Shown here one piece after another: positions 1 to 64,000 of a DNA stretch of 64,000 nt. The stretch lies in IMG/VR virus record IMGVR_UViG_3300037755_000828, positions 30,860-94,859 of that record, one strand, 5' to 3'. Within the stretch, counting starts at the first letter, position 1, and every line of letters starts with the position of its first letter. This stretch comes from a virus. A program made the position numbers and the translations under genes. The notes beneath the pieces were generated by a model. It was not told where the DNA came from, ran no database searches, and saw only the letters and a list, made by a program, of their open reading frames with translations.

Positions 1-662
1 GCGTTGGGCAGCGGCAGCAGCTCGGCGGGTGCATCGGCGATCGCGACTTGATAGCGCAGCCGGCTGAGGTCGCGAAGAAGGTGTGCACCCGACCGCGCAC
101 CGGCAAAGGTCGGGCAGCGCGGAGATCGCTCACCAAACACCCACCTAGAGGCGGTGTTTGCGTTCGGGGTTCGGGGTTCCCGCGGGATCTCGCCCCTCGG
201 CAACCGTCACAACGCGCCCGCGAGGGTGTCTCCGCTACCGTAATTCCTTCTCCAGCCGTTGCTGCCACATCGGACCTCGCCACGCCCGAACAGCTCCCGG
301 CCGGCCGAAACTCCCGCTGACGACGCGCCTGTCGTTACCGACACAAAACTACTAGACAACCAAAACAAACGCGCACGACCGATTTGGTGGTGCGCGTTTG
401 CAAGCGGGGACGGTGTTTCATGGGGCGTCCTCTTGCCTCTCTCCTTTCGTCGCCCGTCCTGGAGTCTCTCCAGGCACCATGCCGTCCTTGCTCAGGCGGG
501 GATACCGTCGCCGATGCCGCGCATTCCCCGGGTGACACAAAGGACTCGCGCCGAGGTCAGCGCCCGTGCTAGCGTTGCGCACCCAAAGAAAAGAGGCCCG
601 CAGCGTGACTTGCGGACCTCTTGGGGTGAACACCGGACCAGCAAAAGGACCCCGGCGAACCC

Positions 663-917
663 ATGCAGAATACTCCAAAATCGCCCACAGGCGCAACGTC
701 AATCGCCCTCCCGCTCACTTTTGCCGAGCTCCTCGACCTCGACCTGGACGAGCAAGCCCGCGCAGTAGCAGCGTGCACGTCGTTGAAGTTCGAGGATGCC
801 CGCGACATCCTGCGCGTTCGGACCCTGTACATGCCGGATCGGCCATGGACCGAGCTTCTCGCCCACGGCGAAGAGGCATGGGAGTTCATGGGCGCGCTGT
901 TCGGAGACGACCTGTGA
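663..917 (+). CDS. Hypothetical protein
   Basis: AAGGA upstream; GTGA overlap with next gene. Confidence 0.6.
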   Translation: MQNTPKSPTGATSIALPLTFAELLDLDLDEQARAVAACTSLKFEDARDILRVRTLYMPDRPWTELLAHGEEAWEFMGALFGDDL

Positions 918-1822
918 AGGTGCGCGCGGCGGCCTCCGAGGCAGAGCCAAGGCCAAGGCGCCCGCGTCGAGCCTCAGCTCCAGCGCTGCAGCACCCCACC
1001 TTTCTCCGCCGCCTCGCGCTCCTCGAACTGCCCCGAGGCCCCGGCCGCGCCCACGCCCCGATCATCTTCTTGTTCCTGGCCTCGCACCTGCGCCGGTCCG
1101 GCAGCACCGTCGTCTGGCCAAGCAACGACCGGATCGCCCGCTGCACCGGCCTGTCCCTCCGCGCCGTCGAGCGCGGGATCGCCTACCTCCGCGCGATCAA
1201 GAAGATCACCGTCTCCCACGCCCTGCGCCCCGCATCCCGGGCCATGCCTCGCCGCAAGGTCGGGCGGATCATCGAGCTCCACCTGACCGACGAAGGCGGC
1301 CCCAACCCGATCGTCCGCTTCCCGTCCCCGCGGACCATGGCCTGGGTCTGGCGCAGCTGCCGAGCTGTTCGAAGTCGACCCGCTGCGCTCGTGGCCGTCG
1401 CCGTCGCCGAGCTCGTCATCGCCGCCGCAGAGCTGGGTGACGATCTCACCGAGGCCGCCTTCGTCGGTGCTCCTATCGAGATGATCCGCTCGCTCGTCGG
1501 CGCTCCACACGGCGGCGCCTTCAATCGCCGTCTCGATGACCTCGAGCGCGCAGGGGTTCTCGATCGCGCAGGCTCGCACTGGCGCTCGGGCGCGATCGTC
1601 CAGCTCCCGCCCCGCCCCGCCGCGCGCCCGCTCCCGACTCCGCTTCCGCAGCTCCTGCCCGCTCCGATGCAGCGCGTCGGGCATTTTCCCGCTGCGAACG
1701 ACGGGCCGACGATCGAGGAGATCGACAAGATCAACGCCGAGGTCGCGGCGGCCCTGCGCTGGCGGGGCGGCTCCGAAGCTCGACCAGCTCGCGGATCTGC
1801 GTCGGGGGCGACGTCGGCGTGA
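914..1822 (+). CDS. Winged-HTH (HTH_36-like) protein, possible replication initiator
   Basis: VWPSNDRIARCTGLSLRAVERGIAYL motif; start reassigned to GTG 914, coupled to upstream stop. Confidence 0.65.
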   Translation: MKVRAAASEAEPRPRRPRRASAPALQHPTFLRRLALLELPRGPGRAHAPIIFLFLASHLRRSGSTVVWPSNDRIARCTGLSLRAVERGIAYLRAIKKITVSHALRPASRAMPRRKVGRIIELHLTDEGGPNPIVRFPSPRTMAWVWRSCRAVRSRPAALVAVAVAELVIAAAELGDDLTEAAFVGAPIEMIRSLVGAPHGGAFNRRLDDLERAGVLDRAGSHWRSGAIVQLPPRPAARPLPTPLPQLLPAPMQRVGHFPAANDGPTIEEIDKINAEVAAALRWRGGSEARPARGSASGATSA

Positions 1823-2349
1823 GCACCGACCGGGATTGGCTCGACAAGCCTGCGCAGGTGCTGTTCGAGCGGCTGCGTGCGCATCGCCTCGAGGTCGCCA
1901 AAGCCGAAGGTGTGCCGCCCTACGTGGTCGCTACCGATCGGTCCTTGCGAGAGGTCGCGCTGCTGCGGCCCCGGGATCTTGCGGGGCTGCGGCTTGCCTA
2001 CGGGATCGGCCCGGCCAAGGTCGAGCGCTACGGCGAAGGACTGCTCGACGTCATCCGCGAGCACGGTGGCGACGGCGACGGCGATGGCGATGGCGATGGC
2101 GATGGCGACGGTGATGGCGATGGCGATCCCGGTCGCCCGCTCGAGGGGAAGGCGATCGACATCCTGATCCGCCTTGCCTCCGAGCGGGCTGTCCGCGAAC
2201 TCGATCCGAGGGAAGCCGAGCTCCTGATGCTCACCGAAACATGGCTGCGCTCGGAGACCGACGGCATGGCGCCCCCGTGGCTGACTGATCGGCGTCTTCA
2301 CGGGTTGGAGGCAGCTGCCCTTCGATGGCGGGACAGTGAGCGGTTTTGA
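1819..2349 (+). CDS. Stand-alone HRDC domain protein with (Gly-Asp)10 linker
   Basis: LFERLRAHRLEVAKAEGVPPYVVATDRSLREVA...GIGPAKVERYGE matches the RecQ HRDC pattern. Confidence 0.85.
   Translation: MSTDRDWLDKPAQVLFERLRAHRLEVAKAEGVPPYVVATDRSLREVALLRPRDLAGLRLAYGIGPAKVERYGEGLLDVIREHGGDGDGDGDGDGDGDGDGDGDPGRPLEGKAIDILIRLASERAVRELDPREAELLMLTETWLRSETDGMAPPWLTDRRLHGLEAAALRWRDSERF
2068..2127 (+). repeat. Hexamer tandem repeat (GGYGAY)x10, in frame
   Basis: Read directly. Confidence 0.95.
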
Positions 2350-2379
2350 GCTACGGCACGAAAATCGTGAGGCGACGGC

Positions 2380-2408
2380 TTGACGGATAAACCGGGTGGG
2401 TTTATCTT
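2380..2408 (+). promoter_or_regulatory. Sigma70-type promoter TTGACG-N17-TATCTT with palindromic operator GATAAACC-N5-GGTTTATC (2386-2406); leaderless to ATG 2415
   Basis: Near-consensus boxes, 17-nt spacer, ATG 6 nt after -10. Confidence 0.85.
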
Positions 2409-2414
2409 CTGTTC

Positions 2415-2735
2415 ATGACCGCCTCCGCCACCACCCAGATCACCGCCTCCCCCGCCAAGCTCCGTGACGGCTCTTGGGGCGCCCGATGCCCAGGCCGCGC
2501 TCCCGCGGTGGGCTCGACAATCACCATCCGCACGGCGGGCGGCAAGAGCTGGGACGCCCAGGTCACCAAGGTGGTCGTGCAGTTCGACGACGCGGCGCTC
2601 GTCTCGACCGCGAGCGCGCCGAAGACCTCCGCTCCGGCCCGCTCGACCACGCCCCGCTACTCGACCTACCGCCGCACCGGTTGCGGGTACCCCGGGTGCA
2701 ACGGTCGCAACTTCTGCGACGAGTGCAGCGACTGA
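2415..2735 (+). CDS. Hypothetical early protein with C-terminal Cys cluster
   Basis: Follows promoter; CxxxxC..CxxC at C-terminus. Confidence 0.75.
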   Translation: MTASATTQITASPAKLRDGSWGARCPGRAPAVGSTITIRTAGGKSWDAQVTKVVVQFDDAALVSTASAPKTSAPARSTTPRYSTYRRTGCGYPGCNGRNFCDECSD

Positions 2736-2789
2736 CCCCGACCCGCCGTCGCGAGCACGACTGATTTTCTCCCTACAAGGAACACGACC

Positions 2790-3356
2790 ATGAACACGAC
2801 CACCGCCGCCGAAACCAGCACAACGCAAACCATAACCTTCGCAACGGCCGTCCCGACTGAGATCGCCGACACGCTCGATCTCGGACACGTTGAGGAAAAC
2901 AAGCCACGGCCCAACTACATCGGCTATTGGCGCTCATCCGAAATCGGCGGCGGCTCGCCCCATCACCGCATGCTCGAGCAGGCCCGTGTCGGGGCCGGCG
3001 GCAAGTCGAGCTTCACAATCAATGGGATTCCGGCGGCGGAGTACTACGCGGGAGTGATCGACCGATACGAGCAAGAGTGCGCCGCGTGGGACACCTTGCC
3101 CTGGCCCGGGGACTACATCGATCCGTCCATGCCCGAGCATGAGCGCGAGCGCGTCGCGGTCCTGCTCGACGCTGCGCCGATCGTAGCAGGCTACTGTGGG
3201 TCCAGCAGCGACCGCCTCGGAGGAGACGACCCGCGCTCGACCGGATCGCAGGAGCGTGCGCTGGCTGGCTGGTGCTGGCCGTCGGGGCTGAGCTACTACG
3301 TTCGCACGTACGGGCTGCGGCTCGACCCCGTGTTCATTGAGGCGATCAGCCGATGA
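2790..3356 (+). CDS. Hypothetical protein
   Basis: RBS AAGGAA; ATGA overlap with XRE gene. Confidence 0.75.
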   Translation: MNTTTAAETSTTQTITFATAVPTEIADTLDLGHVEENKPRPNYIGYWRSSEIGGGSPHHRMLEQARVGAGGKSSFTINGIPAAEYYAGVIDRYEQECAAWDTLPWPGDYIDPSMPEHERERVAVLLDAAPIVAGYCGSSSDRLGGDDPRSTGSQERALAGWCWPSGLSYYVRTYGLRLDPVFIEAISR

Positions 3357-3625
3357 ACGCGGGATCTGCTCGGATTCGGATCGCCTCCAACATCACCCGG
3401 CTCGTGATCGAGTGGGCTGCTGCTCGCGAAGCCCAGCTTCCCGTCGCCGAGGCCCAGCTTGCTGAGCTCGCCGGCCTCGGGACCGATCGCCTGACGCCGT
3501 CGCAGCGAGCCACGATGCTACGCAAGATTGCGCGCGGTCTTGCGGCTCCGAGGCTCGAGACGCTTGACCGGCTCGCCGCAGCACTCGAGGTCGACGTGCA
3601 GCGGTTCCTTGATCCGGTGCAGTAG
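3353..3625 (+). CDS. XRE/Cro-family HTH regulator
   Basis: QLAELAGLG...LRKIARGLAAPRLETLDRLAAALEVDV. Confidence 0.8.
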   Translation: MNAGSARIRIASNITRLVIEWAAAREAQLPVAEAQLAELAGLGTDRLTPSQRATMLRKIARGLAAPRLETLDRLAAALEVDVQRFLDPVQ

Positions 3626-3685
3626 CCCGGTCGCAAGCGCCTGACGCCCGGCGTGCTGATCAGCTCCCGCCGGGCGATGGGTCAG

Positions 3686-4093
3686 CTACTCGAAGCACTC
3701 GACGGCCGGGAGCCCGTCAGGCGTGGTCGTGGTCCGACCCCAATCGCACTGGCCGATGATGTCGTTGGTCGCAGGACACTCGGCCGCCGTCGCCACGCCC
3801 ACGCACCCGCCAGTCTGCAGATCACAGCACACCCACAGCGGCTCGCCGCCGCACTGGCCAACGCCAGCGGCACACGGCGAGCAGTGGTCGGGGTGGCGCT
3901 CGCAGTAGGGACGCGGATCGCATGTGGTCGAGGTTGCTGATCGCTGCTCGTCCGCACGGTCGAGCGCGAGCAGGGTCAGCCCCGAGCTCGCGCCGGCTGT
4001 GGCCGCGAGCGTAACGAAGAGCGCGAGGGCGATCTGCCACCTGCGCGCGGGCTTGTTGGTGGGCGGGATCGTGGGGGTCGTAGTCGGCGTCAT
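3686..4093 (-). CDS. Membrane-anchored/secreted Cys-rich protein
   Basis: Hydrophobic N-terminal segment followed by a Cys-rich domain; ATGA coupling. Confidence 0.7.
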   Translation of the reverse strand: MTPTTTPTIPPTNKPARRWQIALALFVTLAATAGASSGLTLLALDRADEQRSATSTTCDPRPYCERHPDHCSPCAAGVGQCGGEPLWVCCDLQTGGCVGVATAAECPATNDIIGQCDWGRTTTTPDGLPAVECFE

Positions 4094-4497
4094 GGTGGCG
4101 GGGACGGTCGCGCGTCTTTGGGCAACTCGCAAGCGTCCGCGAGCACGGCGAAATAGTCGATCGCTGTGCGGGCGTCATGCACCGCCCGTGCGCACAACTG
4201 CTCTGTCTCCGCAGACACCTGGCAACGCTTGTCCGTCGCCGTCGTCACCGGCTCGACCACGACCGTCGGCGGCTCGACGGGGACCGGTGCAGGCGCGCTG
4301 ACCATCGTGAGGCCCACCCCCCCGCCAGCACCGGCGAGAGCGACCGCAAGGTTTTTCAGCGCTCGCGAGCCCATACGCCGGATCGCCCGGCGCACGGCCT
4401 CCTCCTCGGGCCACTCGTCGCCGTCGTCGGGCGGCCGGGCCTGCACTCGGCCTTGCACGGTCGACAGGCTCGCGCGCGTGTCGGGGTCACCTGCCAC
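4090..4497 (-). CDS. Putative single-pass membrane protein
   Basis: Hydrophobic segment and Pro/Thr linker; TACAGT-N6-GTG upstream. Confidence 0.6.
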   Translation of the reverse strand: MAGDPDTRASLSTVQGRVQARPPDDGDEWPEEEAVRRAIRRMGSRALKNLAVALAGAGGGVGLTMVSAPAPVPVEPPTVVVEPVTTATDKRCQVSAETEQLCARAVHDARTAIDYFAVLADACELPKDARPSPPP

Positions 4498-4624
4498 TCG
4501 ATGACTGTACTCTCAATCAAGCGCCAGATTCGCCAGCCCCGGTAATGGGCTGCGCGGCGTGGCAACGAGGCCCCTCGCTCTGGGCTGGGCCGCGGCCCGG
4601 GTCGAGATCTCGCCGCGCGCTTGC

Positions 4625-4993
4625 TCACGATCCCAGGCGAAGCGCAACGAGCTCGGCTTCCACCACGCTCGCGTCGCAGTTGGCCGCCACCGACTTCGCC
4701 AGCGCATAGGCCCGCGCCAGCCACGATCCGCCCGCGGGCCACGAGCTGCTCGCCGCAAGCATGGTGGCCCGCTCCACGAGCAGCCTGCGCGCAACAGCCA
4801 GCCGATCCCGTAGTGGCTGGACCATCACCGCGTCGAGTTCGGCATCGCGATCGACGTACGCCTGCAGCGACGTGTGGCCCTGGTCCAATGTCAGCTCGTC
4901 GAGCGCGGCCCACTTCTTCCGCGCTGCCGCGGCGACCTCGGCCTCGAGCTCATCCATCCACAGCGCCACGGCCAACAGTTGTTCGATCTTCAT
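4625..4993 (-). CDS. Hypothetical protein
   Basis: ATGA coupling, GC3-biased codons. Confidence 0.6.
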   Translation of the reverse strand: MKIEQLLAVALWMDELEAEVAAAARKKWAALDELTLDQGHTSLQAYVDRDAELDAVMVQPLRDRLAVARRLLVERATMLAASSSWPAGGSWLARAYALAKSVAANCDASVVEAELVALRLGS

Positions 4994-6042
4994 ACGGACT
5001 CCTCGAGCGCCTCAACTCGCGCGTGACCCAGCGTCGCGCGAGCCGCCGCAAGGTCACTTGCGGGGACGGTGATCGTCTGGCCAAGCGCAAACGCCCGGTC
5101 GAACATCGTATTTCCCGGCGGCCAGATGGCCTTCGGCGCAAAACGTACCGCGTACTGGATCACCAGTCCCTGGAACCTGACGATCCCCTCTTGGTGCGGC
5201 TGCAGGAGCTCGGCGTCGAGGTCAGCGTAGCGCGCTGCGTAGCGCGGCCCGTCGCCAGCCCCACGAGGAAATTCCTGCAGCAAGATCGTTGACCTGCGCT
5301 TGAGCGCGGCCCTGCGCTCCACGTCGTACTCGGCGAAGATCTCGCACGCGGCTCGCAGCAGAGCCTTGCGCCGCGTGGGCGTGTTCTTGATCGGCGGCGA
5401 GGCGGGCGCAGCGAGGTCCGCATCGCACCGGAGGTGATCGTCGAGGTCGCCAAGCAGCTGAGCATCCAGGCGCTGCCGCTCCTCCAGCTCGAGCTCGATG
5501 CGGCGGCGGGTCGGCAAGACCAACTCCAGCTCGCGTAGCGCGGTGTCGTCGTAGTTGACGACGCGTCGCCACGAGCGCCTGGACCGAGGCGAACTCGGGA
5601 CCCTGCGAATCTGGGCCGGTGGCAGCTTGGCCATGAACTCGGCCACGAGATTGTCGCAGCGCTCGCGGTCGCTCTCCTCGATCGTGAGGATCCTGTCCGT
5701 CTCCGCGTCGATCTCGGCCTCGGTGATCTTCAGCGTCCGCGCGAGCTGGTCAATCGCGACGATCCGACGATCCGCGGTGTCGACCGGCGCACGCATGATG
5801 TAGTGCACCCCTTCGTCGACCTCGTAGATCGGCTGGCCGCTCGCCATCCTGCGCACGAGCCAAAGGTGCTCGACGAACACCAGCCGCGCGGCAAGCCGGT
5901 CGGGCTCACGCTCGTCTTCCGCCGCGAGCTTCAGGGCCTCGAGCTCGGCGATCTTCGCCTCGCCGAATCGGAGCAGCGCCACCGACCTCGCGTGGAGCGT
6001 CAGCAAGCGGCGGCGCGCGTCGTCGAGGTCAGCGATCTTCAC
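4990..6042 (-). CDS. Hypothetical protein
   Basis: 350 aa ORF within coupled leftward operon. Confidence 0.65.
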   Translation of the reverse strand: MKIADLDDARRRLLTLHARSVALLRFGEAKIAELEALKLAAEDEREPDRLAARLVFVEHLWLVRRMASGQPIYEVDEGVHYIMRAPVDTADRRIVAIDQLARTLKITEAEIDAETDRILTIEESDRERCDNLVAEFMAKLPPAQIRRVPSSPRSRRSWRRVVNYDDTALRELELVLPTRRRIELELEERQRLDAQLLGDLDDHLRCDADLAAPASPPIKNTPTRRKALLRAACEIFAEYDVERRAALKRRSTILLQEFPRGAGDGPRYAARYADLDAELLQPHQEGIVRFQGLVIQYAVRFAPKAIWPPGNTMFDRAFALGQTITVPASDLAAARATLGHARVEALEESV

Positions 6043-6475
6043 TTGGCCGCACCCGCATCTCGATACGAGGGTTCAGCTTGTCGATGAACTTCCGCGCCCG
6101 GACTTCGACGACGCGAGCGTCATCGTCGAGCACGCCGGCTTTCTCGAGCGCGTCGAGAGTCAGCTTCAGCGGAGCGTCCACGTCCCCCAACGCGAGATCC
6201 ACAGTCCTCGGCAACGCTCGGCGACGTGGCCAATAGCTGTCGATCTCCACCGTGACCTGGCCGGCTCGGCTGACCGCTTCCACTGCGGCCGGCTGTGCCA
6301 GCGCGCTCGCCCAGACGATATCCGCCGCCGCGACCTTGGAAGCTCGGACCGTTCCAACGTCAACGATCCGAGCTTGGTTCTTGATGACGATCGCCTTCTT
6401 GGCGTTGTTGATCGCCAGTAATCCCGGGTTCCCGACGATGACGATCGTGAGTATGTGGTTCTCGTTTTCGTTCAT
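6029..6475 (-). CDS. rusA: RusA-family Holliday junction resolvase
   Basis: DVDAPLKLTLDALEKAGVLDDDARV matches D.D..K...DAL...G...DD. Confidence 0.8.
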   Translation of the reverse strand: MNENENHILTIVIVGNPGLLAINNAKKAIVIKNQARIVDVGTVRASKVAAADIVWASALAQPAAVEAVSRAGQVTVEIDSYWPRRRALPRTVDLALGDVDAPLKLTLDALEKAGVLDDDARVVEVRARKFIDKLNPRIEMRVRPSEDR

Positions 6476-7452
6476 GGCGAGCCCTCGGAGATCTTCTGGG
6501 CAGCGATGCGAGCCCAGTCCCAAGCCGTGCGCGAGGCCTGTCGCTGCCACGCGCGGTTCGATAGCGACCAAATGAACCCGTAGCCGCGCATCAGCTGCGA
6601 CCGAGCCTTGCGTCCGGCGGGGCCAGGATCCGGCGAGTACAGGCGCATCCGATTGGCCTCCGCGTCCCACTCGATCCGGCACTCGCCGATCTCGACGTCG
6701 TCAGGGGTGGTCGCCACGGCTGCGCGTTCGAGCTCGGTGATCCGGGCCTTGATCCGCCGGATGTTTGCGCCGAGGTTGGTGAGCACGTAGGCGTCAGCGA
6801 TCGGCTTGCCTGCCTTCTTCGCGGCTCGGTTGTGGGCCTTGATCCGCTCGCGCTTGGCTTCGTGCTCAGCGAGGCTCTCGCGCAGCTTCATGATCGCGTC
6901 GGGGTCGTCGCTGCTCACCGCCCGGCTCGACTCGCTCGCGTCAGCCAGGCGCTCGAGGTGCTCGGCGTCCTTGCGCTGATCGATGCTGCGGCGCATGAGC
7001 CCGTGGCTCTTTTCCAGGTCCCGGCGGTGCCGCTTCTCGCTGTGGTGCCCGATCTTGATCGGCTCGCCGCCGTAGGGGAGCATGTTGCGCGAGCGCTCCT
7101 GATCCGCGTCGGCCTGGGCGGTGAGCTTCGAGGCTCGCTCGCGGCGACGGTCGTTCTTGCCGTCGCGCTTGTCGGCGAACGCTTGACGCCTGCGCTCACA
7201 CTCGGCGCACGGCGACCGCTCGACGAACCGGGTGGCATCGTCTTCGTCAAAAACCAGGTCGACCTCGGCGCCCGGGACCCAGTACGGGCACCCCTCGGGC
7301 GCGACGTCGATGAGCTCGCCGGCCTCATTGCGCCCTCCGAGCGGCGAGTGCTCGTCCTCGAGCCACCTGGACATGTGATCGGCTGGGTCGCCAAGCAAGA
7401 CCGACCAGCGGTCGTAGTAGCCGCGGCCGCGGCAGAGCGGGCATGCCTTCAC
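6472..7452 (-). CDS. DUF3560 domain protein
   Basis: GEPIKIGHHSEKRHRRD...SSDDPDAIMKL signature. Confidence 0.85.
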   Translation of the reverse strand: MKACPLCRGRGYYDRWSVLLGDPADHMSRWLEDEHSPLGGRNEAGELIDVAPEGCPYWVPGAEVDLVFDEDDATRFVERSPCAECERRRQAFADKRDGKNDRRRERASKLTAQADADQERSRNMLPYGGEPIKIGHHSEKRHRRDLEKSHGLMRRSIDQRKDAEHLERLADASESSRAVSSDDPDAIMKLRESLAEHEAKRERIKAHNRAAKKAGKPIADAYVLTNLGANIRRIKARITELERAAVATTPDDVEIGECRIEWDAEANRMRLYSPDPGPAGRKARSQLMRGYGFIWSLSNRAWQRQASRTAWDWARIAAQKISEGSP

Positions 7453-7488
7453 GCTGCACCTCGGGTGTATTCGGCCATCGGCTTTCGT

Positions 7489-8025
7489 TCAGACATCGCT
7501 GTTCTCTCCCTGTTGCTCGGGCGCTACCACCAGCCGCAGGCCCTCGTGCGTTTGCGGTGGCGTGGTCAGGGCCCGCTCGCATTCGTGGCGGAGCAGCTCA
7601 ACCCACAACCCCACATACAGCGGAGCCCAGCCGCGCGTGAAGATGCTGGCGCGCTGGGCCTCGTCGATCAGGTCGAGCGCCGCGTGACCGGACGCGCAGC
7701 CGTACTCGCTCTCGACGACCACCGGGCCGTGCGAGTACCGGCTCAGCTCGATCGTCGACTCGCTCGCCACCGAGCGCGGCTTGGGCGGGATCACCACTTC
7801 GACGACGAACTTATCCGGGCCTTCGAGCCTGGGCACGACACGACGCGAGATGCACAGATCGATCGCCTTGATGGCGACACCCAGCGCTCGGCATTCAAGG
7901 GCGATTTGCGACGCGCCAAACGTGTCAAGATCGGCGACCCGCTCGGCCCACCGATCATCGACACGCTTGTGTTGCGTGCGCCATTGATCGGCTGCGTCTC
8001 GCAGGCGCTGAATATCTGGGGGCAT
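7489..8025 (-). CDS. Hypothetical protein (start set by ECF promoter geometry)
   Basis: In-frame ATG 8025 is 30 nt from GGAAT. Confidence 0.6.
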   Translation of the reverse strand: MPPDIQRLRDAADQWRTQHKRVDDRWAERVADLDTFGASQIALECRALGVAIKAIDLCISRRVVPRLEGPDKFVVEVVIPPKPRSVASESTIELSRYSHGPVVVESEYGCASGHAALDLIDEAQRASIFTRGWAPLYVGLWVELLRHECERALTTPPQTHEGLRLVVAPEQQGENSDV

Positions 8026-8035
8026 TGACCCCGCC

Positions 8036-8060
8036 AACAGGGTCGGGTTAGCGGTATTCC
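8036..8060 (-). promoter_or_regulatory. ECF-type promoter GGAAT-N17-GTT
   Basis: 30 nt to ATG 8025. Confidence 0.75.
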
Positions 8061-8072
8061 CGGCGGTAGCGA

Positions 8073-8645
8073 TCACCAATCCACAGCTGCCGGAGCGTCG
8101 CGCCTGCGCCGTCCCATCACCGGGATCCGCTCACGCATGGGCCGCTCGACGGGCGGAGCTGCAGCCACGGCTACGCGTGCTGGCTTCGGTGCTGGTGCGG
8201 GCGTCGGCGCGACAGGTAGGACATGCCGCTCCCAGCAGATCGCCGCGCACGTAGGCGAGCCGCTGCGCGACAAGAACGCGGGCCCGTTGCACCGTCGGCA
8301 CCGGTGCAGCTCGGCCGTCTGTGCGGACTCGACCCGATTCATCAGGCGCCCGATGATCGCGGTGATCGTGCCCACCCGGTGCACCGCGCGGTCCTTGGCG
8401 AGCCCGCGATCTTGCGGCTTGCCCTCGTAGACCAGCGCGACCCGGATCGCATCCTCGCCGACCGCCCGGACCTGGTCCTGGACGATCGTGGTGTAGACCA
8501 TGACGGTGACGTTCGGCTCGCGCGCGCGGACGTAGACCGCCTCGCGGTAGCCGCTGCGCTTGGTGAACCCGAGCTGCTCGAGCTTGACGATGATGGCCGC
8601 CGCGAGCTCGCGGCGCTGGGTTGGGTTGGTCGGTTCGTACGCCAT
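8073..8645 (-). CDS. Hypothetical protein with C-terminal Cys motif
   Basis: TGATG overlap with helicase stop; CRRC...CAAIC. Confidence 0.7.
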   Translation of the reverse strand: MAYEPTNPTQRRELAAAIIVKLEQLGFTKRSGYREAVYVRAREPNVTVMVYTTIVQDQVRAVGEDAIRVALVYEGKPQDRGLAKDRAVHRVGTITAIIGRLMNRVESAQTAELHRCRRCNGPAFLSRSGSPTCAAICWERHVLPVAPTPAPAPKPARVAVAAAPPVERPMRERIPVMGRRRRDAPAAVDW

Positions 8646-10336
8646 CAGTGCTCCCCTCGATCGCGTTTGGGCGCCGGGATCTCGATGATCTCGGCCTTGG
8701 CCCTCGTATAGGCCACGTACGCGAGATTTTCTTCTTGCTCGATCTGCCACTCCTGGGTCGCGCGGCTCGACATCAGGCGGTCGTGCTCGAGGATCACAAC
8801 GCGATCGGCCTCGAGCCCCTTCGCCCGGTGCACCGTAGACAGCGTGACCGCGGCTTCCTTGGTTGCGAAGATGCGCTCGACCGCGGCGATCAGGGCGTCC
8901 TTGGACGTGGCCCCGCTGCTGCGGTGGATGATCCGCACGCACTCGATCCGATCTCCGAGCGCGTCGACGGCCGCGTCCGCAGCCTGCTCGTCGCGTGCAC
9001 GCGCCCGCAGCTTGGCCGTTTCGGCCTCCTCGTGCGCGGTCAGTCGGTCGCCGAAGGATGCCTGCCACGCGTCCCCGGCCAGACGCTTGCTCGCGCGCTT
9101 GATGACCTTGACCAGCCCCTGGCCCATGTCTGCGCGGCCCCGCACCATCGCGCTCGTCCCCGCCGCGATCAACTCGAAGCACAGCCCAATCAGCGGGGCC
9201 GTCCGACGGCAGATCACCAGGTCTCCGCTTGCCGCGATGTCGACGTAGTCGATGCGGTCGAGCGTGCGGACCGTGCCAACAGGCGCGCCGGGCCGTGCTT
9301 CGATGTCGGGTCGCCACTCGCGAGCGCGGGCGAGGTGCGAGGTCGGGCAGCGAAAGCAGATCGGCAGCGGAAGCACTTCCGCGCGCGTCTCTCGGATGAT
9401 CGCGTCGAAGCTCTCAGCGTCAGCTCCGGCGAAACCATTGATGGCCTGCCGGCGGTCCCCGATCCACATCATCCGGCCGCCCCGGCGCACGCTGGCGATC
9501 AGAAGCCGGCGCGCCGCCGTCGAGATGTCCTGGCACTCGTCGACGAGCACGAGGTCGTATTGCTTGGGGCGCAACGCTAGCACATTGGGCAACCAGAGCA
9601 TGTCGGTGAAGTCGACCCGCCACTTGCCCGAGCTCGGCACGGTGCAGCCGCGACGAAGCGCGTTGCGGACCGCGACCACGACGAGCGGCCACATCACCGC
9701 GTCCACGTCCACGTCGTAGCGATTCGCAAGCACGTCGAGGCCGCTCTCGTAGCGATCGCTGTCGAAGTCGAGCATGAACAGCCGCGCGAGCTTGGTCAGC
9801 TCGACGCACTCGGCCACGGGGAAGCCATCGTCTGTGATCGACGCGATCTGGTCCGCGCTCACCGGCTCTCCGCAGAGCGTCAGCACTTGGCCCCGGTCGC
9901 GTCGCTCTTCGAGAGCCAGAGCCGCAGCCTCGAACATCTGCGGGTACTTCAGCTCCTTCGTGTCGACGTCGATCTCGACCGCGCCGTTCAGCCCGATTCG
10001 CGCGAAGCAGAAGAAACGCAAGCACGCGAGACCATGCCCGTGGGCTGTCGTGGCCTTCGCCCGCGTCCCCTCGAGCCGAGACGCCAGCACGTCAGCGATC
10101 TCGCGATTGAACGCCACCGCGAGAACGTCGACATCTACCAAGCGGATAGCGTCCACGGAGGTGGTCGTCTTGCCCGAGCCAGCGCATGCGTCGACGACCA
10201 CGTTGCCGGTCCCCTTCGTGGCCCAGTCGAAGATCGCAGCCTGGTAGACCGACGGGGCGTAGCTCAGGCCAAGGAGTGCCTGGTATTGCACGGGTAGAAG
10301 GCGTGCGGCGTTCATGGGTAGGTGCGAGGTGGCCAT
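8645..10336 (-). CDS. UvrD/Rep-like SF1 DNA helicase
   Basis: ACAGSGKT, VDECQD, GDRRQAINGF, TVHRAKGLE, YVAYTRA. Confidence 0.95.
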   Translation of the reverse strand: MATSHLPMNAARLLPVQYQALLGLSYAPSVYQAAIFDWATKGTGNVVVDACAGSGKTTTSVDAIRLVDVDVLAVAFNREIADVLASRLEGTRAKATTAHGHGLACLRFFCFARIGLNGAVEIDVDTKELKYPQMFEAAALALEERRDRGQVLTLCGEPVSADQIASITDDGFPVAECVELTKLARLFMLDFDSDRYESGLDVLANRYDVDVDAVMWPLVVVAVRNALRRGCTVPSSGKWRVDFTDMLWLPNVLALRPKQYDLVLVDECQDISTAARRLLIASVRRGGRMMWIGDRRQAINGFAGADAESFDAIIRETRAEVLPLPICFRCPTSHLARAREWRPDIEARPGAPVGTVRTLDRIDYVDIAASGDLVICRRTAPLIGLCFELIAAGTSAMVRGRADMGQGLVKVIKRASKRLAGDAWQASFGDRLTAHEEAETAKLRARARDEQAADAAVDALGDRIECVRIIHRSSGATSKDALIAAVERIFATKEAAVTLSTVHRAKGLEADRVVILEHDRLMSSRATQEWQIEQEENLAYVAYTRAKAEIIEIPAPKRDRGEH

Positions 10337-10345
10337 GCCTGGATT

Positions 10346-10374
10346 GATATAGTCCCCGCGGGACTATATCGCAA
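10346..10374 (-). promoter_or_regulatory. Sigma70-type promoter TTGCGA-N17-TATATC overlapped by palindromic operator TATAGTCCC-N3-GGGACTATA
   Basis: 11-bp-arm palindrome 10346-10370; the same 21-mer occurs at 31344-31364. Confidence 0.85.
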
Positions 10375-10448
10375 CAACTATTTACAAGAACCGTCGACGC
10401 TCGCGTTTTCGCAGGCGGAACACCGTGCAGCCGCAAGCAATCCGCGCG

Positions 10449-11216
10449 TCAGGTCACCATCCTCCCCGGCGACCACCAAGACGCGGGGATCGGCCGCCCG
10501 CTCCCAACCGGCTCCCCGAGCTGCAGCCCGAGCGTGTCGATCGCCCACTCGCCAAGCTCGCGCCAGATCGCCGCGTCGCAGTCGTTGCCCCTCGAGCTGT
10601 GCCCATGCCGGTGCGGCGAGAGGTAGAGCGGTCGATCATGATGCTCGCGCAGCTGCTCGACGTAGTAGCGGATCAGCGCGCGGCCGGGCTCGACTTGCTC
10701 CGCGCTGATCGTCCGGTTGCCGGCGACCTCGATCGACACCGAGCGGCGGTTGAGCTCGTGCGCGGCGTAGAGGTAGGCCGTCAGCTCGTGGCAGAGAACC
10801 ACCGTCGCATCGTCAGCGACGGCGCCGTGGGTCGGGACCCCAAGCCAGCGATCCGGGTGCAGTCCGTCAACGCCCGCGGTGTGGAGCACGACCTTGTCGA
10901 TCGAGGACCACTCGCGGACGCCTCGAGACTGGCCGCGCTGTTTGTTCCGCGGATATCCGTAGGGCTTCGCGGGGTAGACCTTCACGCGGTCCCACGCCTG
11001 GCCCTTACCGCTGGTCCTGAAGTCGCGCGAGACCGTCGTCGCAGCGTGCAGGCGCGCGAGCGGGTTGCCGTCGTGCCCGAGTTCGGGACCAGCACTCAGG
11101 TCGATGCCAGGCAGCGCGCCGGCTTCGACGGCCAGCCGCTCGGCCTCCGTCACGCGTTCTTCGGCCAGCCGCTCAGCGAGGCCAGCGGTCAGCTGCTTGA
11201 GTAGTTCTCGGATCAC
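10449..11216 (-). CDS. N-acetylmuramoyl-L-alanine amidase (Amidase_2), probable endolysin
   Basis: VVLHTA, HG, SIEVAG, HRH...DC zinc-amidase motifs. Confidence 0.8.
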   Translation of the reverse strand: MIRELLKQLTAGLAERLAEERVTEAERLAVEAGALPGIDLSAGPELGHDGNPLARLHAATTVSRDFRTSGKGQAWDRVKVYPAKPYGYPRNKQRGQSRGVREWSSIDKVVLHTAGVDGLHPDRWLGVPTHGAVADDATVVLCHELTAYLYAAHELNRRSVSIEVAGNRTISAEQVEPGRALIRYYVEQLREHHDRPLYLSPHRHGHSSRGNDCDAAIWRELGEWAIDTLGLQLGEPVGSGRPIPASWWSPGRMVT

Positions 11217-11302
11217 GGCGCGAGTGTATCAGCCGCGGCCGCCGAGCCGAGAAGGTCGAGCCGAGCGACGTCGCCCGGGTGCTCGAACTCGATCCCAGCC
11301 TA

Positions 11303-12154
11303 TCACGTAGCGACGTCGGCCTTGATCGGAGCGTGCGGGTGATAGTCGTGGATGGAGATATGCTCAGCCCGGAAGTCGTCGATCTCCTTGATGGCTGGGT
11401 CCAGCCACAAGCGAGGGCCCTTGAGGACCGGACGCTCGAGCTGCTCGGCGACGGCGACGAGATGGTTCGTGTAGAGATGCGCGTCCCCAGCGTTGATGAC
11501 GAGTCGGGCTGGGGTCAGGCCAGCCACGTGCGCGAGCATGTGCGTGAGCAGAGCGTACTGGGCAATGTTGAACGGCCCGCCGAGGAACAGGTCCCACGAG
11601 CGGATCTGCATGACGCAGATCAATCCGCCTGCGTTGTCGACGATGAACTGCGCGGCGTAGTGGCACGGTGGCAGCTTCATCTCGTCGATCTGGGCGACGT
11701 TCCACGAGCACAGCAGATTGCGCCGATCACCCGGGTTTGTGCGCAGCGTGTGGATGATCCTCGCGATCTGGTCGATCGGCTCGCCGTCACGACCTGGCCA
11801 CGCCCGCCACTGCTTGCCGTACACGGGACCGAGCTCACCGTCGACGTAGCCCATCTCCGGGCGATAGCTCGCGCGCGCCCACTCATCCCAGATCGTCACC
11901 TTGTTGGCGCGCAGATAGTCGATGTTGGTGTCGCCGCGCAGCATCCACAGCAGCTCGTGCTTGACGCTGTGGAAGTGCACGCGCTTGGTGGTCCAGAGCG
12001 GAAAGTACTGCGGGTGCAGGCGCAGGCTGAGATGCGCGCCGTAGACCGCCTTGGTGTCGATCCCGGTTCGGTTGGCCCGTCGCTCGCCCGCGAGGTCGAC
12101 GTAGGAGATGAGTGCGAGGTAGGCGTCTTCGTTATCGACGTGGATGCTGGTCAT
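11303..12154 (-). CDS. thyA: Thymidylate synthase
   Basis: RTG, ELLW, LGPVYGKQWR, LPPCH, RSWDLFLGGPFN, DAHLY. Confidence 0.98.
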   Translation of the reverse strand: MTSIHVDNEDAYLALISYVDLAGERRANRTGIDTKAVYGAHLSLRLHPQYFPLWTTKRVHFHSVKHELLWMLRGDTNIDYLRANKVTIWDEWARASYRPEMGYVDGELGPVYGKQWRAWPGRDGEPIDQIARIIHTLRTNPGDRRNLLCSWNVAQIDEMKLPPCHYAAQFIVDNAGGLICVMQIRSWDLFLGGPFNIAQYALLTHMLAHVAGLTPARLVINAGDAHLYTNHLVAVAEQLERPVLKGPRLWLDPAIKEIDDFRAEHISIHDYHPHAPIKADVAT

Positions 12155-12375
12155 GATGTCTTCTCGATCTGCTCGATGCGGCGCTGGATGTACCAGGCGG
12201 CTTTCTGTAGGTCCCTCAATTCGGCCTCACCCGGTTTCTTCCCGGCGCGCGACAAATACTTGACCGCGTTGCCGACACAGAAGTCGAGGCACCACGCCTC
12301 GATCACCTTGATCACCTCGTAGGGGTTCTCGCTGCCCCCGTAGTGGGCTGGATGGTCAACTGCTTCGTTTGGCAT
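12151..12375 (-). CDS. DUF3310 protein
   Basis: VDHPAHY...FCVGNAVKYLSRAGKK...DLQKAAWY. Confidence 0.92.
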   Translation of the reverse strand: MPNEAVDHPAHYGGSENPYEVIKVIEAWCLDFCVGNAVKYLSRAGKKPGEAELRDLQKAAWYIQRRIEQIEKTS

Positions 12376-12514
12376 GATCTACTAGACATTGGCTTTCGGT
12401 CCGGTTATGGAAAGACACGCGCTCGGGCGATGCTTCGTCGCCCACATCGAGCGCGCTTGGTCCGATACGGGAGGGGCAGAGCTGCAAGGCCGAGCCCCTC
12501 TCGTATTTGGCTAC

Positions 12515-13552
12515 TCAGTGCACCACGACCGAGTCGCTGGCGTCGAGCTCCTGGAGGCGAACCTCGACAACCTCGACAACCTCTTGCCTCGGCTCCTCTC
12601 GCAGCTGCTCGTCGTCGAGGATCCACGCCAGCACCGTCGCATCTCGACAGCCTGGCACGAGCCGGTCCAACGCGTCCATGTCGAGATCGCTCGGGCTGGT
12701 GACCAGGACCGCCGCATCGAGGTCGAGCTCGACGGCGGGCGCCTGTTGGTCTTCGCCTTTCTCGACGCGGATGTAGTCCATCAACAACGTCATCCCGAGC
12801 ACCCGGTCCTTGATTGCTTTGACGACGGGCTTCCTGGGCTTCTTCTGTAGCTCGAGCTTGGCGACGCCCAGCAGCGTCGCTGGCGAGGTTATGCGCTCGA
12901 TGCGGGTGATCAATGCCTTGCTGGCGAGCGGGCCTCGCCGGTACGATGTATCGGAGCTTCCCCCGACGGTCAGCTCCTTCGCGCGGGTTCGCGTCCGCTT
13001 CGGAGCGATCTGGAGGTAGTCGACTGGCCGTTCGTCAGGTGCGAAGTGCGGGAGGTAGATCTGCCCGTGTTTGTCGAAGAGAACCTTGAAGTTGTGCACT
13101 TCCACAGAGCTCGCGCCGTGTCGCTCGGCGACCTCGTGAAATCCGCAATGCTCGAAATCCCACGGGCGGCGGCGGAGCTTCGGTCGGCCGAGATCATCCC
13201 GCTTGATGCCGCTGTCATCCTGTAACACCATGATCTGCGTCAAGCAGTCGTCGATGACGCCCCTCTGCATCGGCGCGCTGATCTGGCCCCAGCGATCTCC
13301 GTTGAGAATCACGCGGACATCCGCGTTCCCTGCCGCGCGATCCTCCGTTGACATGATGCGGATCATCCCGAGGATGGGACGTCCGCGTGATGCGAGCGCT
13401 TCCCCGCGGGGTTCATCGTCTTCGTCGCGCGATGCGTGAGCGGAGAGTACGGCAATGTTCACGTCGTGGAGTCGCTCTCGGTGACAGTCGAGCGCGCGGA
13501 CGTCCTCGAACGCCTCCTCCATTTTGTTGCTTGGGTCTTCGAAGTTGGGCAT
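12515..13552 (-). CDS. Phage putative metallopeptidase-like domain (HExxH degenerate) with acidic C-terminal extension
   Basis: DVRVILNGDRW...VIDDCLTQ...DDLGRPKLRRRPWDFE..GFHEVAERHG. Confidence 0.65.
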   Translation of the reverse strand: MPNFEDPSNKMEEAFEDVRALDCHRERLHDVNIAVLSAHASRDEDDEPRGEALASRGRPILGMIRIMSTEDRAAGNADVRVILNGDRWGQISAPMQRGVIDDCLTQIMVLQDDSGIKRDDLGRPKLRRRPWDFEHCGFHEVAERHGASSVEVHNFKVLFDKHGQIYLPHFAPDERPVDYLQIAPKRTRTRAKELTVGGSSDTSYRRGPLASKALITRIERITSPATLLGVAKLELQKKPRKPVVKAIKDRVLGMTLLMDYIRVEKGEDQQAPAVELDLDAAVLVTSPSDLDMDALDRLVPGCRDATVLAWILDDEQLREEPRQEVVEVVEVRLQELDASDSVVVH

Positions 13553-13560
13553 TTTACCTT

Positions 13561-15708
13561 TCACGTGGGTGAAACGAGTCGATGGGTGAGCCGGGTCCAC
13601 CGCCTCGTTGACACGGTCTGGACCGCTCGCTCGATTGCGTCGCGGTGCCCGACCAGAATGCACAGCGTCTTGGCTCGCGTAATCGCTGTGTATAGAAGGT
13701 TCCGGTTCAGCATTCGGCTTTCCCGGAGAACTGGCACAATGACGGCGGGGAACTCCCCGCCCTGGCTCTTGTGGATCGTCATTGCGTAGGCGAGCCGCAG
13801 GGCTCGTACATCGTATCGCTTGTACAGCTTGTGAGCGCCATCATAATCGACGGTGAGTGTTGATTCGTCAAGTCCGACGACAGTCCCAATATCGCCGTTG
13901 AACACGTTGCGATCATAGTCGTTGCGCATCTGCATGACGCGATCGCCTTCGCAAAACCGACGCCCCCCCGCGGCCCAAAACGAGTCTGCGTCGCGCCCTC
14001 CGTGGCTCAGTTGGAGCCGCGAGTTGAACGCCTCAGTCCCCGCGGGCCCGTGGTGCGTCGGGCAGAGGATCTGAACCTGATGCACAGGGTCGAGCCCATA
14101 CGCGACAGGGATCCTCCCTACGGCCAGGTGCACGACCTTGTGATGGGCCTTCTCTGCGTTCGCCGCGGGGACGATGTAGAACTGACCTTCGTTCCCACGC
14201 TCGGGGTCATCCGAAACGATCGTCTCGCCGCGGAGCATCCGGTGCGCGTTGCTGGTGATCGACGACCCACTGGCTTGCCGAAAGATCTCCCTGAGCCGAA
14301 CCACCGCTACGTTGAGCCCGACTTGGGCAGCGTCGATCACATCCGAGAGCACATTCCCGGGCCCAACCGACGGCAGCTGTTCGACGTCGCCCACAAGCAG
14401 GATCCGGTGCTCGATCGAGAGGGCAGCGAAGAGAGCGTCGGCGAGCTCGAGGTCGAGCATGGAGACTTCGTCGACGATCACCAGGCTCGCGGGCAGCGGG
14501 TTGGATTGGTCGTAGTGGAAGCCCCCGCCGGGCAGCGGTCGAAGCATGCGATGAATCGTGCTCGCTGGCTTCCCCGTGGCCTCGGTGAGCCGCTTGGCAG
14601 CTCGGCCCGTGGGTGCGCACAGAGTGACCTCCCCTCGCGCGCGCTCGGCCATCTCCAGCACGGCCGCGATCGCAGTGCTCTTGCCCGTCCCCGGCCCGCC
14701 CGTCAGAACCGTGACCCCGGATCGTGCGACCGCAGCAAGCACGTCGTGCTGAGCGGCCGACAGATCGTGCGAGCTCGACGAATCCCACACCGCGCGGACC
14801 GGACGCGTCAGTGCGCGGATCTGGCTGGCCACGCGCCGCTCCATCTTGTCCGTGCCAGCGAGGAGCAACAGCCCCGTCTCATAGCGGAGCACCCCGCGCT
14901 CTACCAACCGCTCGACGGCTTCGTCGACGACACGACCTCGGACACGTCCGAGCAAATCCGCAGCTGCTCGCTCGAGTTCGGGGCTCGGCATGCCGCAGTG
15001 TCCATCAGCGCGCTGGTGCACCAGCGTCTGGATCACGCCCGCCTCGACTCGGTCACCATTCTCGGGGTCGAGCCCCGTCGCGCGGGCGAATTTCTCCGCG
15101 AGCTTGAACCCGAATCGCTCCACATAGATCGCCACCTTGAACGGGTGATTGTCGAGCATGTCGAGGCCCTGTTCCCCGAACTTCTCGTGGATCGACTTCG
15201 CCAGTCCTGGCGGCGCACCAACAGCGATCAATCGGTTTTTGATCTGCGCAACTGGCCCGCTCTGCCGATGATGATGATCACGGAGTTTCGCAAACGCCTT
15301 CTTGCCGAGCCCCGGAATGTGAAGAAGGTCGTCAATGCTGCTGTCCATCACCGCCCAGGTTCGCTCGCCGAATTGCTCGACGATGCGCTCCGCCGTGCGC
15401 TCGCCGACGCCCGGGTACGTAATCAGCCTCGCTATGATCTGCTCCTCCGTCGTCGGCGCGCGCAGCTCAAGCGTCTCGAACCTGAACTGGCGGCCGTGTT
15501 TCGGGTCCTCGGCCCACCGACCGCGTGCGATGAACTTGGCTCCCTTCTCTACGCCCCCAACGAGTTCGCCCACCATCGTCTCCTCGCGATCCTCGACCGT
15601 AGCGAGGATCACAGAGAACCCCGAGTGCGGATCGCGGAATCGAATTCCATTGATCTCCCCTTCGACGACATCGGCTGTCGCTGCTGCGCTGTCTTCGCGA
15701 GTGGTCAT
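13561..15708 (-). CDS. recD2: ATP-dependent RecD-like helicase
   Basis: N-terminal OB/HhH region, GGPGTGKS, APTGRAAKR, DEVSM, QLPSVGPG, TIHKSQG. Confidence 0.97.
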   Translation of the reverse strand: MTTREDSAAATADVVEGEINGIRFRDPHSGFSVILATVEDREETMVGELVGGVEKGAKFIARGRWAEDPKHGRQFRFETLELRAPTTEEQIIARLITYPGVGERTAERIVEQFGERTWAVMDSSIDDLLHIPGLGKKAFAKLRDHHHRQSGPVAQIKNRLIAVGAPPGLAKSIHEKFGEQGLDMLDNHPFKVAIYVERFGFKLAEKFARATGLDPENGDRVEAGVIQTLVHQRADGHCGMPSPELERAAADLLGRVRGRVVDEAVERLVERGVLRYETGLLLLAGTDKMERRVASQIRALTRPVRAVWDSSSSHDLSAAQHDVLAAVARSGVTVLTGGPGTGKSTAIAAVLEMAERARGEVTLCAPTGRAAKRLTEATGKPASTIHRMLRPLPGGGFHYDQSNPLPASLVIVDEVSMLDLELADALFAALSIEHRILLVGDVEQLPSVGPGNVLSDVIDAAQVGLNVAVVRLREIFRQASGSSITSNAHRMLRGETIVSDDPERGNEGQFYIVPAANAEKAHHKVVHLAVGRIPVAYGLDPVHQVQILCPTHHGPAGTEAFNSRLQLSHGGRDADSFWAAGGRRFCEGDRVMQMRNDYDRNVFNGDIGTVVGLDESTLTVDYDGAHKLYKRYDVRALRLAYAMTIHKSQGGEFPAVIVPVLRESRMLNRNLLYTAITRAKTLCILVGHRDAIERAVQTVSTRRWTRLTHRLVSPT

Positions 15709-15726
15709 GGTAGACGACGCCCATGC

Positions 15727-15752
15727 AACCGGCGCTACCGCCGACCTGTTCC
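15727..15752 (-). promoter_or_regulatory. ECF-type promoter GGAAC-N18-GTT for recD2
   Basis: Intergenic; 39 nt to ATG 15708. Confidence 0.7.
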
Positions 15753-15843
15753 CACTTGACTGATCACCGGAAGCCGACGTTGTTCCGCGTGCGTCACGAC
15801 CCGCGGAGCCTCCGCATCATTGCGCGCCAGCGGTCGCGGCTGT

Positions 15844-16248
15844 TCATGAGAATCCCAGTCGAGCGAGCAGCCGCTGCAGGCCGGCCGCGATCACGCTCTC
15901 GTCCTCATCCGGCACCTCGAACGGCGTCGAATCCCATCGGTGGCTGCCGGCCGCGAAGCGCTCGCCGACAAGGTACGGCCCGAACTCGCCAAGCTCACCG
16001 ACGAGCAGCACGGCGCGATCGTGGATCCTCGACTCGGGCGCGAGCGCGGTGCGGCTCTCGTCGTCTTCGTGCGGCCTGCACAGTTCGTCGTCCCACGCGG
16101 GATTGTGCGGAGACAGATCTGCCAGCTGTCGATCGTCGCGTTCGCGGCTGCGCAGATCCACGATCACGCGACCGAGCCAGGGGAGTCGGCCGCGATCGTC
16201 GAGATCAAGGCTCACGGGGCCAATCGGGTGGTGCCTTGCTGGCTTCAT
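15844..16248 (-). CDS. Hypothetical protein
   Basis: ATGA coupling. Confidence 0.65.
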   Translation of the reverse strand: MKPARHHPIGPVSLDLDDRGRLPWLGRVIVDLRSRERDDRQLADLSPHNPAWDDELCRPHEDDESRTALAPESRIHDRAVLLVGELGEFGPYLVGERFAAGSHRWDSTPFEVPDEDESVIAAGLQRLLARLGFS

Positions 16249-16787
16249 CGCGACTCGACCTTGGTCGGCTGCATGAGGCGAGGGAGATCGTGGAATTCGG
16301 CGATCGTGATGTAGCGGTTGCCGACGTAGTACTTGCCGGCCTGTGTCCGATGGGCGCGATAGACCGGGCGTCCGTGGTCATTGTGAACCATCGGCTCGCC
16401 CAGCAGGAACATGCGGAAGCCGCCGCGCTCAGCAGCTGGCGGTACCGCGCCGAGCGAGTCGTTGAACGCTTCCTCGGTCGAGGGCAGCCACGCGAACTCG
16501 ACCGGCTCGATCCTCAGGGCGTCGAGGTAGGCCGTGAGCGAGCGGTACAGCTCGACATCTTGCCCGTCCTGATCATCGTCGACCAGCCCGAGGGCGATCG
16601 CACGCTGACCGAGCGCCACCGCGAACGCGTCACGGTCATCGTTCGGCCACCAGTTCTGCGGGCCCGCGTCGCCGCGCAGGTGAGCGACCAGCACCGCGCC
16701 GTCGGGTCCGTCGAGAAGCTCAGGCGCGGGGTCGGCTTCGACCGCGGCGGTGCGCGGGTGCATCGGGACCTTGGTCGTGGTGGTCAT
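16245..16787 (-). CDS. Hypothetical protein
   Basis: Start 30 nt from ECF -35. Confidence 0.7.
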   Translation of the reverse strand: MTTTTKVPMHPRTAAVEADPAPELLDGPDGAVLVAHLRGDAGPQNWWPNDDRDAFAVALGQRAIALGLVDDDQDGQDVELYRSLTAYLDALRIEPVEFAWLPSTEEAFNDSLGAVPPAAERGGFRMFLLGEPMVHNDHGRPVYRAHRTQAGKYYVGNRYITIAEFHDLPRLMQPTKVESR

Positions 16788-16796
16788 GGTCGGCAG

Positions 16797-16822
16797 GACA
16801 ACCGGTAACCCTGTGGCATTCC
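16797..16822 (-). promoter_or_regulatory. ECF-type promoter GGAAT-N18-GTC
   Basis: 30 nt to ATG 16787. Confidence 0.8.
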
Positions 16823-16854
16823 CTGCCGCAATTGGCCGCGTTCCAGACCCTCGC

Positions 16855-17487
16855 CTAGCGATACGCCTTGCGCAGCAGATAGGCCTCGCGAACGCCTGGC
16901 GGCAGCGGACTGACGAGCGCGCGCATCATCCGACGCGCACCGTGATACCACAGTCGCGAAGGTCCAGACATGATGACCGCGTCTCCGCCGGAGACGATCG
17001 TCTTGTCGGGCTTGAAGTCGCGCTCGAGACCCCCGATCAGAAACTCGCAGTCGGCCCCGACGCTGAGCGTGGTGAGTGCCGCGTCGAGGTCGACCTCCTG
17101 AATGTCGACGTGCAGGCCGAGGCTCTCTCCGTCGGCGTAGCGGTTGAGCAGCATCGTGTCGAAGTCGACCGGGCGGAGGCCTGCCTCGGTGAGCGCTCGC
17201 AGTCCGAGCTCGCGGGCGAGCGGCGGGATCGGAGGCAGGCCTCCGAGCGTGGTCGGGTGCAGCCGCGTGTAGTGGTAGCCGCGCGCAGGACTGGAGAAGA
17301 ACAGGCCCGAGCCCGCAGCTGTGACCGAGCAGCGAAACGGCGTGCCGTCCGGCATGCGGGGCACGACGAACGGCGCCATGGCTGCGACGCGCTCGCCTTC
17401 GCGTACGAGCTCCTGCTGCTCCGCCCAGTTGAATAGGCCGCGCAGGATGTAGAAGCCTCCGTCACGCCAGCGGCTGGGGTCGGACAT
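16855..17487 (-). CDS. alkB: AlkB-family 2OG-Fe(II) dioxygenase
   Basis: LLNRY...LGLHVD, LSVG, SRLWYHG, R.....R; start ambiguous within the GTGATG repeat. Confidence 0.9.
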   Translation of the reverse strand: MSDPSRWRDGGFYILRGLFNWAEQQELVREGERVAAMAPFVVPRMPDGTPFRCSVTAAGSGLFFSSPARGYHYTRLHPTTLGGLPPIPPLARELGLRALTEAGLRPVDFDTMLLNRYADGESLGLHVDIQEVDLDAALTTLSVGADCEFLIGGLERDFKPDKTIVSGGDAVIMSGPSRLWYHGARRMMRALVSPLPPGVREAYLLRKAYR

Positions 17488-18514
17488 CACCATCACCATC
17501 ACCATCACCGCCCGAGGCCTCGAGCAGCTGTGACCAGTCCCCTACCCTGATCTGGGCGTGAAGATCCCGCAACGCGGCGTCGTGGTCGAGCGTGAAGTCA
17601 TCGCCTGACTCGATACCGAGAAACGTGAGCAGCCGCTCAGGATGCACATCAAATCGTCCAAACGCCTCGCAAGCGATGGCCCATGGAGCCTGTTCGCCGT
17701 GGTCCTTGATGGACTCTGATTGGACGATCGAGATTCCGGTGCCATCAGCCTCGGCGGCGAGCGCCCTGTGTAACTCGGCCAGCTTGCTGTGCCGCGGGAG
17801 CAACTTGCACACGCGGGTCAACGCCGTCTTGATCGACATCGCTTGCGGGTGATCGCGCCACGGGATCGACGGATTCCCTTTTTGGTCTAGATTCATCGCT
17901 CGCGCACGAGCAAGGTCCGCGTAGGTCAGGTACACGAAGACCGGGCGCGTCGACCCCTTCAGGTAAACATTCGCATACGCGACGACGATGTCGTCAAAGT
18001 TGTTGGTCCGCGACTCACCCTCGACATCTGGTTCGTGTTCGATGCGAGCATTGGTCCCGCCGTAGATCTTGTAGACCTCGTCGCGGTAGATAACGTCTGC
18101 GAAGACGTTGTCCACCATGTCACTTCGGAACATCAGTGCGAGTACGCCCTGATAGCCTCGCTGGCACTGTACCACATTGGCTCGGAGGTTCTTGTCCCAA
18201 CGCGGAATGAGGTACGCCTCGCCGAGCGCCGGGTTGATCGAAAGGCCCATCGTGATCGCGTGCCGCAACGACTGCATCAGCGAGTCGCGGTTGGCCTCGA
18301 GGAGTTTAGGGCTCAACCCGACCACGTGTGCGACCTCAGCGAGCCAAGACGTGAACGTCTGCGAGTCCTCGGGCACACCAAGCAAGCCGGCGAATGTCTT
18401 CCGCTGATCGAAGAGATCGCGTTTCAGCGTCTTGACCAACACTTCGCCGCTTGGCTTCACTGCGTTGGTCTTGTTTGTTGCTAAGAGATTGGGATTTGAT
18501 GATTTCTTGTTCAT
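17462..18514 (-). CDS. recT: RecT-family single-strand annealing protein
   Basis: GLSINPALGEAYLIP, GYQG, PW...QAMSIKT. Confidence 0.93.
   Translation of the reverse strand: MNKKSSNPNLLATNKTNAVKPSGEVLVKTLKRDLFDQRKTFAGLLGVPEDSQTFTSWLAEVAHVVGLSPKLLEANRDSLMQSLRHAITMGLSINPALGEAYLIPRWDKNLRANVVQCQRGYQGVLALMFRSDMVDNVFADVIYRDEVYKIYGGTNARIEHEPDVEGESRTNNFDDIVVAYANVYLKGSTRPVFVYLTYADLARARAMNLDQKGNPSIPWRDHPQAMSIKTALTRVCKLLPRHSKLAELHRALAAEADGTGISIVQSESIKDHGEQAPWAIACEAFGRFDVHPERLLTFLGIESGDDFTLDHDAALRDLHAQIRVGDWSQLLEASGGDGDGDGDVRPQPLA
17485..17508 (-). repeat. (GTGATG)x4 at recT/alkB overlap
   Basis: CATCAC x4 on + strand. Confidence 0.9.
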
Positions 18515-18522
18515 TGTCTATC

Positions 18523-19506
18523 TCACAGTGGCAGGGTTTGGATGCCGTGCCGATGGGCTGGCGTCCAGTCATTACGAGTCAGTCGGTCGAGCGCGTCGAA
18601 CAACTGCGATTTGTAGATCTCACGCCCGCGCTCGCGTTGCTCGGGGGTCAAGGCATACACGCTCACGCCGTGCTTGCCGTCGCTGTCTGGCTCGCTCGTG
18701 ACGGCGATCCACATCCACGACACCGACTCGCCAGTCAGTGCCTCGGTCGCGTCGGCGTAGAGAGCGGCTTGCGGTAGGTAGCCGAACTTGCGTACAGATT
18801 GGGCAAGTAACCCGGGCGAGTCCATCGCCGTCGACTTCAAGTCTACGTCGTAGAGACCGGGTGAAAGGTCAGTCCCAAATGCATCGACGGCGCTGATGCG
18901 CGTCAGCCAATCGACGCGCACCTTGACGAGCAACTCGGTCATCGGCTCACGCCACACGATCGTCTGTTCGGGTAAGCCGATGCTCCCGAGTAGGGCCGAC
19001 GCAACATCGTGCCGACACACAGCATCGCAGATACCGTTGATCCGGGTGAGATCGTCACAGGTCAGCGGGATCGCGTCCGGGTTCCGCCTCGCGGTGATCT
19101 CATACGCAGACTCGGCCCGCTTCCACAGCTCGTACGCGAGGCGCTCGGGAGACCCAGCCGCCGCCCCAGCGCGTGCGTGCGCTGGTTTGGTTGGCTTGGC
19201 CAGCCATGTGCTGGCGAACCGATCTCGCTCAAGAATGGCGGCGTGCAGCACAGTCCCGAAGCGCATGTCGTTGGTGGCCTCGTGTTCGACGGTTTCGCCA
19301 CGCACCCACGCACCTAGTTGCAGCGGTTTGTACGGCAGCAGGCCAAGGGCACTTCGGGTGAGCGCCCTTCGATCTGCGAAGTACTGCCGCTCGGACCAGC
19401 TGACAGCGATCGCTTGCCCAGGTTCGATCGCGTCGAAGTCCTCGGCAGCGTGCTCCTGCAGGAGCACGGCTCCCTTCGTTCGCTGCGGATCGGCTACCCC
19501 GTGCAC
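18523..19506 (-). CDS. RecE-like PD-(D/E)XK exonuclease (DUF3799 type)
   Basis: FGTVLHAAILE, EQTIVW, KVRVD, DLKST, FGYLPQAALY; adjacent to recT. Confidence 0.9.
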   Translation of the reverse strand: MHGVADPQRTKGAVLLQEHAAEDFDAIEPGQAIAVSWSERQYFADRRALTRSALGLLPYKPLQLGAWVRGETVEHEATNDMRFGTVLHAAILERDRFASTWLAKPTKPAHARAGAAAGSPERLAYELWKRAESAYEITARRNPDAIPLTCDDLTRINGICDAVCRHDVASALLGSIGLPEQTIVWREPMTELLVKVRVDWLTRISAVDAFGTDLSPGLYDVDLKSTAMDSPGLLAQSVRKFGYLPQAALYADATEALTGESVSWMWIAVTSEPDSDGKHGVSVYALTPEQRERGREIYKSQLFDALDRLTRNDWTPAHRHGIQTLPL

Positions 19507-19515
19507 GGCCAGAGC

Positions 19516-19540
19516 AACACCCGCGCCAGACGCCTATTCC
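19516..19540 (-). promoter_or_regulatory. ECF-type promoter GGAAT-N17-GTT for recE-recT-alkB
   Basis: 29 nt to GTG 19506. Confidence 0.8.
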
Positions 19541-19676
19541 CGCCGCAGGACGCTGCTGCGCGTTCTCCCACAGCCGTCTGCGCGCCCATCCGATCACAGT
19601 CCTCGCTTGTGCCCATGGCTTCGAGAAGGTCGACGGGATCGTCACCTGCACTTGAGCGCCTCACCGGGCCAAGAAC

Positions 19677-20330
19677 TCAAAACCCCAGCGGCACGTCGTC
19701 GAGCTCGTGATAGCCGCCGACCGAGAGCGGCTGATCATCCATGGGGCTCAGCACGCCGAGGCTGATCGGTGGCCCCTGGTGGCGCTGCGAGACTTCGCAG
19801 AACGCCTTGGTGCATCCCGCCGCCTTGTGCTTGGCGATCTCTTCGGACCAGCGCCGTTCATCGATCGCTACCCGCAAGTCGGGCATGCAGGCGCTCGCGT
19901 GCACGAAGCTCTCGGGCAGCCGCGTCGACTTCCCCGAGCTCGCCGCCGCGGCGGCCTTCCGCCATGCGTACGTCCGGCAGTACTCCGGCCCTCGAGCGTT
20001 GTCCGCCCAGCAGCGGGCGCTCTCGAAGTCATCCGCGCTCGTCAGCGACCAGACCAGCCAGCGCAGCCAGTCCGCCGGCGTCGACCAGCTCACCACCTCG
20101 CCCTCACGCTTCTCGAGCGTTCCCCAGAACGCCTCCTCCTGGAACAGCTGCCGCCTGGCCACCTCGGCCTCGGCGGTCGTCGTCTTCGTCAGCCCCGCCC
20201 ACGCGAGCAGCGGATCCTTCGCGGCCGCGGCGTTGTTCTTGCGCTTCGCCACCGAGGCGCCGCGGCGCAGCGCGATCTCGGCGGGGGTGAGCTTCGGCTT
20301 GGTCTTCTTCGCGCGCCTGGGCTTCGTCAT
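19677..20330 (-). CDS. Hypothetical protein
   Basis: GC3-biased ORF. Confidence 0.65.
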   Translation of the reverse strand: MTKPRRAKKTKPKLTPAEIALRRGASVAKRKNNAAAAKDPLLAWAGLTKTTTAEAEVARRQLFQEEAFWGTLEKREGEVVSWSTPADWLRWLVWSLTSADDFESARCWADNARGPEYCRTYAWRKAAAAASSGKSTRLPESFVHASACMPDLRVAIDERRWSEEIAKHKAAGCTKAFCEVSQRHQGPPISLGVLSPMDDQPLSVGGYHELDDVPLGF

Positions 20331-20370
20331 GATGTCCCGGCTAAGCTGGCCCGCTGCACGCCATAGGTCA

Positions 20371-20718
20371 TCACCGGCTCCCGCTGAGCGCGAGCGCGTC
20401 GAGCTCGGCATCAGCCGCGATGCCCCGCTTCAGCGCATCTCGCAGCGCCGCGACGACGGCCTCGGCCGAGATGCCGAGCAGCTTGGCGACGGTGGACACC
20501 CGACCGCGGAGCCGACGAAGCTGCTCCACGAGGACCCGCTCGAGTTCGAGCACATCCTCCGGCCGCGCGCGCACGCGAAAGCGCAATCCGAACGCGTCGA
20601 CGTAAAGCTGGTAGATCGGGGCACGCTCCATCACGAGCTGCAGGTTGGTCCGGATCGGGAGCTCGCCCGGGTAGATGCTGGTGACCATCATGGGTAAGTG
20701 GGGTCGCTTGATGCTCAT
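20371..20718 (-). CDS. Protein with Fis-type HTH
   Basis: ELERVLVEQLRRLRGRVSTVAKLLGIS. Confidence 0.6.
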   Translation of the reverse strand: MSIKRPHLPMMVTSIYPGELPIRTNLQLVMERAPIYQLYVDAFGLRFRVRARPEDVLELERVLVEQLRRLRGRVSTVAKLLGISAEAVVAALRDALKRGIAADAELDALALSGSR

Positions 20719-20759
20719 GCGATTGCCCGTCGGAATCGCGGCCGACCAATTTCATTCCC

Positions 20760-21026
20760 TCAGCCCTCGATGCAGACCTCCAGATCATCGAAGATTGTGC
20801 AGACTTGGCTGACTCTCTCGCACGGACAGGGTTCGGCGCAGCAGAACTTGGCCTCGCAGTCGGCTTCCTTGAAGAGCTGCTCAGGCAGACACGCCCGACT
20901 TTCGCAGTCCGCCGCCTCTCTGCATGCTGCCATCGTTGGCGGCTCGGGCTCCTCGATGATCGGCTCGTCGTCTCCGAGGCACCCGAACCCAAGCGCGATC
21001 ACCATCACAACTGCTCTCCAGCGCAT
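20760..21026 (-). CDS. Cys-rich lipoprotein
   Basis: Signal MRWRAVVMVIALGFG-C followed by a Cys-rich domain. Confidence 0.7.
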   Translation of the reverse strand: MRWRAVVMVIALGFGCLGDDEPIIEEPEPPTMAACREAADCESRACLPEQLFKEADCEAKFCCAEPCPCERVSQVCTIFDDLEVCIEG

Positions 21027-21114
21027 CGTCACGCAAGCGTAGCAGCGTTCTGCTCGGCCGAGCCCGAGCAGATTTTTCTCCTCTGCGCCGAGGCTGGCGC
21101 CTATCAATTCGGAA

Positions 21115-21138
21115 GCGAGTCAACAGCGAGTCAACAGC
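21115..21138 (+). repeat. Left attP arm: tandem GCGAGTCAACA direct repeats
   Basis: Two 11-bp units; the same units occur at 21351-21376. Confidence 0.85.
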
Positions 21139-21152
21139 CAACACCAGAAACG

Positions 21153-21176
21153 ACAAAACCCCGGCCAGCGGGGTTT
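21153..21176 (-). terminator. Intrinsic terminator after tRNA 3' half
   Basis: 8-bp stem AAACCCCG/CGGGGTTT, T-rich tail on minus strand. Confidence 0.8.
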
Positions 21177-21182
21177 CTGAAG

Positions 21183-21228
21183 AGCGGGAGACGGGATTCG
21201 AACCCGCGACATTCAGCTTGGGAAGCTG
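21183..21228 (-). other. attP core: 3' half of tRNA-Gly(CCC)
   Basis: CAGC-TTCCCAA-GCTG anticodon arm, GCGGG-TTCGAAT-CCCGT T arm, CTCCCGC-T acceptor strand; no D arm or 5' acceptor strand. Confidence 0.92.
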
Positions 21229-21350
21229 TCGCCGGTGCCGGCGCTCGGCGCCGTGGTAGTGATCCTGCACGTGACGCCGCGAACAACACGCTTGATCATC
21301 ACCGCATGCGGTCGGCGGCAGCGCCGGCCCTTCTTGCAACCAAGCCGGAT

Positions 21351-21376
21351 CGAGTCAACAGCGAGTCAACAGCGAG
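21351..21376 (+). repeat. Right attP arm: tandem CGAGTCAACAG direct repeats
   Basis: Same unit as left arm, immediately before integrase ATG. Confidence 0.85.
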
Positions 21377-21386
21377 GTCCTCGCCG

Positions 21387-22748
21387 ATGTCGCTGACCGA
21401 CGCCAAGGTCCGCGCAACCAAGCCGGGCCCCAGGCAGATCGTGCTCACCGACGACCTCGGGCTCGAGCTGCTCGTCACCCCCGCCGGCGCCAAGCTCTGG
21501 CGCTTCCGCTACCGCGGCGGCAAGAAGCAGCGGCGGATCACGATCGGGCGCTACCCCGAGATCGGCCTCGCTGCCGCCCGCGCCGAGGCGGCCCAGCTCC
21601 GCGCGCGCGTGTGGGCGGGCGAGGACCCGGGGCGCCGCGAGCCCGAGCCGGCCCCGACAGCGGCGCCCGAGGCCGTCGAGCCCGAGAGCGTCGACGACGT
21701 CGTGGATCGGTACATCGTCGAGCACGCCGAGCCCGGGCTCGGCTGGAAGCGCAGCACCGCTCGGACCTACCGCTCGGCGCTCGCCACCTTCACGGCGTGG
21801 GCTGGGAGTTCCGGCGTGCTGACGGTCGCCGATGTCACCCCAGCCGCGCTCGCGCGGTTCCGGGCACACGTGGTCTCGATGCCTCGCCGCGCGAAGGCCA
21901 AGGGCGGGAGCCGGCGCGACGTGATCAGCACCGGCGAGCAGCGATCCGCGGCGGCGGTCAACTGCGAGATCAGGGCGGTCAAGACGATGCTGCAGGCGCT
22001 GCGCCGAGCAGGCACGATGCCCGAGCTCACAAGCGACGCGATCACCGACAACCTTGGCCTGCTCCCGCTTGAGCATGCCAGGCCTGATCCACTCCGCCCC
22101 GCGCAGCTCCGCGAGCTCCTGGCCGCGTGCTGGGATCACGACCTCGAGCATGAGCCGATCGGACCGCTGGTCGTGGTCATGTTGCTCGGGGGCCTGCGAC
22201 TTGGCGAAGCGCTGCGGCTCGCCTGGGATGCGGTCGACCTCGACGAGCTCGTGGTCCGCGTGCGGGCTGGCAAGACCAACCGCGAGCGCGACGTCGACCT
22301 CAGCGTGTCGCCGGCCCTGGCTCGCCTGCTTGCCGAGCTGCGCGGCTCGACGCGCTCGGGTCCGGTGTTCGTGCACTCGCAGCAGACCGCCCTCGACGCT
22401 CGCCAACGACTGATCAGCCGCTACGGTGCGCCCGCGTTCCTGTGGTCCACCAGGCACTCTCGACCCGGCGATCGCTCAGCCCCAACGCTGCGCAGCACCT
22501 GCGGCTGTTACCTCACCAACGCCCCATCGATCTTCGGCGCTGCGTCGATCTACCGGAGCGCCGCGCAGCTCGGGCACTCCGCCGAGGTTGCGCAACAGCA
22601 CTACCTCGGCACCCTCCGTCGGATCCCGCGCGACGCGACACGCTCGAGGCCGCGATGCAGATCGTCAGCGAGCTCGAGCCACCGAGCCGAGGTCGTCTTC
22701 GCATCGTCGGCGCGTGAGCTCAGAACAGGTTCTGCTGCCCGAACTTGA
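21387..22748 (+). CDS. int: Tyrosine integrase with P4-type arm-binding N-terminal domain (native end probably 22717)
   Basis: LTDAKVR..KP...GLELLVTPAGAKLWRFRY...IGRYPEIGL; GLRLGE, KT, TLR, LGH, HY. Confidence 0.95.
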   Translation: MSLTDAKVRATKPGPRQIVLTDDLGLELLVTPAGAKLWRFRYRGGKKQRRITIGRYPEIGLAAARAEAAQLRARVWAGEDPGRREPEPAPTAAPEAVEPESVDDVVDRYIVEHAEPGLGWKRSTARTYRSALATFTAWAGSSGVLTVADVTPAALARFRAHVVSMPRRAKAKGGSRRDVISTGEQRSAAAVNCEIRAVKTMLQALRRAGTMPELTSDAITDNLGLLPLEHARPDPLRPAQLRELLAACWDHDLEHEPIGPLVVVMLLGGLRLGEALRLAWDAVDLDELVVRVRAGKTNRERDVDLSVSPALARLLAELRGSTRSGPVFVHSQQTALDARQRLISRYGAPAFLWSTRHSRPGDRSAPTLRSTCGCYLTNAPSIFGAASIYRSAAQLGHSAEVAQQHYLGTLRRIPRDATRSRPRCRSSASSSHRAEVVFASSARELRTGSAART

Positions 22749-23502
22749 GGATCGGCCCGTACAGCGCGACCGAACCGCGGCGCCGGCCTGCGGCCTGCGG
22801 GTCGACTTGGATCTCGTGTGCGATCGCGATCAGCAGGTCGAACTCGTGCAGCCATTCGCCGAACTCCTTCAGCGTCAGCTCGTCCGCGCTGATCACCCGA
22901 GACCCGTCCAGCACCACCGCTCGCCGCCGCCGACCGCGACGACGCGGCCGAACTCGTCGTGCTGCAGATCAAAGCCCGCCCAGGCTGCGACGATGATGCC
23001 GGACGCGCCCCGGCCCGGCCTCGCCGCGCACGAGCTGCATCAGGTCCTTGTCGTTCGAGATCACGACGACCTCGAGCCCGCGCGCGACCGCGGCTTCGAC
23101 GTAGGCGGCGACGAGATCATCGGCCTCGGTGTCCGGCTCGCAGATCACTGGCAGCCCCATCGCGCGGGTCAGCTCCTTCACGAGCGGCCACTGGCTGACG
23201 AGCTCGGGATCCTGTGGCTTGCGGCCCGACTTGTATTCGGGATAGGCGGCGTGTCGCCAGCCGTCGCCGTCGCCGTCGAACACCGGGACGATGTACCGTA
23301 AGCCGTCTTTGTAGAGCCGCCTCAGTACGCGCACCCAGCCGATCACGGCGTTGAGCGGCTGCGGCGGATCACCGCGAAGCGCCATCGTCTGCTCTTGCGG
23401 AACAGCGTGATAGAGGGTGTGACACTTGTTGGTCGCATCGAGAATGCAGATGCGCTCACCGTGCTGCGGGCCTCGGTGAAGCGGTGCAGTCTCGTCGATC
23501 AC
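22720..23502 (-). pseudogene. 5'-3' (flap) exonuclease, Pol I N-terminal type; PIN part intact, C-terminal part frameshifted or degenerate
   Basis: LD, VFD, RHAAYPEYKSGR, EADD, SNDKDLMQL, then stop at 22969; downstream fragments in other frames. Confidence 0.75.
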
Positions 23503-23873
23503 TTGCAGCCCTCGCTGCGCAGCATCGTAGCGGCATGGTCCGCTAGAACGCCGTCCCAGTCTTCGATGATGGGCACCGCTACGTCGAAGATCGATGGATT
23601 GATCACCTGTAGCCGTACGCCAAAACGAAACGCAGCATTAGGGATGTCGTTTGCGATGATGTAGCGCATGAAGCCAACGCACAACCGCTGCCTCGCGGAT
23701 GCCACTCCCTCATTGTGGCACCGATGCACGTGCTGCTCGCCGCGGATGTTCGCTCCGACCGTGGCGTCCAGCGTGTCCGGGTCGAAGTAGCTGCCGGCGC
23801 GGTCGACTCGGAACGGGCACGACTTGCAGGGCCTCTTGCCATGCAGCACCACGGCGTTGGGTTCGATGGTCAT
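23499..23873 (-). CDS. Cys/His-rich protein (DUF6283-like)
   Basis: PCKSCPFR...CH...CVGF. Confidence 0.65.
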   Translation of the reverse strand: MTIEPNAVVLHGKRPCKSCPFRVDRAGSYFDPDTLDATVGANIRGEQHVHRCHNEGVASARQRLCVGFMRYIIANDIPNAAFRFGVRLQVINPSIFDVAVPIIEDWDGVLADHAATMLRSEGCK

Positions 23874-24250
23874 GCATCTCCTCGGGCGGCGGTGTGGGCT
23901 TCGCAGGCTTCGACAACGCGAGCGCACATCGCCACGTCCATCTCGCCCATGTGAGCCTCGGGGATGTCGAGCTCGGTGGCGAGCCACGCGTAGGCTTCGC
24001 GGCGCTTCATGCCGCCTGACTTCCACAGCGGGTCAAAGGCTGCGTGAGCGCGCTCGCGAGCGCGCTTGGTCTCGGCGTTGGCGGGGACCCCGAGCGGCTT
24101 CCCGGTCGCCTTGTGAGCGCCGTGGCTGGCCTCGCAAAGAGGGTATCCAGTGCACCCGTAGAACGGGCCGTAGCGACTCCTCCGTAGCGCCATCGCCCGC
24201 CCGCAGTCAGGGCACGGATGGTCGAGGAGTTTGCCGTAGGAGATGGTCAT
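23870..24250 (-). CDS. Topoisomerase-type C4 zinc finger plus DUF3268-like domain
   Basis: CPDCGRAM.LRRSRYGPFYGCTGYPLC; AHAAFDPLW...AYAWLA. Confidence 0.85.
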   Translation of the reverse strand: MTISYGKLLDHPCPDCGRAMALRRSRYGPFYGCTGYPLCEASHGAHKATGKPLGVPANAETKRARERAHAAFDPLWKSGGMKRREAYAWLATELDIPEAHMGEMDVAMCARVVEACEAHTAARGDA

Positions 24251-24540
24251 AACGGCGCCGCCTCGTGGCTGGTCCAGCCCGAGTTAGTCTTCGAGCGCCC
24301 GGCGGCGAACTCGACCACCTCCGATTCGGTGAATCGCCGGAATCCGATGTCGCGCTCCCACATCCAGAGCCCTGACTCGTTCGGGGCTGTTGCTTTGAGG
24401 GTGTCGATCTCCAGCATCTCGGCGATGCTCACCGGAGGCGTGTCGCTGAACGAATCGTCGTCGATGAAGCTCGGCTCGAGCACGCCCATGGAATCCGGCT
24501 GTGGCCGGTAGAACACCATCTTGTTGGCTGTTCGTTTCAT
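24247..24540 (-). CDS. Hypothetical protein
   Basis: Start 29 nt from ECF -35. Confidence 0.7.
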   Translation of the reverse strand: MKRTANKMVFYRPQPDSMGVLEPSFIDDDSFSDTPPVSIAEMLEIDTLKATAPNESGLWMWERDIGFRRFTESEVVEFAAGRSKTNSGWTSHEAAPL

Positions 24541-24549
24541 TCGTGGCTC

Positions 24550-24574
24550 AACCTGCGCGCCCCCGCGTCATTCC
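24550..24574 (-). promoter_or_regulatory. ECF-type promoter GGAAT-N17-GTT
   Basis: 29 nt to ATG 24540; overlaps upstream GAA TGA stop. Confidence 0.8.
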
Positions 24575-25683
24575 ACGGGCTCGCGCAGCCACGGGATCCC
24601 TTGCTCCTCGAGCCACTCGTCGGGCTCGGTGCCGGGGCGCAGGTCGTATCCGCGGTCATCGACAGGGTCGATCATGAAGGTCAACGTCGGCTCCCCGCGC
24701 TGGTGCTCTCGCGTCCACACGGTCACGCCGTAGGGCTTGTCGTCCATGCCGCCGCTTCGCCCGCGATGCCCGATCGAGCTGGGCACGTTGAAGGCCAGCG
24801 CGCCCGGGTAGTCGAGCCACGTCAACCAGCCCGAGCCCGTTTTCAAGTAGCACTGCTGCGTCGTGTACAGGCACACGACCGGAGCGCACTGCAAGCAAAG
24901 CGCTGGCATCGAATTCTCGGTGTCGTATTCGGCCCGCGCCGGGTACTCGCCGGCTTCGATCATCGCGTTGGTGAGCTGCTTGCGGATCCTCGCCTCCGCC
25001 TTCGTGACGGTCGGCTGCCCTCCTTCTTTCTTGGGTGGCCCCGACGCCTCTGGCCATTCCGGCCGCGTGGCCGCGCGCGCCTGCGAGAACGCAGGATTGC
25101 CGACGATGATGTCGAACTCGACGCGGTCGCCGGACCACACCCACACGCCGAGCTCGTCCTGCACCATGCCGAGGGCCTCGTGCCAGTCGCCGATGATGAC
25201 CCTGTCGGCGTGCCGGACCAGCCACGGGCGCTCGTCGGGCTCGTAGTCCACGGCCGTGATGTGGACCTCGAAGCCCATAATCTCGGCGATCCGCCGAACC
25301 TCGGACGCCCAGACGCCAGCGCCAGCGCAGATGTCGAGCACCCTGATCACGCGGGTCTGGTCGCCAAGCTCGATGATCGGGCCCTGCCAGTTCGCCGCGG
25401 CCTCGCCGATCCTCGTGCTCACGTCGGCTCGCCCGACAGCTGGCCAAATGCTGGGCTCCTTCGACTGGCCAGCGAAACGCTCGAGCAGCGCCGCGCCGCC
25501 CCTGACTTGGACGGACCCCTTGAAGACCCGCTCGAGCAGCGCCCGGCACACGAACCGCGGCGTGAAGTCGGCCTCGCGCTCGCGCAGCCGGGCCACCGCT
25601 GCAGCTGACGCGACCTTCGCCAGAGCCGACGCCTCGGCCTCGCGCTGCTCGAGCTCCGGGAACAAGGTCACAGACACATGCAC
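24568..25683 (-). CDS. Orphan amino-DNA methyltransferase-like protein
   Basis: VLDICAGAGVW SAM motif; IVGNPAF (variant NPPF). Confidence 0.7.
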   Translation of the reverse strand: MHVSVTLFPELEQREAEASALAKVASAAAVARLREREADFTPRFVCRALLERVFKGSVQVRGGAALLERFAGQSKEPSIWPAVGRADVSTRIGEAAANWQGPIIELGDQTRVIRVLDICAGAGVWASEVRRIAEIMGFEVHITAVDYEPDERPWLVRHADRVIIGDWHEALGMVQDELGVWVWSGDRVEFDIIVGNPAFSQARAATRPEWPEASGPPKKEGGQPTVTKAEARIRKQLTNAMIEAGEYPARAEYDTENSMPALCLQCAPVVCLYTTQQCYLKTGSGWLTWLDYPGALAFNVPSSIGHRGRSGGMDDKPYGVTVWTREHQRGEPTLTFMIDPVDDRGYDLRPGTEPDEWLEEQGIPWLREPVE

Positions 25684-25859
25684 TCCCGCTCGCGCCAGTG
25701 CGTGGGCGTGTAGAACACGTGCACGTCGGTGCCGTCGATGAACCAGAGGCGCCCGCTCCGACGCAGGCTCTGCACGTTGCGGACGCCGTCGTCATCATCG
25801 ATCTTGGTCTCGACGAGAACATCCTCGGGTGCCGTCTCGATCGGTCGCCAGGGCTTCAT
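25668..25859 (-). CDS. DUF551-like small phage protein
   Basis: WRPIETAP...PTHWR. Confidence 0.7.
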   Translation of the reverse strand: MKPWRPIETAPEDVLVETKIDDDDGVRNVQSLRRSGRLWFIDGTDVHVFYTPTHWRERECMCL

Positions 25860-26098
25860 GGCTTGTTCGGCTCCTTGGTTCCGTTCGTGTTGAGCACGCC
25901 GATGCCGCTACCGCCGAGCACAAGGTCGGGCTCGGGCTCGCCGTCGTCTTCGTCCATGCCAGATCGGGCAGGCACGTTTCCGCAACATCCATTGGCCATG
26001 CAGCTGTCGCAGAGGTTCTTACTGCAGACGGCGCAGTAGTCGTGCAGGTCGTAGCCTTGCGTTTTGGCGTGGCATTGTTCGCACTTCATGTTGACCAC
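25856..26098 (-). CDS. Small Cys-rich zinc-binding protein
   Basis: Three CxxC motifs. Confidence 0.65.
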   Translation of the reverse strand: MVNMKCEQCHAKTQGYDLHDYCAVCSKNLCDSCMANGCCGNVPARSGMDEDDGEPEPDLVLGGSGIGVLNTNGTKEPNKP

Positions 26099-26322
26099 CG
26101 GGCCCCCTTCGCGCGCAGTTTGGCGAGGCGCTGGGCTTCACGCTCGGCGTCGCGTTGACGCAGGTTCTCGAGGAACCCGCGCGCGGCCACGGCCTCCGCT
26201 GGGGTCGGACGCGTGCACAGCTTGGGATCGGTGGGCGCTTCGTCGAGGTCGGACGCGTAGAGGCGCTCGTCGTAGCCGTCGAGCCCGTCACGATCCGAGT
26301 CTCCGTCGTAATCGTCGATCAC
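26086..26322 (-). CDS. Hypothetical protein
   Basis: Coupled ORF. Confidence 0.6.
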   Translation of the reverse strand: MIDDYDGDSDRDGLDGYDERLYASDLDEAPTDPKLCTRPTPAEAVAARGFLENLRQRDAEREAQRLAKLRAKGARWST

Positions 26323-26432
26323 CGGCCATCTCCGGGAGGAAGAAGCCCGCTCTCGGTGAACGACAGCGAGCGTGAGGCGAGCTCGCGCAGCAGCTGCAGG
26401 TGTTTGGCTTGGACGGTTACCTGGTCTTGCAC
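26319..26432 (-). CDS. 37-aa ORF absent from the ORF track
   Basis: GTG 30 nt from ECF -35; GTGA overlap with next gene. Confidence 0.6.
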   Translation of the reverse strand: MQDQVTVQAKHLQLLRELASRSLSFTESGLLPPGDGR

Positions 26433-26441
26433 GCGCGGCGA

Positions 26442-26467
26442 GACCAAAGGGCCGCGCTCGCTATTCC
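26442..26467 (-). promoter_or_regulatory. ECF-type promoter GGAAT-N18-GTC
   Basis: 30 nt to GTG 26432. Confidence 0.8.
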
Positions 26468-26496
26468 TTATGCACAGTTCCCAACGGCCAGAGCGG

Positions 26497-26841
26497 TCAG
26501 TCGACCCACAGCGACAGGCCCCTCATGTAGTCCGCCAGCTGCCCGATCTTCAGTGTGTTCATGTTCGGCGACTCCAATCGGGCGAGCCCGTCGAGGATGT
26601 CGACGACCAGCTTGAGCTGTCGACCGGTCGGCGTGGCGACTGGGATTTCTCCGCGCGCCTCAAGCTGGCGCTCGAGCACGCGGATCCTCAGCTGCATCGC
26701 CGCGACAAGGCGGCGCAGATCCTGGAGGGCGACCTCGGGGTCGTGCTCCTCGGACCGGTAGGGAGTCCCGCGCCCCAGCTCGCGAGGAGGGCGAGGGCGC
26801 AAGGCGGCAATGAGTTGGGAGATCAACCCCATGTCAGCCAC
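26497..26841 (-). CDS. Hypothetical coiled-coil protein
   Basis: GC3-biased ORF. Confidence 0.6.
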   Translation of the reverse strand: MADMGLISQLIAALRPRPPRELGRGTPYRSEEHDPEVALQDLRRLVAAMQLRIRVLERQLEARGEIPVATPTGRQLKLVVDILDGLARLESPNMNTLKIGQLADYMRGLSLWVD

Positions 26842-26976
26842 ACAAGAAAGCGAGAGGGGCTGGTGAGGTAGGGCGTTGCGGTGATGCTCATGACTGGCTC
26901 GTTCTGCGGGATTTGCTCCGCCCTCGTGCGCTGACCGGGGTCGACACGCGAGGGCGAGGCCAAAGCCTCGCGATGA

Positions 26977-27834
26977 TCAGGCGCTGGCGACCTCGCTCCG
27001 GCTCACCAGCGTCACGTTGGGAACGAGGCCGGACCCGACCATTGAGCGCGCACCAGTGACGGGGTCGTTCCACCGCCCGGTTTGGAGCGGGAGGTTGGCG
27101 TCGAGCCACTCTCGACGCTCGAACAACCCAGCGGGGATGGGGAGCCCGTGCGCCCGAAAGGTTAGACCGTGGTAGTCCTCGGCGAGATCCGGATCCGCGC
27201 TTAGCTCAGCGGCAATGATATGCAGTGCGGCGTTGGTCCAAGCGATGGACTCGGCAGAACTCGGAGCCTCGACTGACCGCCAGATGCAGTAGCGCACCAG
27301 CCAGTCCCAGTCATCGTCGAGCAGACGGAGCGCCCCCACGACGTGCGTGGGCGCAGGCGTCATCTCATCGACGCCACCGAAAACCCAGGCGATCGCAGCA
27401 TCCCAAGCCCCGCCATCGCTCGCATGGTGACGGCCTTTGCCGAGGTGCCGCGCCCACGCCATCCGCTGCGTGGCGCCGCCGTAGAGCCCAAGTCGTCCGC
27501 CCGAACCGTGCAACTCGACAGCCGCGATAGCGCGGAGGCAATCGACGACGCCCGTGCTCAGCTCAATGCCGCCCTGCAGATCCATGGCATCGACAAAACG
27601 GGCCTCGCCCGCGTCTGGACCCGACGAACTCCACGCCTCGGGGTCTACGAGGTCGATCGCCAACTGGGCAAGCGCCCACTCGACGCATCGCACCCGGGAG
27701 GCATGCCGCTCCGGGGCTCGAGCTTCGATGCGAAGCGAGCGAGCTGGCTCGGGCCATTCCGAGCCAGGGTCATGATCGGCACGAACGAGCGCAGGGGCGG
27801 AGGCGAGGATGGTGAAGGTGGTTTCGGTGGTCAT
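26977..27834 (-). CDS. Hypothetical protein
   Basis: A-rich RBS region, 285 aa. Confidence 0.7.
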   Translation of the reverse strand: MTTETTFTILASAPALVRADHDPGSEWPEPARSLRIEARAPERHASRVRCVEWALAQLAIDLVDPEAWSSSGPDAGEARFVDAMDLQGGIELSTGVVDCLRAIAAVELHGSGGRLGLYGGATQRMAWARHLGKGRHHASDGGAWDAAIAWVFGGVDEMTPAPTHVVGALRLLDDDWDWLVRYCIWRSVEAPSSAESIAWTNAALHIIAAELSADPDLAEDYHGLTFRAHGLPIPAGLFERREWLDANLPLQTGRWNDPVTGARSMVGSGLVPNVTLVSRSEVASA

Positions 27835-27929
27835 TGTTGGTTTTCTTTCGTGCCCCTCATCCGCGGGGCCGGGCGGTGCCGCGTCATGCGGCTCAACAGC
27901 TGTCGTAGTTCGCGGCGGATCGATCCCCC

Positions 27930-27955
27930 GACGTCGAAAGTATTTTCGCTATTCC
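27930..27955 (-). promoter_or_regulatory. ECF-type promoter GGAAT-N18-GTC (leadered)
   Basis: Overlaps GAA TAG stop of upstream gene; next start is 27834. Confidence 0.7.
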
Positions 27956-28287
27956 TTCGCGCGCCGTCGCAGCTCACGGGCCGCTTTCGATCGCGCGGGG
28001 TTCTTCAGGTAGAAGAACTCCGTCTCGACACCCAGCAGCTTCGCCCACCTCGCGACCATCTCTGGACTCGGCCACTTTGGGGATGGGCGGTCGCCCAGGA
28101 TCCCGCCCTTGGTCGGATGGGTGTACTTTCGCAGTGCGACCTTGCACACCGCAGGGCTGCCTTTGGACATCCCAGCTGCAGCAGCGAAGTCGGCCGGCTC
28201 CCAACCGAGGATGGACAGGGCCTTCAGCAGATTGCTGCCTGGCCGAGCGCGCAGTTCGGCCGTTGCTTCACTGACGGCGTCACTCAT
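27949..28287 (-). CDS. XRE-like HTH regulator
   Basis: LGWEPADFAAAAGMS...PSPEMVARWAKLLGVETEFF. Confidence 0.65.
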   Translation of the reverse strand: MSDAVSEATAELRARPGSNLLKALSILGWEPADFAAAAGMSKGSPAVCKVALRKYTHPTKGGILGDRPSPKWPSPEMVARWAKLLGVETEFFYLKNPARSKAARELRRRAKE

Positions 28288-28693
28288 CGAGCTTGCTCCC
28301 GCCGGCTCGGGGAATGAAGTCTCCGTCCGCGTATAAAACACCGTCCGCGTCGATGTGAGTCGGGAACATGCCCTTGGCGACCGCGCGCGGATCGAAGTGC
28401 GCGGGCTCGGCCGAGGGCTTGGGCTCGGGCAGAGGGCCAGCGTCAAGGATCGCGGGTCGACCCGGGATCCGGATGACCGCCGATGTGGCGCAGCTTAGCG
28501 CCCGCGTGGCGAGCTGCTCAACATTGGAGACGTGGCGGCGGTAGGCTGCCATCTCCTCATCGACGTACGCGAACGCGGCCAGGAACCCGTGCGTGAACGC
28601 GGCCTCGCCATCCTGCCGAACCTCGCCACGCTCGAGCGCGAGAGCGAAGGCGCGCTCCGCCATGATCTCGACCTTGCCTTGACTCGTGGTCAT
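28280..28693 (-). CDS. Hypothetical protein
   Basis: ATGA coupling to sigma gene; no anti-sigma HxxxCxxC motif. Confidence 0.65.
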   Translation of the reverse strand: MTTSQGKVEIMAERAFALALERGEVRQDGEAAFTHGFLAAFAYVDEEMAAYRRHVSNVEQLATRALSCATSAVIRIPGRPAILDAGPLPEPKPSAEPAHFDPRAVAKGMFPTHIDADGVLYADGDFIPRAGGSKLDE

Positions 28694-29337
28694 GCGCTTG
28701 CGCTCCGCTCGGTCATGCGCGTGCTCGCGCGGTTGCCCGGCTCGGTGTCGCCGTCGCGCACGAAGCCGATCTCGCTCGCGTGATCGTGCAGCAGCTTGTG
28801 CAAGATCCTGCGGCCTCGGTAGATCCGGCTCATGACCGTGCCGAGCGGGCACTCCATGTAGTCGGCGATCTCCTTGTAAGACAGGCCTTCGAAGTCGGCG
28901 AGGGTGATCGCTAGTCGATAATCCGTCGGCAAAGAGTCGAGGGCTTCGAGGACCCGGGCCTGCGTGACCCCGGCGGAGACGGCCTCCTCGGGGCCCGGCG
29001 GATGACTGTTCGAGTTGCCGAGCGCGACGGTGTCGCCGATCGCGTTCATCTGCGAAGTCACGTCGCTCTCGAAGCGACGCTTGCGACCCCGGCGGTGATA
29101 GCCGGTGATGAACGTGTTGCGCACGATCGTGAACATCCACGCCTTGATGTTGGTGCCCGGCTGAAACGAACTCCAGAACCGGAAGGCCCGCACCAGCGAG
29201 TCCTGAACGAGATCCTCGGCTTCCTCCGGGTTTCGGGTCAGGCGCATCGCCGCGCCGTAGAGGTTGTTGTAGAGAGGCAACACAGCCGCCTCGAACTCGC
29301 GCCTCGCGGCGGCTGGCATCTCGATGTGGGCGCTCAT
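28690..29337 (-). CDS. ECF RNA polymerase sigma factor, SigH/SigR (ECF12)-like
   Basis: LYGAAMRLTRNPEEAEDLVQD, FQPGTNIKAW, SYKEIADYMECPLGTVMSRIYRGR. Confidence 0.96.
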   Translation of the reverse strand: MSAHIEMPAAARREFEAAVLPLYNNLYGAAMRLTRNPEEAEDLVQDSLVRAFRFWSSFQPGTNIKAWMFTIVRNTFITGYHRRGRKRRFESDVTSQMNAIGDTVALGNSNSHPPGPEEAVSAGVTQARVLEALDSLPTDYRLAITLADFEGLSYKEIADYMECPLGTVMSRIYRGRRILHKLLHDHASEIGFVRDGDTEPGNRASTRMTERSASA

Positions 29338-29478
29338 CAGGGTGCGCTCGATTCTGGTTTAGTCGTTGGATCTTGGGTGTTTGTCACGGGTGTGGTCGAT
29401 CCTGTCTGGGTCTGCACGATGCGATGCAGCTGGGTCGGCCTGTATCACGGAACGACACCACCACGTCGGAGAGCACGC

Positions 29479-30111
29479 TCACCCGACGCTCCGCTGCTCG
29501 GTGACGAGCTCGACCCCGGCGAAGGCGGCCGCGGCCGCGATGCGGTCGCTGATCGAGTCGGGCACGGCGAGGCCGCTCGCCGGGTTGACGATCGCGCGCC
29601 CCGTCATCGCGGCCAGGAGGGCGCAATCCCGGGCCTTCATCAGGCCGCCAACGCGGGCCTTCGGCTCACTGGCGATGGTGATGGTTGAGCGGTGCTTCCC
29701 GGCGCCGACACGCACCGACCAGGCAAGGCCCGTGCGGCGACGGAGGAGATCGCGATACGCGACCACGGCCGCATCGACGTCGGCGGCGAGGCCAGGCAGC
29801 CGGCGGACCTCGAGTTCGTCGAGCACAACCGGTGCCGGCGGCCTCACCCGAATCGCGTCGGCGAGGATGACCTGCAGCGCGAGGTCGATGCGCAGCACCG
29901 TGGTCGTGTTCGCCCCGTAGGTGGCGATGAGCCGCTGTCGCGGGGCTGGACCTCGGACCGCGGCGGATAGCGGCTCCGGGGAGATCGACGCCGGCACGCC
30001 TTCGACCGTCATAGTGACGGTCTCCTCGAGCGACGCGCCCGAGCGGAAAAGCTCGTCGAGCAGACGCCAGCGCGACGGCGACATCTTGGGTTGTGGACAT
30101 TGGTAGGTCAT
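29479..30111 (-). CDS. Hypothetical protein
   Basis: GC3-biased ORF. Confidence 0.6.
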   Translation of the reverse strand: MTYQCPQPKMSPSRWRLLDELFRSGASLEETVTMTVEGVPASISPEPLSAAVRGPAPRQRLIATYGANTTTVLRIDLALQVILADAIRVRPPAPVVLDELEVRRLPGLAADVDAAVVAYRDLLRRRTGLAWSVRVGAGKHRSTITIASEPKARVGGLMKARDCALLAAMTGRAIVNPASGLAVPDSISDRIAAAAAFAGVELVTEQRSVG

Positions 30112-30147
30112 GGCGTGGGCCTCGGCTCGGAGTCGGCGAGCATGGCT

Positions 30148-30795
30148 CTACGCCCGCGCAGCCATGTCGACCGACGAGACGATCCCGTCGAGGGCCGACC
30201 GCATGTCGTCGCTGCCCCGGCCGAACGCGTGTTCCAGCGCGCGAATGAACGAGTCCGAGCACCAGCCGTCGAGCGGAGCGCTGCCGGTCCCGTAGTGCGT
30301 GTTCGACTGCCGGTACAACTCGACATCGGCGTCGACGGTCGTGGTCCCTGCATGGCGGCATAGGGCCCAACCGGCTTCAAGTCGCTCGATGTAGCCTCCG
30401 TCGAAGACATCGCGTTCACCGATGTCGAGCAGGCCGAGCAGGTCCGCATCAAAGTGCAGCCCGTGAGCAATGCCCATGTCCAGCACAGCACCGTCCGCAT
30501 CGCCTTTGCAGCTGGCGATCAGCTTGTAGCTCGGAACGGTGACCCGCACTCGAGCGATGGCGACCTCACCGTCTGCATCGACGCTCAGCACGGCGATGAT
30601 CGTGCGCTTAGTCGGAGGTTGGTCGGTCTCGGTGACCGTCAGCTCATCGCGGGTGCTGCCCTCGACACGGGCGAGTAGGTCGGCGAGATCGAGGTAGCCG
30701 GCCGCGTGGGCGTAGGCATCGAGCGCGGCGGCCTCGGTGTCGGCGGTAAAGATGCCCATGTCGGTTTCGTTGGCGTGGATCTGGTAGCTGGTCAT
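30148..30795 (-). CDS. Hypothetical protein
   Basis: RBS CTACAAGGAACAC, shared with the gene at 2790. Confidence 0.75.
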   Translation of the reverse strand: MTSYQIHANETDMGIFTADTEAAALDAYAHAAGYLDLADLLARVEGSTRDELTVTETDQPPTKRTIIAVLSVDADGEVAIARVRVTVPSYKLIASCKGDADGAVLDMGIAHGLHFDADLLGLLDIGERDVFDGGYIERLEAGWALCRHAGTTTVDADVELYRQSNTHYGTGSAPLDGWCSDSFIRALEHAFGRGSDDMRSALDGIVSSVDMAARA

Positions 30796-30830
30796 TGGCG
30801 GTGTTCCTTGTAGTTCGTCTGGTCGTCTGT

Positions 30831-31055
30831 CTACTCGCCCGCGGAGATGCGGAGCACTTGCTGGCCGGCGCGGTCGATCCAGACGCGGTCGCCGACGTCG
30901 ACGGTGACGCCATCCGCGACGGGCACGAGCAGACAGCCGGCGTAGGCGTCAGCGTGCATGCCGGCGGCTTCGGCCTCTTCTTGCGAGCCGACGAACTCGA
31001 CGGTCGCGCGGTTCGGGGTGACGTCGGAGATTAGGGCGTAGGTCGGGTTGGTCAT
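30831..31055 (-). CDS. Hypothetical protein
   Basis: RBS AGAAGGA. Confidence 0.7.
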   Translation of the reverse strand: MTNPTYALISDVTPNRATVEFVGSQEEAEAAGMHADAYAGCLLVPVADGVTVDVGDRVWIDRAGQQVLRISAGE

Positions 31056-31128
31056 GGGTCGGGTCCTTCTACTGGCGAAGCCCCGCGCGGACGTCTCCGG
31101 CGGGGCTGTGGTTGAGGCGCTCTCGAAC

Positions 31129-31332
31129 TCAGCGCTTGGGGACATGGCCGAAGGCGGCGGCCTCGCGAGCAACCCGCTCCGCGACGCTCTCCCGACGTGA
31201 GCTCTTGCGGAGCCCAAGAGCGCTGCCGCTGCTGCGAGTCAGCCGAGCACTACGCTCGGTCGGCGTGTACGCCGGCTGCTGAACGGGGATGCAGGCGACA
31301 ACGACGAAGAAGAAGTGCGTCGGGGTGTTCAT
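31129..31332 (-). CDS. Hypothetical early protein
   Basis: First ORF after operator-controlled promoter. Confidence 0.6.
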   Translation of the reverse strand: MNTPTHFFFVVVACIPVQQPAYTPTERSARLTRSSGSALGLRKSSRRESVAERVAREAAAFGHVPKR

Positions 31333-31341
31333 GCTTCACCC

Positions 31342-31370
31342 GGTATAGTCCCGCGGGGACTATACGTCAA
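31342..31370 (-). promoter_or_regulatory. Sigma70-type promoter TTGACG-N17-TATACC overlapped by operator TATAGTCCC-N3-GGGACTATA
   Basis: 10-bp-arm palindrome 31343-31365; same 21-mer as 10348-10368. Confidence 0.85.
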
Positions 31371-31508
31371 GAGGTTGTTTTCGCGCTCGTTTGGCCGGTC
31401 CGAGTGTCGCGCGGTCCGAGTGTGCTACATCCGCGCGCCGAGCTACTGCGCGAGCGGATGCCGAGCACGCTGAGGCCATCCCGGACTGCGCAGCGCTCGG
31501 ACCGCGGC

Positions 31509-32654
31509 TCAGTACGGGCCTTCTGGTGCGCACTTATTGGATGGCCGATCTGTCGAGATGATCGTCGGGGCGCAGATGACCCGCAGCGTGTGGGTCTCGT
31601 TCGACCTCCGTTGCAAGAGGTCAGCAATCGACCCGCGTGGATCGGGAAGGTCGCCTGCCTTGTGCATGCGCCCAAGGCAGGCGAGGTCCGAGGCGAGCAT
31701 CTCGCCACCATCTGGTCCGAGATCGACACCGAGCAGCCCGACAGCTCGGCAGATCTCGGCGTGCGATTCGCTGTCGAGACGATCGACTCGATGATGGATG
31801 TCGAGCCGTCCACTGCGTACAAGCGCTGCGTCCATCAGAGGCCCGTCGCCGTGCCGGTTGTCGGGTGCGGTGTTGCTCGTGCAGATCGTAATCACGCCGG
31901 CTCCGGTGAGCGCGTCGAGCAACTCGAGCAGGGAGACATCACCGATCCGATCGATGTCGTCCACGATCACCGCCCCGGGCGACAGCCGCACGAGCGCGTG
32001 GGTCATGTTTCGAGACACGTGCTCGGCCGAGAGCCGGAAGTATCCACCCGTGCATTCATGGGCGATCGAGCACGCGGCCGTTGTCTTCGCACTACCTTGC
32101 GGTCCGTAGAGCAGGACCGACGTGGCAACGTTGGCGACGACGTACTTGCGAATCCGGTCGGATAGCATGCGCTCCGAGTTCGTCAGCGCACGTGTGTTGG
32201 TTGGGCGGTCAGCCTCGACGCGGAGGTATCCCTCCGTGGTCTCGGTCAACACCGCGCACGGGAGTCGGCGAGCGAACTCTTGCTGAATTATCTCCCACAG
32301 ATCGGCCTCACTTCCGCGGATCTCCGTGTGCCCGTCGACGGACGCTTGTCGCGTGCCATCGGACGAGTTCTCGCAGCACACCCATGTGTGCCCGACACGG
32401 TTCCACCTCGGCTTCATGTCGAACACCGAGTGCATCAGCCGCTTGACCTCCATGCTGTGGATCACCGTCGTCTCGTCGGAGACGGACGTCCAGATCTTGG
32501 CGTACCTGGCGATGACGCCAACCGCTGCGAGAACCTTTACAGCGCGGTTCTCGATCCCGAGCCCACGCAGACCTTCGAGGACTGTGCCCGATTCGACCTG
32601 CACCCAATCGAGCGCGCGGTGGATAGCGAGCCTCCGCTTGAACGGATCCATCAC
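31509..32654 (-). CDS. AAA+ ATPase
   Basis: LLYGPQGSAKT, VIVDDID, TSN, DAALVRSGRLD. Confidence 0.85.
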   Translation of the reverse strand: MMDPFKRRLAIHRALDWVQVESGTVLEGLRGLGIENRAVKVLAAVGVIARYAKIWTSVSDETTVIHSMEVKRLMHSVFDMKPRWNRVGHTWVCCENSSDGTRQASVDGHTEIRGSEADLWEIIQQEFARRLPCAVLTETTEGYLRVEADRPTNTRALTNSERMLSDRIRKYVVANVATSVLLYGPQGSAKTTAACSIAHECTGGYFRLSAEHVSRNMTHALVRLSPGAVIVDDIDRIGDVSLLELLDALTGAGVITICTSNTAPDNRHGDGPLMDAALVRSGRLDIHHRVDRLDSESHAEICRAVGLLGVDLGPDGGEMLASDLACLGRMHKAGDLPDPRGSIADLLQRRSNETHTLRVICAPTIISTDRPSNKCAPEGPY

Positions 32655-32899
32655 CGCAGCTCCTTGGCGAAGCGCTGCGTCACGAGCACGACGCCGAGCC
32701 CTCGCTTGCGCCCGCTGTCCATCAGCTGGATCACCGCGCCGCGGCTCGCCTGCTCAATCAGCAGGCGGGTCGCGTGGCTCTTGCCGCCGCCGCTGTTGCT
32801 GCACACGAAGAGGCGATCGCTCACCACCTTGAGCGGGTCGAGTTGTACCGGCGTCGCTCCGGGTGCGGTCAGGACGATTGGCGTGAAGGTCTGCGTCAC
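32651..32899 (-). pseudogene. Internally deleted HerA/DUF87-like ATPase remnant
   Basis: NSGGGKS Walker A joined directly to GRKRGLGVVLVTQR. Confidence 0.7.
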
Positions 32900-32907
32900 G
32901 GCGCGCC

Positions 32908-32933
32908 GACCGAGCGTGGTGCTCGCCTATTCC
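32908..32933 (-). promoter_or_regulatory. ECF-type promoter GGAAT-N18-GTC
   Basis: 29 nt to GTG 32899. Confidence 0.8.
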
Positions 32934-33340
32934 CCTGGCGCGGCGACGCGCGATTCGACAAGCGCGAGGCGAACGGGCTCAGACCAGGCGCCACCCTCGA
33001 CTATCACCGGCTCGCCGAGCATCGCTCGGAGGATCGTCGCACCGTGAGCTCGCCCGTCCGCCTCCAGCCAATCGGCGATCACATAGGCGTCGGAAACCGC
33101 GAGCCGGGTGTGGCCGATCAGCTCCATCCCGAACGCGATCCAGATGCGGAGCGAGTGCACCGAGCTCGCGCCGATCCGCGTCGAGGCCCTGACCGCTGCG
33201 AGCGGCTGCGCCTGGCACCATCGATCGACGTGCGACCTGCAGATGGGCAGCGCAGCGCAGGCCCATGCTCGGCAGGGTCGGGCGTTCGTGCTCGCCGTGC
33301 CGGGGATGGTGGTGCTGCACCTGGTCTTCGCGCGGGCCAT
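32927..33340 (-). CDS. Hypothetical protein (Cys-rich N-terminus, ADWLE motif)
   Basis: YVIADWLEADG resembles TIGR02996. Confidence 0.55.
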   Translation of the reverse strand: MARAKTRCSTTIPGTASTNARPCRAWACAALPICRSHVDRWCQAQPLAAVRASTRIGASSVHSLRIWIAFGMELIGHTRLAVSDAYVIADWLEADGRAHGATILRAMLGEPVIVEGGAWSEPVRLALVESRVAAPGE

Positions 33341-33342
33341 GC

Positions 33343-33612
33343 TCAGCCCTTCGCATCCGGCTCGTAGTAGTGGACCACCATGCACCCGTCGTCGGAGACG
33401 CGGGTGCTCGGCTTGGGCAGCGTAGCGAGCAGCCGCTCAGACTCCGCGAGCACGCGCTGCGCGTCGCCAGCGTCCTGCGTGTGCCACTTGCAGCTGTTGG
33501 CCGCGCGCCACAGCAGGTGGTTGGCGTCGTGCAGCAGTGCCGCGAGTTGCAGTTCCACAGTGTTGTTGGGCATGTCCTGTCCACGGTCGATGGTGTCGCG
33601 CTCGGCGAACAT
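33343..33612 (-). CDS. Hypothetical protein
   Basis: GGAG upstream; fills operon. Confidence 0.55.
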   Translation of the reverse strand: MFAERDTIDRGQDMPNNTVELQLAALLHDANHLLWRAANSCKWHTQDAGDAQRVLAESERLLATLPKPSTRVSDDGCMVVHYYEPDAKG

Positions 33613-33614
33613 GC

Positions 33615-34604
33615 TCAGCTCTTCTCCGCGAGCACGCGACCGTGTCCGAGCCGAGCTCGGCGACCGTTGGGGTCCGGCAGCTCGATGTCCGCCGCGGATT
33701 CGTAGCCGGCCGACCACGCATCGTTGTCGATCGTCGCGCCCGTTGACTTGGCGGTGTTGAACGGCGTCGCGCCGTAGGAGTCCGACAAGAACCGCGTCGA
33801 CTCTTCGACCGCCTCGGTCAGCACCATCGCCGCGCTCATGCCCAGCTCGGCGCCTTCGTCCGCCGCCGCTTGGAGAGCTGCGTTGTCTTCCTTCGCCATC
33901 CTGTTGCGCAGCCCCGCGACGCAGCCCAGCCGCGCCGAGTTGAGCGCGGTCTTGCCCATGCCCTTGGCGATCTGCCGCGAGTTCTTGTCGACGGAGTTCA
34001 GCAGCACGCGATAGACGTAGATCGCTGCGTCGGCCATCGTGCCGCGGCCTATCATGACCAGGCGTTTCTCTCGGACGATCTCGTACTCCAGCGCGCTCCC
34101 TCGATAGCGATTCGCGTCGTGCTCGACTCCACGCGGTGATCCACCGCCAGCATGCGCCGCGCTCTTGATCTCCCAGGTCTTGAGCGGGTTCGCGTAGAGA
34201 CCTTCGAGCACGAGCCACGGTCCATCCTCGTGTTCCTCGACCACGGCCGTGCCGCGATGCTCGAGGCTGGGCCAGGCGTCGCAGATGGCGAGATCGAGGT
34301 TGATCTCGGATGTGTGCACCGCGATGGCGTAGCGCTCGGTCGACCACGGCACGCAGCCGTGTGCCTTCGCTACAACCCACGCGAGGGACCATTTGTAGCG
34401 AGGCTGCTTCGCGCCACCGATCACGACATCGGAGGGTCGGGTGACGAGCGGATCTTCAGCTTGGAAGTCAGCCGACGACCGCAGCTCGAGATGGTATTTG
34501 CGGGCAAGAGCGTTCGCTCGCGCGAGCGCGTTCTCGGCCTCTTCGGTCGTGCCGGCGTTTTCGGCCAGCAGCTGCAGTTTCTCCAACTTCGCTACGACGT
34601 CCAT
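33615..34604 (-). CDS. DUF2786 domain protein
   Basis: KLEKLQLLAE...EEAENALARANALARKY. Confidence 0.8.
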   Translation of the reverse strand: MDVVAKLEKLQLLAENAGTTEEAENALARANALARKYHLELRSSADFQAEDPLVTRPSDVVIGGAKQPRYKWSLAWVVAKAHGCVPWSTERYAIAVHTSEINLDLAICDAWPSLEHRGTAVVEEHEDGPWLVLEGLYANPLKTWEIKSAAHAGGGSPRGVEHDANRYRGSALEYEIVREKRLVMIGRGTMADAAIYVYRVLLNSVDKNSRQIAKGMGKTALNSARLGCVAGLRNRMAKEDNAALQAAADEGAELGMSAAMVLTEAVEESTRFLSDSYGATPFNTAKSTGATIDNDAWSAGYESAADIELPDPNGRRARLGHGRVLAEKS

Positions 34605-35524
34605 TAGATCAGCTCCTCTTGTTCACCCAATCGAATCAGCTCTCGAATCTTGGCACGCGCTGCGAGCGATTGCTCGTCGACGCGAGCGCGTGCGGACCAG
34701 TCGATCAGCGGCGTGATCGCATCTTCGACGAGCTGCTGTAGCACGTGCGCTGGCAGGCCATCGAGTTCGTAGGCGAGCTCGCCGTACTCCTCGGTGTACG
34801 CCGCAGCGCGCGGATCGTCTTTCTTGTCGGCGCGCCCAACCTTCAGAGCGCGGCCGAGAAGCCCGTGCGCCTCTGCTTGCTGTGGCGTCAGGCCGAGCCG
34901 CTGCACGTGGACGTCCTCGCCGCTCAGCTCCGTCAGCATCTTGCGGATGTACTTCGGCATCGACACACCCGACGGGTCGAGATCGGACAGCACGAAGACG
35001 ATCTGGCGCTGGTCCAGTCCGGCGTAGTGGATCTGCCGCTCGCTCCCGCGGAACAGAGAATCGTGCGACGTGAACCCGCCGCACGTCACCAGCGGCACGC
35101 CGAGCTTCGCACACACGGGCCACACGATGGCCTCGAGCGCGGCCTGCTCGAGCCAGACCTCAATGCGGAATTGCTGGCCGGCGTTGGCGTCGAACCGGAA
35201 GGACGCCGCGAGCTGGTCGAGCGCGGCGCGGATGCTCGTGTTGTAGCCCGGCAGCAGGGGCTCGCGCGTGCGGTCCTCGATCACGTTCCAGGCGATCCGG
35301 CCGGTGACTCGGCCATCGCGGATCGCCCCGAGTATCGACTTGTAGGCCTTCTGCCCGCTCTCGACGACACCATCGTTGACGGCCCTGTAGTAGACCTGGC
35401 GCACCGTGACGGGCCCGACCTCGGCGAAAGCTCGCTCGACGATCTTCGCTATGGTCGCGATGAACTCGGCGCGCTCGGGCGTGAAGCGCTTGTCCTCGAT
35501 CGCTTTGTAGTAGGGGACGATCAT
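34604..35524 (-). CDS. Toprim-domain protein (Topo VI-A/JetD-like)
   Basis: TVRQVYY, IEVWLE, GFTS, SDLDPSG, YELDGL. Confidence 0.8.
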   Translation of the reverse strand: MIVPYYKAIEDKRFTPERAEFIATIAKIVERAFAEVGPVTVRQVYYRAVNDGVVESGQKAYKSILGAIRDGRVTGRIAWNVIEDRTREPLLPGYNTSIRAALDQLAASFRFDANAGQQFRIEVWLEQAALEAIVWPVCAKLGVPLVTCGGFTSHDSLFRGSERQIHYAGLDQRQIVFVLSDLDPSGVSMPKYIRKMLTELSGEDVHVQRLGLTPQQAEAHGLLGRALKVGRADKKDDPRAAAYTEEYGELAYELDGLPAHVLQQLVEDAITPLIDWSARARVDEQSLAARAKIRELIRLGEQEELI

Positions 35525-36348
35525 CCTTCGGCACCCCCGCGAGAAATACCCGCGTCCTTGATCCCGAGGATGTTTCGAGCGCAGTCGCATCCGAACCAGA
35601 ACCCGTGCTCGGTGCCCGCTTTGTTGGCGATCAGGACCGGCACGAACCGTCCCGATGGGATGCTCTTGCCGCATGCTTCGCAGTCCCGGTCGGCGAACCG
35701 ACTCAAGCCGAACACCGTGCCCGCTGGCCACTTCACGAAGTAGACCTTGACCATCTTGGGCGCGCCGTCGGAACGAAAGACGAGCGCGAAGTTCTTGTCG
35801 CGTTCCTGCTCCCATCGCCAGTCGATCGGGGCCATACGGCGCGTGGCCAGGTCGAGATCGATCCCGATGTCCTGCAGCGTCGCGGTGACCTTGGGACTCA
35901 GCCCGATCTCAGTGTAGACGGGCAGCGGTCGGCTCGCGTCCAGGTCGGTGTAGATATCGCGCAGCACGACCATGAGCCGCAGCCACGCTCGGGTCACTTC
36001 GACGGAGATCTTCGGGGCGATGGCTTGCAGGTCGTCGTCCGTCGCCACGTCCAGCTCTTCGGCGCGTAGGCTCTGCCCGTGCTGGGCAGCGAAGTAGACC
36101 CGCCATAGCGCTTCCCTGCGCGCGTCGCCGTGCACCAGGCCAGGGCTTTTCATGTGCTTGCCGGCGGTAAGACCCTTATTGATGCCCTTGTCCGCACGCC
36201 GACGGCCGTGGCTCAACCACGTGCCCTGTTCGGCGCTCGCTCGGATGACCGCGATGCTGTCCGTGAACATGGTCAGCCGCGCCCCCGTGAAGTGGCCGGA
36301 GAGGATTGCAACGTCCGCGTCATCGAGAGTCGGAAGGGGCTCGGTCAT
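35521..36348 (-). CDS. Hypothetical protein with C-terminal zinc finger
   Basis: CEACGK...FGCDCA. Confidence 0.75.
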   Translation of the reverse strand: MTEPLPTLDDADVAILSGHFTGARLTMFTDSIAVIRASAEQGTWLSHGRRRADKGINKGLTAGKHMKSPGLVHGDARREALWRVYFAAQHGQSLRAEELDVATDDDLQAIAPKISVEVTRAWLRLMVVLRDIYTDLDASRPLPVYTEIGLSPKVTATLQDIGIDLDLATRRMAPIDWRWEQERDKNFALVFRSDGAPKMVKVYFVKWPAGTVFGLSRFADRDCEACGKSIPSGRFVPVLIANKAGTEHGFWFGCDCARNILGIKDAGISRGGAEG

Positions 36349-36356
36349 GTGGCGGT

Positions 36357-36382
36357 GACCTGACGCGGGCGCCGCCTATTCC
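36357..36382 (-). promoter_or_regulatory. ECF-type promoter GGAAT-N18-GTC
   Basis: 29 nt to ATG 36348. Confidence 0.85.
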
Positions 36383-36702
36383 CGCAGCTCCTGTGCGCCG
36401 TGCCAGCTCTCGGGCACCTGTTGCTCGAATGTGAAGTTGGCCTGCATGATACCTTCGGCCATGCACCGACGGAACCGACCCGCAATCTCCCACCCCAGAT
36501 CCGTCAGATCGAACAGCGGCGCAACCGGATCGTCTTTTATGAGCAACAGCACCCCGTCGTTGACCATCTGCATCATCGCATCCCAGGTCGTGTGCGTATG
36601 GGCGGAGCGGAGCGCTTGTTGATAACCACCGACGAGACGGCGCTCGAGGTAGTAGATCTCGCACCAGTGGATTTGGGTGTAGCTGTCGAACTTCGTGCTC
36701 AC
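36376..36702 (-). CDS. Hypothetical protein
   Basis: Start 29 nt from ECF -35. Confidence 0.7.
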   Translation of the reverse strand: MSTKFDSYTQIHWCEIYYLERRLVGGYQQALRSAHTHTTWDAMMQMVNDGVLLLIKDDPVAPLFDLTDLGWEIAGRFRRCMAEGIMQANFTFEQQVPESWHGAQELRE

Positions 36703-36710
36703 GCGCCACG

Positions 36711-36736
36711 GACAACACCCTGGATGCGGCTATTCC
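36711..36736 (-). promoter_or_regulatory. ECF-type promoter GGAAT-N18-GTC
   Basis: 29 nt to GTG 36702. Confidence 0.85.
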
Positions 36737-36947
36737 TGCGATCCGCTGGACGTGTCCTCCGCTGGTAGCTCGAGCTGTTTGCCATGGAGCTTCGGACGGA
36801 CAAATCGCTTGCGCCCTGGGCCCGTGCAACCCGGAGTCTCGTGTTCTGCTCGGGTCCATACCCGCCCAGCTGCATCGATTACGTGCGTCCACTCCTCGTC
36901 GTCGGCTCGGCATGTGACCCAGCCGGCCGATGGTCCGCGGCGCACTC

Positions 36948-38022
36948 TCAAGGCCGCGCCCCGAGCGAGAGCTGCTTGACGGCATTGGGCCCAATGACCT
37001 CGGTGCCGTCGCACGACCGCCCCATCTTCGTCGCGTTGACGGAGTACCTGCTCACGCAGCTGCCGTCGATCGATGTCACGCCGTAGTCGCTACACAGCGC
37101 CGCCTTGCGCTCCCCGTTGACGCGGCCGACGTGCACCCGCACGCCGAGGTCGAGCCCGAGCTGTGCCCATTGATCAACCGTCTTCCACTTCCAGTTCGGC
37201 GTGCCCTTGCCAGCGGTGCCGCCGACGAAGATCCCGAAGCCGTGCTCGAGCAGGACATCGCGGACGCGAGCGACGGTCATCCCGTCCTGCACAGCGAGCA
37301 GCCAGCTGACGTTTGCCGCGATGCCGCTCCGGTGCTTCGACCACCACGCCAGCGACCTCGCCAGCGAGGCCTCGCCAGCGCCAACGATGTCGGGCAACAC
37401 CGAGAACGTCGAGCCCGTCCCGAGCCGCTCGAGCAGCTGCATGAACGGTCGCTCTTGCCAGGCCTCGCAGGACACGTGGCAGGGCCACACGCCGTTGTCG
37501 AGCACGTAGGGCAAGCCCGGCACCGGCTCGGTGTACCCGCTCATGTCGTCGAGCTTGAAGCGCTTGAGTTCGCCGGGCTTGCTCACCACGCGCGCGCTGA
37601 CCGGGGAGAGCAGCGAGCCGAAGTCGTGCTTGTAGCAGGCGGCCACGCTGCGGGCGTTGGTCGGCCGGCACACGTAGAGCCGGAGCGGGGCGGAGCACGG
37701 GCGCAGGGACAGGCGGCGCGGGAGATGGGCCTCGGTCAGCCGCTCGCCCTCGAAGCGGACCTCGAAGCCCAGGCGCACGAGCAGGCCCGCGCTGTGCTCG
37801 AGCCCGCCGGAGAACTCGGACGGCAGGAGCTCGCGACCCAGGACCCTGCGCGCCGCGGCACCGACCGCCGCCTTCGAGTCGAAGTGTGTCGCTCAGCGCC
37901 TCCGCGATGGTCATTGCTGGCCGCACCGTCTCGGGGTCGTAGCCGCAACCGTGGTGCCCAAGCGATCCGCAGCCAGGGCACCGCCGGTCGAGATCGAGCT
38001 GCAACTGCTCGCCGTCCGTCAT
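36948..38022 (-). CDS. TGT/DpdA-like TIM-barrel protein with N-terminal ScoMcrA-head-like segment; apparent frame break near 37890
   Basis: LDNGVW, LPDIVG, LAVQDG, IFVGG, VHVGRVN, SIDGS; frame open upstream of 37778 as HFDSKAAVG...FSGGLEH. Confidence 0.7.
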
Positions 38023-39098
38023 TGCGCATACCCGGCTTCCTTGCACAGCGCGACCATCTTGGTCGCGGTGATCCCCAGCCGCGCGTGCATCTCCTTGACG
38101 AACCAGGTGTGCACCTTCGCTGCTCGCTGCTCGGGATAGCCAGCGATCCAAGCGTCCGCCCGCTCCCGAACTGCGACGAGCAGCGCCTCGCGGTGCTCGC
38201 CGGGCATCGCCTCCGGGTCCTCGCACCAGGCCGTGACGAGACCGTGCAGGCCGAAGTCGGAGATGGTCTCCGCAGCGCACTTCGGGCAGATTACCTCATC
38301 GTCTCCCGGTTCCCCGGCGTTGTGCGGGAGAGGAGCGACCCATTCGCCATGCCCACTAGCCCATCGGTCTGCGTGCGGTCGATAGAGCCCCGTCCGCTCG
38401 CCGTCGTCGACATCGTACGCGTCGACCACCATGAGGTCGCCCTTCTGCCGAACGAACTGCTCGTCGCAGAAGGAGCAGTGCTCGCCGTCATCGTCGGGCA
38501 CCCGCTCGCCTGTGCGCTCGTCGTGGAAGGTGTCGCCCTCGACACCGCCCGCGAACGGATCGGGCGTCGGACCATGCACGCGGCGATAGCCCATGGCGAG
38601 CAGGGCTGCGTCGGTGAGCGGCGTTTTCTCGAGGTCGGACCCCTTCATGCCGTGCTCCCACCCGTCGACGACCGTCACGCCCTCGGCGATCCAAATCCGG
38701 CCCGGGACCGAGGCAGGCTCCGCGTACGCGGAGACGGACGGCAACCCGTCGCTGCCGCCAGATTTGTGGTGATACAGCGTCGACTCGCGCTCAATCCAGT
38801 CGCAGTCGTGCTCGTCGATCGGCTTGCGCGTGACGATCTTGCGTTTCTTGCAAGTCGTGCATCGCTTCGGATTCGCACGCTCGACTGGCTGCCGCTTGTA
38901 GCAGCTCGTGCAGATGTCGAACTCCGGGTCGCGGGTCCAGACCGAGAACGGGATCCAAGCGCCGCAGCTCTCCAGGTGGTAGACGACGCAGATCGGCTCG
39001 GGTCCTGAGTGGGGTCCCGGCTCCCACGCTGAACCCCAGACGATCGAGCCGTCTGGGTTTTTCACGAATCCGCTAGCTGGGATGTCTTGTTTGCTCAT
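38019..39098 (-). CDS. Hypothetical protein with several CxxC motifs
   Basis: ATGA coupling at downstream end. Confidence 0.7.
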   Translation of the reverse strand: MSKQDIPASGFVKNPDGSIVWGSAWEPGPHSGPEPICVVYHLESCGAWIPFSVWTRDPEFDICTSCYKRQPVERANPKRCTTCKKRKIVTRKPIDEHDCDWIERESTLYHHKSGGSDGLPSVSAYAEPASVPGRIWIAEGVTVVDGWEHGMKGSDLEKTPLTDAALLAMGYRRVHGPTPDPFAGGVEGDTFHDERTGERVPDDDGEHCSFCDEQFVRQKGDLMVVDAYDVDDGERTGLYRPHADRWASGHGEWVAPLPHNAGEPGDDEVICPKCAAETISDFGLHGLVTAWCEDPEAMPGEHREALLVAVRERADAWIAGYPEQRAAKVHTWFVKEMHARLGITATKMVALCKEAGYAQ

Positions 39099-39123
39099 TT
39101 GTCGCCAATGCCGTTGAGGTATT

Positions 39124-39420
39124 TCATGCGCGCCAAGACTCGCCAGTGGTCGGGTACGGCTGCTCGAGCCAGTAGCGCCCGCCCGTCTCGTCGACCAGGA
39201 GGAATAGCCTGTCGGACCAAATCGACACGCTCGCGCGCCAGATCGAGCCATCCGAATCGAGCAGATCGTAGACCCAATATTGGCCGACCAGGTCGACCAG
39301 GTCGGCTAGAACGAAGATGGCATCGCGCGTCCCCTCGCAGCGACGTCCGTGCATGGTTGGATTCATGCGAACTCGCACCGGCTGCTCTGGGGTAGGGACC
39401 TCGACGACTCGTGTGGACAC
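39124..39420 (-). CDS. Hypothetical protein
   Basis: In-frame GTG 29 nt from ECF -35. Confidence 0.65.
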   Translation of the reverse strand: MSTRVVEVPTPEQPVRVRMNPTMHGRRCEGTRDAIFVLADLVDLVGQYWVYDLLDSDGSIWRASVSIWSDRLFLLVDETGGRYWLEQPYPTTGESWRA

Positions 39421-39428
39421 GCCGCCCG

Positions 39429-39454
39429 GACCGCGACGCGGCGACACCTATTCC
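39429..39454 (-). promoter_or_regulatory. ECF-type promoter GGAAT-N18-GTC
   Basis: 29 nt to GTG 39420. Confidence 0.8.
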
Positions 39455-39461
39455 CCGGTCG

Positions 39462-39845
39462 CTATCCGCCGAACAATTCGAGCTGCTCGTGGGCTCGGGG
39501 CCGAAGCTCGACAAGTCGCGCAGACACGCCATCGAGAGCGACGTCTCGATCACCACCAGGGAACCACTCCTCTGGGTGTCGATCCCAGTACCCGGCTGAC
39601 GCGGGCTTGAACATCTTGATCTCGAGTCGCCGGCCCGCGTGCCCGAGCACCATGATCTCGGTCTCGCGTTCGAGCGATTGCGGCCGCTCGAGCACAACGG
39701 CTTCGAGCACGCGGGCGAGCGTGGCGACGACGACCCGCGACCCAGGCTCCGCCGAATGCCAGATCATCCAGTTGATTCGCCGCGATTCCCTCGTGTCGAC
39801 TGCATAGAACAGGTCGCGCGCGCGTTCGCTGGGCAAGCCGTTCAC
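39462..39845 (-). CDS. Hypothetical protein ending in QLELF
   Basis: GTGA overlap with MTase stop. Confidence 0.6.
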   Translation of the reverse strand: MNGLPSERARDLFYAVDTRESRRINWMIWHSAEPGSRVVVATLARVLEAVVLERPQSLERETEIMVLGHAGRRLEIKMFKPASAGYWDRHPEEWFPGGDRDVALDGVSARLVELRPRAHEQLELFGG

Positions 39846-41317
39846 TCCCCAGACGCCAGGATCCGCGTGAGCAGGGCCTCGACCTGCTCCTCGTTGCGGC
39901 GCCCGGCCTGCTCGATGTACGGCAGTCGCGGCATCGGCAGCGCGCGGAGCTCCGTCGCCGACACCTGGGTGGTCCCGCTGATCATGCGGATGTACTGGTC
40001 GTAGAGCTGCGAGTTGAGGATCGCCGCGAGCCCGCGGGCCTCGCCTACGCCGATGCCCTCCGGCTGCAGCTGGTCGCCGGTCCGGTGGATGTAGTTCAGG
40101 TGGTTCTCGAGCCCGATGCTCTTGTAGTCCCAGTCCTTGGCGATCAGCGGCGCGGCCGTGATCCGGCGCGCGTCCTCCTTCGCCGATACCCTCCGCACGA
40201 GCACGTAGTTCTTCAGCGGCGTCAGGTTGAGCGAAGGTGTGCGCACGCGCTCGGGCTTGCGGAAGCCGTCGACCGGCCAGGTCACCGCCCCGCGCTTGAC
40301 GTGCTGCATCCACAGGAGCGGGACCCCGGGCCCAGTCTCGTTGACGCCCGCGAGCTCGGCGGTGCAGCGGAACGGCACGACCGGCCCCGTGCTCACCTTG
40401 AGCCCGAGGCTGGCGATCGTCGAGTCGAACCGGCAGATCTTCCGCCCGGCCTCGAACTGTTCGAAAGTGCTCGGCAGCGCGAGCGCCCCGTTGATGTTCA
40501 AGTCCTTGCGCTCGACCACGAAAGCCGCGTCGCCATACCCGAGCCTCGACTCCGGGTAGCCCGAGGGCAGATCATCGAGCCCGGCCGACGACGAGATCAC
40601 CACCGCATCCTCGGCGGTGGCGCGGCGCTTCTCGTACACGACCACGATGCTCTCCTGCAGCACGTCGTCTCGACCAAAGGCCATCCGCCGCGAGTCGAAG
40701 GTGTGCACCGAGTCGAGCTGCATCATCTCGTGGAACTGCTCCCGGAATCGCCGGAAGTACCAGCCGGACAAGTAGCTGCGCGGGACCACGAAGCACAGCC
40801 GCCCGCCCTCGCGCAGCAGCCCGGCCGCCACGGTCATGAACCGCGCGTAGATGTTGGGCGCGTCGCCGCTGCGCCTGTCCTTGGGCGAGAGCTTGAAGTA
40901 CGGCGGGTTCGCGATCGCGATGTCGAACGGCTCGCTGCCGAAGCACAGCTTCGAGAGGAAGTCGCCGCCCATCCACTGGGTGTCGATCCGCTTGCCGAAC
41001 CTGGCCTTGGCGCTGGCGAGCGAGTCGGTCAGCTGCGAGCAGGCGTCGCGCTCGTGCTCGACGCTCACGAGTTCGACGCGCGCGACCTTGCGCCGCTCGA
41101 GCAGCTCATCCGCCAGCCCGAGCCCGAGCGAACCGGTGCCGGCGCCGGGGTCCAGGATCCGCACGCAGCGATCCACGGGCCCCGCTGCTGCGGCCTGCGC
41201 CATGAATGCGACGAGTTTCGCGGGCGTGAAGTACTGCCCCCACTGCTTGCGATGCTCGGGGCTGATCGACTGCCGGAGCCTCTCGCCGCGCTCGAGCGAG
41301 GCTCCGAGATCGGTCAT
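39842..41317 (-). CDS. Orphan N6-adenine DNA methyltransferase (Eco57I/PstI/BsuBI-like)
   Basis: GQYFTP, ILDPGAGTG, IANPPY, VSTGPVV, ENHLN, GTTQVSATEL. Confidence 0.92.
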   Translation of the reverse strand: MTDLGASLERGERLRQSISPEHRKQWGQYFTPAKLVAFMAQAAAAGPVDRCVRILDPGAGTGSLGLGLADELLERRKVARVELVSVEHERDACSQLTDSLASAKARFGKRIDTQWMGGDFLSKLCFGSEPFDIAIANPPYFKLSPKDRRSGDAPNIYARFMTVAAGLLREGGRLCFVVPRSYLSGWYFRRFREQFHEMMQLDSVHTFDSRRMAFGRDDVLQESIVVVYEKRRATAEDAVVISSSAGLDDLPSGYPESRLGYGDAAFVVERKDLNINGALALPSTFEQFEAGRKICRFDSTIASLGLKVSTGPVVPFRCTAELAGVNETGPGVPLLWMQHVKRGAVTWPVDGFRKPERVRTPSLNLTPLKNYVLVRRVSAKEDARRITAAPLIAKDWDYKSIGLENHLNYIHRTGDQLQPEGIGVGEARGLAAILNSQLYDQYIRMISGTTQVSATELRALPMPRLPYIEQAGRRNEEQVEALLTRILASGE

Positions 41318-41508
41318 GAACCTGACCCCGACTTGATGTTCCGTTCGGCGGTCCTGTAGCCACGAGACCACTCACGGTGCTCAGTGGTGCCGCGCGTATA
41401 AGGGTTCGATTTCACCGACCTAGCAGCCTGCTGAGCAGCTCGGCCTTCCCGAAAAGCCTCGGGACTTCGATCGCGGCGTCGATGTGGATTTTGTGGACCG
41501 TTGCCCAT
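41314..41508 (-). CDS. Ribosome modulation factor (Rmf/CrpP-fold)-like protein
   Basis: RRRDRSPEAFREGRAA...NPY...REWSRGYR parallels RMF RDR..A..G..A...CPY...W..GWR. Confidence 0.65.
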   Translation of the reverse strand: MGNGPQNPHRRRDRSPEAFREGRAAQQAARSVKSNPYTRGTTEHREWSRGYRTAERNIKSGSGS

Positions 41509-41832
41509 CTACTCTGACAGCTCCTCTGCAGCCTCGCGCAGACCGTCGAGCACGCTCGCGGCGCGCAGCATCTCGGCGGCCGAGATGGCGCGCTCGCCCT
41601 CGTCGCTGTCCAGATCCGCGTCGTCGACCACGTCGGCCGCGTCTCGCAGGGCTTCAGGAAGCGAGGCAAGACCGATCACGACGCGACCCATGAACTCGAT
41701 GTCGAGGGCGCCCCAGTCGATGCAGGTGACGACGGTGGTGTAGGCGTCGCCAAGTGGACCGCCGAAGTTGGCGTTGGCGAGGGAGTTGAACATGGTGCGG
41801 ATCGGGTGGCGGATCGGGTGGTGGCTGGTCAT
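41509..41832 (-). CDS. Hypothetical protein
   Basis: ATG 29 nt from ECF -35. Confidence 0.65.
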   Translation of the reverse strand: MTSHHPIRHPIRTMFNSLANANFGGPLGDAYTTVVTCIDWGALDIEFMGRVVIGLASLPEALRDAADVVDDADLDSDEGERAISAAEMLRAASVLDGLREAAEELSE

Positions 41833-43547
41833 TCGACGTCTACCGCATCCGGCTCGCCTACATTCCCCCAAACGCTCCCGAGCGGCGGCTTGTCCGGGTT
41901 GTGCCCGCGCTTGCGCAGGTAGGCGGCCGCGAGCTTGCGCATCGCGTCGGGGTCCGTCTTGACCTCGAGCAGCCGCTCGCCCTTCGGATCAAGCACGCCG
42001 TCGGACTGCCAGCGCTTCACGCCAAGCGCGTCGAGGATCACCGGGTCGGAGCCCTCGTCGGCGAGCATCCAATATTCCATGGTCGGCGCGGCCTGGCCGT
42101 CGCGATGGATTCGCCCAGTCAGCTGCTGGTGCACGTGCGGGGACCAGTCGAGCTCGCCGTGCACCACCCGGTGGCAGACGTCCTGCAGCCCGTCGATCCC
42201 CTGACCCGAGCGCAGGCTCATGATCAACAGCTTGCTCTCGCCCGAGATCAGCGCCTGCGCAGCCGCGTCCTTTTCCTTGCTGCCCTCGTGCCCGGTGTAG
42301 AAGGCCGGCTTCCAGCGCGCGAGCTTCTGGCGCCAGATGTCGTAGACGTCGTGGTGCCAGCCGGACAGCAGCACCGGCTCGCCCGTGGTCTCGAGCAGCT
42401 CGTCGACGAAGGCCGCGACCGCGGGTGCCTTGGAGACGCCCGTCCAGCGACGCAGCTTGTAGTCGATCTCGCCGCGCGCCAGGAACCTGTCCTTGGGCGC
42501 GCCGTAGAGCGCCTGCCAAGCGAGGTCCTCGAGCTCGCCGCCGAGCCTCCCATCGAGCGGCACGTCGACCACGCTGCGGATGATCGGAGGAAGCTCGCGG
42601 CCGACGTCGACGCGGGAGCGCCGGAGCATCAATCCTTGCTCGCGCAGCCACGCTCCGAAGGCCACGGGATCCACGATGCGCAGCTTCTCGTCGGTGCCCG
42701 CACACCACTCGCGGGTGAACTCGGCCCGCTCCCCAAGCGCACCGGGACAGATCACGCCAAGCACGTTGTAGAACTCCCCGCCGTAGTTGAAGATCGGCGT
42801 CGCGCTCAGGGCCATGCAGCGCAGCGCCTTAGTGCGCAGCTCGAGCGCGCCGATGTACTTGCGCGTGCCGGCGTGGCGCAGCTCGTGGGCCTCATCGAAG
42901 ACAACCGCGCACGCCTCGAGTTCGGAGCCCCAAGCGGTGAGCCGCGAGTAGGCCATCACGATCACGTCCGCCCGCGCGCGCTTGGCCGCGCGGCGCTTGC
43001 TCTCCCCGCTCGGGCTGGACCGGACCACGTACACTTTCGCGCTCGGCAGGAACTCGGCGAGCTTGCGTTCCCACTGCTCGAGCACGTTGAGCGGGACCAC
43101 GACCACCGCCGGCAGGTTGCCCTTGCGCGCGAGCAGGGCGATCGCCGTCACGGTCTTGCCCAGCCCGAGCTCGTCGGCGCACAGGAGCCCGCCCATCGTG
43201 TCGCACAGCTCGGCCGCCAGGTCCTGGTAGTCGCGCGCGGGCTTGGCCATCGCCAGCTGCGGTCGCGCGTAGGTGCCGGTCAGGGCGAGTTGAATCCGCG
43301 CCAGCGCGTCGCGGTGAGCTTGAGCGAGCCGCTGCAGCTTGGCCGCAGTCTTCGGGCCCGCGTCCATCGGAAAGCGGCTGACGAACCACTCCAGCTCGGC
43401 GCTCACGGCCGGGGTCGCGCTCAGCCGCAGCCGCTTGCTGGCGACGTCGACGCGCGGAAACCAACGCTTGACCATGATCGAGACGTGCGGCGTCACGTCA
43501 TCGAGCACCCACGAGTTGCCCTCGTGGACCAGGCTGCCGTAGGTCAC
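41829..43547 (-). CDS. SNF2-family SF2 helicase
   Basis: LCADELGLGKT, FDEAH, LSATP, QLTGRIHRDGQ. Confidence 0.93.
   Translation of the reverse strand: MTYGSLVHEGNSWVLDDVTPHVSIMVKRWFPRVDVASKRLRLSATPAVSAELEWFVSRFPMDAGPKTAAKLQRLAQAHRDALARIQLALTGTYARPQLAMAKPARDYQDLAAELCDTMGGLLCADELGLGKTVTAIALLARKGNLPAVVVVPLNVLEQWERKLAEFLPSAKVYVVRSSPSGESKRRAAKRARADVIVMAYSRLTAWGSELEACAVVFDEAHELRHAGTRKYIGALELRTKALRCMALSATPIFNYGGEFYNVLGVICPGALGERAEFTREWCAGTDEKLRIVDPVAFGAWLREQGLMLRRSRVDVGRELPPIIRSVVDVPLDGRLGGELEDLAWQALYGAPKDRFLARGEIDYKLRRWTGVSKAPAVAAFVDELLETTGEPVLLSGWHHDVYDIWRQKLARWKPAFYTGHEGSKEKDAAAQALISGESKLLIMSLRSGQGIDGLQDVCHRVVHGELDWSPHVHQQLTGRIHRDGQAAPTMEYWMLADEGSDPVILDALGVKRWQSDGVLDPKGERLLEVKTDPDAMRKLAAAYLRKRGHNPDKPPLGSVWGNVGEPDAVDVE
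41841..41866 (-). promoter_or_regulatory. ECF-type promoter GGAAT-N18-GTA (drives rmf-like and MTase genes)
   Basis: 29 nt to ATG 41832. Confidence 0.75.
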
Positions 43548-43894
43548 AGACGCGGGAGGAACACCACGAACAGCGGCTTGCCGTTGATCTGCGCCGGAAT
43601 CGAGCGCTGCTTCGCCGACGCGGTCACCAACACCAGATCCTCGATCGCCGGATCCTCCGCGTACATCGTCAGCTGCCGTAGCACCCGCTCCGCCGTCCCC
43701 TGCACCTTGAGCTCGATCGCTGTCGAGCCCGCCCGCAGATCCACCCGGCCCCGCTTCAACGCGACCTCGGTCTCGGGGATCAGGTTCGCCCCCCGGAGGG
43801 CCGCTCGTACGTCCTCGACTAAGATAGACTCGGGCCCCGGGCGCGGGACGAGCTGGCTGAGAATCTCGAGAACGTCGGCGCTTCGGCTTGTCAT
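43544..43894 (-). CDS. PD-(D/E)XK nuclease-like protein
   Basis: EV....GRVDL.....IELK....RQL..YA. Confidence 0.75.
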   Translation of the reverse strand: MTSRSADVLEILSQLVPRPGPESILVEDVRAALRGANLIPETEVALKRGRVDLRAGSTAIELKVQGTAERVLRQLTMYAEDPAIEDLVLVTASAKQRSIPAQINGKPLFVVFLPRL

Positions 43895-45114
43895 TGGTCA
43901 CCCGATGGCTCCCCGCCGGGCGGCTCGACGGTACCACCGAGTGCGTCAGCAACGAGTTTGGTTGTTTTCTCGAACTCCGCGCGGAAGCCAACAAGCGGCG
44001 CGCCCAACTCGACCACAACATCCGACCCGACCCGACCGGCGCATTCTTCAATCTCTTCGAGTTTCACGCGGATCCGCAACAGGTCGGCGCGTGGGATGTT
44101 GTCGAGATCGGCGCGGACGATGTTGAATTCGCGGGCAATCTCGTTGGCCAGCAACCTGGTGATGTCGCCATCGCCCAGGCGCACGACGACCTCGCCGCTC
44201 GGCTCGGGCTGGACGAGCTGGGCGCGCCACTCGTCGGCTTGACGATCAGCTCGCGCGTGCGCGGCCGCCCGCTGTTCGGCGAGCTGGGCCCGCAGCTGCT
44301 CGACCTCGCGCTGGAGCAGCGCCGCCTCGAACTCTGGCTCTGGCTTGCGCGGCATGGTCGCGGCTACGGCGATCTCCGCGACGGTCCGGCGGAGCCCGTC
44401 GCGGTTGTCCGCGATCCCGCGAGCGCCGTAGCCCGCTCGTAGGATGACCTCGAGCATCGCGTTCGCACCCTCCATGCGGGCCCACTCGATCCGGTCGTCG
44501 TGGCCCTCGGGCTCGGGCTCGAGCAGGACCGCGAGCATCCGCTGGATCACGTCCTCGGCATCGCTGTCGGCAATGCTGTCGCTCGCCGCGATCGCGCGGG
44601 CGATCACACCCTTGTGAACTTCGAGCTGTTCGTCGCGATCTTCGAGGAGCGCGCGCGCCACTTCATCCGCGTGCTCGTAGGGGCACTCGTTCAGCGCTTC
44701 GCCGTCCCAGCCGAGCCGGCGAAGGACGAGATCAAGTTGTTCGCGGAGCACTTCGGCAATGGAGTCTTCGGCCATGGAACACGGCAACGCGACCGCCGCG
44801 TCGCTATTCCCGCGCAGCTCGAGCGCAAGCGCCTCCAATGCACGACCGACCGCCTTTGCGGTTTTGCCGTCCGGCCACCGATCGAGCTGATCCGAGACCG
44901 ACTGGCAGGCCGCCAGCACCGTGGTGTGGTGCCGCCCGACGAGCCGGCCGATCACAGGGAAGCTCAGGCGGGTCTGGGTGCGTATCAGGTAGAACGCGAC
45001 CAGGCGAGGCGCCGCAATGGTGCTGATCCGAGACCGGCCGAGGAGCGCATCGACGGTGATGTCGTTGGCGCGCGCGACCGCGGCGAGGATGTTCACCGGC
45101 TTGGTGTCGCTCAT
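43891..45114 (-). CDS. DnaA C-terminal (domain IV) HTH fused to a coiled-coil region
   Basis: LLGRSR...APRLVAFYLIR..TRLSFPVIGRLVGRHHTTVLAA. Confidence 0.85.
   Translation of the reverse strand: MSDTKPVNILAAVARANDITVDALLGRSRISTIAAPRLVAFYLIRTQTRLSFPVIGRLVGRHHTTVLAACQSVSDQLDRWPDGKTAKAVGRALEALALELRGNSDAAVALPCSMAEDSIAEVLREQLDLVLRRLGWDGEALNECPYEHADEVARALLEDRDEQLEVHKGVIARAIAASDSIADSDAEDVIQRMLAVLLEPEPEGHDDRIEWARMEGANAMLEVILRAGYGARGIADNRDGLRRTVAEIAVAATMPRKPEPEFEAALLQREVEQLRAQLAEQRAAAHARADRQADEWRAQLVQPEPSGEVVVRLGDGDITRLLANEIAREFNIVRADLDNIPRADLLRIRVKLEEIEECAGRVGSDVVVELGAPLVGFRAEFEKTTKLVADALGGTVEPPGGEPSGDQ
44786..44810 (-). promoter_or_regulatory. Intragenic ECF-type promoter GGAAT-N17-GTT
   Basis: 30 nt to in-frame ATG 44775. 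Confidence 0.7.
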
Positions 45115-46163
45115 AGCCAGTCCTGATCATCAGGCTCATCTCGCCCAGGGATGTTGATGCCGCAGTCCTCAAGCGAGAGCCACAGCCCGCGCATCGCCTT
45201 GTCGGCTTCTCGTAGGTTCTTGTCGAGCTCAAGCGCGATGACGTCCAGGTCCACGATCGGCTCCGGTTCATAGGCTGGCGGTGCTGCGGCTTGGATCGGC
45301 TCCGACGGCTCGGCGCCTTGGGTGATCGTGATCGTGCATGTCCTGACCCCGGTCCCGCTGGATGCGAAGGCCCCAGGCTGGTGATCGATGACCTTCGCTC
45401 CGATGCGGGAGAGCCAGCCCCGGAGCGCCTTGAGTCGCTTCTTTGAGCTGCTCTCCCATGTCCCGCGCGGCGCCACGCAGGCGAGCACGCCACCGGGCGC
45501 GAGCAGACTGAACGCTCGCCGCAGATGCGTCTCCCAGGCGACGGGATCGCCGTCGACCGAGAAAGGCGGGTTCATGATGATCACGTTGAACAGCTGCCCG
45601 CCGAAGTCGACGGCGAGGAAGTCCGCCTCGGCCACGACCGCACACGCGCCATCGAGCATCGCGGCGTTCAGGGGGTCGAGTTCGACCGCGGTGATCCGGG
45701 CTTGCGGCCAGCGAGCGTGTGCGGCAGCAACGAGGGCGCCAGACCCGGCCGAGGGCTCGAGGATGAACATGGGATCGGCCGCAACCTCAAGCCCTCGAAC
45801 GATCTCGGCGGCGAGCTCAGCCGGCGTCGGGAAGTAGGCGAGCGGGTTCTTGGCCGGCATCCGCCCGCTGGCGATCACGGTGTTGATCGCTGCCGTTGGA
45901 TCGTACGGAAACACGTGGCCCTTGCGCCGCTTCCACGCGCCGCGCAGTCGAGTGAGCACGTCGTTGAGTTCGTCGTAGACCGCGGGCTCGGCCTTGGGCA
46001 GCGGCCGCACGGTGTTGCTCTCGATAACCGCCGAGCGGAGCAGCGCGAGCACGGGCGGACTGACGCGCGGGCCCAGGTCGATGGGTGCTGGTTCGACCGC
46101 GGGCTGCGCGAGCTCGGGCATCTGCTGTTGGAACAGATCGACCTGCGCGCTCGCCTTGCTCAT
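45111..46163 (-). CDS. Orphan N6-adenine DNA methyltransferase
   Basis: YFPTP, ILEPSAGSG, IMNPPF. Confidence 0.9.
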   Translation of the reverse strand: MSKASAQVDLFQQQMPELAQPAVEPAPIDLGPRVSPPVLALLRSAVIESNTVRPLPKAEPAVYDELNDVLTRLRGAWKRRKGHVFPYDPTAAINTVIASGRMPAKNPLAYFPTPAELAAEIVRGLEVAADPMFILEPSAGSGALVAAAHARWPQARITAVELDPLNAAMLDGACAVVAEADFLAVDFGGQLFNVIIMNPPFSVDGDPVAWETHLRRAFSLLAPGGVLACVAPRGTWESSSKKRLKALRGWLSRIGAKVIDHQPGAFASSGTGVRTCTITITQGAEPSEPIQAAAPPAYEPEPIVDLDVIALELDKNLREADKAMRGLWLSLEDCGINIPGRDEPDDQDWL

Positions 46164-46336
46164 GGCTGACCACCGGTCCCCAGAAAACCGACGAGTGAGC
46201 CGACCAGGCCGAACGCGAAAATCAGCGCGACCCAGACATCGCCAACGTAGGCGGCCACGAACAGCGCCACCACACAGAGCATGCAGAGCACCGCGAAGAT
46301 CACGAGCAACGGTAAAGGCGGCGGCGATTCCAGCAT
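46160..46336 (-). CDS. Small two-TM membrane protein
   Basis: Two hydrophobic segments; ATG 30 nt from ECF -35. Confidence 0.65.
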   Translation of the reverse strand: MLESPPPLPLLVIFAVLCMLCVVALFVAAYVGDVWVALIFAFGLVGSLVGFLGTGGQP

Positions 46337-46345
46337 GGACCTGGC

Positions 46346-46371
46346 TACTCGCCTTCGTCGGATGGCATTCC
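46346..46371 (-). promoter_or_regulatory. ECF-type promoter GGAAT-N18-GTA
   Basis: 30 nt to ATG 46336. Confidence 0.75.
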
Positions 46372-46452
46372 CGCCGCGTCTTCGCTTCCGATTTCTTGAC
46401 CGGAAAAGTCGCCGGGCTGTTCGGGCCTGTGGAAGCCCGCTGGCAGCTGGGG

Positions 46453-47484
46453 CTAGGTTGCCAAGTGCGAAGGGTCCCCACGCCCGGTAGCCGCCAAGAT
46501 CACGGCCATGGCCAGGTCGATCGGCACGGCGTTTCCGAGCAGCTTGGCGGAGTCGCGGGCGTTGGTGTCGAGCAGCTTGTAGGAGTCGGGGAATCCTTGG
46601 CTGCGCTTGACTTCGTTCTTGGTCCACAACCGGTATTCCCCGTCGCGCGTCCACCAAAGCTGGCCCGCCTGGCCGGTGACCGTGTTGACGGGCTCGGACG
46701 CCGGGATTCCCCAATATCCATAGTTGGTGTGCTGACCGATCCCGAGCGCGCCGTTGAGCCGCTGGTTGGACTGGCGCGCCTTTTCCTTGGCGGACAGGTA
46801 GCCCTTCTCTCGAGCTTTTGCAGAGGGCTCGCGGTCGGGCATGTCCTCGATGTTGATCCACCCGCGTTCGCCGGCGTCGAAGATCGTACCCACCCCGGGC
46901 TCGAGCACGTCGGGGTTGATCATCTGCACGGGCGGCCCGCCCAAGACGCCGATGAAGAACCACCGCCATCGACGTTGGGGCAGCCCGAACTTGGACGCGC
47001 ACAGGAACTGCTGCGTCACCGCGTAGCCGAGCTTGCGCAGGGCGGCGAGCCAGCGTTGAAAATCTTTCCAGCGGATGAACCCGCGCACGTTCTCGACAAT
47101 CAGGTACTTCGGCCGGCAGACCTGCGCGCACTTCCAAACCGCCCATGCGGTCACGCGCATCTGGGCGTGGCTGTCGAACACCTTCCTGCTGGTCGCGCGG
47201 CCGATCTGCCCGGCGTCGCTGTGGCCCTGGCAAGCGCAGCCGGCAGTGAGGATGTCGAACGGGTCGAGCTCGGCGAACTTGAATCCCAGCAGGTTGCGCT
47301 GCAGGTGCTCGGTGTCCCGGTGGTTCGCGGCGTGCACCCGGATCGCCCGGGGCCAGTGGTTCACCGCGAGGGTGACGTCGATGCCCGCGCGCTCCATCGC
47401 CAGCGTGAAGCCGCCCAGGCCGCAGAACATGTCATTGCCCTTCAGGCCGGTGCTGACGGCCTCGGCATGCTGGCGCATCAGCAT
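46453..47484 (-). CDS. Orphan C5-cytosine DNA methyltransferase
   Basis: DMFCGLGG, ACQGHS, ENV, PQRR.R, GNAV. Confidence 0.93.
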   Translation of the reverse strand: MLMRQHAEAVSTGLKGNDMFCGLGGFTLAMERAGIDVTLAVNHWPRAIRVHAANHRDTEHLQRNLLGFKFAELDPFDILTAGCACQGHSDAGQIGRATSRKVFDSHAQMRVTAWAVWKCAQVCRPKYLIVENVRGFIRWKDFQRWLAALRKLGYAVTQQFLCASKFGLPQRRWRWFFIGVLGGPPVQMINPDVLEPGVGTIFDAGERGWINIEDMPDREPSAKAREKGYLSAKEKARQSNQRLNGALGIGQHTNYGYWGIPASEPVNTVTGQAGQLWWTRDGEYRLWTKNEVKRSQGFPDSYKLLDTNARDSAKLLGNAVPIDLAMAVILAATGRGDPSHLAT

Positions 47485-47590
47485 CGCGGGCGCCTCCGCC
47501 TTGCGCCGCGAGGTCGGGCTGCGCGCTCACGAGCGTGCGCCCAGCCGATGCTCGACACCAGCCAGGCCATCATGATGACCACCACGATAT

Positions 47591-47989
47591 TCACGAGTAC
47601 ATCTCCATGGCTTCGACGATCACCGCGCGTAGCGGCAGAACGAACCTGACGTTGGCCTCGAACGCCTTGCGGGCGCGTGGCCCCATCGGTGACCCGGCCT
47701 GGCCATGGTGGCGTTCATCGGGGTCGCGACCGACCAGCGCGAGCGCGAGCCCAGACGTCTGTTCGTGCCGCGTCTCGCCGGGGCCGTGCTCGAGCGTCCA
47801 CGCGTGTCCCTCCGCGATGCGCTCGGCAAGCTCTCGGACCCCAACCGGCCAGTGGTCTGGGTGCAGCTCGGACGCAATGGCGATCAGTCGCTCGAGCACG
47901 AGCTGATTGTGCGCATCGCAGGACCGTTCATCGGAGCGCGTTGTGGGAGCCGGCTCGGGGTCGCGCCAGAGGTAGATCTGCTCGGTCAT
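47591..47989 (-). CDS. Hypothetical protein
   Basis: ATGA coupling. Confidence 0.6.
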   Translation of the reverse strand: MTEQIYLWRDPEPAPTTRSDERSCDAHNQLVLERLIAIASELHPDHWPVGVRELAERIAEGHAWTLEHGPGETRHEQTSGLALALVGRDPDERHHGQAGSPMGPRARKAFEANVRFVLPLRAVIVEAMEMYS

Positions 47990-48471
47990 GGCTTTGCTCG
48001 AATGATCGGGAGTGGTGGAACGCTCGCCAGCAGCGTCAACTCGTGGAACTCGACCGGCTCGTAGAGCCGCCAACCGGCCTCGTGGAACAGCCAGATCCCG
48101 CCGACCCGGGTGTCGGCCACGATCATCCGCGAGCATTGCCAGCACGACGGACCGCCCGACACCACAAGCTTGCCGGCGACGGTCTTCACGTGGACCAAAA
48201 AGACAGCCGCAGCGAACCGAGGCCCAAAGAACTCCTGCATGAGTACGGCCTGCTCGGCGTGAATGCAGACCTTCGGGCACGCGGACCTGCACGCGTCGCT
48301 GCCATCGCAGGCGAACCCGCGCGGTGGCGAGTTGTGACCTCGAGCCACGACGTGCGGGTTCGGCAGCTTGCGATACGCCGACACGCCGCGCCTGCTCTTG
48401 CCGCACGAGCCGTCGTTGGCCGACGCGATGGCTGCGTCGATGGCGATCTGTGGCGGTGCGCTCATGCTCAT
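47986..48471 (-). CDS. dCMP deaminase-like protein
   Basis: GHN, IHAEQ, PSCWQC. Confidence 0.85.
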   Translation of the reverse strand: MSMSAPPQIAIDAAIASANDGSCGKSRRGVSAYRKLPNPHVVARGHNSPPRGFACDGSDACRSACPKVCIHAEQAVLMQEFFGPRFAAAVFLVHVKTVAGKLVVSGGPSCWQCSRMIVADTRVGGIWLFHEAGWRLYEPVEFHELTLLASVPPLPIIRAKP

Positions 48472-49028
48472 TGGCTGTCGTTCTTCTGCGTGATGGGCTG
48501 GTGAACGACCTCCATCCAAGGCGAATCATCATCCTGCCCGCAGGCCACCGGCCGCAGCTCCGGCCACTCTCGCCACAGGTCGGCGATCGTCTCGTACCAG
48601 AGCCCGAACCCGCGGGAGTCCTTCTCCCAATCGAGCATCCACACGCCGCGCTCCGTGATGCGCACGCGCGTGCGGCCGTAATGGCGACGGCGCTTGTTCG
48701 ACGTGAGCGCCTCGATGCTATCGACCGCGGCCTGCCAGCGACGCCTCAGGCGATCGAAGCTGTCGCGCAGGTGCTCCGTTGTCGCTTTCTCGCGCGCGAG
48801 TTCGCGTCGCACAGCAGCGAGCGCTGCAGCGTTGTCCGCGATGTCTTCGGCGAGCTGATCGGCGAGCTCTTGCTGTCGAACTCGGGCCGCCTCGATCTCG
48901 CCGTGCTCCACGTCTCGACCGCAGTGCAACGGAGAGACCGAGACCTCGATCCCCGGATGACCAACATCAACGCGCAGGCGGCAGAACCCGCCGTAACCAA
49001 CTCCGTACTTGAGAATGCGTTCGTTCAT
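48468..49028 (-). CDS. Hypothetical protein
   Basis: ATGA coupling at both ends. Confidence 0.6.
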   Translation of the reverse strand: MNERILKYGVGYGGFCRLRVDVGHPGIEVSVSPLHCGRDVEHGEIEAARVRQQELADQLAEDIADNAAALAAVRRELAREKATTEHLRDSFDRLRRRWQAAVDSIEALTSNKRRRHYGRTRVRITERGVWMLDWEKDSRGFGLWYETIADLWREWPELRPVACGQDDDSPWMEVVHQPITQKNDSQ

Positions 49029-49459
49029 GACTTCTCGCTCCAGCCGAGCTCGCGTGCGTGCTTGAACACGTCGTCGTCGGTCCAGTCGGTGCGATCGAGT
49101 TCGCGGTGGCCGTACCCGGCGCGGTTCAGATTGATGTGCCGCAGCGCGCTTTCGACACGCTTCCCCTGCCGTTGCGTCGAGCTGACCTCGTTCGGTGCAC
49201 GCGGGTCGAACCAGCGTTCCTCCGTCGCGTGCCCGATCGCGATGACCATGCCGTCGTCCAACATGAGGCGCAGATCCGGCCCCGGCTCGGTTGTGCGCAG
49301 TAGCTCGTGGATCCACTCACCGTATTCGGCCGGCGGCATCGACCGGCCATACGACACTTCGGCATCTGTCGAGGCGAACCGAGCGATGACCTTCATCTGC
49401 GTCCCGTCGCGCTGGCCTTGGATGTTTTTGATACAGCAGTTGTTGATGATGACAGTCAT
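49025..49459 (-). CDS. Hypothetical protein (start uncertain)
   Basis: Coupled ORF. Confidence 0.5.
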   Translation of the reverse strand: MTVIINNCCIKNIQGQRDGTQMKVIARFASTDAEVSYGRSMPPAEYGEWIHELLRTTEPGPDLRLMLDDGMVIAIGHATEERWFDPRAPNEVSSTQRQGKRVESALRHINLNRAGYGHRELDRTDWTDDDVFKHARELGWSEKS

Positions 49460-49511
49460 CGCTCGTCGACCTCGACATTGGGCATTCAACACATTCAGCA
49501 CTACTTGGGTA

Positions 49512-50141
49512 TCACTGACCTGACGGCACCGCGCCGTCGAGCAGCTCGATGAACGCGGCCTCGATCGCCCCCGTTGGAGGAACGGCCACCGAGTAGTAGG
49601 TCACGCTGCATCCGAATTGCGGCAGCTCGCAGCTCAAGCGGGCGAGTTCGACATACGCCCAGCCGAACGTCAGCTTGAACGTACCTGCAACAGGGTCGAG
49701 CGCTGGCTGACTGTTGACCAGCACCTGCGCGGCTTCGTCGAGCTCGCCGGCCAGCAGAAAGCCGCAGCCGTGTTCGTCGGCGCGGGTTTTGTAGATGGCG
49801 AACAGATCCTCGTGCGTCGTCGGCCGGGCCGTGTCGGTCAGCACCGCGTGCGTAGTCAGCACCGCGATCCTCGTGCTCTCGGGCGGCTCTTCGAGCACGA
49901 GGTCGGTGACGAACATGTCGATGCTGCCGACGAGCGTGCCCTCCGACGACGGCTGCGGCGGCCAATGCTGACGCAGGCTCACGGTCAGCTTGGGACCGTG
50001 AGTGAAGTACTTGTCGCCGAAGCGGAGCAGTCCTTGCTCGTCGATGTTCTCGCGGGCGAATGCTGCTGCGTCGGCGAGCTGGTCGCGGATGAATACGAAG
50101 ACCGTGTGGTCCCTATCGTTGGTGATGTGCACGTGTGCCAT
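49512..50141 (-). CDS. Hypothetical protein
   Basis: ATG 50141 is 29 nt from ECF -35. Confidence 0.7.
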   Translation of the reverse strand: MAHVHITNDRDHTVFVFIRDQLADAAAFARENIDEQGLLRFGDKYFTHGPKLTVSLRQHWPPQPSSEGTLVGSIDMFVTDLVLEEPPESTRIAVLTTHAVLTDTARPTTHEDLFAIYKTRADEHGCGFLLAGELDEAAQVLVNSQPALDPVAGTFKLTFGWAYVELARLSCELPQFGCSVTYYSVAVPPTGAIEAAFIELLDGAVPSGQ

Positions 50142-50150
50142 GTCGCCCAT

Positions 50151-50175
50151 GACTGCGACGGGCGCTAGCTATTCC
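50151..50175 (-). promoter_or_regulatory. ECF-type promoter GGAAT-N17-GTC
   Basis: 29 nt to ATG 50141. Confidence 0.75.
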
Positions 50176-50521
50176 TGGGAGGCACGGTCAGCTCGCGACC
50201 ATCCGCGAGTGCGTCTTGGCGGATGTTGCGGGCGAGCCTCCGCAACATCCGCTGCATCGACTTCACGACCGGGGCGCCTTGCTGGTAGACCACGCCGATC
50301 GTCTGGGCCGGATGCTTGTGGACCTCGACGCAGACGTTGGTCAACATGACTTTGACCCTCGGCTCGTCCGTGAGGGCTGCGAGCTTGATGGTCTCGGCGA
50401 CGAGACCGGCGTAGGCGATGTCGCCCGCGACATCGGGCTCGCCTACGGTGGGCTCGGTGATGACGTAGAGAATGCCGTCTTTGTCGGCGGTGGATTCGGT
50501 TGATGTCCTGACCTGGGGCAT
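50165..50521 (-). CDS. Hypothetical protein, possible Roadblock/LC7 (MglB-like) fold
   Basis: Size and apparent beta-alpha-3beta-alpha pattern only. Confidence 0.45.
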   Translation of the reverse strand: MPQVRTSTESTADKDGILYVITEPTVGEPDVAGDIAYAGLVAETIKLAALTDEPRVKVMLTNVCVEVHKHPAQTIGVVYQQGAPVVKSMQRMLRRLARNIRQDALADGRELTVPPRNS

Positions 50522-50529
50522 GGGCGCTC

Positions 50530-50556
50530 GAAGCGTCGAACGGGCGGAGCTATTCC
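50530..50556 (-). promoter_or_regulatory. ECF-type promoter GGAAT with poor -10 (TTC at N19)
   Basis: 30 nt to ATG 50521. Confidence 0.55.
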
Positions 50557-51350
50557 CGCACGTGGCCGCCCATCGCCACAGCAATCTTGGGGCCTAGCAG
50601 TCCGTGAAGCCCACGCCAAGCCTCGAGCACTACCTCGCCATGGCAGTGACGCGGCCAGCATGTGCAGGCGAGGTAGTGCTCGGCCGTGATCGACTCGAGC
50701 GCCGCGCGGACGCGACGATCGAAGTTGCGCCCGCCCGGCTTGATCCTCGACCACAACCACTTCTTGTACTGCATCAGAGCAGGGCCAGCGGCCGCTGCTC
50801 GGGTCTCGCCGTCGCGCAGCTCGAGCGGCCAGGGATTGCCGAGCGGCTCCGGGCGGGCGATCACCAGCAGTGGTGGCGCCGGCTCCCCGTGCTCGTGCGG
50901 AGGACTGCCGTGGTGGCTGTTCCAGATACGCGGCTCTTCAACGTCGGGGATCCACTCGATCGGCAGCCACCGCTCGCCGAGCGCGGCGCTGCAGCAGTCC
51001 CTTGTGCCGACGCCACCCTTGAGCGCGACCAGGAAGTTGGCCGGCGGCTTCACGAAGCGATGGCCCGACAGCGTGAGCTCGAGCTGCTCGCCTCGCCAGT
51101 CGCCGTCGAGCATCCCCCTGTTGCGCTTGGGCCCGCAGCTCGGCCAGGCTCCGAAGTCCTCGGCTGGCCAATCCTCGACGAGCAAACCGGTGCGGGCTCG
51201 GATGAACTCGGCGACGGCGATGTCCGTGCCGCGACACTTGCCGTTGCGCACCGTGGTCGCGCCGCGCTTGGTCAGTCGAGCGATGACCTCGACCAGCTCA
51301 GCCAGCGTCGGGATCCGGTCCCTACCGCCGGTGATCACCGCGATCGTCAC
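50550..51350 (-). CDS. YspA-like SLOG (DUF2493) - DUF4326 fusion
   Basis: ITGGRD, GTD, GPKRN..ML, GG.GT; RP..LGNP, LACTCWPRHCHGEV. Confidence 0.85.
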   Translation of the reverse strand: MTIAVITGGRDRIPTLAELVEVIARLTKRGATTVRNGKCRGTDIAVAEFIRARTGLLVEDWPAEDFGAWPSCGPKRNRGMLDGDWRGEQLELTLSGHRFVKPPANFLVALKGGVGTRDCCSAALGERWLPIEWIPDVEEPRIWNSHHGSPPHEHGEPAPPLLVIARPEPLGNPWPLELRDGETRAAAAGPALMQYKKWLWSRIKPGGRNFDRRVRAALESITAEHYLACTCWPRHCHGEVVLEAWRGLHGLLGPKIAVAMGGHVRE

Positions 51351-51402
51351 TGGACCTGGCCGGCAAGCTCATCCACCACGAGGATGTACAGCTGCGTGAT
51401 CG

Positions 51403-51843
51403 TCATGGCTTGGGCTCCGCGAGCCGGCGACAGGCATGCACAACGAGCCGGCGGCGGTGCGTCTGCGTCGGATGTAGCCACGACTCAACCCGCCAGCCGT
51501 CGTGCTCGAGCTCGCGGAGCTGCGTGTCGATGTAGGCCTCAACCAAGATGCCCGGCCCGACCGTCTGCTCGGACACGAACCACTCGAACTCGACCGGCTT
51601 CGGCACCCACTTCAGCACCGCGAGCACGGCTGCGAGTTCGTCGGACGTGAGGTGGATGTGCTGCGTCAGCGCGGCTGTGGTTGAGACAGCGTCGACGAGC
51701 TCGGCGAAGTTGTCCGGCAACCGGCCCGTTCGACCGAACAGCAGCACCCTCCACCAGCCGCCCATGTCGCGCAGCACGTACGCAGCTTGGATGGCCTTCA
51801 GCCGGCCGAAGAACCCGAGAGGCTTGTCGGTGAAAACCTGCAT
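51403..51843 (-). CDS. Hypothetical protein, paralog of 51881-52282
   Basis: Shared GWWRVL.FGRTG, KP..F.W, GWRV..W. Confidence 0.75.
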   Translation of the reverse strand: MQVFTDKPLGFFGRLKAIQAAYVLRDMGGWWRVLLFGRTGRLPDNFAELVDAVSTTAALTQHIHLTSDELAAVLAVLKWVPKPVEFEWFVSEQTVGPGILVEAYIDTQLRELEHDGWRVESWLHPTQTHRRRLVVHACRRLAEPKP

Positions 51844-51852
51844 CGCGCCAGC

Positions 51853-51878
51853 TACCGCACCGAGCACCCGGTCATTCC
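51853..51878 (-). promoter_or_regulatory. ECF-type promoter GGAAT-N18-GTA
   Basis: 30 nt to ATG 51843. Confidence 0.8.
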
Positions 51879-51880
51879 CG

Positions 51881-52282
51881 TCAGTGCATGTAACCGCGTC
51901 CGCTGCAGGCTGAGCATGGCGGGTGGCGAAGCTCCGCGCGCAGCGACGGCGAGATGTCGCAGTCCTGGCATCGGCGACGGGACGCTCGAACGAAGAACGT
52001 GGCGGACGTCCGCCAGGGCCTGACCGTCCAATGCGAGACCCTCCAGCCCGTGCCGAACAGGCTTGCGACTCGCGTGGCGATGAACGCCGGGAGCATGCCA
52101 GGCGCCGCGAGGTCGACCTCGAACTGATGCCAGTCGAACTGGAGAGGCTTTGCGGGCATCGGTCCGGTCCTGCCAAACGCGAGGACGCGCCACCATCCAG
52201 CGGTGTCGCCGAGCTTCTTTGCTGCGAGAACCAGATCGAGTCGTTGTCGGAGGCCAAGCGGTCGAGCGAGGAGTACCTGCAC
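51881..52282 (-). CDS. Hypothetical protein, paralog of 51403-51843, with C-terminal CxxC pair
   Basis: Both start MQV at the same promoter distance. Confidence 0.75.
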   Translation of the reverse strand: MQVLLARPLGLRQRLDLVLAAKKLGDTAGWWRVLAFGRTGPMPAKPLQFDWHQFEVDLAAPGMLPAFIATRVASLFGTGWRVSHWTVRPWRTSATFFVRASRRRCQDCDISPSLRAELRHPPCSACSGRGYMH

Positions 52283-52291
52283 GACGTTGCG

Positions 52292-52317
52292 TACCACACC
52301 GGCGAGCGCGACATTCC
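52292..52317 (-). promoter_or_regulatory. ECF-type promoter GGAAT-N18-GTA
   Basis: 30 nt to GTG 52282. Confidence 0.8.
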
Positions 52318-52353
52318 CGGAACAATCCGGCGCTGTGCCGGTATCGTGCGTCC

Positions 52354-53703
52354 ATGGAAAAGATCTCACGGTCACGAACGTTGCTCATTACTAGCGATCG
52401 CACACGCGACGAGGCGCTCGTCCCTCGGGGCATCGAGTGGACCGGCCGCACCAACAACGTGCTCGCCGGCTGCACCCCGCAGTCGCCCGGCTGCCGCAAC
52501 TGCTACGCGGAGACCTCGTGCCATCGGTTTCACGAGCACTACTCCCTGACCAAACCCGGCCTCGTGCAGATCCGATCGCCGCGACAGAAGCACGAGGGCT
52601 TGACCTACGTGAAGACGGGCAAGGACGGCAAGTCGCTGGGCCAAGGCGCGCGCTGGACTGGCGAGATCCGCTGCCTTCCGCACAAGCTGCTCGACCCGCT
52701 CTCGTGGGCGCGCGGTGGGTACATCTTCGCAAACTCGGTGTCGGACCTTTTTCACTCGCACCTCGTCGAATGCGAGTTCGGGCGTCACTTCATCGCCGCC
52801 TACTTCGGGCTGATGATCGTCACCCCGCAGCACACCTACCAGCTGCTGACGAAGCAGCCCGACATGGCGGTCAAGTGGTACGCCTGGGTGGCCGCCGAGG
52901 CCGAGCTCGCGGGCGTCAGCATCGCCGAGTTCTGCGTGGGCGAGCTCCACAAGGAGTTGGCTCGGGCGGCGGCCGAATCCGAACCGGCGTGGGCTGAAAA
53001 GTTCACCGCCGCCGCGGTCGATGTTGGGGTCCGCTGGAGGTTCGCCGAGGGCGAGGAGATCAAGCCGATCGACCTGATCTCGCCGACGGGCAAGATCTCG
53101 CGCTGGATTCCGACCAAGCGCGCGGTCGCCAAGCTCCGACGCCACCACGCGCACGAGATCGATCGCACCGCCTGGCCGCAGAAAAACATCCACGTTGGCG
53201 TGAGCGTCGAGGATCGCAAGCGCACCAGCCGGGTCGACCTGCTCCGCCAGATCCCCGCCGTGCTCCGGTTCCTCTCCCTCGAGCCGCTGCTCGAGGACAT
53301 CGCCGATCTGCTCAACCTCGAGGGCATCGGCTGGGTGCTCGTGGGCGGAGAGAGCGGGCAGCACGCTCGACCGTGCGCACTCGAATGGCTCGAGCGGATC
53401 ATCGCGACTTGCCGCGCGCAGGACGTGGCCGTGTTCGTCAAGCAGCTCGGCGCCTACGTGGTGTCGGAGCAGCGAGCGGCGGACACGGTCGAGGATGCCG
53501 TCGACCTGTTCGGCGAGGGCGCGCGAGCGAGGTGGCCCGCGTCGCGCTGGCTCTGGCGCGCTGGGCTCAAGGATGCCAAGGGCGGGGACTGGCACGAGTG
53601 GCCAGACAACCTCCGCATCCGAGAGATGCCCAAGGGGCTCCCGGGCATCTGGGCTACGCAGCCCGTGCCGGCGGTCGTCGACAACGAGGAGATGCCGTTC
53701 TGA
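52354..53703 (+). CDS. DUF5131 (phage Gp37/Gp68) radical-SAM-like protein
   Basis: IEWT...GCTPQSPGCRNCYAE, NSVSDLFH, QLLTK, FLSLEPLL, GGESG, FVKQLG. Confidence 0.95.
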   Translation: MEKISRSRTLLITSDRTRDEALVPRGIEWTGRTNNVLAGCTPQSPGCRNCYAETSCHRFHEHYSLTKPGLVQIRSPRQKHEGLTYVKTGKDGKSLGQGARWTGEIRCLPHKLLDPLSWARGGYIFANSVSDLFHSHLVECEFGRHFIAAYFGLMIVTPQHTYQLLTKQPDMAVKWYAWVAAEAELAGVSIAEFCVGELHKELARAAAESEPAWAEKFTAAAVDVGVRWRFAEGEEIKPIDLISPTGKISRWIPTKRAVAKLRRHHAHEIDRTAWPQKNIHVGVSVEDRKRTSRVDLLRQIPAVLRFLSLEPLLEDIADLLNLEGIGWVLVGGESGQHARPCALEWLERIIATCRAQDVAVFVKQLGAYVVSEQRAADTVEDAVDLFGEGARARWPASRWLWRAGLKDAKGGDWHEWPDNLRIREMPKGLPGIWATQPVPAVVDNEEMPF

Positions 53704-54599
53704 TGACCAACACAAGGCGCCCTCCGCGACGCGAAGGGCTGGCGATGAACCACGATGTGCAACACCGTGATTTCTTGGACTCGCTTGCGATCTCGAAGGG
53801 CACGGTTCGACTCGTGCTCACATCGCCTCCGTACCCCGACGCGCGCACGGTCGAGCAGTACGGCGGAGCGCGCTTCGACACGTCGCATGAAGGATACGGG
53901 CGGCTCGGTGATGCTGTGTTCGAGGCACTCATGCCCGGCGGGGTGTGTGCCCTCAACCTTGACGGCCCGATCCGCGTGTGGCGTCCAGAACTCGGCGAGT
54001 CCGAGCGAAGCCTGATTTCGTTCAAGGTGGCGATTGACTGGGCCGAGCGTCTCGGCTTTCGCTACATCGAGCGGTGCGTATATTCGCGCGAGGGTGTCCC
54101 TGGCGACCACGGTCCCCGATGGCGTAGCGGCGGCGAACTCGTGCATCTGTTCGCCAAGCCAGGCGGCGAGGTCTACTTCGACAAATGGGGATACACCCTG
54201 CCAGCCAAGTTCGCTGGCCAGCAGTGCTCGACCGGCGGTGCCCGGAGGCTGGGCGGCGCGACAACTCGGGGTTCTTGGACGCAAGCCGACCGCCGGATGC
54301 TGTCGACGGTGATCTCGTGTTCCGTCGGCAACAACCAGACCGACCGAGACCACGAAGCACCGTTTGCGCGGGCCCTCGCTGACGCATATGTGCTTTGCTA
54401 CTCTGCGCCTGGCGACCTCGTGTGCGACCCGTTCGTCGGCAGTGGCACCGTGGCTTTCTCGTGCGACCGCCACGGGCGGCGGTTCGTGGGCGGCGACACC
54501 GGGACGCGGGAGCGCGACGGGAAACGGTGGGCCGATGTCGTCAACGATGGGCTTCGGCAAACCAATCTGTTTGAGCACGGCGGGGGTGGCTCGCCGTGA
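53703..54599 (+). CDS. Orphan beta-class (N4C/N6A) DNA methyltransferase
   Basis: TSPPY precedes H.APF and DPFVGSGT. Confidence 0.92.
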   Translation: MTNTRRPPRREGLAMNHDVQHRDFLDSLAISKGTVRLVLTSPPYPDARTVEQYGGARFDTSHEGYGRLGDAVFEALMPGGVCALNLDGPIRVWRPELGESERSLISFKVAIDWAERLGFRYIERCVYSREGVPGDHGPRWRSGGELVHLFAKPGGEVYFDKWGYTLPAKFAGQQCSTGGARRLGGATTRGSWTQADRRMLSTVISCSVGNNQTDRDHEAPFARALADAYVLCYSAPGDLVCDPFVGSGTVAFSCDRHGRRFVGGDTGTRERDGKRWADVVNDGLRQTNLFEHGGGGSP

Positions 54600-55051
54600 A
54601 GCGCCGTTCCAAGAAGCGGCAGGCGCAGCTCGACGCGTTGCCGGCCATCGCCACGATCAGCACCGACCGCACGCCGATCCGCCCCACCGACGAGAGCTAC
54701 CGCGAGTTCATCCGGCGCTTGCCCTGCGTCGTCTGCATCAAGCCCACGCTCGGCGGCGACCCCTGCCACCTTCGCACCAGCCGTGTGTCGGGCGACTGGC
54801 TCGAGGCCGACGGCGAGCTGGTCGGCAACATCTTCCCCGCGTGCCGGCTGCACCACGGCGCGCAGCACAGCGAGGGGATCCACTCGTTCCCGAGCGCGCG
54901 CGGGCTCGACCTCGACGCGGTGTGCTTGCTGATCGGCAGGGCGTACCAGCTCGGGTGGTCGGCCGACGGCCTCGGGGCGGCGGCGCTGCGAGTGCGCGGC
55001 TACGTGGGCGTCGACGTCGAGGCCGTGCTGAGCGGCGAGCTCCCCTGCTAG
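54596..55051 (+). CDS. DUF968-like HNH-related protein
   Basis: FIRRLPCVVC...CHL...PACRLHH..QH. Confidence 0.8.
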   Translation: MKRRSKKRQAQLDALPAIATISTDRTPIRPTDESYREFIRRLPCVVCIKPTLGGDPCHLRTSRVSGDWLEADGELVGNIFPACRLHHGAQHSEGIHSFPSARGLDLDAVCLLIGRAYQLGWSADGLGAAALRVRGYVGVDVEAVLSGELPC

Positions 55052-55065
55052 GCGAAGCCCTCGCC

Positions 55066-56583
55066 CTACGTCTCATGCCAAGCTAGCGAGCAGGTGACAC
55101 TGGATGTTTGCGAAACCATCTCCACTTCGACCGCAAGCACGTCCCCAGCCTCGCACCTGATTCCGTATTTAGCCAGGTCGATGTCCCGAGATGTTGAGCC
55201 GCCGACGAGCAGCGTCGCAAGTATGGTGCCACCCGTTCGCGTCACACCTGGCGCGACCGAGTAGTCGACGGAGCTCACCGCTGAAACACGCGTCCAGTCC
55301 TGCACACCTGCAAGTGCCGTCGGGTTATGCACGACGCGGATGTACGCAAGGCGATTGCCAGTCTCCACGCCACCGACGAAGTGGATCGGCGTCAGCTCGC
55401 GAGAGTTGAAGGTCCCTCCGAACTCGCCGCGGCACCGAAGGGCGAGCATCACCGTTGGCGTTGTTGTCGCATCGAGCACCGCCTCTTTGCTGAAGGGGTC
55501 GCGTATGTTCACGATCTCGCCTTCAAGGAAGGCGGCCGCCGAGACACCCCGCATCGTGAGCGGGGCAACCGACCCAAGCGATGCGATTGTCCAGCCTACA
55601 TGCAGGTTAGGCGATTTCATGGACGGAGTGATTGCCGTGTTCGGCCACTTGAAAATATGCGCCGTCCACCACGTGCCGTCGGTGCTCATGATCCGGTATT
55701 CAATCGGACCCGCTCCAAGATATGTCATGATGATCTCGAAGACGTTTAGCTTTGTATGGTCGAGCGTAATGCCGCTTGGCCCTGACCCGTCGAATGTGTC
55801 GACGTTCCAGTCGGCCTGTGGCACGAATGCGCCCGACGCCTCACTCATGACATTTGCCATGCCCTCCGTTACGGAACCGAAGGTCCCCGCCGCCGCGCCA
55901 GTGCTCGACATCGTGAACACACCGGCCGTCACGACTGGGGTGTCTTGTAAAAAATAGACCGTGGCCCCGTTCGCTTGCGGCATGAATGCGTCCCAGCCCG
56001 TGTAGCCGAGTTGGTCCGCGATGAACTCGGCGGTTGCCGTCGGGCTCAGGGCTCCGCCGGTTGCCGGTAGAACGAAATCCGCGCCGTTCAACGTGATCGT
56101 GATCGTCTCCACTCCGGCGGCCCCGGCAGTAACGGTGAGCAGCTCGATAGCGATGCTACCCGCAATCTGGTGAAGAACGCCAAAGGTTGTACCCTGATAG
56201 CCAAAGGCCAAGCTTTCGGTCTGCGAGAACCCGCCGGCAAGTTGGAGCGAGGCCGCGATCGGGACGTCGAATAGTGCCGTGAATAGGAGTTGGACCGAGA
56301 CGCCCGCCCGGTAGCGAACCAACCTGCTCGAGAGCAGCGCTGCGTAGTCACCAGGGTTAGCCCCCGTGGAGACGACGAACATCACGTCCTCCGTACTGAC
56401 TGTCCCGGTCCCGCTTTCGAACACCTCCATATCCGTTGGCACCAATCCGTAGTCTGCGAGGACCTGGACCCTCGGCTCGGCGTGGCTCGTGCGCAGCCGG
56501 CCGAACCCGTCGAGCGGGCCAGCCACCTCCGCATCAATGGGGTTGCTGGATGTCGTGTGGGTGGGTCCGCCGGTCTCGCGCAT
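55066..56583 (-). CDS. Probable virion/tail-associated beta-rich protein
   Basis: DGFGRLRTS motif, Gly/Thr/Ala-rich, less GC-biased codons. Confidence 0.6.
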   Translation of the reverse strand: MRETGGPTHTTSSNPIDAEVAGPLDGFGRLRTSHAEPRVQVLADYGLVPTDMEVFESGTGTVSTEDVMFVVSTGANPGDYAALLSSRLVRYRAGVSVQLLFTALFDVPIAASLQLAGGFSQTESLAFGYQGTTFGVLHQIAGSIAIELLTVTAGAAGVETITITLNGADFVLPATGGALSPTATAEFIADQLGYTGWDAFMPQANGATVYFLQDTPVVTAGVFTMSSTGAAAGTFGSVTEGMANVMSEASGAFVPQADWNVDTFDGSGPSGITLDHTKLNVFEIIMTYLGAGPIEYRIMSTDGTWWTAHIFKWPNTAITPSMKSPNLHVGWTIASLGSVAPLTMRGVSAAAFLEGEIVNIRDPFSKEAVLDATTTPTVMLALRCRGEFGGTFNSRELTPIHFVGGVETGNRLAYIRVVHNPTALAGVQDWTRVSAVSSVDYSVAPGVTRTGGTILATLLVGGSTSRDIDLAKYGIRCEAGDVLAVEVEMVSQTSSVTCSLAWHET

Positions 56584-56590
56584 CTGTTGC

Positions 56591-57001
56591 TCACAGCGGC
56601 CTCGCCCCATGAAGCAGGTAGATCCACAGCGCCGGCAGAGCACCGACGTTGGTCAGGTTCTTGATGTTGAGGCGACCGATCGTGCCGGGGATCACGTCGG
56701 TCGAGATGATGCGGATGCGCGAGCTCAGCTCCGAGCCAGTAGCCTCCACGAGGCTCGCCTCTCGTCGCACTTGGGTGCCGACCTCCACGCCGAGCCAGGC
56801 GTCGACCGTGAGCGTGCCAACATCGACGTCGAGGGCGGCGCCGCCAGTCCCGTCCTTGCCGACCAAGGCGAACTGCACGGTCGGGCTGGTGAACCTAAGC
56901 CGGCGCGCATTGTCGGGCGGCGTGTTCGCGGGGTCCGTCCAGTCGGTGTCGAAAGTCCACCCCGACAAGCTCAGCTTCCGAATCAGGATCTCGCCCGCCA
57001 T
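56591..57001 (-). CDS. Hypothetical (probable virion) protein
   Basis: TACCAT-N6-ATG; precedes the 55066 gene. Confidence 0.65.
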   Translation of the reverse strand: MAGEILIRKLSLSGWTFDTDWTDPANTPPDNARRLRFTSPTVQFALVGKDGTGGAALDVDVGTLTVDAWLGVEVGTQVRREASLVEATGSELSSRIRIISTDVIPGTIGRLNIKNLTNVGALPALWIYLLHGARPL

Positions 57002-57034
57002 GCGCGGATGGTACACCCAACAGCGCGCGAGCGC

Positions 57035-57063
57035 TTGCACACCGCGCCAATGGGCTCTATATC
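57035..57063 (+). promoter_or_regulatory. Sigma70-type promoter TTGCAC-N17-TATATC, leaderless to GTG 57070
   Basis: 17-nt spacer, 6 nt to start. Confidence 0.6.
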
Positions 57064-57069
57064 GCACAC

Positions 57070-57273
57070 GTGGACGATGCGATCAGCGCAGCCGCCCTCG
57101 CCTGCGGGGTCGGGCCCTCGGCGGTCCGGGCAGCGCTCGGCTCCGGGCGGGTGCGCGAGGTCGCGGACCTGCTCGGGCTCCCGCATGCCGAGCTCAAGCA
57201 GCGGGTCGCGGATCTCGTGGCCAGCGGTGTTGAGCGAGATCGCGCCATCGCTATGCTGGTGCTCGCGGCGTGA
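57070..57273 (+). CDS. Small HTH-like protein
   Basis: VREVADLLGL. Confidence 0.55.
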   Translation: MDDAISAAALACGVGPSAVRAALGSGRVREVADLLGLPHAELKQRVADLVASGVERDRAIAMLVLAA

Positions 57274-57333
57274 GACATCATGTCTCACGCGTCGCGCCGC
57301 GTGTTCGTCGCGTGCGACATGATGTCTCACGCG
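57268..57333. promoter_or_regulatory. Two palindromes GCGTGAGACAT-N-ATGTCTCACGC, centres 42 bp apart
   Basis: 57268-57290 perfect; 57309-57333 one mismatch. Confidence 0.85.
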
Positions 57334-57358
57334 TGCCCGGCGGTGGTACCATCCACTC

Positions 57359-58186
57359 GTGCAGCTCGAGCTCACGGACACACGACCGGCTGCGATCTTG
57401 CGCCTCGTCGGATCCGGCATGACGGCCAGGGATGCGGCAGCCAAGATCGGGATCAACCGCAAGACCGTCGAGCGATGGCGGCAGCGGCTGGTCGGGTTCG
57501 GCGACGCCTACAACCTGGCCGCGGAGCTGAGCCGCGACAGCACCCCCGAGGGGCGCGATGCGCTCGACCTTCTCGTGCAGACGTGGACTCCAGGGGGGCT
57601 AGTCGACCAAGTCCCCCACGTGAACCCGGCTTGGGTCGAGCTGCGTGAGGCTGCCGCATACCTCAGCTCAGCGGGACAGTCCGCTCCGGCTGAGCCGCCT
57701 TCTGCTGTGGCCGACCCGACCCAAGCTCGCGAGCCAGATCACGTAATCGAGCCATTGGCCGAGCGTGAGCACGAACGTGCGGACCGGACCGAGTGCGTCG
57801 ATCCCGATGTTCTCGATGCGCGCGGCAAGGAGATTGCCGCCCACGCTCGCCGAGCCGAGCCCTCGCCCTACACGACGGTCAGGCCTCCGACGCGCGACGA
57901 ATTCCACGCCATGGCGGCAGCGTTGATGATGGACGAGCGAGCGCCAGAGCGCCTGCGGGTAACGGCGGTTGCGGCGCTCAGCTCGGGGCTGAATGGCGGG
58001 CCCGTCAGGGCCCGCCATTCAGACATCGAGGAAGTCACGACCGCAGCGGCTCGCGAGCGCGGGCGAGACCCCGGCGTGCCGGCGAGCGTGTGGGAGGAGG
58101 CCAGGAAGAACTTCCTGGGTCCGGCCCCCGAGCCGGAGGCCACGCGCAGCGGGGACGTCGTCGAGTTCGACCGGGCACCGGGCTAG
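57359..58186 (+). CDS. HTH protein, terminase small subunit-like
   Basis: GMTARDAAAKIGINRKTVERWR....F..AY. Confidence 0.55.
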   Translation: MQLELTDTRPAAILRLVGSGMTARDAAAKIGINRKTVERWRQRLVGFGDAYNLAAELSRDSTPEGRDALDLLVQTWTPGGLVDQVPHVNPAWVELREAAAYLSSAGQSAPAEPPSAVADPTQAREPDHVIEPLAEREHERADRTECVDPDVLDARGKEIAAHARRAEPSPYTTVRPPTRDEFHAMAAALMMDERAPERLRVTAVAALSSGLNGGPVRARHSDIEEVTTAAARERGRDPGVPASVWEEARKNFLGPAPEPEATRSGDVVEFDRAPG

Positions 58187-59151
58187 ATGTCCTGCGCGGC
58201 CTCGAATGCGCAGACACTGCACTGCATGTGCAAGCGGTCATCGCCATGCAGTTCCTCCGCGTACGGGTCAGGCGCGAGCTCATGCGGCCCTGGCCCCAGG
58301 TCGCCGCCGCACGAGCAGCACACGCCGCGCCTGGTGTTACAGGTCGGGCACCGAGGGACCCGAGCGACGGCGAGCCAACGCACAAGCATCGCGGCCTCGC
58401 CGGTCCCGTCGAGCACGCCCTCGCCGTCCGACCAACGGAGCGCCCACGCAAGCGCGAGCCCGCTGGGGTGTCCTGATGCGAGCAGCCAATCAGCGCGGAC
58501 GTACTCCTCGGCGCGGGAGGCCGGGTCCGTGGTGGCGTCGAGCAGCCGGCGAGGGACGGGAACGAACTTGCGGCCGGAGCCGTGGCACGCGGGGCATGTC
58601 CCGGTCACCGTCGAACGCCAGCCGCCTATCGTCGACTCTACGACCACGCCGTTGCGGTATTGCTCAGTCTGACCGGTTCGGTCCCAGCGCAACAGCGAAC
58701 CCTCGGACCAGGGCGCCCCGGCAAGCGCGAGGGCACTCCCGCCGCCCTCGGGGTCGCGGTCCAGCAATTGCGCCCAGCTCAGCCACTGAGCCCGAAGCCC
58801 TGTCCCCTGCTCCCACCATGACCAGCGCCTGCGCCCTCGACACGTGCGGCACGGCCCCACGTCTGCAGGCGGGGGCTCGCTCTCGACGAGGATGGCCCAC
58901 GCGAGTGCGACGGCGGGCGAGACCCTGAACAGCGGAGCGTTTCGCTGAGCCTCGGCCCACACCTGCACGAATGGGCCACGCAGTTCCGGGTGCGCGTCGG
59001 CCTGAAACGCGAACATCTCCACACACCACGGGCCACGGCCGTGCCACTTGGCCTTCACTGCGTCGTCTGGCCGGCGCAGCCACCCACGCGCCTCGGCCCA
59101 CGCCTTCACTTCGGCAAGCATCTCGGCTTCGGTGGCGACGCTCACGACCAA
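58183..59151 (-). CDS. Protein with DnaJ-like CxxCxG motifs and TIGR02996-like segment
   Basis: CRTCRG, CPACHGSG, DP.....VRADWLLASGHP. Confidence 0.6.
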   Translation of the reverse strand: MVVSVATEAEMLAEVKAWAEARGWLRRPDDAVKAKWHGRGPWCVEMFAFQADAHPELRGPFVQVWAEAQRNAPLFRVSPAVALAWAILVESEPPPADVGPCRTCRGRRRWSWWEQGTGLRAQWLSWAQLLDRDPEGGGSALALAGAPWSEGSLLRWDRTGQTEQYRNGVVVESTIGGWRSTVTGTCPACHGSGRKFVPVPRRLLDATTDPASRAEEYVRADWLLASGHPSGLALAWALRWSDGEGVLDGTGEAAMLVRWLAVARVPRCPTCNTRRGVCCSCGGDLGPGPHELAPDPYAEELHGDDRLHMQCSVCAFEAAQDI

Positions 59152-59795
59152 GCATCCTCGCGCTCAAGCCGATCCTCGAAGGCGGCCAGCTTGTCGCGCA
59201 CGTAGACGACGGGCCGCATGGTGATCTCGATGTTCTTGTTGCCTGGCTCTGCGTTGCGACCGAGCCAGGCTTGGCGCTCAGCGTGGCCAGTGTTCCACCG
59301 CTGCGGGAACACGACGGCACGACCGCCGGTGCGGACACCTTGCTGGTTCGCCACGAAGGACTCGCAGTTCTTGTCGGCGTCATCGATCAGCACCGCGCCC
59401 GGGTACGCGCACGCGTACTTCGCAGGTCCGATCAGGTAGTCGCGGAAGCTCGAACCGAAGACCGACTGCAGCCACTTGGTCTTGCCAGCTGCCGCTGCGG
59501 GATCCTTCGACGGCGAGGTCAAGATCGTCGTCGGGGCCGTGCGCACGCACAGCGACATGAGGTCGAGGCACCAGGGAAGCGGCTCCAGCTCCGCCCAGAA
59601 TGCGGCTCCAGCCTCGTTGATTGGGCGCCACATCTCGTTGCCGCTGATGCCGAGCACCTCTGCCAGATCGTAGACGCCGGCCGGCCACGCCGCGAGGATC
59701 GAGCTCGGGTCGTGGTCGTGCAGCCGGATCGCGGCGCTGGCCCAGTCAGCGAGCACGCCATCGAGGTCGAGGAAGATGCGAGGAATTCGGGTCAT
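59142..59795 (-). CDS. HAD 5'(3')-deoxyribonucleotidase (NT5C-like)
   Basis: IFLDLDGVLAD, ILTSP, K..W, LIDD. Confidence 0.88.
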   Translation of the reverse strand: MTRIPRIFLDLDGVLADWASAAIRLHDHDPSSILAAWPAGVYDLAEVLGISGNEMWRPINEAGAAFWAELEPLPWCLDLMSLCVRTAPTTILTSPSKDPAAAAGKTKWLQSVFGSSFRDYLIGPAKYACAYPGAVLIDDADKNCESFVANQQGVRTGGRAVVFPQRWNTGHAERQAWLGRNAEPGNKNIEITMRPVVYVRDKLAAFEDRLEREDAWS

Positions 59796-59805
59796 CGCTA
59801 CCACG

Positions 59806-59830
59806 AACCGCGACCGCTGCGGCGCATTCC
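59806..59830 (-). promoter_or_regulatory. ECF-type promoter GGAAT-N17-GTT
   Basis: 30 nt to ATG 59795. Confidence 0.8.
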
Positions 59831-59851
59831 TGTGCGTGGTAGCGTGTCGGT

Positions 59852-60226
59852 GTGGCCTCCGAATTCTTCCTCGAGACCCAGTCATTGGTCACGCCGCGCC
59901 TGCGGATCGGCTACCGAGTGAGCGTCGGCGCTCGCTGTCTGGCCAAGCGCTCGGGCCCTGGCTTGATCGGGATCGAGATCCGGCGTGGCGACGGCGGGGG
60001 TGTCGCGACCTACCCGGCCGCCGTCGACTTTCTCGTCTACGGACCAGTAGCCGCTGCCGAGGAGATCACGCTTGAGCTCGGGGCGATCGACATGGTCGGC
60101 GCAGGCTCCTATCTACGCACCTACCAGCTGCGCGTGATGGCGATCGGCGGAGTGGATGACGTCTCCGTGCGCGACGCGAATCTAGCGACCTCGCCGTACT
60201 CTGAGCCCGGCCTCGCTCCACCGTAG
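59852..60226 (+). CDS. Hypothetical protein
   Basis: TGG-TAGCGT-N6-GTG. Confidence 0.6.
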   Translation: MASEFFLETQSLVTPRLRIGYRVSVGARCLAKRSGPGLIGIEIRRGDGGGVATYPAAVDFLVYGPVAAAEEITLELGAIDMVGAGSYLRTYQLRVMAIGGVDDVSVRDANLATSPYSEPGLAPP

Positions 60227-60232
60227 AAACGC

Positions 60233-60556
60233 TCAGCCCTCGCGTTCTCCGGTCACGATCAGGATCTGGATGCCCGCGACGAAGCACTCGTACTCGAGCA
60301 AGTCGGTTCGCAGCTCGAACTTGTAGCCGTAAGCCAACTTCGCGGACTCGGGGCCAGGCCACACCGCTATGAAGTCCGCCGGCATGTAGCTGTCGACCTC
60401 ATCCGGGTTGACCCTTCGTGCGATCTCCAGCACGCGATCGACATCGGCTTCGCTACGGACCCAGATCCGGCCGTAGCTTTTTCGGACGAGCGTCGGTCCG
60501 TAACGGCCGTTTTCGCCACGCAGCCAAGACGGATAGATGGTTGCGTCTGGTGCCAT
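60233..60556 (-). CDS. Hypothetical protein
   Basis: ATG 29 nt from ECF -35. Confidence 0.7.
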   Translation of the reverse strand: MAPDATIYPSWLRGENGRYGPTLVRKSYGRIWVRSEADVDRVLEIARRVNPDEVDSYMPADFIAVWPGPESAKLAYGYKFELRTDLLEYECFVAGIQILIVTGEREG

Positions 60557-60564
60557 TCCGACGC

Positions 60565-60590
60565 AACCGCCCGCGCGCGCGGGCCATTCC
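60565..60590 (-). promoter_or_regulatory. ECF-type promoter GGAAT-N18-GTT
   Basis: 29 nt to ATG 60556. Confidence 0.85.
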
Positions 60591-60598
60591 CGACGCGA

Positions 60599-61189
60599 TC
60601 AAATGAACGTGTAGATCGCGTGGAAGCCCGCCTGCAGCTGGCCGTTGATCAGGTCCTGTAGCGCCTGATCCTGCGCAGCTCCGAGGCTGGTCGCGGTCAC
60701 GTGCATGGTGACCGTCCACAGACCGCCGGCGAGGTAGTCGTCGGCCACGCTCACCGTAGTGAAGGGGTCGGCGGCCGCAGTCACAACCGCATCAAGGTAC
60801 CCAGCATCGACGCACACGCCAGTGTAGTAGGCGGTGTTCACCCCACCTTCTCCCCGCATCTTGGCGAGCACGGTTGCGCGGCGCTCCTCGAGCGTCTGCC
60901 CTTCGATCGGCACAATCCCGCGCTCGCGTTCGCGCTCGGGCAGCATGATATCGGCCGTCCGCGGATCGTACTGGCGCTCGAGCATCTCCCGAGCTCGACG
61001 GAGCCGCGAGAAAAACCGCGCGATCGCTCGGGCCACGGCTGGCAGCCAGCCGACCGTGCGGTGCCAGTACTCGCCAAATGGAAACTGGTCCATCACCACG
61101 GGCGTCTCGCTCACGGACGTCACGTCCAGGAACGCCAGCTCACCGTCGGCGTTGACTTCTTGCGCGCCGTAAATGTCGAGGAACGCCAT
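60599..61189 (-). CDS. Baseplate wedge protein, Mu gp48/DUF2313-like
   Basis: DPRTA..MLPE.E...G......TLEERRA.V.AK....GG....YY. Confidence 0.8.
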   Translation of the reverse strand: MAFLDIYGAQEVNADGELAFLDVTSVSETPVVMDQFPFGEYWHRTVGWLPAVARAIARFFSRLRRAREMLERQYDPRTADIMLPERERERGIVPIEGQTLEERRATVLAKMRGEGGVNTAYYTGVCVDAGYLDAVVTAAADPFTTVSVADDYLAGGLWTVTMHVTATSLGAAQDQALQDLINGQLQAGFHAIYTFI

Positions 61190-61192
61190 GGC

Positions 61193-61628
61193 TCACACGT
61201 CCCTGACCGTGATCACGATCGCCCCGATGATGAACCGGGCTTCCTGCCCGACGCCGGAAAACACGACAGGCGTTGGCGCGCCGATGAAGTCCGTGATCGG
61301 GCCAAAGCGGCGCAGAGTTCCGCCAACGGGAAGGTTGAAGATCGCCCAATAATCGGCGCTGCCAGCCTGCGTAATCGTGGGGAACTCGATCGGGGATGCG
61401 TTCGCGCGGGCGGACCGCCCAACGCTAGGGACCGACGTCGTCCAATCTTGGTGGCCCACGCGGGCGTAGCCCGTCAGCGTGAGCTCGACGCCCGCCTCCG
61501 CTGGGCTGCCGAGGTAGAGCGCGACGTATCGATCCGTGCCAGCCGGCAGGACTCCCGCGAGCATGTCTGCCCGGCCGTCTTCAGGATCCAAGGTTCATCT
61601 CCACGCGCTCTACACCGTTGGTGCTCAT
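61193..61628 (-). CDS. Tail/baseplate-associated protein (apparent 1-nt frame break near 61590)
   Basis: YVALY...P...GYARV...N...IEFP; ATG 61628 couples to baseplate J stop. Confidence 0.6.
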
Positions 61629-62731
61629 GGTGGCTCCGCCCAAGTAGGTGTACCAGGAACGAGCAGAGAAGTCGCCCCGACCAACGTGTCGTAGGGCCCG
61701 TAGCCGCCGATGCCGTCTGCCACAAAAAGGCGGTGATGCTGCTCGCCGGCTGCTCGATCGATCGCCTTCACCAGGTCGTCGTAGTAGGCGAGCCCCCCGG
61801 GCTCGACGGCAGCGAGCGCGAGCGCGAGCGACTCCGTGACCGCGTTGCGGATGTCGACTGTGTCCGGCGTCAGCACGATGTAGGGGTCGAGGTCTTGCAA
61901 CACGGGGCCTTCGACGAACACGCCGTGCAGGCCGGCTGGCTTGAGCGCGGTCAAGGACGCCTCGACCGTGGCGATCAGCGCGAGACTTGGGACCGGCGAG
62001 TCTCCGGGATCTGTGGGGTCCCACTCCTGTGCGATGACCACGAGCACCGTGCCGATCCCAAAGGCGGCGTCGAAGGCCCACGCCTGCGCCACGCCGGACA
62101 CGGCGGTTGACCAGACGACGTAGTCGGTCTCGCTGCCACCGCGTGGGGTCGATTGGATCTTGACTAGCGCCCGCTCACCGACCGAGTCGGCGTCCTCGGC
62201 ATCGAACCCATCGAGGATGCCGTCCTCGCCAAACGTGCCGAGCACGGTCGCGGAAGCATCGAGGCCGACGGGCGGACTCACGAACGTCAGCACGGTGCCC
62301 GTCAGCGTGTTGCCAGCCTCTCCAGCCTCGGATGCGGCGACCGTGATGTTGACCTCGCCGCTTGTAATTGCGCCGATGACCGCTGGCGCTTGGACCAGAA
62401 ACTCTGCGCCGTCGTCTCGGGTGACCACCTGCAGCGCCGGGATCACGGTGCCGTCGACGCCCGTGGCCCTGGCGGGTCCCGTCGCTGCAGTCGCAGCGTT
62501 CGGGTTGACGCCGTAGATCGATCCCCACAGCAGCTTGAACGCTGCATCTGCGAGGTCCACGAACATCTGCCGCGCCTGCCATTGGAGGATCCGCAAGTAC
62601 ATGTAGCCGAAGGCCGCGAGGGCAAAGGCGAGCGCTTCGCGGAGACGGCTCCCGAGCGTGCCGTTGACCTCGACTTCAACATCATCGCGGGCGAGTTGAC
62701 GTAGCTGCTTTAGCGTTGGGACCTGGAACAT
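61625..62731 (-). CDS. Baseplate J / Mu gp47-like protein
   Basis: MFQVPTL, G.AGN, G.D.E, GGSETDYVVW...VSGV..AW. Confidence 0.93.
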   Translation of the reverse strand: MFQVPTLKQLRQLARDDVEVEVNGTLGSRLREALAFALAAFGYMYLRILQWQARQMFVDLADAAFKLLWGSIYGVNPNAATAATGPARATGVDGTVIPALQVVTRDDGAEFLVQAPAVIGAITSGEVNITVAASEAGEAGNTLTGTVLTFVSPPVGLDASATVLGTFGEDGILDGFDAEDADSVGERALVKIQSTPRGGSETDYVVWSTAVSGVAQAWAFDAAFGIGTVLVVIAQEWDPTDPGDSPVPSLALIATVEASLTALKPAGLHGVFVEGPVLQDLDPYIVLTPDTVDIRNAVTESLALALAAVEPGGLAYYDDLVKAIDRAAGEQHHRLFVADGIGGYGPYDTLVGATSLLVPGTPTWAEPP

Positions 62732-62732
62732 A

Positions 62733-63137
62733 TCAGCTGCCCCCCTGAGGCAGAACGACTGCGCCTTCGGCCACGTTGCCGTCGGAGCGCAGGATCACCC
62801 ACCGCATCGTCAGCTCGTTAACGGAGGTCTGCGTGACCATGACGTCGACGCTCGCGGCATGAAGCGGAACAAACGCGGCGCGCAAAGCTGACTCGTAGCG
62901 CTCCTCGAGCAGCAAGCGCGTGCTGGCTACGAGCGGTTGGGCGAAGCCTAGCCACCCCCGCGAGCTCGCCCCCTCAGGTCGGCGACACAGCCATTGCTGG
63001 TGCCGGCGGGTATCCCCGGGCCGGACCGCGGAGCGCTCGGGCGCGTCCGTGAAGCAGACCGCCAGCACCTCCTCGGTCAACGCGTCGGTCTGCTGTCCAG
63101 CGAGCTCATAGACGGGCTTGGGGTTGGAGCTAGTCAT
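62733..63137 (-). CDS. Mu gp46-like baseplate protein
   Basis: L...VL...FTD, SRGWL, Y..AL; adjacent to gp47. Confidence 0.65.
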   Translation of the reverse strand: MTSSNPKPVYELAGQQTDALTEEVLAVCFTDAPERSAVRPGDTRRHQQWLCRRPEGASSRGWLGFAQPLVASTRLLLEERYESALRAAFVPLHAASVDVMVTQTSVNELTMRWVILRSDGNVAEGAVVLPQGGS

Positions 63138-64000
63138 ACGACTGGGTCGAGGTAACGGATCGTCGTGCCGGGCAGCAGCCGCAGCATCTCAGGCCCCATG
63201 GAGTTTAGGTCAATTACGCTGTCCACCGCGCGCTGCAGCACGTCGTCGTTGACGGCATCGAGATCGTCGTACAGCACGGGGATCAGCGAGAACACGTCCG
63301 TGGTCGTCTGCACGGTGTGCGTGAGCAGGCGCGGCAGGGCGGCGGCTGTCTCCGCGAGGAACGCCCGCGTGGCCTGCCGCATCACGCGGGCGTGCTGGTA
63401 CACGTCGCGATCGAGATTGTCCAAGGCGAACAGCGCTTCGAAGGCTGGCTCGAGCGCGTCGGCCACGGCCAGCACGCTGTTGACGGTGGCGAACGAGGTC
63501 GACGTGATCGCTAGGCAGACAGCCACGGTGACCGACGACAGGACCAGCGACGTGGCCGCAGCTACTTCGTCGACCTCTTCGAGATCCTCTTCGCTCGGCT
63601 CCGAGACTTGGTCGGCTTGCAGCGTGGACGCACCGTCGTTGAAGGTGACCCCGTCGTTGAGCGCGTCGATGAACGTGTCGGAGGCCTTGTCGCTCGCCGG
63701 ATCCTGGACCGCCGCGGAGCCCAAGTCCGTGTCGCCCTGCGATGCGAGCGAGGGCACGAGCGACAACAGCGAGAGCGCCGCGCCCATGAGCTGCATGGCC
63801 AGCGTCTGCGGCGTCAGCAACAGCTGCTCGAGCTGATTCTCCAGCGCGAGGATCGTGCCGACCACGGCGTTGACGGGCTCGAACGCGGCCGCGATCTTCC
63901 CCTGCGTCTCGTTGAGCCAGTCGATGCCGGACTGCAGGGTCTCGAGCTGGCCGCCGTAGGGGCCGTTCAGGGTCTGTCGGCGGCCGAAGACCCTGAACGG
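63134..64000 (-). CDS. Mu gpN-like DNA circulation/tail protein, 5' end outside window
   Basis: Frame open to window edge; LPRL...LY.D...N.....PG..I C-terminus. Confidence 0.65.
   Translation of the reverse strand, partial: PFRVFGRRQTLNGPYGGQLETLQSGIDWLNETQGKIAAAFEPVNAVVGTILALENQLEQLLLTPQTLAMQLMGAALSLLSLVPSLASQGDTDLGSAAVQDPASDKASDTFIDALNDGVTFNDGASTLQADQVSEPSEEDLEEVDEVAAATSLVLSSVTVAVCLAITSTSFATVNSVLAVADALEPAFEALFALDNLDRDVYQHARVMRQATRAFLAETAAALPRLLTHTVQTTTDVFSLIPVLYDDLDAVNDDVLQRAVDSVIDLNSMGPEMLRLLPGTTIRYLDPVV

Follow-up and report, generated by a model that had tools for sequence, protein, structure and literature searches.

The stretch of DNA analysed here (the window, 64,000 nt) represents two thirds of the 94,859-bp (94.9-kb) genome of an uncultured ~95-kb phage from sediment metagenomes, which is, judging from its integrase and attP, temperate. 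The window encodes an ECF sigma factor and, dispersed along the minus strand, which is the coding strand, carries a series of short elements composed of GGAAT, a spacer of 17 or 18 nt and GT, most of which are located within 25-70-nt gaps (Table 1).

Table 1. Sigma factor locus, ECF-type sites and selected genes in the window (coordinates of the window; PWM, two-block score; last column, start identical to the motif-blind call)
Feature	Position	Strand	PWM	Motif	Predicted leader (nt)	Motif-blind start
ECF-type site + ATG 60556 (107 aa)	60554..60590	-	21.6	GGAATGG-N18-CGGTT	0	yes
ECF-type site + ATG 59795, 5'-nucleotidase (NT5C, Pfam)	59793..59830	-	18.1	N17; CGGTT	2	yes
ECF-type site + GTG 52282 (133 aa)	52280..52317	-	18.7	N18; TGGTA	1
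ECF-type site + ATG 51843 (146 aa)	51841..51878	-	19.7	N18; CGGTA	1	yes
Weak site + ATG 50521 at offset 35	50519..50556	-	under threshold	GGAATAG; no GT -10		yes
ECF-type site + ATG 50141 (209 aa)	50139..50175	-	18.9	N17; CAGTC	1
ECF-type site + ATG 46336 (58 aa)	46334..46371	-	17.1	N18; GAGTA	1
ECF-type site, intragenic in ORF 43891-45114	44773..44810	-	18.1	N17; GCGTT
ECF-type site + ATG 41832 (107 aa)	41830..41866	-	16.1	N18; CGGTA	0	yes
Ribosome modulation factor (RMF) homologue (PF04957, 40.9 bits vs cut-off 27.9), second gene past site 41866	41314..41508	-
ECF-type site + GTG 39420 (98 aa)	39418..39454	-	18.2	N18; CGGTC	0
ECF-type site + GTG 36702 (108 aa)	36700..36736	-	20.3	N18; TTGTC	0	yes
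ECF-type site + ATG 36348 (275 aa)	36346..36382	-	18.5	N18; AGGTC	0
ECF-type site + GTG 32899 (82 aa)	32897..32933	-	17.9	N18; CGGTC	0
Gap upstream of sigma gene (141 nt, GC 60%), no ECF-type site	29338..29478	-
ECF sigma factor (215 aa), SigH-like; Pfam Sigma70_r2 + r4_2, intact sigma2 + sigma4	28690..29337	-
ORF directly downstream of sigma (137 aa), anti-sigma by none of the tests run	28280..28693	-
ECF-type site, long leader to ATG 27834	27921..27955	-	17.2	GGAATAG-N18-ACGTC	~87
ECF-type site; GTG 26432 opens 37-codon ORF	26430..26467	-	17.8	N18; TGGTC
ECF-type site + ATG 24540 (97 aa)	24538..24574	-	15.2	N17; AGGTT	1	yes
ECF-type site + GTG 19506, PDDEXK exonuclease	19504..19540	-	19.9	N17; GTGTT	1
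ECF-type site + ATG 16787 (180 aa)	16785..16822	-	17.2	N18; TTGTC	1	yes
Probable ECF-type site before RecD2-like helicase (Pfam), ATG 15708 at offset 44	15706..15752	-		GGAACAG-N18-GTT	~10
ECF-type site + ATG 8025 (178 aa)	8023..8060	-	20.8	N17; CTGTT	2

A one-stranded element at a fixed distance from start codons

All 18 GGAAT-start codon pairs listed in a preliminary description of this DNA were recovered position for position, with GT following N17 or N18 in 17 of them, the exception being site 50556, which has no usable -10 element. Two of the 18 codons call for correction: GTG 26432 opens just a 37-codon ORF, and ATG 44775 is an internal Met, as site 44810 is located inside a clearly coding frame (GC3 0.86, score +26). 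Among the further sites proposed, the one at 27955 (leadered, N18-GTC) was confirmed, the one ahead of recD2 (GGAAC-N18-GTT) is a probable ECF-type site, and the weak one at 20758 lacks GT at the proper spacing. The sites of the suggested window-wide regulon of ~20 are real, yet they are not confined to the window, since five more were identified outside it (genome coordinates 17703, 18472, 19331, 21946 and 27225).

Across the 94.9-kb genome, minus-strand GGAAT was observed 34-35 nt ahead of ATG or GTG at 22 places. For the 55 minus-strand copies of GGAAT in the whole genome, ATG or GTG occurs at offset 34 in ten cases and at offset 35 in 12, compared with ~1-2 at each other offset, and this peak was absent for the 19 plus-strand GGAAT and the 66 minus-strand GGAAC copies. 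GGAAT-N17/18-GT was encountered 27 times against 6.0 expected (maximum of 14 in 200 dinucleotide shuffles), while the pattern GGAATN{17,18}GTN{8,10}RTG retrieved 15 minus-strand matches, none on the plus strand and none with a reversed-pattern control. A two-block PWM scan of the whole genome returned 25 minus-strand and no plus-strand sites, where Markov controls gave a mean of 0.8 and a maximum of 3; together with the 34/35 peak, this bears out the positional enrichment over background that the proposed regulon implies. The -10 element was shown to be enriched independently (P = 4e-6) among sites picked by GGAAT and start codon alone.

The phage consensus, (g)GGAAT(A/G)-N17/18-(G)GT(T/C/A), with GGAATAG as the commonest -35 form, has a bipartite structure in which two short conserved blocks flank a spacer of constant length (17-18) without sequence conservation. 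In the -10 element, the third base varies among the phage sites (T 7, C 7, A 5). Based on these sequence features, we infer that the ~25 minus-strand copies are ECF-type promoters.

The element is strictly one-stranded and located at gene junctions, and at ~7 sites the stop codon of the preceding gene lies inside the -35 element. For example, the TAG of GGAATAG terminates a 266-aa gene at site 50556, an ORF at site 36736 and gene 36376-36702 at site 36382, while the TGA of GGAATGA terminates gene 24568-25671 at site 24574; site 41866 is located within the 3' end of a helicase gene (41829-43547). Such an arrangement recalls the repressor 'stoperators' of mycobacteriophage L5, and the element might represent a non-promoter signal at gene boundaries, bound by protein or acting in RNA (a stoperator, a processing site or a sequence associated with starts). 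This we consider very improbable, as two blocks with a fixed 17-18-nt spacer constitute the form of an ECF promoter, as a cognate sigma factor is encoded by every phage having the element, and as copies preceding cellular sigma genes are found at variable distances (21-170 nt) from the start, indicating that the element occurs independently of start and stop codons. Moreover, both the sequence and the spacing of the element agree with the sigma-H consensus, with exactly the published geometry of GGAAYA at -34 to -29 and GTT at -11 to -9, and the GGAAC of site 15752 also falls within this consensus (PMC6411747).

The phage sigma factor and its cellular relatives

The SigH-like character previously attributed to the phage sigma factor was supported by its top family match, NCBIfam TIGR02947 (164.8 bits, which is below the family cut-off of 251.55), and its top PDB match, Mycobacterium tuberculosis SigH (5zx2; E 5.5e-42; 147 bits vs 97 for the next). 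Alignment to the latter revealed that the base-contacting region 4 residues R186, S182 and M181 are identical in the phage protein, as are most residues of the -10 pocket (F72, T76, N77, W81, I85, N88 and I91), with N92 replaced by T (roles of these residues as in PMC6411747); nearly all residues that contact DNA are thereby retained. An actinobacterial SigR/SigH (ECF12) origin was rejected in view of the sub-cut-off score and of the orthologues found in Nannocystaceae.

These orthologues (67-72% identity) are single-copy chromosomal ECF sigma factors of Enhygromyxa and Plesiocystis, as compared with 30-31% identity for Trueperaceae sigma factors. Three other complete, DTR-bounded phage genomes (G001-G003) encode homologues with 58-63% identity, and all four phage sigma factors nest in the Nannocystaceae clade (SH-aLRT 99-100; quick search, midpoint rooting), across the whole of which the DNA-contact positions are retained. 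On sequence grounds, the phage sigma factor is thus a descendant of a SigH-like, single-copy chromosomal sigma factor of Nannocystaceae. Members of this family of myxobacteria are likely hosts of the phage, an assignment that rests mainly on the sigma factor; the attP core corresponds to a tRNA-Gly sequence that is identical across many phyla, and a search of species genomes for a related prophage was negative.

The six Nannocystaceae orthologues examined are all preceded by GGAAT-N17/18-GT(T/A), 35-38 nt before the conserved N-terminus, with predicted leaders of 3-5 nt. More widely, of 95 loci encoding cellular homologues, 66 have GGAAT[A/G]-N17/18-GTT within 200 nt upstream, compared with 6 and 5 in a pair of controls; as in the phage, GGAATAG is the commonest form, and the -10 element is almost always GTT. 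The ORF that follows the cellular sigma gene exhibits an anti-sigma-like N-terminus, and for one of two orthologues tested its zf-HC2 match exceeds the Pfam cut-off. Among the closest cellular orthologues, the anti-sigmas have lost the HxxxCxxC redox motif, for which reason a thiol-stress role should not be assumed.

The phage locus is organized differently. The gap upstream of the sigma gene contains neither a GGAAT nor a GGAAC composite, nor was a strict sigma70 consensus found there, indicating that the phage copy lacks the autoregulatory promoter present in all six Nannocystaceae orthologues. The downstream ORF matched no Pfam or PHROG family, showed no match to cellular anti-sigmas by tblastn or with a profile of their N-terminal domains, and has no homologue in phages G001-G003. 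Consistent with the earlier suggestion that the sigma factor was captured without its anti-sigma, no anti-sigma homologue was detected in this phage or its three relatives, nor any Pfam match beside the sigma gene. Lacking both an autoregulatory promoter and an anti-sigma, the phage sigma factor should be constitutively active once expressed.

Predicted leaderless transcripts and the probable driver of the regulon

Placing +1 at 34 nt from the first G, in accordance with published sigma-H geometry, yields predicted leaders of 0 nt at six sites, 1 nt at eight and 2 nt at five, from which we infer that these 19 transcripts are leaderless or near-leaderless, their 5' ends coinciding with, or lying 1-2 nt before, the start codon. 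As had been proposed, the starts lack a Shine-Dalgarno sequence: none of the 20 scorable motif-preceded starts has a 5-mer, whereas an SD-like match precedes 55% of other phage genes (25% of random positions).

Alternatively, the sites may be ECF promoters of mRNAs that are not leaderless, with the 34/35 spacing a product of tight gene packing and with transcription beginning elsewhere or translation at a downstream codon. A search of RNA runs found none containing this phage, the predicted TSS positions derive solely from M. tuberculosis sigma-H geometry, and some sites are clearly leadered (27955, ~87 nt; 15752, ~10 nt; genome 21946 and 27225, ~30-40 nt). Furthermore, a motif-blind coding-potential call agrees with the motif-preceded start in 11 of 20 genes and selects another in nine; in seven of these the difference is 0.1-1.8 score units (for the 178-aa gene, start 8076 is favoured over 8025 by 1.1), and the two larger gaps are 3.7 (46336) and 26.1 (44775). 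Nevertheless, this alternative appears improbable, as the exact 34-35 peak is common to four diverged phages and much too sharp to be expected from packing alone, as the 8-10 nt between -10 element and start codon leave no room for a ribosome-binding site, and as the Nannocystaceae sigma genes themselves have predicted leaders of just 3-5 nt, in addition to the Shine-Dalgarno contrast noted above.

A leaderless phage regulon would probably be driven by the phage-encoded, anti-sigma-free SigH-like sigma factor, acting at ~25 promoters. In the cell, the Nannocystaceae sigma gene would be transcribed from its own GGAAT-N17/18-GTT promoter, followed by the anti-sigma-like ORF; the phage copy would be expressed from a different promoter and, with host core RNA polymerase, would initiate transcription at the phage promoters, all on the coding strand. 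With the start codon 34-35 nt from the first G, i.e. where the sigma-H holoenzyme sets +1, the nineteen transcripts beginning 0-2 nt before it would be translated as leaderless mRNAs.

The host orthologue could read the same promoters, given its ~70% identity and identical contact residues, and it may be the main driver, in which case the prophage would listen to a host envelope or stress signal and the phage sigma factor would act as an amplifier, or its gene would serve in lysogenic conversion by targeting promoters of the host. The use of the same promoter type by host sigma genes and the temperate lifestyle of the phage are compatible with this reading, as is the location of the sigma gene downstream of site 32933, its closest upstream ECF site, read-through from which could couple it to the host sigma factor. 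It seems unlikely, however, because each of the four phages with this promoter architecture encodes its own sigma copy, because the lack of a detectable anti-sigma is consistent with an autonomous phage sigma factor, and because the site density of the phage (~158/Mb) is 50-80 times that of Nannocystaceae genomes (2-3.5/Mb). In addition, the phage -10 element reads GTC or GTA at two thirds of the sites, compared with cellular GTT. As a change of T-9 deprives M. tuberculosis SigH of activity (PMC6411747), this degeneracy implies that many phage sites may be weak, or that the specificity of the phage sigma factor differs.

Genes downstream of the sites

Full-pattern sites were also identified in the three other phages (9, 33 and 18; reversed controls 0), in part ahead of orthologous genes: the G002 orthologue of the 275-aa gene (ATG 36348; 77% identity) has a site ahead of it, as does the G003 orthologue of the PDDEXK exonuclease (site at 73006-73041). 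The site at 15752 is not conserved ahead of the G003 RecD2 orthologue.

The predicted target functions, namely recombination, methylation and nucleotide metabolism, were found among the downstream genes. The PDDEXK exonuclease gene is followed by genes for RecT and an AlkB-like oxygenase (Pfam DUF3799, RecT and 2OG-FeII_Oxy_2), the 58-aa ORF of site 46371 by a methyltransferase gene (45111-46163; Pfam) and the 82-aa ORF of site 32933 by an AAA ATPase gene (31509-32654; Pfam). No RMF homologue was found in phages G001-G003 or in two Nannocystaceae genomes. Site-served genes are mostly small and without assigned function, the remainder being associated with recombination (exonuclease/RecT) and nucleotide metabolism, or adjacent to helicase or methylase genes. 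A moron-like island inside the virion module is also served by such sites, and site 52317 is positioned back to back with a divergent plus-strand TATCGT-N6-ATG start at 52354.

ECF-type sites at the gene starts of the phage genome

The 64-kb window makes up the final two thirds of one virus record of 94,859 bp, which is 97% complete according to CheckV and exhibits a GC content of 66.6%, with 110 of 125 genes located on the minus strand (as determined with a custom gene caller based on codon usage). All pairs of GGAAT and start codon coordinates listed in the preliminary description were shown to be correct. Of the 55 minus-strand GGAAT in the whole genome, 10 have ATG or GTG at offset 34, counted from the first G, and 12 have it at offset 35, compared with zero to four at any other offset between 20 and 69. 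This peak was absent after GGAAT on the plus strand (n=19) and after GGAAC on the minus strand (n=66). GGAAT alone was not over-represented (55 versus 61.7 in shuffled sequences); the composite GGAAT-N17/18-GT was observed 27 times, compared with 6.0 expected, and none of 200 dinucleotide-preserving shuffles yielded more than 14. The minus strand contains 15 matches to the full pattern including the start codon, compared with none on the plus strand or in the reversed-pattern control, and GT at the -10 position was independently enriched among sites selected by GGAAT and start codon alone (P = 4e-6).

A scan with a two-block position weight matrix (PWM; -35 and -10) revealed 25 minus-strand and no plus-strand sites, compared with a mean of 0.8 in the Markov control. 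The regulon had been described for the window; it extends further, five of the 25 PWM sites being located outside it. A weak site proposed at 20758 was rejected, as it lacks a GT at N17/18 and hence a -10 element. The repetition of ECF-type sites is a real and strong observation, and their interpretation as promoters is well supported by comparative sequence evidence. In the phage, T, C and A are about equally frequent at the third base of the -10 element, which corresponds to sigma-H position -9. Three GGAAT-N17-GGTAT sites (window 527, genome 30518 and genome 27225) were observed near or before lipoprotein-like genes at the left edge of the window, with the start located about 5 to 40 nt from the -10 element, i.e. 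further than at the leaderless sites; they possibly represent a subclass with a TAT-ending -10 element.

Start codons adjoining an ECF-type site (motif starts) coincided with the start called from coding potential only in 11 of 20 genes, and differed from that choice by at most 1.8 score units in seven further genes. Larger differences were seen at 46336 (3.7 units) and 44775 (26.1 units). The latter can no longer be regarded as a gene start, since its site at 44810 lies within a gene whose frame is plainly coding across the site. The start at 26432 opens only 37 codons. The gene surrounding the strong site at 44810, positioned just before an internal Met, is a 407-aa ORF whose N-terminal 110 residues resemble, by eye, the DNA-binding domain IV of DnaA. 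For annotation purposes, the motif fixes the start codons of some twenty otherwise ambiguous genes.

Sigma-H promoters consist of GGAAYA at -34 to -29 and a -10 element of G-11 T-10 T-9, the spacer following the hexamer being 16-17 bp with an optimum of 17 bp (PMC6411747). By this geometry, +1 is predicted at 34 nt from the first G, and therefore at the phage start codon or 1 nt before it. When +1 was set at 9 nt beyond T-9, predicted leaders at 19 sites, counted from the -10 element, were 0 nt (six sites), 1 nt (eight sites) or 2 nt (five sites), whereas those of the Nannocystaceae sigma genes were 3-5 nt. None of 20 motif starts was preceded by a 5-mer Shine-Dalgarno (SD) match, and the 4-mer matches at these starts overlap the GGT of the -10 element; among the other phage genes, 55% were shown to possess an SD-like sequence versus 25% of random positions. 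By analogy with the sigma-H geometry, we infer that the mRNAs from these 19 sites are leaderless or nearly so.

A second arrangement, TAnnnT-N5-7 before the start of an ORF of at least 50 aa, was observed at 18 places, about ten of which are called gene starts, and displayed no sharp genome-wide peak. Two very short intergenic regions between divergent genes (52283-52353 and 59796-59851) combine an ECF-type site for the minus-strand gene with a TAnnnT-N6-start for the plus-strand gene, and are predicted to represent back-to-back promoters fused to both starts.

The genes preceded by a site include several with recombination- or nucleotide-related annotations (see table), together with about a dozen genes without an assigned function. 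PHROGs returned nothing for ten motif-driven or sigma-adjacent proteins. The second gene downstream of the site at 41866 encodes a ribosome modulation factor (RMF) homologue, which, as judged by its profile score, is a genuine member of this family; no RMF homologue was found in three related phages (G001, G002 and G003, described below) or in the Enhygromyxa salina and Plesiocystis pacifica genomes.

Features of the phage genome (window coordinates unless marked 'genome')
Feature	Position	Strand	Remarks
ECF sigma gene	28690-29337	-	
ECF-type sites outside the window	genome 17703, 18472, 19331, 21946, 27225	-	detected by PWM
6.4-kb block between virion genes	genome 15576-21960 (locus L271:577-6961)		missing from G003; four genes, each with its own site (17703, 18472, 19331, 21946)
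PDDEXK exonuclease, then RecT and AlkB-like oxygenase			site directly in front
NT5C nucleotidase			site directly in front
Small ORF preceding methyltransferase			site directly in front
Small ORF preceding AAA ATPase			site directly in front
RecD2			GGAAC variant; leader about 10 nt
RMF homologue, 64 aa	41314-41508	-	PF04957, 40.9 bits versus cut-off of 27.9
ORF of 407 aa with internal site 44810	43891-45114	-	
Lysogeny module	21100-22748		
Arm-type repeats GAGTCAACAGC	21103-21141 and 21338-21376		flank the attP core
attP core	about 21181-21228		3' half of tRNA-Gly(CCC)
Tyrosine integrase	21387-22748	+	next to attP
Two 34-nt repeat copies	57259-57334		just upstream of HTH gene
HTH protein gene	57359-58186	+	TACCAT-N6-GTG at start

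The phage sigma factor and its cellular relatives

The phage sigma factor (215 aa) comprises regions 2 and 4 only, as represented by the Pfam domains Sigma70_r2 (residues 23-85) and Sigma70_r4_2 (residues 128-177), and scored 89 bits against TIGR02937 (sigma70-ECF; cut-off of 42.9). It is a member of the ECF (group 4) sigma-70 family. Comparison with NCBIfam, Pfam and PDB models identified SigH_actino (TIGR02947) as the best NCBIfam model (164.8 bits, below its cut-off of 251.55) and Mycobacterium tuberculosis SigH as the closest solved structure (147 bits; next best 97 bits). The promoter-reading residues of SigH have been defined by Li et al. 2019, with R186, S182 and M181 contacting G-34, G-33 and A-31 (PMC6411747). 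Alignment to 5zx2 chain F revealed that these three residues are identical in the phage sigma, as are those contacting the DNA backbone (Y166, K167, T179, R183 and R188), those of the -10 pocket (F72, T76, N77, W81, I85, N88 and I91) and R99. Differences were limited in this comparison to H185->Y, N92->T, R73->Q, Y83->F and K96->R; at position 92, most close relatives possess N. SigH requires a T at the third base of the -10 element (PMC6411747). The phage sigma largely retains the residues with which SigH reads GGAAYA and GTT.

The preliminary description had likened the phage sigma to the group of Streptomyces SigR and mycobacterial SigH (ECF12). The model and structure matches mentioned above agree with this resemblance; however, the cut-off of TIGR02947 was missed, and the nearest cellular relatives are from the Nannocystaceae (67-72% identity). 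Loci of Actinomycetes and Streptomyces reached at best 38-43% identity, and four Trueperaceae genomes only 30-31%. The nearest named homologues are chromosomal ECF sigmas with 67-74% identity from E. salina (three strains), P. pacifica, Pseudenhygromyxa and Nannocystaceae or Polyangia metagenome-assembled genomes (MAGs). Of the roughly 60 ECF sigmas of Nannocystaceae strain ST9, a single one is orthologous (69% identity), the next best exhibiting 37% identity. Homologues with 74-94% identity were present on contigs of 60-100 kb (P0004, P0114, P0023 and others). In a quick maximum-likelihood search with midpoint rooting, the sigmas of the four phages formed one subclade, nested in a clade that also holds the Nannocystaceae chromosomal sigmas (SH-aLRT 99-100). 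These comparisons place the sigma in a myxobacterial rather than an actinobacterial lineage, and are read as capture from a Nannocystaceae-type host, after which the sigma evolved faster in phages.

As a rule, an ECF sigma drives transcription of its own gene. In each of the six Nannocystaceae orthologues, GGAAT-N17/18-GT(T/A) was found directly before the conserved N-terminus M-E-A/T-A-A-R-R-E/D-F, with the ATG 36-38 nt from the first G. For cellular homologues in general, 95 loci (31-73% identity) had sufficient upstream sequence; GGAA[TC]-N16-19-GT[TCA] was found within 200 nt upstream in 66 of them, compared with six on the opposite strand and five inside the gene. These upstream motifs provide independent evidence that this sigma family would read GGAAT-N17/18-GTT. 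The -10 element is nearly always GTT in the cellular promoters of this clade, and the commonest extended cellular form is GGAATAG...GGTT, as in the phage; because GGAATAG prevails in the cellular homologues, the TAG is part of the -35 element of the family and not merely a handy stop codon. In distant cellular homologues, the motif is located 50-170 nt from the start, and it is fused to the start only in Nannocystaceae genes and phages. Nannocystaceae genomes contain 16-35 motif matches per 9-10.6 Mb versus 3-9 in controls, the site density in the phage being 50-80 times higher.

In five of the six Nannocystaceae loci (all but L011, which was not resolved), the ORF after the sigma gene has an anti-sigma-like N-terminus. 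Of two such ORFs scanned for zf-HC2 (cut-off of 22.2 bits), that of a Polyangia MAG (L016) scored 29.7 bits and that of Enhygromyxa (L012) gave a weak match of 17.8 bits. Inspection of loci L012-L016 and L018 showed that the HxxxCxxC zinc/redox motif is lost in the Enhygromyxa, Plesiocystis and Nannocystaceae MAG (L014) ORFs, and kept in L016 and in the more distant deltaproteobacterial L018. The proposal that the phage sigma lacks an anti-sigma was borne out, as tblastn and an anti-sigma N-terminal-domain profile detected none in the four phage genomes. The ORF following the phage sigma gene received no family assignment and has no homologue in G001-G003. Neither an ECF site, sought in the 141-nt gap before the sigma gene, nor a strict sigma70 promoter upstream of it was found.

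Related phages, lysogeny and host

Three further complete genomes bounded by direct terminal repeats (DTRs), G001 (89 kb), G002 (143 kb) and G003 (81 kb), encode sigma homologues with 58-63% identity. Full-pattern sites numbered 9, 33 and 18, respectively, with none in the reversed controls, and the offset 34/35 peak is common to all three; in G002, the third base of the -10 element is mostly C. As in the phage studied here, a sigma gene and many cognate promoter-like sites thus occur in the same genome, indicative of a phage sigma regulon, and the ECF-type promoter architecture appears to be a property of the phage clade. Most motif-driven genes are without a homologue in G001-G003. Two orthologue pairs could be compared, those of a 275-aa protein and of the PDDEXK exonuclease, and in both the gene of the related phage is likewise preceded by a site; the RecD2 site is not conserved before its G003 orthologue. 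The virion module is common to the phage and G003 (75-97% amino-acid identity), and the 6.4-kb block that interrupts it in the former looks, from its absence in G003 and its four sites, like a moron island. The nine sites of G001 recur on contig C70 of G004 (locus L017; 89 kb), which had been binned into a MAG of 'Pigmentiphaga'. 'Pigmentiphaga' was rejected as a host link, since C70 is phage G001 and its presence in the MAG a binning artefact.

The tyrosine integrase and the adjoining attP with its arm repeats indicate that the phage is temperate. The attP core is 100% identical to a tRNA gene of E. salina SWB005; as an exact match also exists in many unrelated phyla, this core is uninformative on the host, and host assignment by this route was dropped. 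The phage was detected in DNA runs from sediment metagenomes, and no RNA run containing it was listed. A search for related prophages with a 530-aa protein from the virion-module region (genome 24314-25906) found none in 185,579 species genomes, megablast of 20 kb of the phage gave no match in the phage database, and tblastn of the sigma and the helicase against the same database retrieved distant phages only. Judged mainly by the sigma, the host is probably myxobacterial.

The two repeat copies upstream of the HTH gene each contain a palindrome, with core GTGAGACATCATGTCTCAC, and may constitute an immunity-region operator.

Possible meaning and comparison with known systems

Takeover of the host by means of a phage-encoded sigma is a classic strategy, of which the present system is a variant; few such sigmas have a defined promoter class. 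The most far-reaching reading is that a Nannocystaceae phage clade runs a private expression channel, in which an ECF sigma taken from the host and released from its anti-sigma would serve dozens of start-codon-fused promoters, yielding leaderless mRNAs that bypass SD initiation; RMF, delivered by the regulon in this phage, could silence SD-led host translation while sparing leaderless phage messages, and the prophage could also be wired to the host ECF stress signal as an induction cue, as its promoters share the consensus of the host sigma. Taken as a whole, we consider this reading improbable. The same sites may also be read by the orthologue of the host. The literature search retrieved no phage sigma promoter class from phages of myxobacteria and none with a leaderless arrangement, and nothing on Nannocystaceae phages or on phage ECF promoters fused to start codons.

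The regulon is legible from sequence, with about 25 sites here and 9-33 in three relatives, the geometry of its sites agrees to the nucleotide with an open complex solved for sigma-H, and the origin of the sigma can be traced to a single host gene family. This provides a testable model of how a host stress sigma under tight control may become an unregulated activator in a phage, of ECF promoters fused to start codons and possibly of a coupling between transcription and translation takeover, through RMF and leaderless messages. In addition, it offers a sigma/promoter set that is compact and orthogonal and, for the Nannocystaceae, a group valued for natural products, the first candidate phages.

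The phage sites share the promoter grammar GGAAYA/GT(T) of M. tuberculosis SigH and Streptomyces coelicolor SigR (ECF12) (PMC6411747). SigH is also the best PDB and NCBIfam match of the phage sigma, with largely identical base-contacting residues, and the cellular orthologues of the latter resemble SigH/SigR in being autoregulated, zf-HC2 being above cut-off in one of two following ORFs tested. Unlike SigH and SigR with RshA and RsrA, the phage copy has no detectable ZAS (HxxxCxxC) anti-sigma or autoregulatory promoter, belongs to a non-actinobacterial, Nannocystaceae-centred clade whose nearest cellular anti-sigmas have lost HxxxCxxC, and is associated with promoters that are degenerate at the third -10 base and fused to start codons.

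phiEco32 (gp36) and Salmonella phage 7-11 are reported to encode their own ECF-like sigma with its own promoter class (PMC8948821, PMC4331800, PMC12276001). The predicted system is similar to these, in that a small phage sigma would redirect the host core RNA polymerase to a phage promoter class serving many genes. In contrast to these lytic enterobacterial podophages, whose sigma is remote from host sigmas, the present phage is temperate, its sigma shares about 70% identity with a chromosomal ECF sigma of the probable host and is predicted to use the promoter consensus of the host family, and its promoters are in a predicted leaderless configuration.

In Deinococcus-Thermus, the -10 element is reported to adjoin the ORF, and the transcript begins at the start codon without the need for an SD sequence (PMC12340547). 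The predicted phage promoters likewise abut the ORF; the arrangement described for Deinococcus-Thermus involves a housekeeping-type -10 element in cellular genomes, whereas here an ECF two-block promoter occurs about 20 times in a phage whose host is probably a myxobacterium. Leaderless mRNAs from promoters adjoining the ORF are also common in Actinobacteria.

The closest annotated homologues in the phage database were the 'rpoE' ECF sigmas of T4-like Rhizobium/Sinorhizobium phages, for which, to our knowledge, no regulon or leaderless architecture has been described. With 29-34% identity, these sigmas are only distantly related to the one studied here, and the phages encoding them differ in genome type and hosts.

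Follow-up and report, generated by a model that had tools for sequence, protein, structure and literature searches.

The reading frame at 36948–37778 belongs to a DpdA-like gene whose close relatives carry an N-terminal ScoMcrA-type head; in this genome the gene has been truncated by a deletion and is probably weakly expressed or silent. We put the probability of this reading as a whole at about 0.75. Sequence comparison places the gene in a small (~205-aa barrel) DpdA-like branch of the tRNA-guanine transglycosylase (TGT) superfamily. The open frame upstream of the gene and the coupled ATG at 38022 were left behind by a deletion that disabled two genes or at least crippled them. The architecture of the family is of more interest than the copy described here: a predicted DpdA-like branch is widespread, lacks a Pfam model and in many uncultured phages is linked to queC, and one high-GC clade has joined the barrel to a head previously known only as an appendage of ScoMcrA without a function.

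The window (64,000 nucleotides) comprises bases 30860–94859 of a single 94,859-bp IMG/VR virus record, for which CheckV estimates a completeness of 97%. GC content is ~67% in the record, and minus-strand genes are found throughout the region around the DpdA-like gene. The features of the locus and its surroundings are listed in Table 1.

One deletion truncated two genes

The first-pass annotation reported that the 36948–37778 frame stays open to about 37892, and that a coupled ATG at 38022 with a CxxC arrives at the same point in a different frame. Both statements were confirmed. The barrel frame is open upstream as far as TGA 37895–37893, the one TGA reported inside the family-profile match, and the ATG, which shares letters with the stop codon of the gene before it (ATGA), opens a frame shifted by +1 that encodes CPGC. 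By codon-position GC, the ATG-38022 frame has a coding pattern from 38022 to ~37900 and the barrel frame is coding from ~37885 downward (GC3 0.92–1.0); the observation was therefore real, with both frames as described and supported as coding. No in-frame start codon was found between 37892 and 37778, GTG 37778 is the only ATG, GTG or TTG in the barrel frame downstream of the junction, and no strong Shine-Dalgarno sequence precedes it.

Table 1. Features of the DpdA-like locus and its surroundings, in window coordinates
Feature	Positions	Strand	Remarks
ECF-type sigma factor, phage-encoded	28690–29337	-	Sigma70 r2 + r4; PHROG 1740
DUF2786/DUF7168 protein	33615–34604	-	follows the 34604–35815 gene
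PHROG 6247 'DNA topoisomerase'-class protein	34604–35815	-	E 8e-52, residues 107–395
ORF as called, 276 aa	36948–37778	-	GTG start
DpdA-like TIM-barrel catalytic domain	36951–37685	-	residues 70–314 of P0001; stop codon 36948–36950
Invariant Asp of IDGS	37065–37067	-	
Chimeric reading frame	37174–38022	-	46 real small-gene codons followed by 236 read out of frame through the barrel gene; stop 37174–37176
Invariant Asp of PDIVG	37389–37391	-	
Invariant Asp of LDNG	37497–37499	-	
ScoMcrA-type head remnant	37719–37883	-	family-profile positions ~41–95 (helices 3 and 4, last strands); open frame, no start codon
Deletion junction	37883–37884	-	head-domain sequence (TTC GAC = F D) below, small gene above
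Small Cys/His gene, 5′ fragment	37884–38022	-	46 codons + 1 nt; CPGCGS-x2-H-x2-C
TGA closing the barrel frame on its upstream side	37893–37895	-	
Cys-rich ORF, ≤410 aa	38019–39251	-	translationally coupled to the small Cys/His gene
Eco57I/N6-adenine methyltransferase	39842–41371	-	
SNF2-family helicase	41829–44051	-	
Protein with DnaA C-terminal HTH	43891–45114	-	
Second methyltransferase	45111–46481	-	weak DarB-like PHROG matches
C5-cytosine methyltransferase	46453–47484	-	

ATG 38022, which had been read as part of the barrel gene, starts a separate conserved family of 85–105 aa. Seven homologs (85–170 aa, six of them 85–105 aa; E 4e-17 to 9e-9) align to residues 1–46 and then run on differently for 40–55 residues that the window lacks. 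The motif of this small-protein family is CPGCGS-x2-H-x2-CGYDPETVRPAM; an invariant CPGCGS-x2-H-x2-CGYDPE is seen in P0146–P0152 and at L087:4001–4288, and these invariant Cys/His residues probably form a zinc knuckle. The family gave no Pfam match, and no dpdA-like gene lies within 4 kb at its one viral locus (a 143-kb contig).

The profile of the barrel family matched the genome once, at positions 41–331 only, and the first 40 head residues were not found anywhere in the 94.9-kb genome. Intact 352-aa relatives with a whole head have 92% (P0140) and 89% identity; P0140 is encoded on a 13.7-kb contig and P0005 on a 26-kb contig. A contig from a relative that is ~95% identical (X4, record 23) matches 37404–37883 and then encodes AYKLVVDGEE, an intact head (reverse complement); because it diverges exactly there, the breakpoint is placed at 37883/37884. 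Contig X3 (record 22), from a separate 2025 study, covers 37856–38400 with 0 differences, junction included, so an assembly or sequencing error does not explain the junction. Over 37400–38400, two possible source runs show no difference from the window, and the 94.9-kb record and a 65-kb Logan contig yield the same 276-aa call. In all, the deletion allele is unchanged in three runs from three studies (2020–2025), two of which may represent the source DNA.

It follows that a single event deleted the small gene's 3′ half together with head codons 1–40, cutting the former after codon 46 and the latter before position 41 and joining them in the +1 frame. Its size would be ~0.25–0.3 kb, an estimate that assumes that the two genes were adjacent. 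The first-pass annotation had suggested an intact fusion hidden by an indel at 37880–37900. Neither an intact fusion nor an indel was borne out, the site being a deletion scar that contigs (not reads) reproduce and at which the intact relative exactly diverges; what had been seen is a remnant, neither a missed exon nor a sequencing error.

Both X3 and X4 are sediment metagenomes, of which X4 has the intact form and X3 the deletion junction; X3 also has a short contig whose match ends exactly at 37883. The differences in X4 fall at 8 first, 2 second and 11 third codon positions, which says nothing on selection after the deletion because these differences do not separate the two lineages.

A DpdA-like barrel and its predicted chemistry

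The TGT/DpdA-like identity proposed for the barrel was upheld, the decisive link being one of sequence: a tblastn chain together with a profile alignment. With a short family member as query, tblastn reached SEA-PHAGES genes annotated 'DpdA-like' or 'queuine tRNA-ribosyltransferase' (E 1e-5 to 2e-10); the best match was in Roseobacter phage CRP-701 (1e-11), to a gene annotated as ssDNA-binding protein. Alignment of the family profile with Arthrobacter phage Aoka gp40 by hhalign gave a probability of 99.2% (E 3.3e-19, 193 columns), with all motifs in common. By profile, the SEA-PHAGES 'DpdA-like tRNA-guanine transglycosylase' proteins (Aoka gp40, 208 aa; Sonali gp81, 205 aa; Mycobacterium phage Majeke gp54) belong to the same family, sharing DNG, PDxVG, QDG, (F/I)GG..WK, H.GRVN and DG with it. 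They are stand-alone barrels of ~205 aa, whereas the intact members of the window's clade add a ~95-aa N-terminal ScoMcrA-type head and a linker. The protein database holds 551 homologs, including stand-alone forms of ~205–277 aa, and the barrel is matched by PHROG 15826 (E 6e-26), a PHROG of unknown function.

In BFVD, a set of predicted viral structures, the best non-family Foldseek matches were mostly phage queuine tRNA-ribosyltransferases, and ESM features pointed to DUF6610 (DpdA4; the nearest named cluster, 0.91) and to DpdA clusters. An AF2 model of an intact 352-aa homolog (pLDDT 88.9) has an N-terminal alpha/beta domain (1–95) and a TIM barrel (105–335). Against the PDB, the barrel gave VIA Z scores of 14.2 with ArcTGT, 14.1 with bacterial TGT, 13.4 with DpdA (7ui4) and 12.6 with Cap10; pyruvate kinase scored 14.8 and many other TIM barrels 12–13, and with scores thus tied the fold alone does not decide.

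Several searches were negative. Neither the window protein nor intact relatives or short members matched Pfam (TGT PF01702, DUF6610 PF20314) or NCBIfam; the same Pfam scan gave no match for known phage DpdA-type proteins either (phiST DpdA3, Sonali gp87). The window barrel had no PADLOC match, and a single-sequence PDB search with an intact homolog returned nothing useful. Comparison of the family profile by hhalign with single sequences of phiST DpdA3, HVTV-1 DpdA4 and Sonali gp87, and with a 13-sequence DpdA4 profile, was not significant, and HMMER found no match to the profile in the phiST and HVTV-1 records. A search of viral contigs for related loci with one protein found nothing, and a metagenome scan yielded only one 1.3-kb partial contig without the 5′ end.

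The motifs that the first-pass annotation had called transglycosylase-like (LDNG, PDIVG, QDG, FVGG, HVGRVN and IDGS) are present in the window copy and are among the invariant columns of the family. Exactly three Asp residues are invariant, those of LDNG, PDIVG and IDGS, and in the AF2 model each stands where a strand finishes, at its C-terminal end. A spacing of 36 residues separates the first from the second (35 in DpdA), and four positions after the first is a Trp, where DpdA has Phe99. In DpdA, Asp95 is the acid/base, Asp130 recognizes the base and Asp256 is the nucleophile, a trio invariant in TGT and DpdA alike (PMC10164549). The family trio appears to mirror Asp95/Asp130/Asp256, an equivalence drawn from order and spacing rather than from residue-level superposition. 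By analogy, the LDNG Asp would be the acid/base, the PDIVG Asp would recognize the base and the IDGS Asp would be the nucleophile. The barrel would then replace guanines of double-stranded DNA with a 7-deazaguanine base, for instance preQ0, and the exchange would pass through a covalent Asp–C1′ intermediate, as in TGT and DpdA.

DpdA is a DNA preQ0 insertase, with phage subfamilies DpdA1–DpdA4 (Hutinet et al. 2023, PMC10516641). With Salmonella DpdA (7UI4) the window family has in common the TIM-barrel fold (Z 13.4, rmsd 3.6, 209 aligned), the order of the three invariant Asp, the first again followed at four positions' distance by an aromatic residue, and, in part of the family, a queC neighbourhood. 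It differs in being much shorter, in having no visible CxCxxC...H zinc motif and in giving no significant sequence or profile match to phiST DpdA3, HVTV-1 DpdA4 or Sonali gp87. For DpdA4/DUF6610 (PF20314), Halovirus HVTV-1 gp69, the order of motifs does line up in a weak hhalign alignment (probability 2%, E 0.022), with the pairs (gp69/window family) GDY/PDIVG, VPHG/VQDG, VGYS/FVGGS, HLLGG/HVGRVN and SIDGN/SIDGS.

The absence of queC/D/E and folE from the window, noted in the first-pass annotation, extends to the whole genome: in a Pfam scan of all 94,859 bp, run with positive controls, there was no match for TGT, QueC, GTP cyclohydrolase I, PTPS/QueD or radical SAM. With no genes for preQ0 synthesis of its own, the phage would have to take any deazaguanine from the host. 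Elsewhere queC is present in 14 of the 50 viral records that bear the family, always 30–510 nt from the family gene and on the same strand; among the 27 such records at least 90% complete it occurs in only 3. It was not found in the records of the fused clade (G001–G004, of which G001, G003 and G004 are complete genomes), and neither were folE, queD or a radical-SAM gene.

The only cultured phages with proteins close to the family are the Erythrobacter phages vB_EliS_R6L (KY006853) and ZS04, at 49% identity to the short form. In R6L (L086: gp10, gp7, gp1) the protein in question is gp10; a PAPS-reductase-like protein is encoded three genes away and a DNA modification methylase close by. The region around the ZS04 member is annotated DarB-like. 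Arthrobacter phage Sonali (MK411746) has two different transglycosylase types (L085/L088: gp81, gp87, gp88): gp81 is a small DpdA-like barrel, and gp87, encoded six genes further along and adjoining a QueC-like gene, is a larger 'queuine tRNA-ribosyltransferase'.

The ScoMcrA-type head in relatives of the window copy

Homologs joining a ScoMcrA head to the barrel, as the first-pass annotation predicted, were found: 47 of the 120 best-scoring clusters are 350–440-aa proteins with N-terminal PF26345 followed by the barrel. A profile of intact members matched residues 6–100 of PDB 5zmm (ScoMcrA) with E 1.7e-15, and positions 4–92 of the PADLOC mREase_IV model (type IV restriction) matched the profile of intact relatives with E 5.8e-6. 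A model of the head only aligned with 5zmm_A at Z 10.0 (rmsd 1.9 Å, 71 residues, 35% identity); the next chain had Z 3.5, and the faint matches were winged-helix or HTH DNA binders. In the ESM Atlas the head had no match.

These results establish the identity of the segment as a ScoMcrA-type head; a complete domain, however, is not present here, where only positions 41–95 remain. The 64-residue remnant of the window itself has a single PDB match, to 5zmm residues 48–93 (E 0.13). Compared with its head-bearing relatives, the window copy lacks the first 40 head residues and the start codon. Compared with ScoMcrA (Sco4631, a type IV restriction endonuclease; PDB 5ZMM), whose residues ~5–95 are matched by the head of the intact relatives, it keeps only the C-terminal 55 head residues.

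The papers on ScoMcrA describe its head as a small domain with a flexible attachment and no known function (PMC6224610; PMC7461809). A profile of the head matches ~1,400 representative proteins of 89–1170 aa, of which three were sampled: a ScoMcrA ortholog, a head–HNH protein and a head–McrB-GTPase protein. With McrA-like HNH and McrB-like GTPase proteins among its matches, the head recurs at the N terminus of type IV restriction proteins as a module. In the clade described here it is fused to a predicted DNA-modifying barrel, not to SBD/SRA/HNH or McrB modules, and as far as searches show, the fusion of a ScoMcrA head with a DpdA-like barrel appears to be undescribed. Because the module is present in McrA- and McrB-like restriction proteins as well as in DpdA-like phage proteins, it serves both sides of the phage–host conflict over modified DNA.

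What the head does can be put forward only tentatively. It is conceivable, though doubtful, that it is a portable DNA-targeting or modification-sensing module, common to host type IV restriction enzymes and phage DpdA-like modifiers, that directs or stimulates deazaguanine insertion with host preQ0; it might act by reading already modified DNA or by binding the base. Were this so, it would be the first testable role for the head, and the allele in the window would be a natural head-less variant. The head–barrel fusion would in any case offer a simple system for learning the role of the head.

A 613-aa ORF in a complete 80.8-kb viral genome (L004:4876–6717) has a C-terminal DpdA-like barrel, 63% identical to the query barrel, preceded by a different N-terminal region of ~400 aa that has no Pfam match; this form suggests that the barrel has other fusion partners. 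Pfam searches on the neighbours of the fused genes in L001–L003 were uninformative.

Expression of the truncated copy and genome setting

The barrel of the window copy differs from its nearest relatives by 10 lineage-specific substitutions and one single-residue deletion. The residues are mostly ones found elsewhere in the family, and only one change is unusual for it (Gly to Cys at P0001 residue 142). None of the invariant residues has been lost, and neither stop codons nor frameshifts interrupt the barrel. The N terminus of stand-alone family members corresponds to 37685, exactly the start of the barrel, so that a head-less enzyme is plausible in principle. Ribosomes entering at ATG 38022 would read a nonsense frame across the barrel gene, and barrel would be made only from the internal GTG 37778. 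Because this sole start has no clear ribosome-binding site or promoter motif and lies beneath the ATG-38022 frame, we lean, with modest confidence, to a copy that is poorly expressed or silent. A truncated gene that still works is a serious, if less favoured, alternative. Here the barrel would be made from GTG 37778 with a 31-residue leftover N-terminal tail and would modify phage DNA as a stand-alone DpdA-like enzyme; the many stand-alone family members of ~205–277 aa with an equivalent start, the intact state of the barrel and the persistence of the allele across three runs and three studies (two runs possibly being the source) are consistent with it. Against this stand the poor initiation signals of GTG 37778, its position inside a frame translated from ATG 38022 that has no stop until 37174, and the consideration that absence of decay may only reflect a recent deletion. 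A further reading is a programmed frameshift (+1, of the prfB/Ty1 kind) on the heptamer CUU-CGA-C at the junction, by which ribosomes would link the fragment of the small gene with what is left of the head and with the barrel. The junction does create CUU followed by C, on which a Leu tRNA could re-pair on UUC, and in-frame CTT CGA C is absent from 23 confident genes of this genome. The idea is weakened by the frequency of CGA, which is not rare here (10% of Arg codons); moreover, GGAGG lies ~15 nt upstream compared with 3 nt in prfB, and the motif was made by the deletion, would yield a product with a broken head domain and offers no conservation to test, so that we regard such a frameshift as very unlikely.

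That both frames appear coding on either side of 37890 would also be accounted for by a sequencing or assembly indel in a real gene encoding one in-frame protein (CxxC segment, head and barrel). Such an indel can be dismissed almost entirely: what lies above the junction has its homologs in another protein family and not in the head, the first 40 head positions are absent, none of the 551 homologs has this N terminus joined in frame, and the same junction, with no letters added or missing, recurs in contigs of two possible source runs and of the independent 2025 study. A different kind of doubt concerns the enzyme rather than the gene, namely that the barrel is a TIM-barrel enzyme of other activity, such as a DNA glycosylase or hydrolase, or one that acts on a nucleotide or protein substrate like Cap10. 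The lack of Pfam matches, fold scores tied with those of unrelated TIM barrels and including Cap10, a protein-modifying TGT relative, at Z 12.6, and the scarcity of queC in the more complete records leave room for this; the tight same-strand adjacency to queC in 14 records, the trio of invariant Asp and the fact that genes annotated DpdA-like are homologs make it unlikely. We therefore retain a DpdA-like assignment for the family and a deletion-truncated, probably weak or silent gene for the window, and in annotation the 276-aa ORF should be kept and flagged as 5′-truncated, with ATG 38022 flagged as a truncated small gene.

Minus-strand GGAAT motifs occur at 36382, 36736, 39454 and 39789, and between 36948 and 39454 there is no such minus-strand promoter motif. 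The proteins encoded next to the gene in the window had no homologs in 80 related viral loci, and the Cys-rich ORF at 38019–39251 matched nothing in Pfam, PHROG or NCBIfam scans; its true start is probably later, as the listed one overlaps the preceding ORF by ~130 nt. For the 'DNA topoisomerase'-class protein the real start is probably internal, given the residues covered by its PHROG match. Upstream of the DpdA-like gene, a minus-strand block of DNA-modification or anti-restriction-type genes extends over 39842–47484; a role in protecting DNA would fit the surroundings of the DpdA-like gene, which has three DNA methyltransferase genes next to it.

What the first reader, a model, noticed from the sequence alone, without database searches (positions are those of the whole stretch)
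41314..41508. RMF-like protein inside the ECF regulon: possible bias of ribosomes toward leaderless phage mRNAs
Seen: a 64-aa basic protein whose pattern aligns by eye with ribosome modulation factor. It is the second gene after the ECF promoter at 41866 and is coupled to an MTase. Established: E. coli RMF binds the 30S subunit near the anti-Shine-Dalgarno region, and leaderless mRNAs initiate without SD pairing. Inference: many phage genes here are leaderless or joined by ATGA/GTGA overlaps, so an RMF-like factor could suppress SD-led host translation while sparing phage messages. Rmf/CrpP-fold proteins also occur in mobile elements with unknown roles, so this is a hypothesis.
Basis: inference. 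Interest (0 to 1): 0.8.

Follow-up and report, generated by a model that had tools for sequence, protein, structure and literature searches.

The report
Basic RMF-fold protein in myxophage
A temperate phage, probably of marine myxobacteria, carries a real 64-residue relative of the bacterial ribosome-silencing factor RMF, but it is an optional, foreign-looking gene that sister phages with the same leaderless gene expression lack, so no tie to leaderless translation is supported and its target is unknown.

Summary
Window 41314-41508 (-) encodes a 64-aa, strongly basic protein (pI 11.5). It passes Pfam RMF (40.9 bits, cut-off 27.9) and folds as a two-helix hairpin whose best structural matches are solved RMFs. 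It is the second gene behind a leaderless ECF-type promoter (GGAAT at 41866, ATG at 41832) and overlaps a PstI/BsuBI-type adenine methyltransferase by ATGA.

It is not a true RMF. It scores 18.3 bits against a cut-off of 40 on NCBI's RMF model. Two of the five arginines and lysines that grip 16S rRNA are replaced by conserved acidic residues. The probable host group (Nannocystaceae, Myxococcota) has no RMF gene in the genomes searched.

The link to leaderless translation is not supported. Two complete sister phages have the same sigma factor and the same leaderless promoters but no RMF-like gene, no such methylase and no upstream 107-aa gene. The phage also uses Shine-Dalgarno sites, for example at its major head gene. 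GC3 of the gene is 54%, against 83-94% in its neighbours.

Best reading: an acquired, accessory polynucleotide-binding Rmf/CrpP-fold protein of unknown target.

The parts
41314..41508 (-). RMF-like (Rmf/CrpP-fold) gene: 64 aa, pI 11.5, two helices (residues 16-27 and 42-61)
   Evidence: Pfam PF04957 at 40.9 bits. AF2 pLDDT 84.3. RMF structures are the top hits. GC3 is 0.54.
41833..41866 (-). ECF-type promoter-like motif: GGAAT 41866-41862, 17-nt spacer, GGT 41844-41842. It puts the predicted transcript start on the A of ATG 41832 (leaderless). It lies inside the 3' end of the helicase gene.
   Evidence: Sequence. 20 of 36 minus-strand GGAAT[AG] sites have an ORF start at +33 to +36, against 0 of 5 on the plus strand. 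The transcript start is inferred; no RNA data exist.
41509..41832 (-). First gene of the unit: acidic 107-aa protein of no known family (weak DUF4259 match, E 0.0075, below cut-off)
   Evidence: Absent from both sister phages.
39842..41317 (-). Third gene: 491-aa gamma-class N6-adenine DNA methyltransferase of the PstI/BsuBI type. No restriction enzyme was seen beside it. Its start overlaps the RMF-like stop (ATGA).
   Evidence: Pfam Eco57I/N6_Mtase. PADLOC MTase_II at 3.5e-90. 30% identity over residues 8-488 to Stx-phage methylases that sit beside a BsuBI endonuclease.
41829..44051 (-). SNF2-family helicase upstream (true start uncertain). Its stop overlaps the ATG of the 107-aa gene, and its C-terminal tail holds the promoter motif.
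   Evidence: Pfam SNF2-rel_dom at 1.9e-25. 65% identical copy in sister phage G007, which ends earlier and is followed by unrelated genes.
28690..29337 (-). Phage ECF sigma factor presumed to read the GGAAT promoters
   Evidence: Sigma70_r2 and r4_2. TIGR02937 at 89 bits. 70-72% identical to Enhygromyxa and Plesiocystis sigma factors.

Best explanation
The ORF is a real gene for a small, strongly basic two-helix protein of the Rmf/CrpP fold. It belongs to a rare diverged branch with the signature NPYxRGTxEHREWSRG[WY]R. It shares ancestry with ribosome modulation factor but is not an RMF orthologue.

The gene is a horizontally acquired accessory gene in a variable three-gene insert: an acidic 107-aa protein, the RMF-like protein, and an orphan PstI/BsuBI-type adenine methylase. 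The insert sits at the end of the SNF2 helicase gene of a temperate myovirus-like phage whose host is probably a Nannocystaceae myxobacterium. It is probably transcribed from a leaderless ECF-type promoter and translated by coupling (TAG|ATG, then ATGA).

Inferred mechanism: the basic N-terminal tail (HRRRDR) and the helical hairpin bind a polynucleotide during the early or middle DNA-modification phase. I favour a role tied to the co-translated methylase or to DNA or RNA handling, at about 0.4. An RMF-like block of the 30S anti-SD site gets about 0.25. Either way the protein is not an integral part of the phage's leaderless expression system.
For: Identity and fold: Pfam RMF at 40.9 bits. AF2 pLDDT 84.3. 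Foldseek top three hits are RMF 2jrm, 9iot and 6h4n, with prob 0.85-0.99 and TM 0.58-0.69. VIA-align top hit is 4v8g RMF, Z 6.5, rmsd 2.1 A over 51 of 53 residues.

Distinct branch: only 48 relatives at E<=1e-3 among 1.84 billion representatives. The conserved signature is seen in alignments A1 and A2.

Polynucleotide binding: pI 11.5, and the closest short relatives have pI 10-11.4. A 57%-identical relative (P0004) is fused to an R3H single-strand-binding domain.

Accessory and acquired: the gene is absent from two complete sister phages that keep the sigma factor and the promoters. The methylase and the 107-aa gene are absent from them too. GC3 is 0.54 against 0.83-0.94 in the neighbours.

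Linkage to the methylase: the ATGA overlap. In a contig that is about 94% alike, 1001 other letters sit 28 nt upstream of the RMF-like ATG while the RMF-like gene and the methylase stay joined.

Setting: three methylases and an SNF2 helicase lie within 8 kb.
Against: No binding of any kind was tested.

The different GC3 of the RMF-like gene (0.54) and the methylase (0.94) argues that the two did not arrive together.

In other phages, RMF-fold genes sit next to other partners: RNR, glutaredoxin-like and MazG-like genes in marine phages, and DprA-like and macro-domain genes in Agrobacterium phage Milano. No methylase association recurs.

Linkage in a variant that is 94% alike is expected from common descent.

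The RDR motif, Lys5 and Arg8 equivalents and the net charge are RMF-like, so a ribosomal target stays possible.
Confidence: 0.45

Rival explanations
1. First reader's model. The protein binds the host 30S subunit at the anti-Shine-Dalgarno region like RMF. It suppresses SD-led host translation while leaderless and coupled phage messages go on being translated.
For: RMF fold and Pfam membership. Net charge +8. The Lys5 and Arg8 equivalents and the R-D-R motif are kept. About 20 phage genes have promoters that place the transcript start on the start codon. No RMF-family gene over the cut-off was found in 5 Nannocystaceae genomes or in 301 genomes of the phylum, so the factor would be new to the cell.
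Against: Two complete sister phages run the same ECF leaderless regulon without any RMF-family gene. SD cores are enriched before phage starts (26% against 10%, p = 5e-5). They precede the major head, portal and protease genes, which such a factor would also hit. The RMF-like gene itself is not leaderless: GAGGAG lies 12 nt upstream and it depends on coupling. The Arg11 and Arg15 equivalents are Glu, and this is conserved in the branch. The S1-contact residues Glu10, Arg37 and Gln39 are not kept. In E. coli, RMF makes inactive dimers rather than specialised ribosomes (PMC10502375).
Confidence: 0.09
2. General translation modulator. The protein binds rRNA or the ribosome somewhere, not necessarily at the RMF site. 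It damps or protects host ribosomes during infection or lysogeny, without selectivity for leaderless mRNA.
For: Common ancestry and fold with an rRNA-binding protein. A basic tail like that of RMF. The closest fused relative carries an R3H domain, which binds single-stranded RNA or DNA.
Against: The canonical interface is only partly kept. There is no HPF partner in the phage. The gene is dispensable in sister phages. It sits in a DNA-modification module. Many relatives of the fold are strongly acidic, so the fold itself is not tied to rRNA.
Confidence: 0.16
3. Protein-binding host-takeover or counter-defence module. The hairpin is a scaffold that binds a host protein, for example a restriction or other defence component, and complements the three protective methylases nearby.
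For: The fold occurs as 2-4 tandem copies in very acidic proteins (pI about 4.2), some with an FtsK-gamma domain. This fits a versatile binding module. The gene is variable and accessory, with foreign composition, as is typical of counter-defence genes. The invariant surface residues of the branch (H44, R45, E46, R49) differ from those of RMF.
Against: No match to any PADLOC model. No known anti-defence family resembles it. The strong positive charge fits nucleic acid better than a specific protein partner.
Confidence: 0.2

Closest known systems
Ribosome modulation factor RMF of Gammaproteobacteria (Pfam PF04957; NCBIfam NF011162; PDB 2JRM, 4V8G, 6H4N, 9IOT)
   Same: Same size class, same two-helix hairpin and same family signature (G, A, P-Y, W, G, R). 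It has a basic N-terminal tail with an R-D-R motif. The Lys5 and Arg8 equivalents are kept. About 31% identity over 45 residues.
   Different: Scores 18.3 bits against a cut-off of 40 on the RMF equivalog model. The Arg11 and Arg15 equivalents are conserved Glu/Asp and Arg3 is His. It is encoded by a phage of a probable myxobacterial host, not by a gammaproteobacterial chromosome. There is no HPF partner in the phage. The invariant residues of its own branch (RGT.EHREWSRG) are absent from RMF.
Rmf/CrpP-fold proteins of phages and mobile elements (NCBIfam NF041886 Rmf_CrpP_fam, NF041887 Rmf_like_phage; PHROG 1757 and 10492; e.g. Agrobacterium phage Milano gp60; CrpP of Pseudomonas ICEs)
   Same: Small single-domain proteins of the RMF fold, encoded by mobile DNA among early or DNA-metabolism genes, with untested function. 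This is the best NCBIfam match (25.3 bits). PHROG 1757 gives E 3.7e-5.
   Different: It falls just below the NF041886 cut-off (28) and far below NF041887 (40). It is 35-45% identical at best to catalogued phage members. It is strongly basic, whereas many relatives are neutral or acidic. CrpP's claimed ciprofloxacin kinase activity has been disputed in the literature (papers listed) and says nothing about this protein.
RMF-like plus R3H fusion protein P0004 (137 aa, metagenomic, unnamed)
   Same: 57% identity over residues 9-54, with the same branch signature and the same basic tail.
   Different: It carries a C-terminal R3H domain (61 bits) that the phage protein lacks. Its genomic context is unknown (contig of 2.1 kb).

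Membership tests
RMF sensu stricto (ribosome modulation factor) | Match to the Pfam RMF model above the gathering score | tested here: met
   40.9 bits against 27.9, E 2.1e-10
RMF sensu stricto (ribosome modulation factor) | Match to NCBI's equivalog model NF011162 above its cut-off | tested here: not met
   18.3 bits against 40
RMF sensu stricto (ribosome modulation factor) | Two-helix RMF fold | tested here: met
   AF2 pLDDT 84.3. Foldseek 2jrm prob 0.99, TM 0.63/0.66. VIA-align 4v8g_AV Z 6.5, rmsd 2.1 A over 51 residues. The domain is tiny, so E-values and Z are modest.
RMF sensu stricto (ribosome modulation factor) | Conserved basic residues Arg3, Lys5, Arg8, Arg11 and Arg15 that hydrogen-bond the 16S rRNA backbone (Beckert et al., bioRxiv 10.1101/382572) | tested here: not met
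   Equivalents by the phmmer alignment are H9, R11, R14, E17 and E21. Two are kept and two are charge-reversed. E21 is E/D in 14 of 17 branch members.
RMF sensu stricto (ribosome modulation factor) | Chromosomal gene of Gammaproteobacteria that acts with short HPF | tested here: not met
   Phage record. The probable host is Nannocystaceae. No PF04957 hit over the cut-off in 5 Nannocystaceae genomes or 301 genomes of the phylum. No HPF in the phage.
RMF sensu stricto (ribosome modulation factor) | Binds the 30S subunit and drives 90S/100S dimer formation | not testable with these tools
   Needs co-sedimentation or cryo-EM
Rmf/CrpP-fold proteins of phages and mobile elements | Match to NF041886 (Rmf_CrpP_fam) or NF041887 (Rmf_like_phage) above the cut-off | tested here: inconclusive
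   NF041886 gives 25.3 against 28 and is the best NCBIfam hit. NF041887 gives 21.5 against 40. PHROG 1757 E 3.7e-5 and PHROG 10492 E 1.2e-3.
Rmf/CrpP-fold proteins of phages and mobile elements | Small stand-alone RMF-fold protein encoded by a mobile element outside any ribosomal context | tested here: met
   64 aa, in a 94.9-kb temperate phage, between an SNF2 helicase and a DNA methylase

The most novel reading that the evidence does not exclude
A phage of a host lineage that has no RMF of its own has imported a basic RMF-fold protein that still docks at the 30S platform or anti-SD region. The protein tilts initiation towards the roughly 20 leaderless transcripts of the phage's ECF regulon. 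This would be a virus-encoded ribosome specialisation factor.
Probability: 0.09. Interest if true: 0.8.

Novelty: new member of a known kind. Interest (0 to 1): 0.3.

Why it matters
Rmf/CrpP-fold miniproteins are common in phages and conjugative elements, and no function has been shown for any of them. Most phage copies seen so far are acidic or neutral, which already argues against a ribosomal role. This copy is one of a rare basic branch that keeps part of RMF's RNA-gripping tail, so it is a good candidate for a direct test of whether any mobile-element member still binds ribosomes or nucleic acid.

The comparative result also matters. The leaderless ECF regulon is a lineage trait of these myxophage-like viruses and does not need the RMF-like gene. 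That removes the most exciting reading.

Tried and rejected
- The protein-atlas search could not be reached for the 107-aa protein.
- Searches for loci encoding the single protein found nothing in viral contigs or genome contigs.
- The metagenome scan gave one 1.3-kb locus (L014) whose ORFs do not look RMF-like, so I set it aside.
- tblastn against plasmids gave no match.
- The methylase has no close relative in viral contigs.
- A profile of alignment A2 found nothing in 401 genomes of the host phylum. That model was inflated to 163 positions by two long rows.
- Foldseek with the single-sequence model (pLDDT 67) returned nothing.
- My first guess at the promoter, GGAAT-N14-19-CGTC, occurs at chance level. 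The real motif has GGT/GTT as its -10 part.
- No RNA holder was listed among the public runs, so expression and the transcript start are untested.
- The Polikanov 2012 paper was not held.
- Literature searches found no functional study of a phage RMF-like protein.
- A controller-protein (C-protein) reading was rejected: there is no HTH fold and no restriction gene beside the methylase.

Full report
WHAT IS THERE

The window is bases 30860-94859 of a 94,859-bp IMG/VR virus record judged 97% complete. It has 66% G+C, and nearly all genes lie on the minus strand. PHROG matches to a tail sheath, tape measure, major head protein, head protease, portal and large terminase show a tailed phage with a contractile tail. 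An earlier first-reader note describes an attP site and an integrase.

The ORF at 41314-41508 (-) encodes 64 residues with 14 K+R and 6 D+E, pI 11.5. It passes the Pfam RMF model: E 2.1e-10, 40.9 bits against a gathering score of 27.9, residues 10-55 on profile positions 4-49 of 53. The only PDB sequence matches are E. coli RMF, aligned end to end but weakly (E 0.4).

An AlphaFold2 model built on 17 homologues has mean pLDDT 84.3, with a core above 90 and helices at 16-27 and 42-61. Foldseek ranks Vibrio RMF 2jrm first (prob 0.99, TM 0.63/0.66), then E. coli RMF in 9iot and 6h4n. VIA-align 2, run against 48,161 representative chains, ranks ribosome-bound RMF 4v8g first (Z 6.5, rmsd 2.1 A, 51 of 53 residues). 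The scores are modest because the domain is tiny, and generic helical hairpins follow within one Z unit.

CONTEXT

The motif at 41866 is real. On the minus strand of the whole phage, 36 copies of GGAAT[AG] occur. In 20 of them an ATG or GTG that opens a high-GC3 ORF lies 33-36 nt downstream, nearly always 34 or 35. On the plus strand the figure is 0 of 5. A GGT or GTT sits 17 nt after GGAAT. With its T at -10, the first base of the start codon becomes +1. This is the architecture of an ECF promoter that drives leaderless mRNAs. It is an inference, because no RNA data exist.

A phage ECF sigma gene lies at 28690-29337. At the locus in question, GGAAT is at 41866-41862, GGT at 41844-41842 and ATG at 41832. 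The unit then reads as follows:
- an acidic 107-aa protein (41832-41509) with no family match;
- TAG followed directly by the ATG of the RMF-like gene;
- the RMF-like gene;
- an ATGA overlap;
- a 491-aa gamma-class N6-adenine methylase (41317-39842).

The methylase matches PADLOC MTase_II at 3.5e-90. It is 30% identical over residues 8-488 to the methylases of Stx phages that sit beside a BsuBI endonuclease. No endonuclease was seen here. Upstream lie an SNF2 helicase, an MTS-type methylase and a C5 cytosine methylase. This is a DNA-modification module.

NOT A TRUE RMF

NCBI's RMF equivalog model gives 18.3 bits against a cut-off of 40. The best NCBIfam match is the mobile-element model Rmf_CrpP_fam, at 25.3 against 28.

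Beckert et al. (bioRxiv 10.1101/382572) name Arg3, Lys5, Arg8, Arg11 and Arg15 as the conserved residues that hydrogen-bond the 16S rRNA backbone. They name Glu10, Arg37 and Gln39 as contacts to S1. Through the HMMER alignment, the five become H9, R11, R14, E17 and E21. Two are kept and two are charge-reversed. E21 is Glu or Asp in 14 of 17 members of the protein's own branch. The S1 contacts become P16, H44 and E46.

The branch has strongly conserved residues of its own (NPYxRGTxEHREWSRG[WY]R). An exhaustive HMMER search of 1.84 billion representatives found only 48 relatives at E<=1e-3.
- The short relatives are basic, like this protein.
- One relative, 57% identical, carries an R3H domain.
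- Many longer relatives hold 2-4 copies of the fold in very acidic proteins (pI about 4.2), two of them with an FtsK-gamma DNA-binding domain.

The fold is therefore a versatile module and is not tied to ribosomes.

HOST

The sigma factor is 70-72% identical to proteins of Enhygromyxa salina and Plesiocystis pacifica. A 48-nt stretch of the reported attP region matches their genomes at 100%. Nannocystaceae (Myxococcota) is the most likely host group. No PF04957 match above the cut-off was found in five such genomes or in 301 genomes sampled from the phylum. The phage has no HPF. The gene is thus not a captured host gene.

TEST OF THE LEADERLESS IDEA

The terminase found two complete phages with terminal repeats, G006 (80.8 kb) and G007 (97.5 kb), at 74-78% identity.
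- Both encode the sigma factor (58-60% identity).
- Both show the same promoter-to-start architecture, with 13 of 32 and 23 of 35 GGAAT[AG] sites.
- Neither has any RMF-family gene, the PstI-type methylase or the 107-aa gene.
- G007 has the helicase (65% identity), but it ends earlier and is followed by unrelated genes. The promoter of the unit lies in a C-terminal extension of the helicase that G007 lacks.

The leaderless regulon is therefore a lineage trait that works without the RMF-like gene.

The phage is also not free of Shine-Dalgarno sites. An SD core lies 4-16 nt before 24 of 91 predicted starts, against 89 of 860 internal ATG/GTG codons (odds ratio 3.1, p = 5e-5). The sites include GAGGA 6 nt before the major head gene and GAGG 5 nt before the portal and protease genes. 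A factor that masks the anti-SD would hit these late genes. The RMF-like gene itself is not leaderless: GAGGAG lies 12 nt upstream and its start abuts the preceding stop.

ORIGIN AND UPKEEP

G+C by codon position is 0.60/0.65/0.54 for the RMF-like gene. GC3 is 0.86 in the 107-aa gene, 0.94 in the methylase and 0.83 in the helicase. The RMF-like gene looks recently imported from a lower-GC source, and probably not together with the methylase.

Contigs from sediment metagenomes of three studies hold the stretch unchanged; one of them may be the source of this DNA. A 31-kb contig of a fourth study is about 94% alike across the methylase and the RMF-like gene, with no listed indel in the latter. 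It has 1001 other letters 28 nt upstream of the RMF-like ATG. In that variant the RMF-like gene stays joined to the methylase while the junction with the 107-aa gene varies. This is weak evidence for linkage, because the two variants are close kin.

In other phages, RMF-fold genes lie among early DNA or nucleotide-metabolism genes but with other neighbours. These are RNR, glutaredoxin-like and MazG-like genes in marine phages (read by eye) and DprA-like and macro-domain genes in Agrobacterium phage Milano.

VERDICT

The best reading is an acquired accessory Rmf/CrpP-fold protein that binds a polynucleotide. I put about 0.4 on a role in DNA or RNA handling tied to the methylase cassette, about 0.25 on any ribosomal role (0.09 for the specific leaderless model) and about 0.2 on a protein-binding counter-defence role. 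None of these was tested by binding.

This scan has already noted RMF-fold phage proteins in at least 74 other genomes. This copy differs mainly in being basic.

Noticed in passing
whole phage G000; G006 (L060-L063); G007 (L064-L068): Three related phages share one promoter architecture: GGAAT[AG], about 17 nt, GGT/GTT, then a start codon exactly 34-35 nt after the first G. Counts are 20 of 36, 13 of 32 and 23 of 35 sites. Each phage has its own ECF sigma. This amounts to a conserved leaderless sigma regulon in a phage lineage.
   Followed up: partly
window 28690-29337 and 21100-21400: The host is probably Nannocystaceae (Myxococcota), not Actinobacteria. The sigma factor is 70-72% identical to Enhygromyxa and Plesiocystis proteins, and 48 nt of the attP region match their genomes at 100%.
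   Followed up: partly
window 39842-47484 (-): Three DNA methyltransferases lie within 8 kb: C5 cytosine (46453-47484), MTS-type (45111-46481) and PstI/BsuBI-type N6-adenine (39842-41317). An SNF2 helicase lies with them and no endonuclease was seen.
   Followed up: partly
window 41829-41880 (-): The helicase of this phage has a C-terminal extension that its 65%-identical homologue in G007 lacks. That extension encodes the promoter of the downstream three-gene unit. The inserted unit seems to have fused its control region onto the helicase reading frame.
   Followed up: partly
window 41536-41539 and 41797: A 31-kb contig from another study, about 94% alike, has 1001 other letters 28 nt upstream of the RMF-like start and a 12-nt deletion in the 107-aa gene. 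This junction is a hot spot of variation.
   Followed up: no
window 41314-41508 (-): GC3 of the RMF-like gene is 0.54, against 0.83-0.94 in its neighbours, although the Pfam match and its homologues show that it is a real gene.
   Followed up: yes
proteins P0008-P0045: There are many long, very acidic proteins (pI about 4.2, 250-640 aa) with 2-4 RMF-fold repeats. P0015 and P0016 also carry an FtsK-gamma domain. This architecture is unexplained.
   Followed up: partly
L006 5684-5944; L008 5914-6174; L010 5896-6195: In low-GC, probably marine, phages a basic 86-99-aa RMF-like gene sits directly after genes that look like a class II ribonucleotide reductase and a glutaredoxin, and before a MazG-like gene. 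The neighbours were read by eye from translations and not scanned against families.
   Followed up: no
window 41509-41832 (-): The leaderless first gene of the unit encodes an acidic 107-aa protein with an Asp/Glu-rich stretch. It has only a sub-threshold DUF4259 match (E 0.0075) and no PHROG, NCBIfam or PADLOC match. It may be a partner of the basic RMF-like protein, but this was not tested.
   Followed up: no
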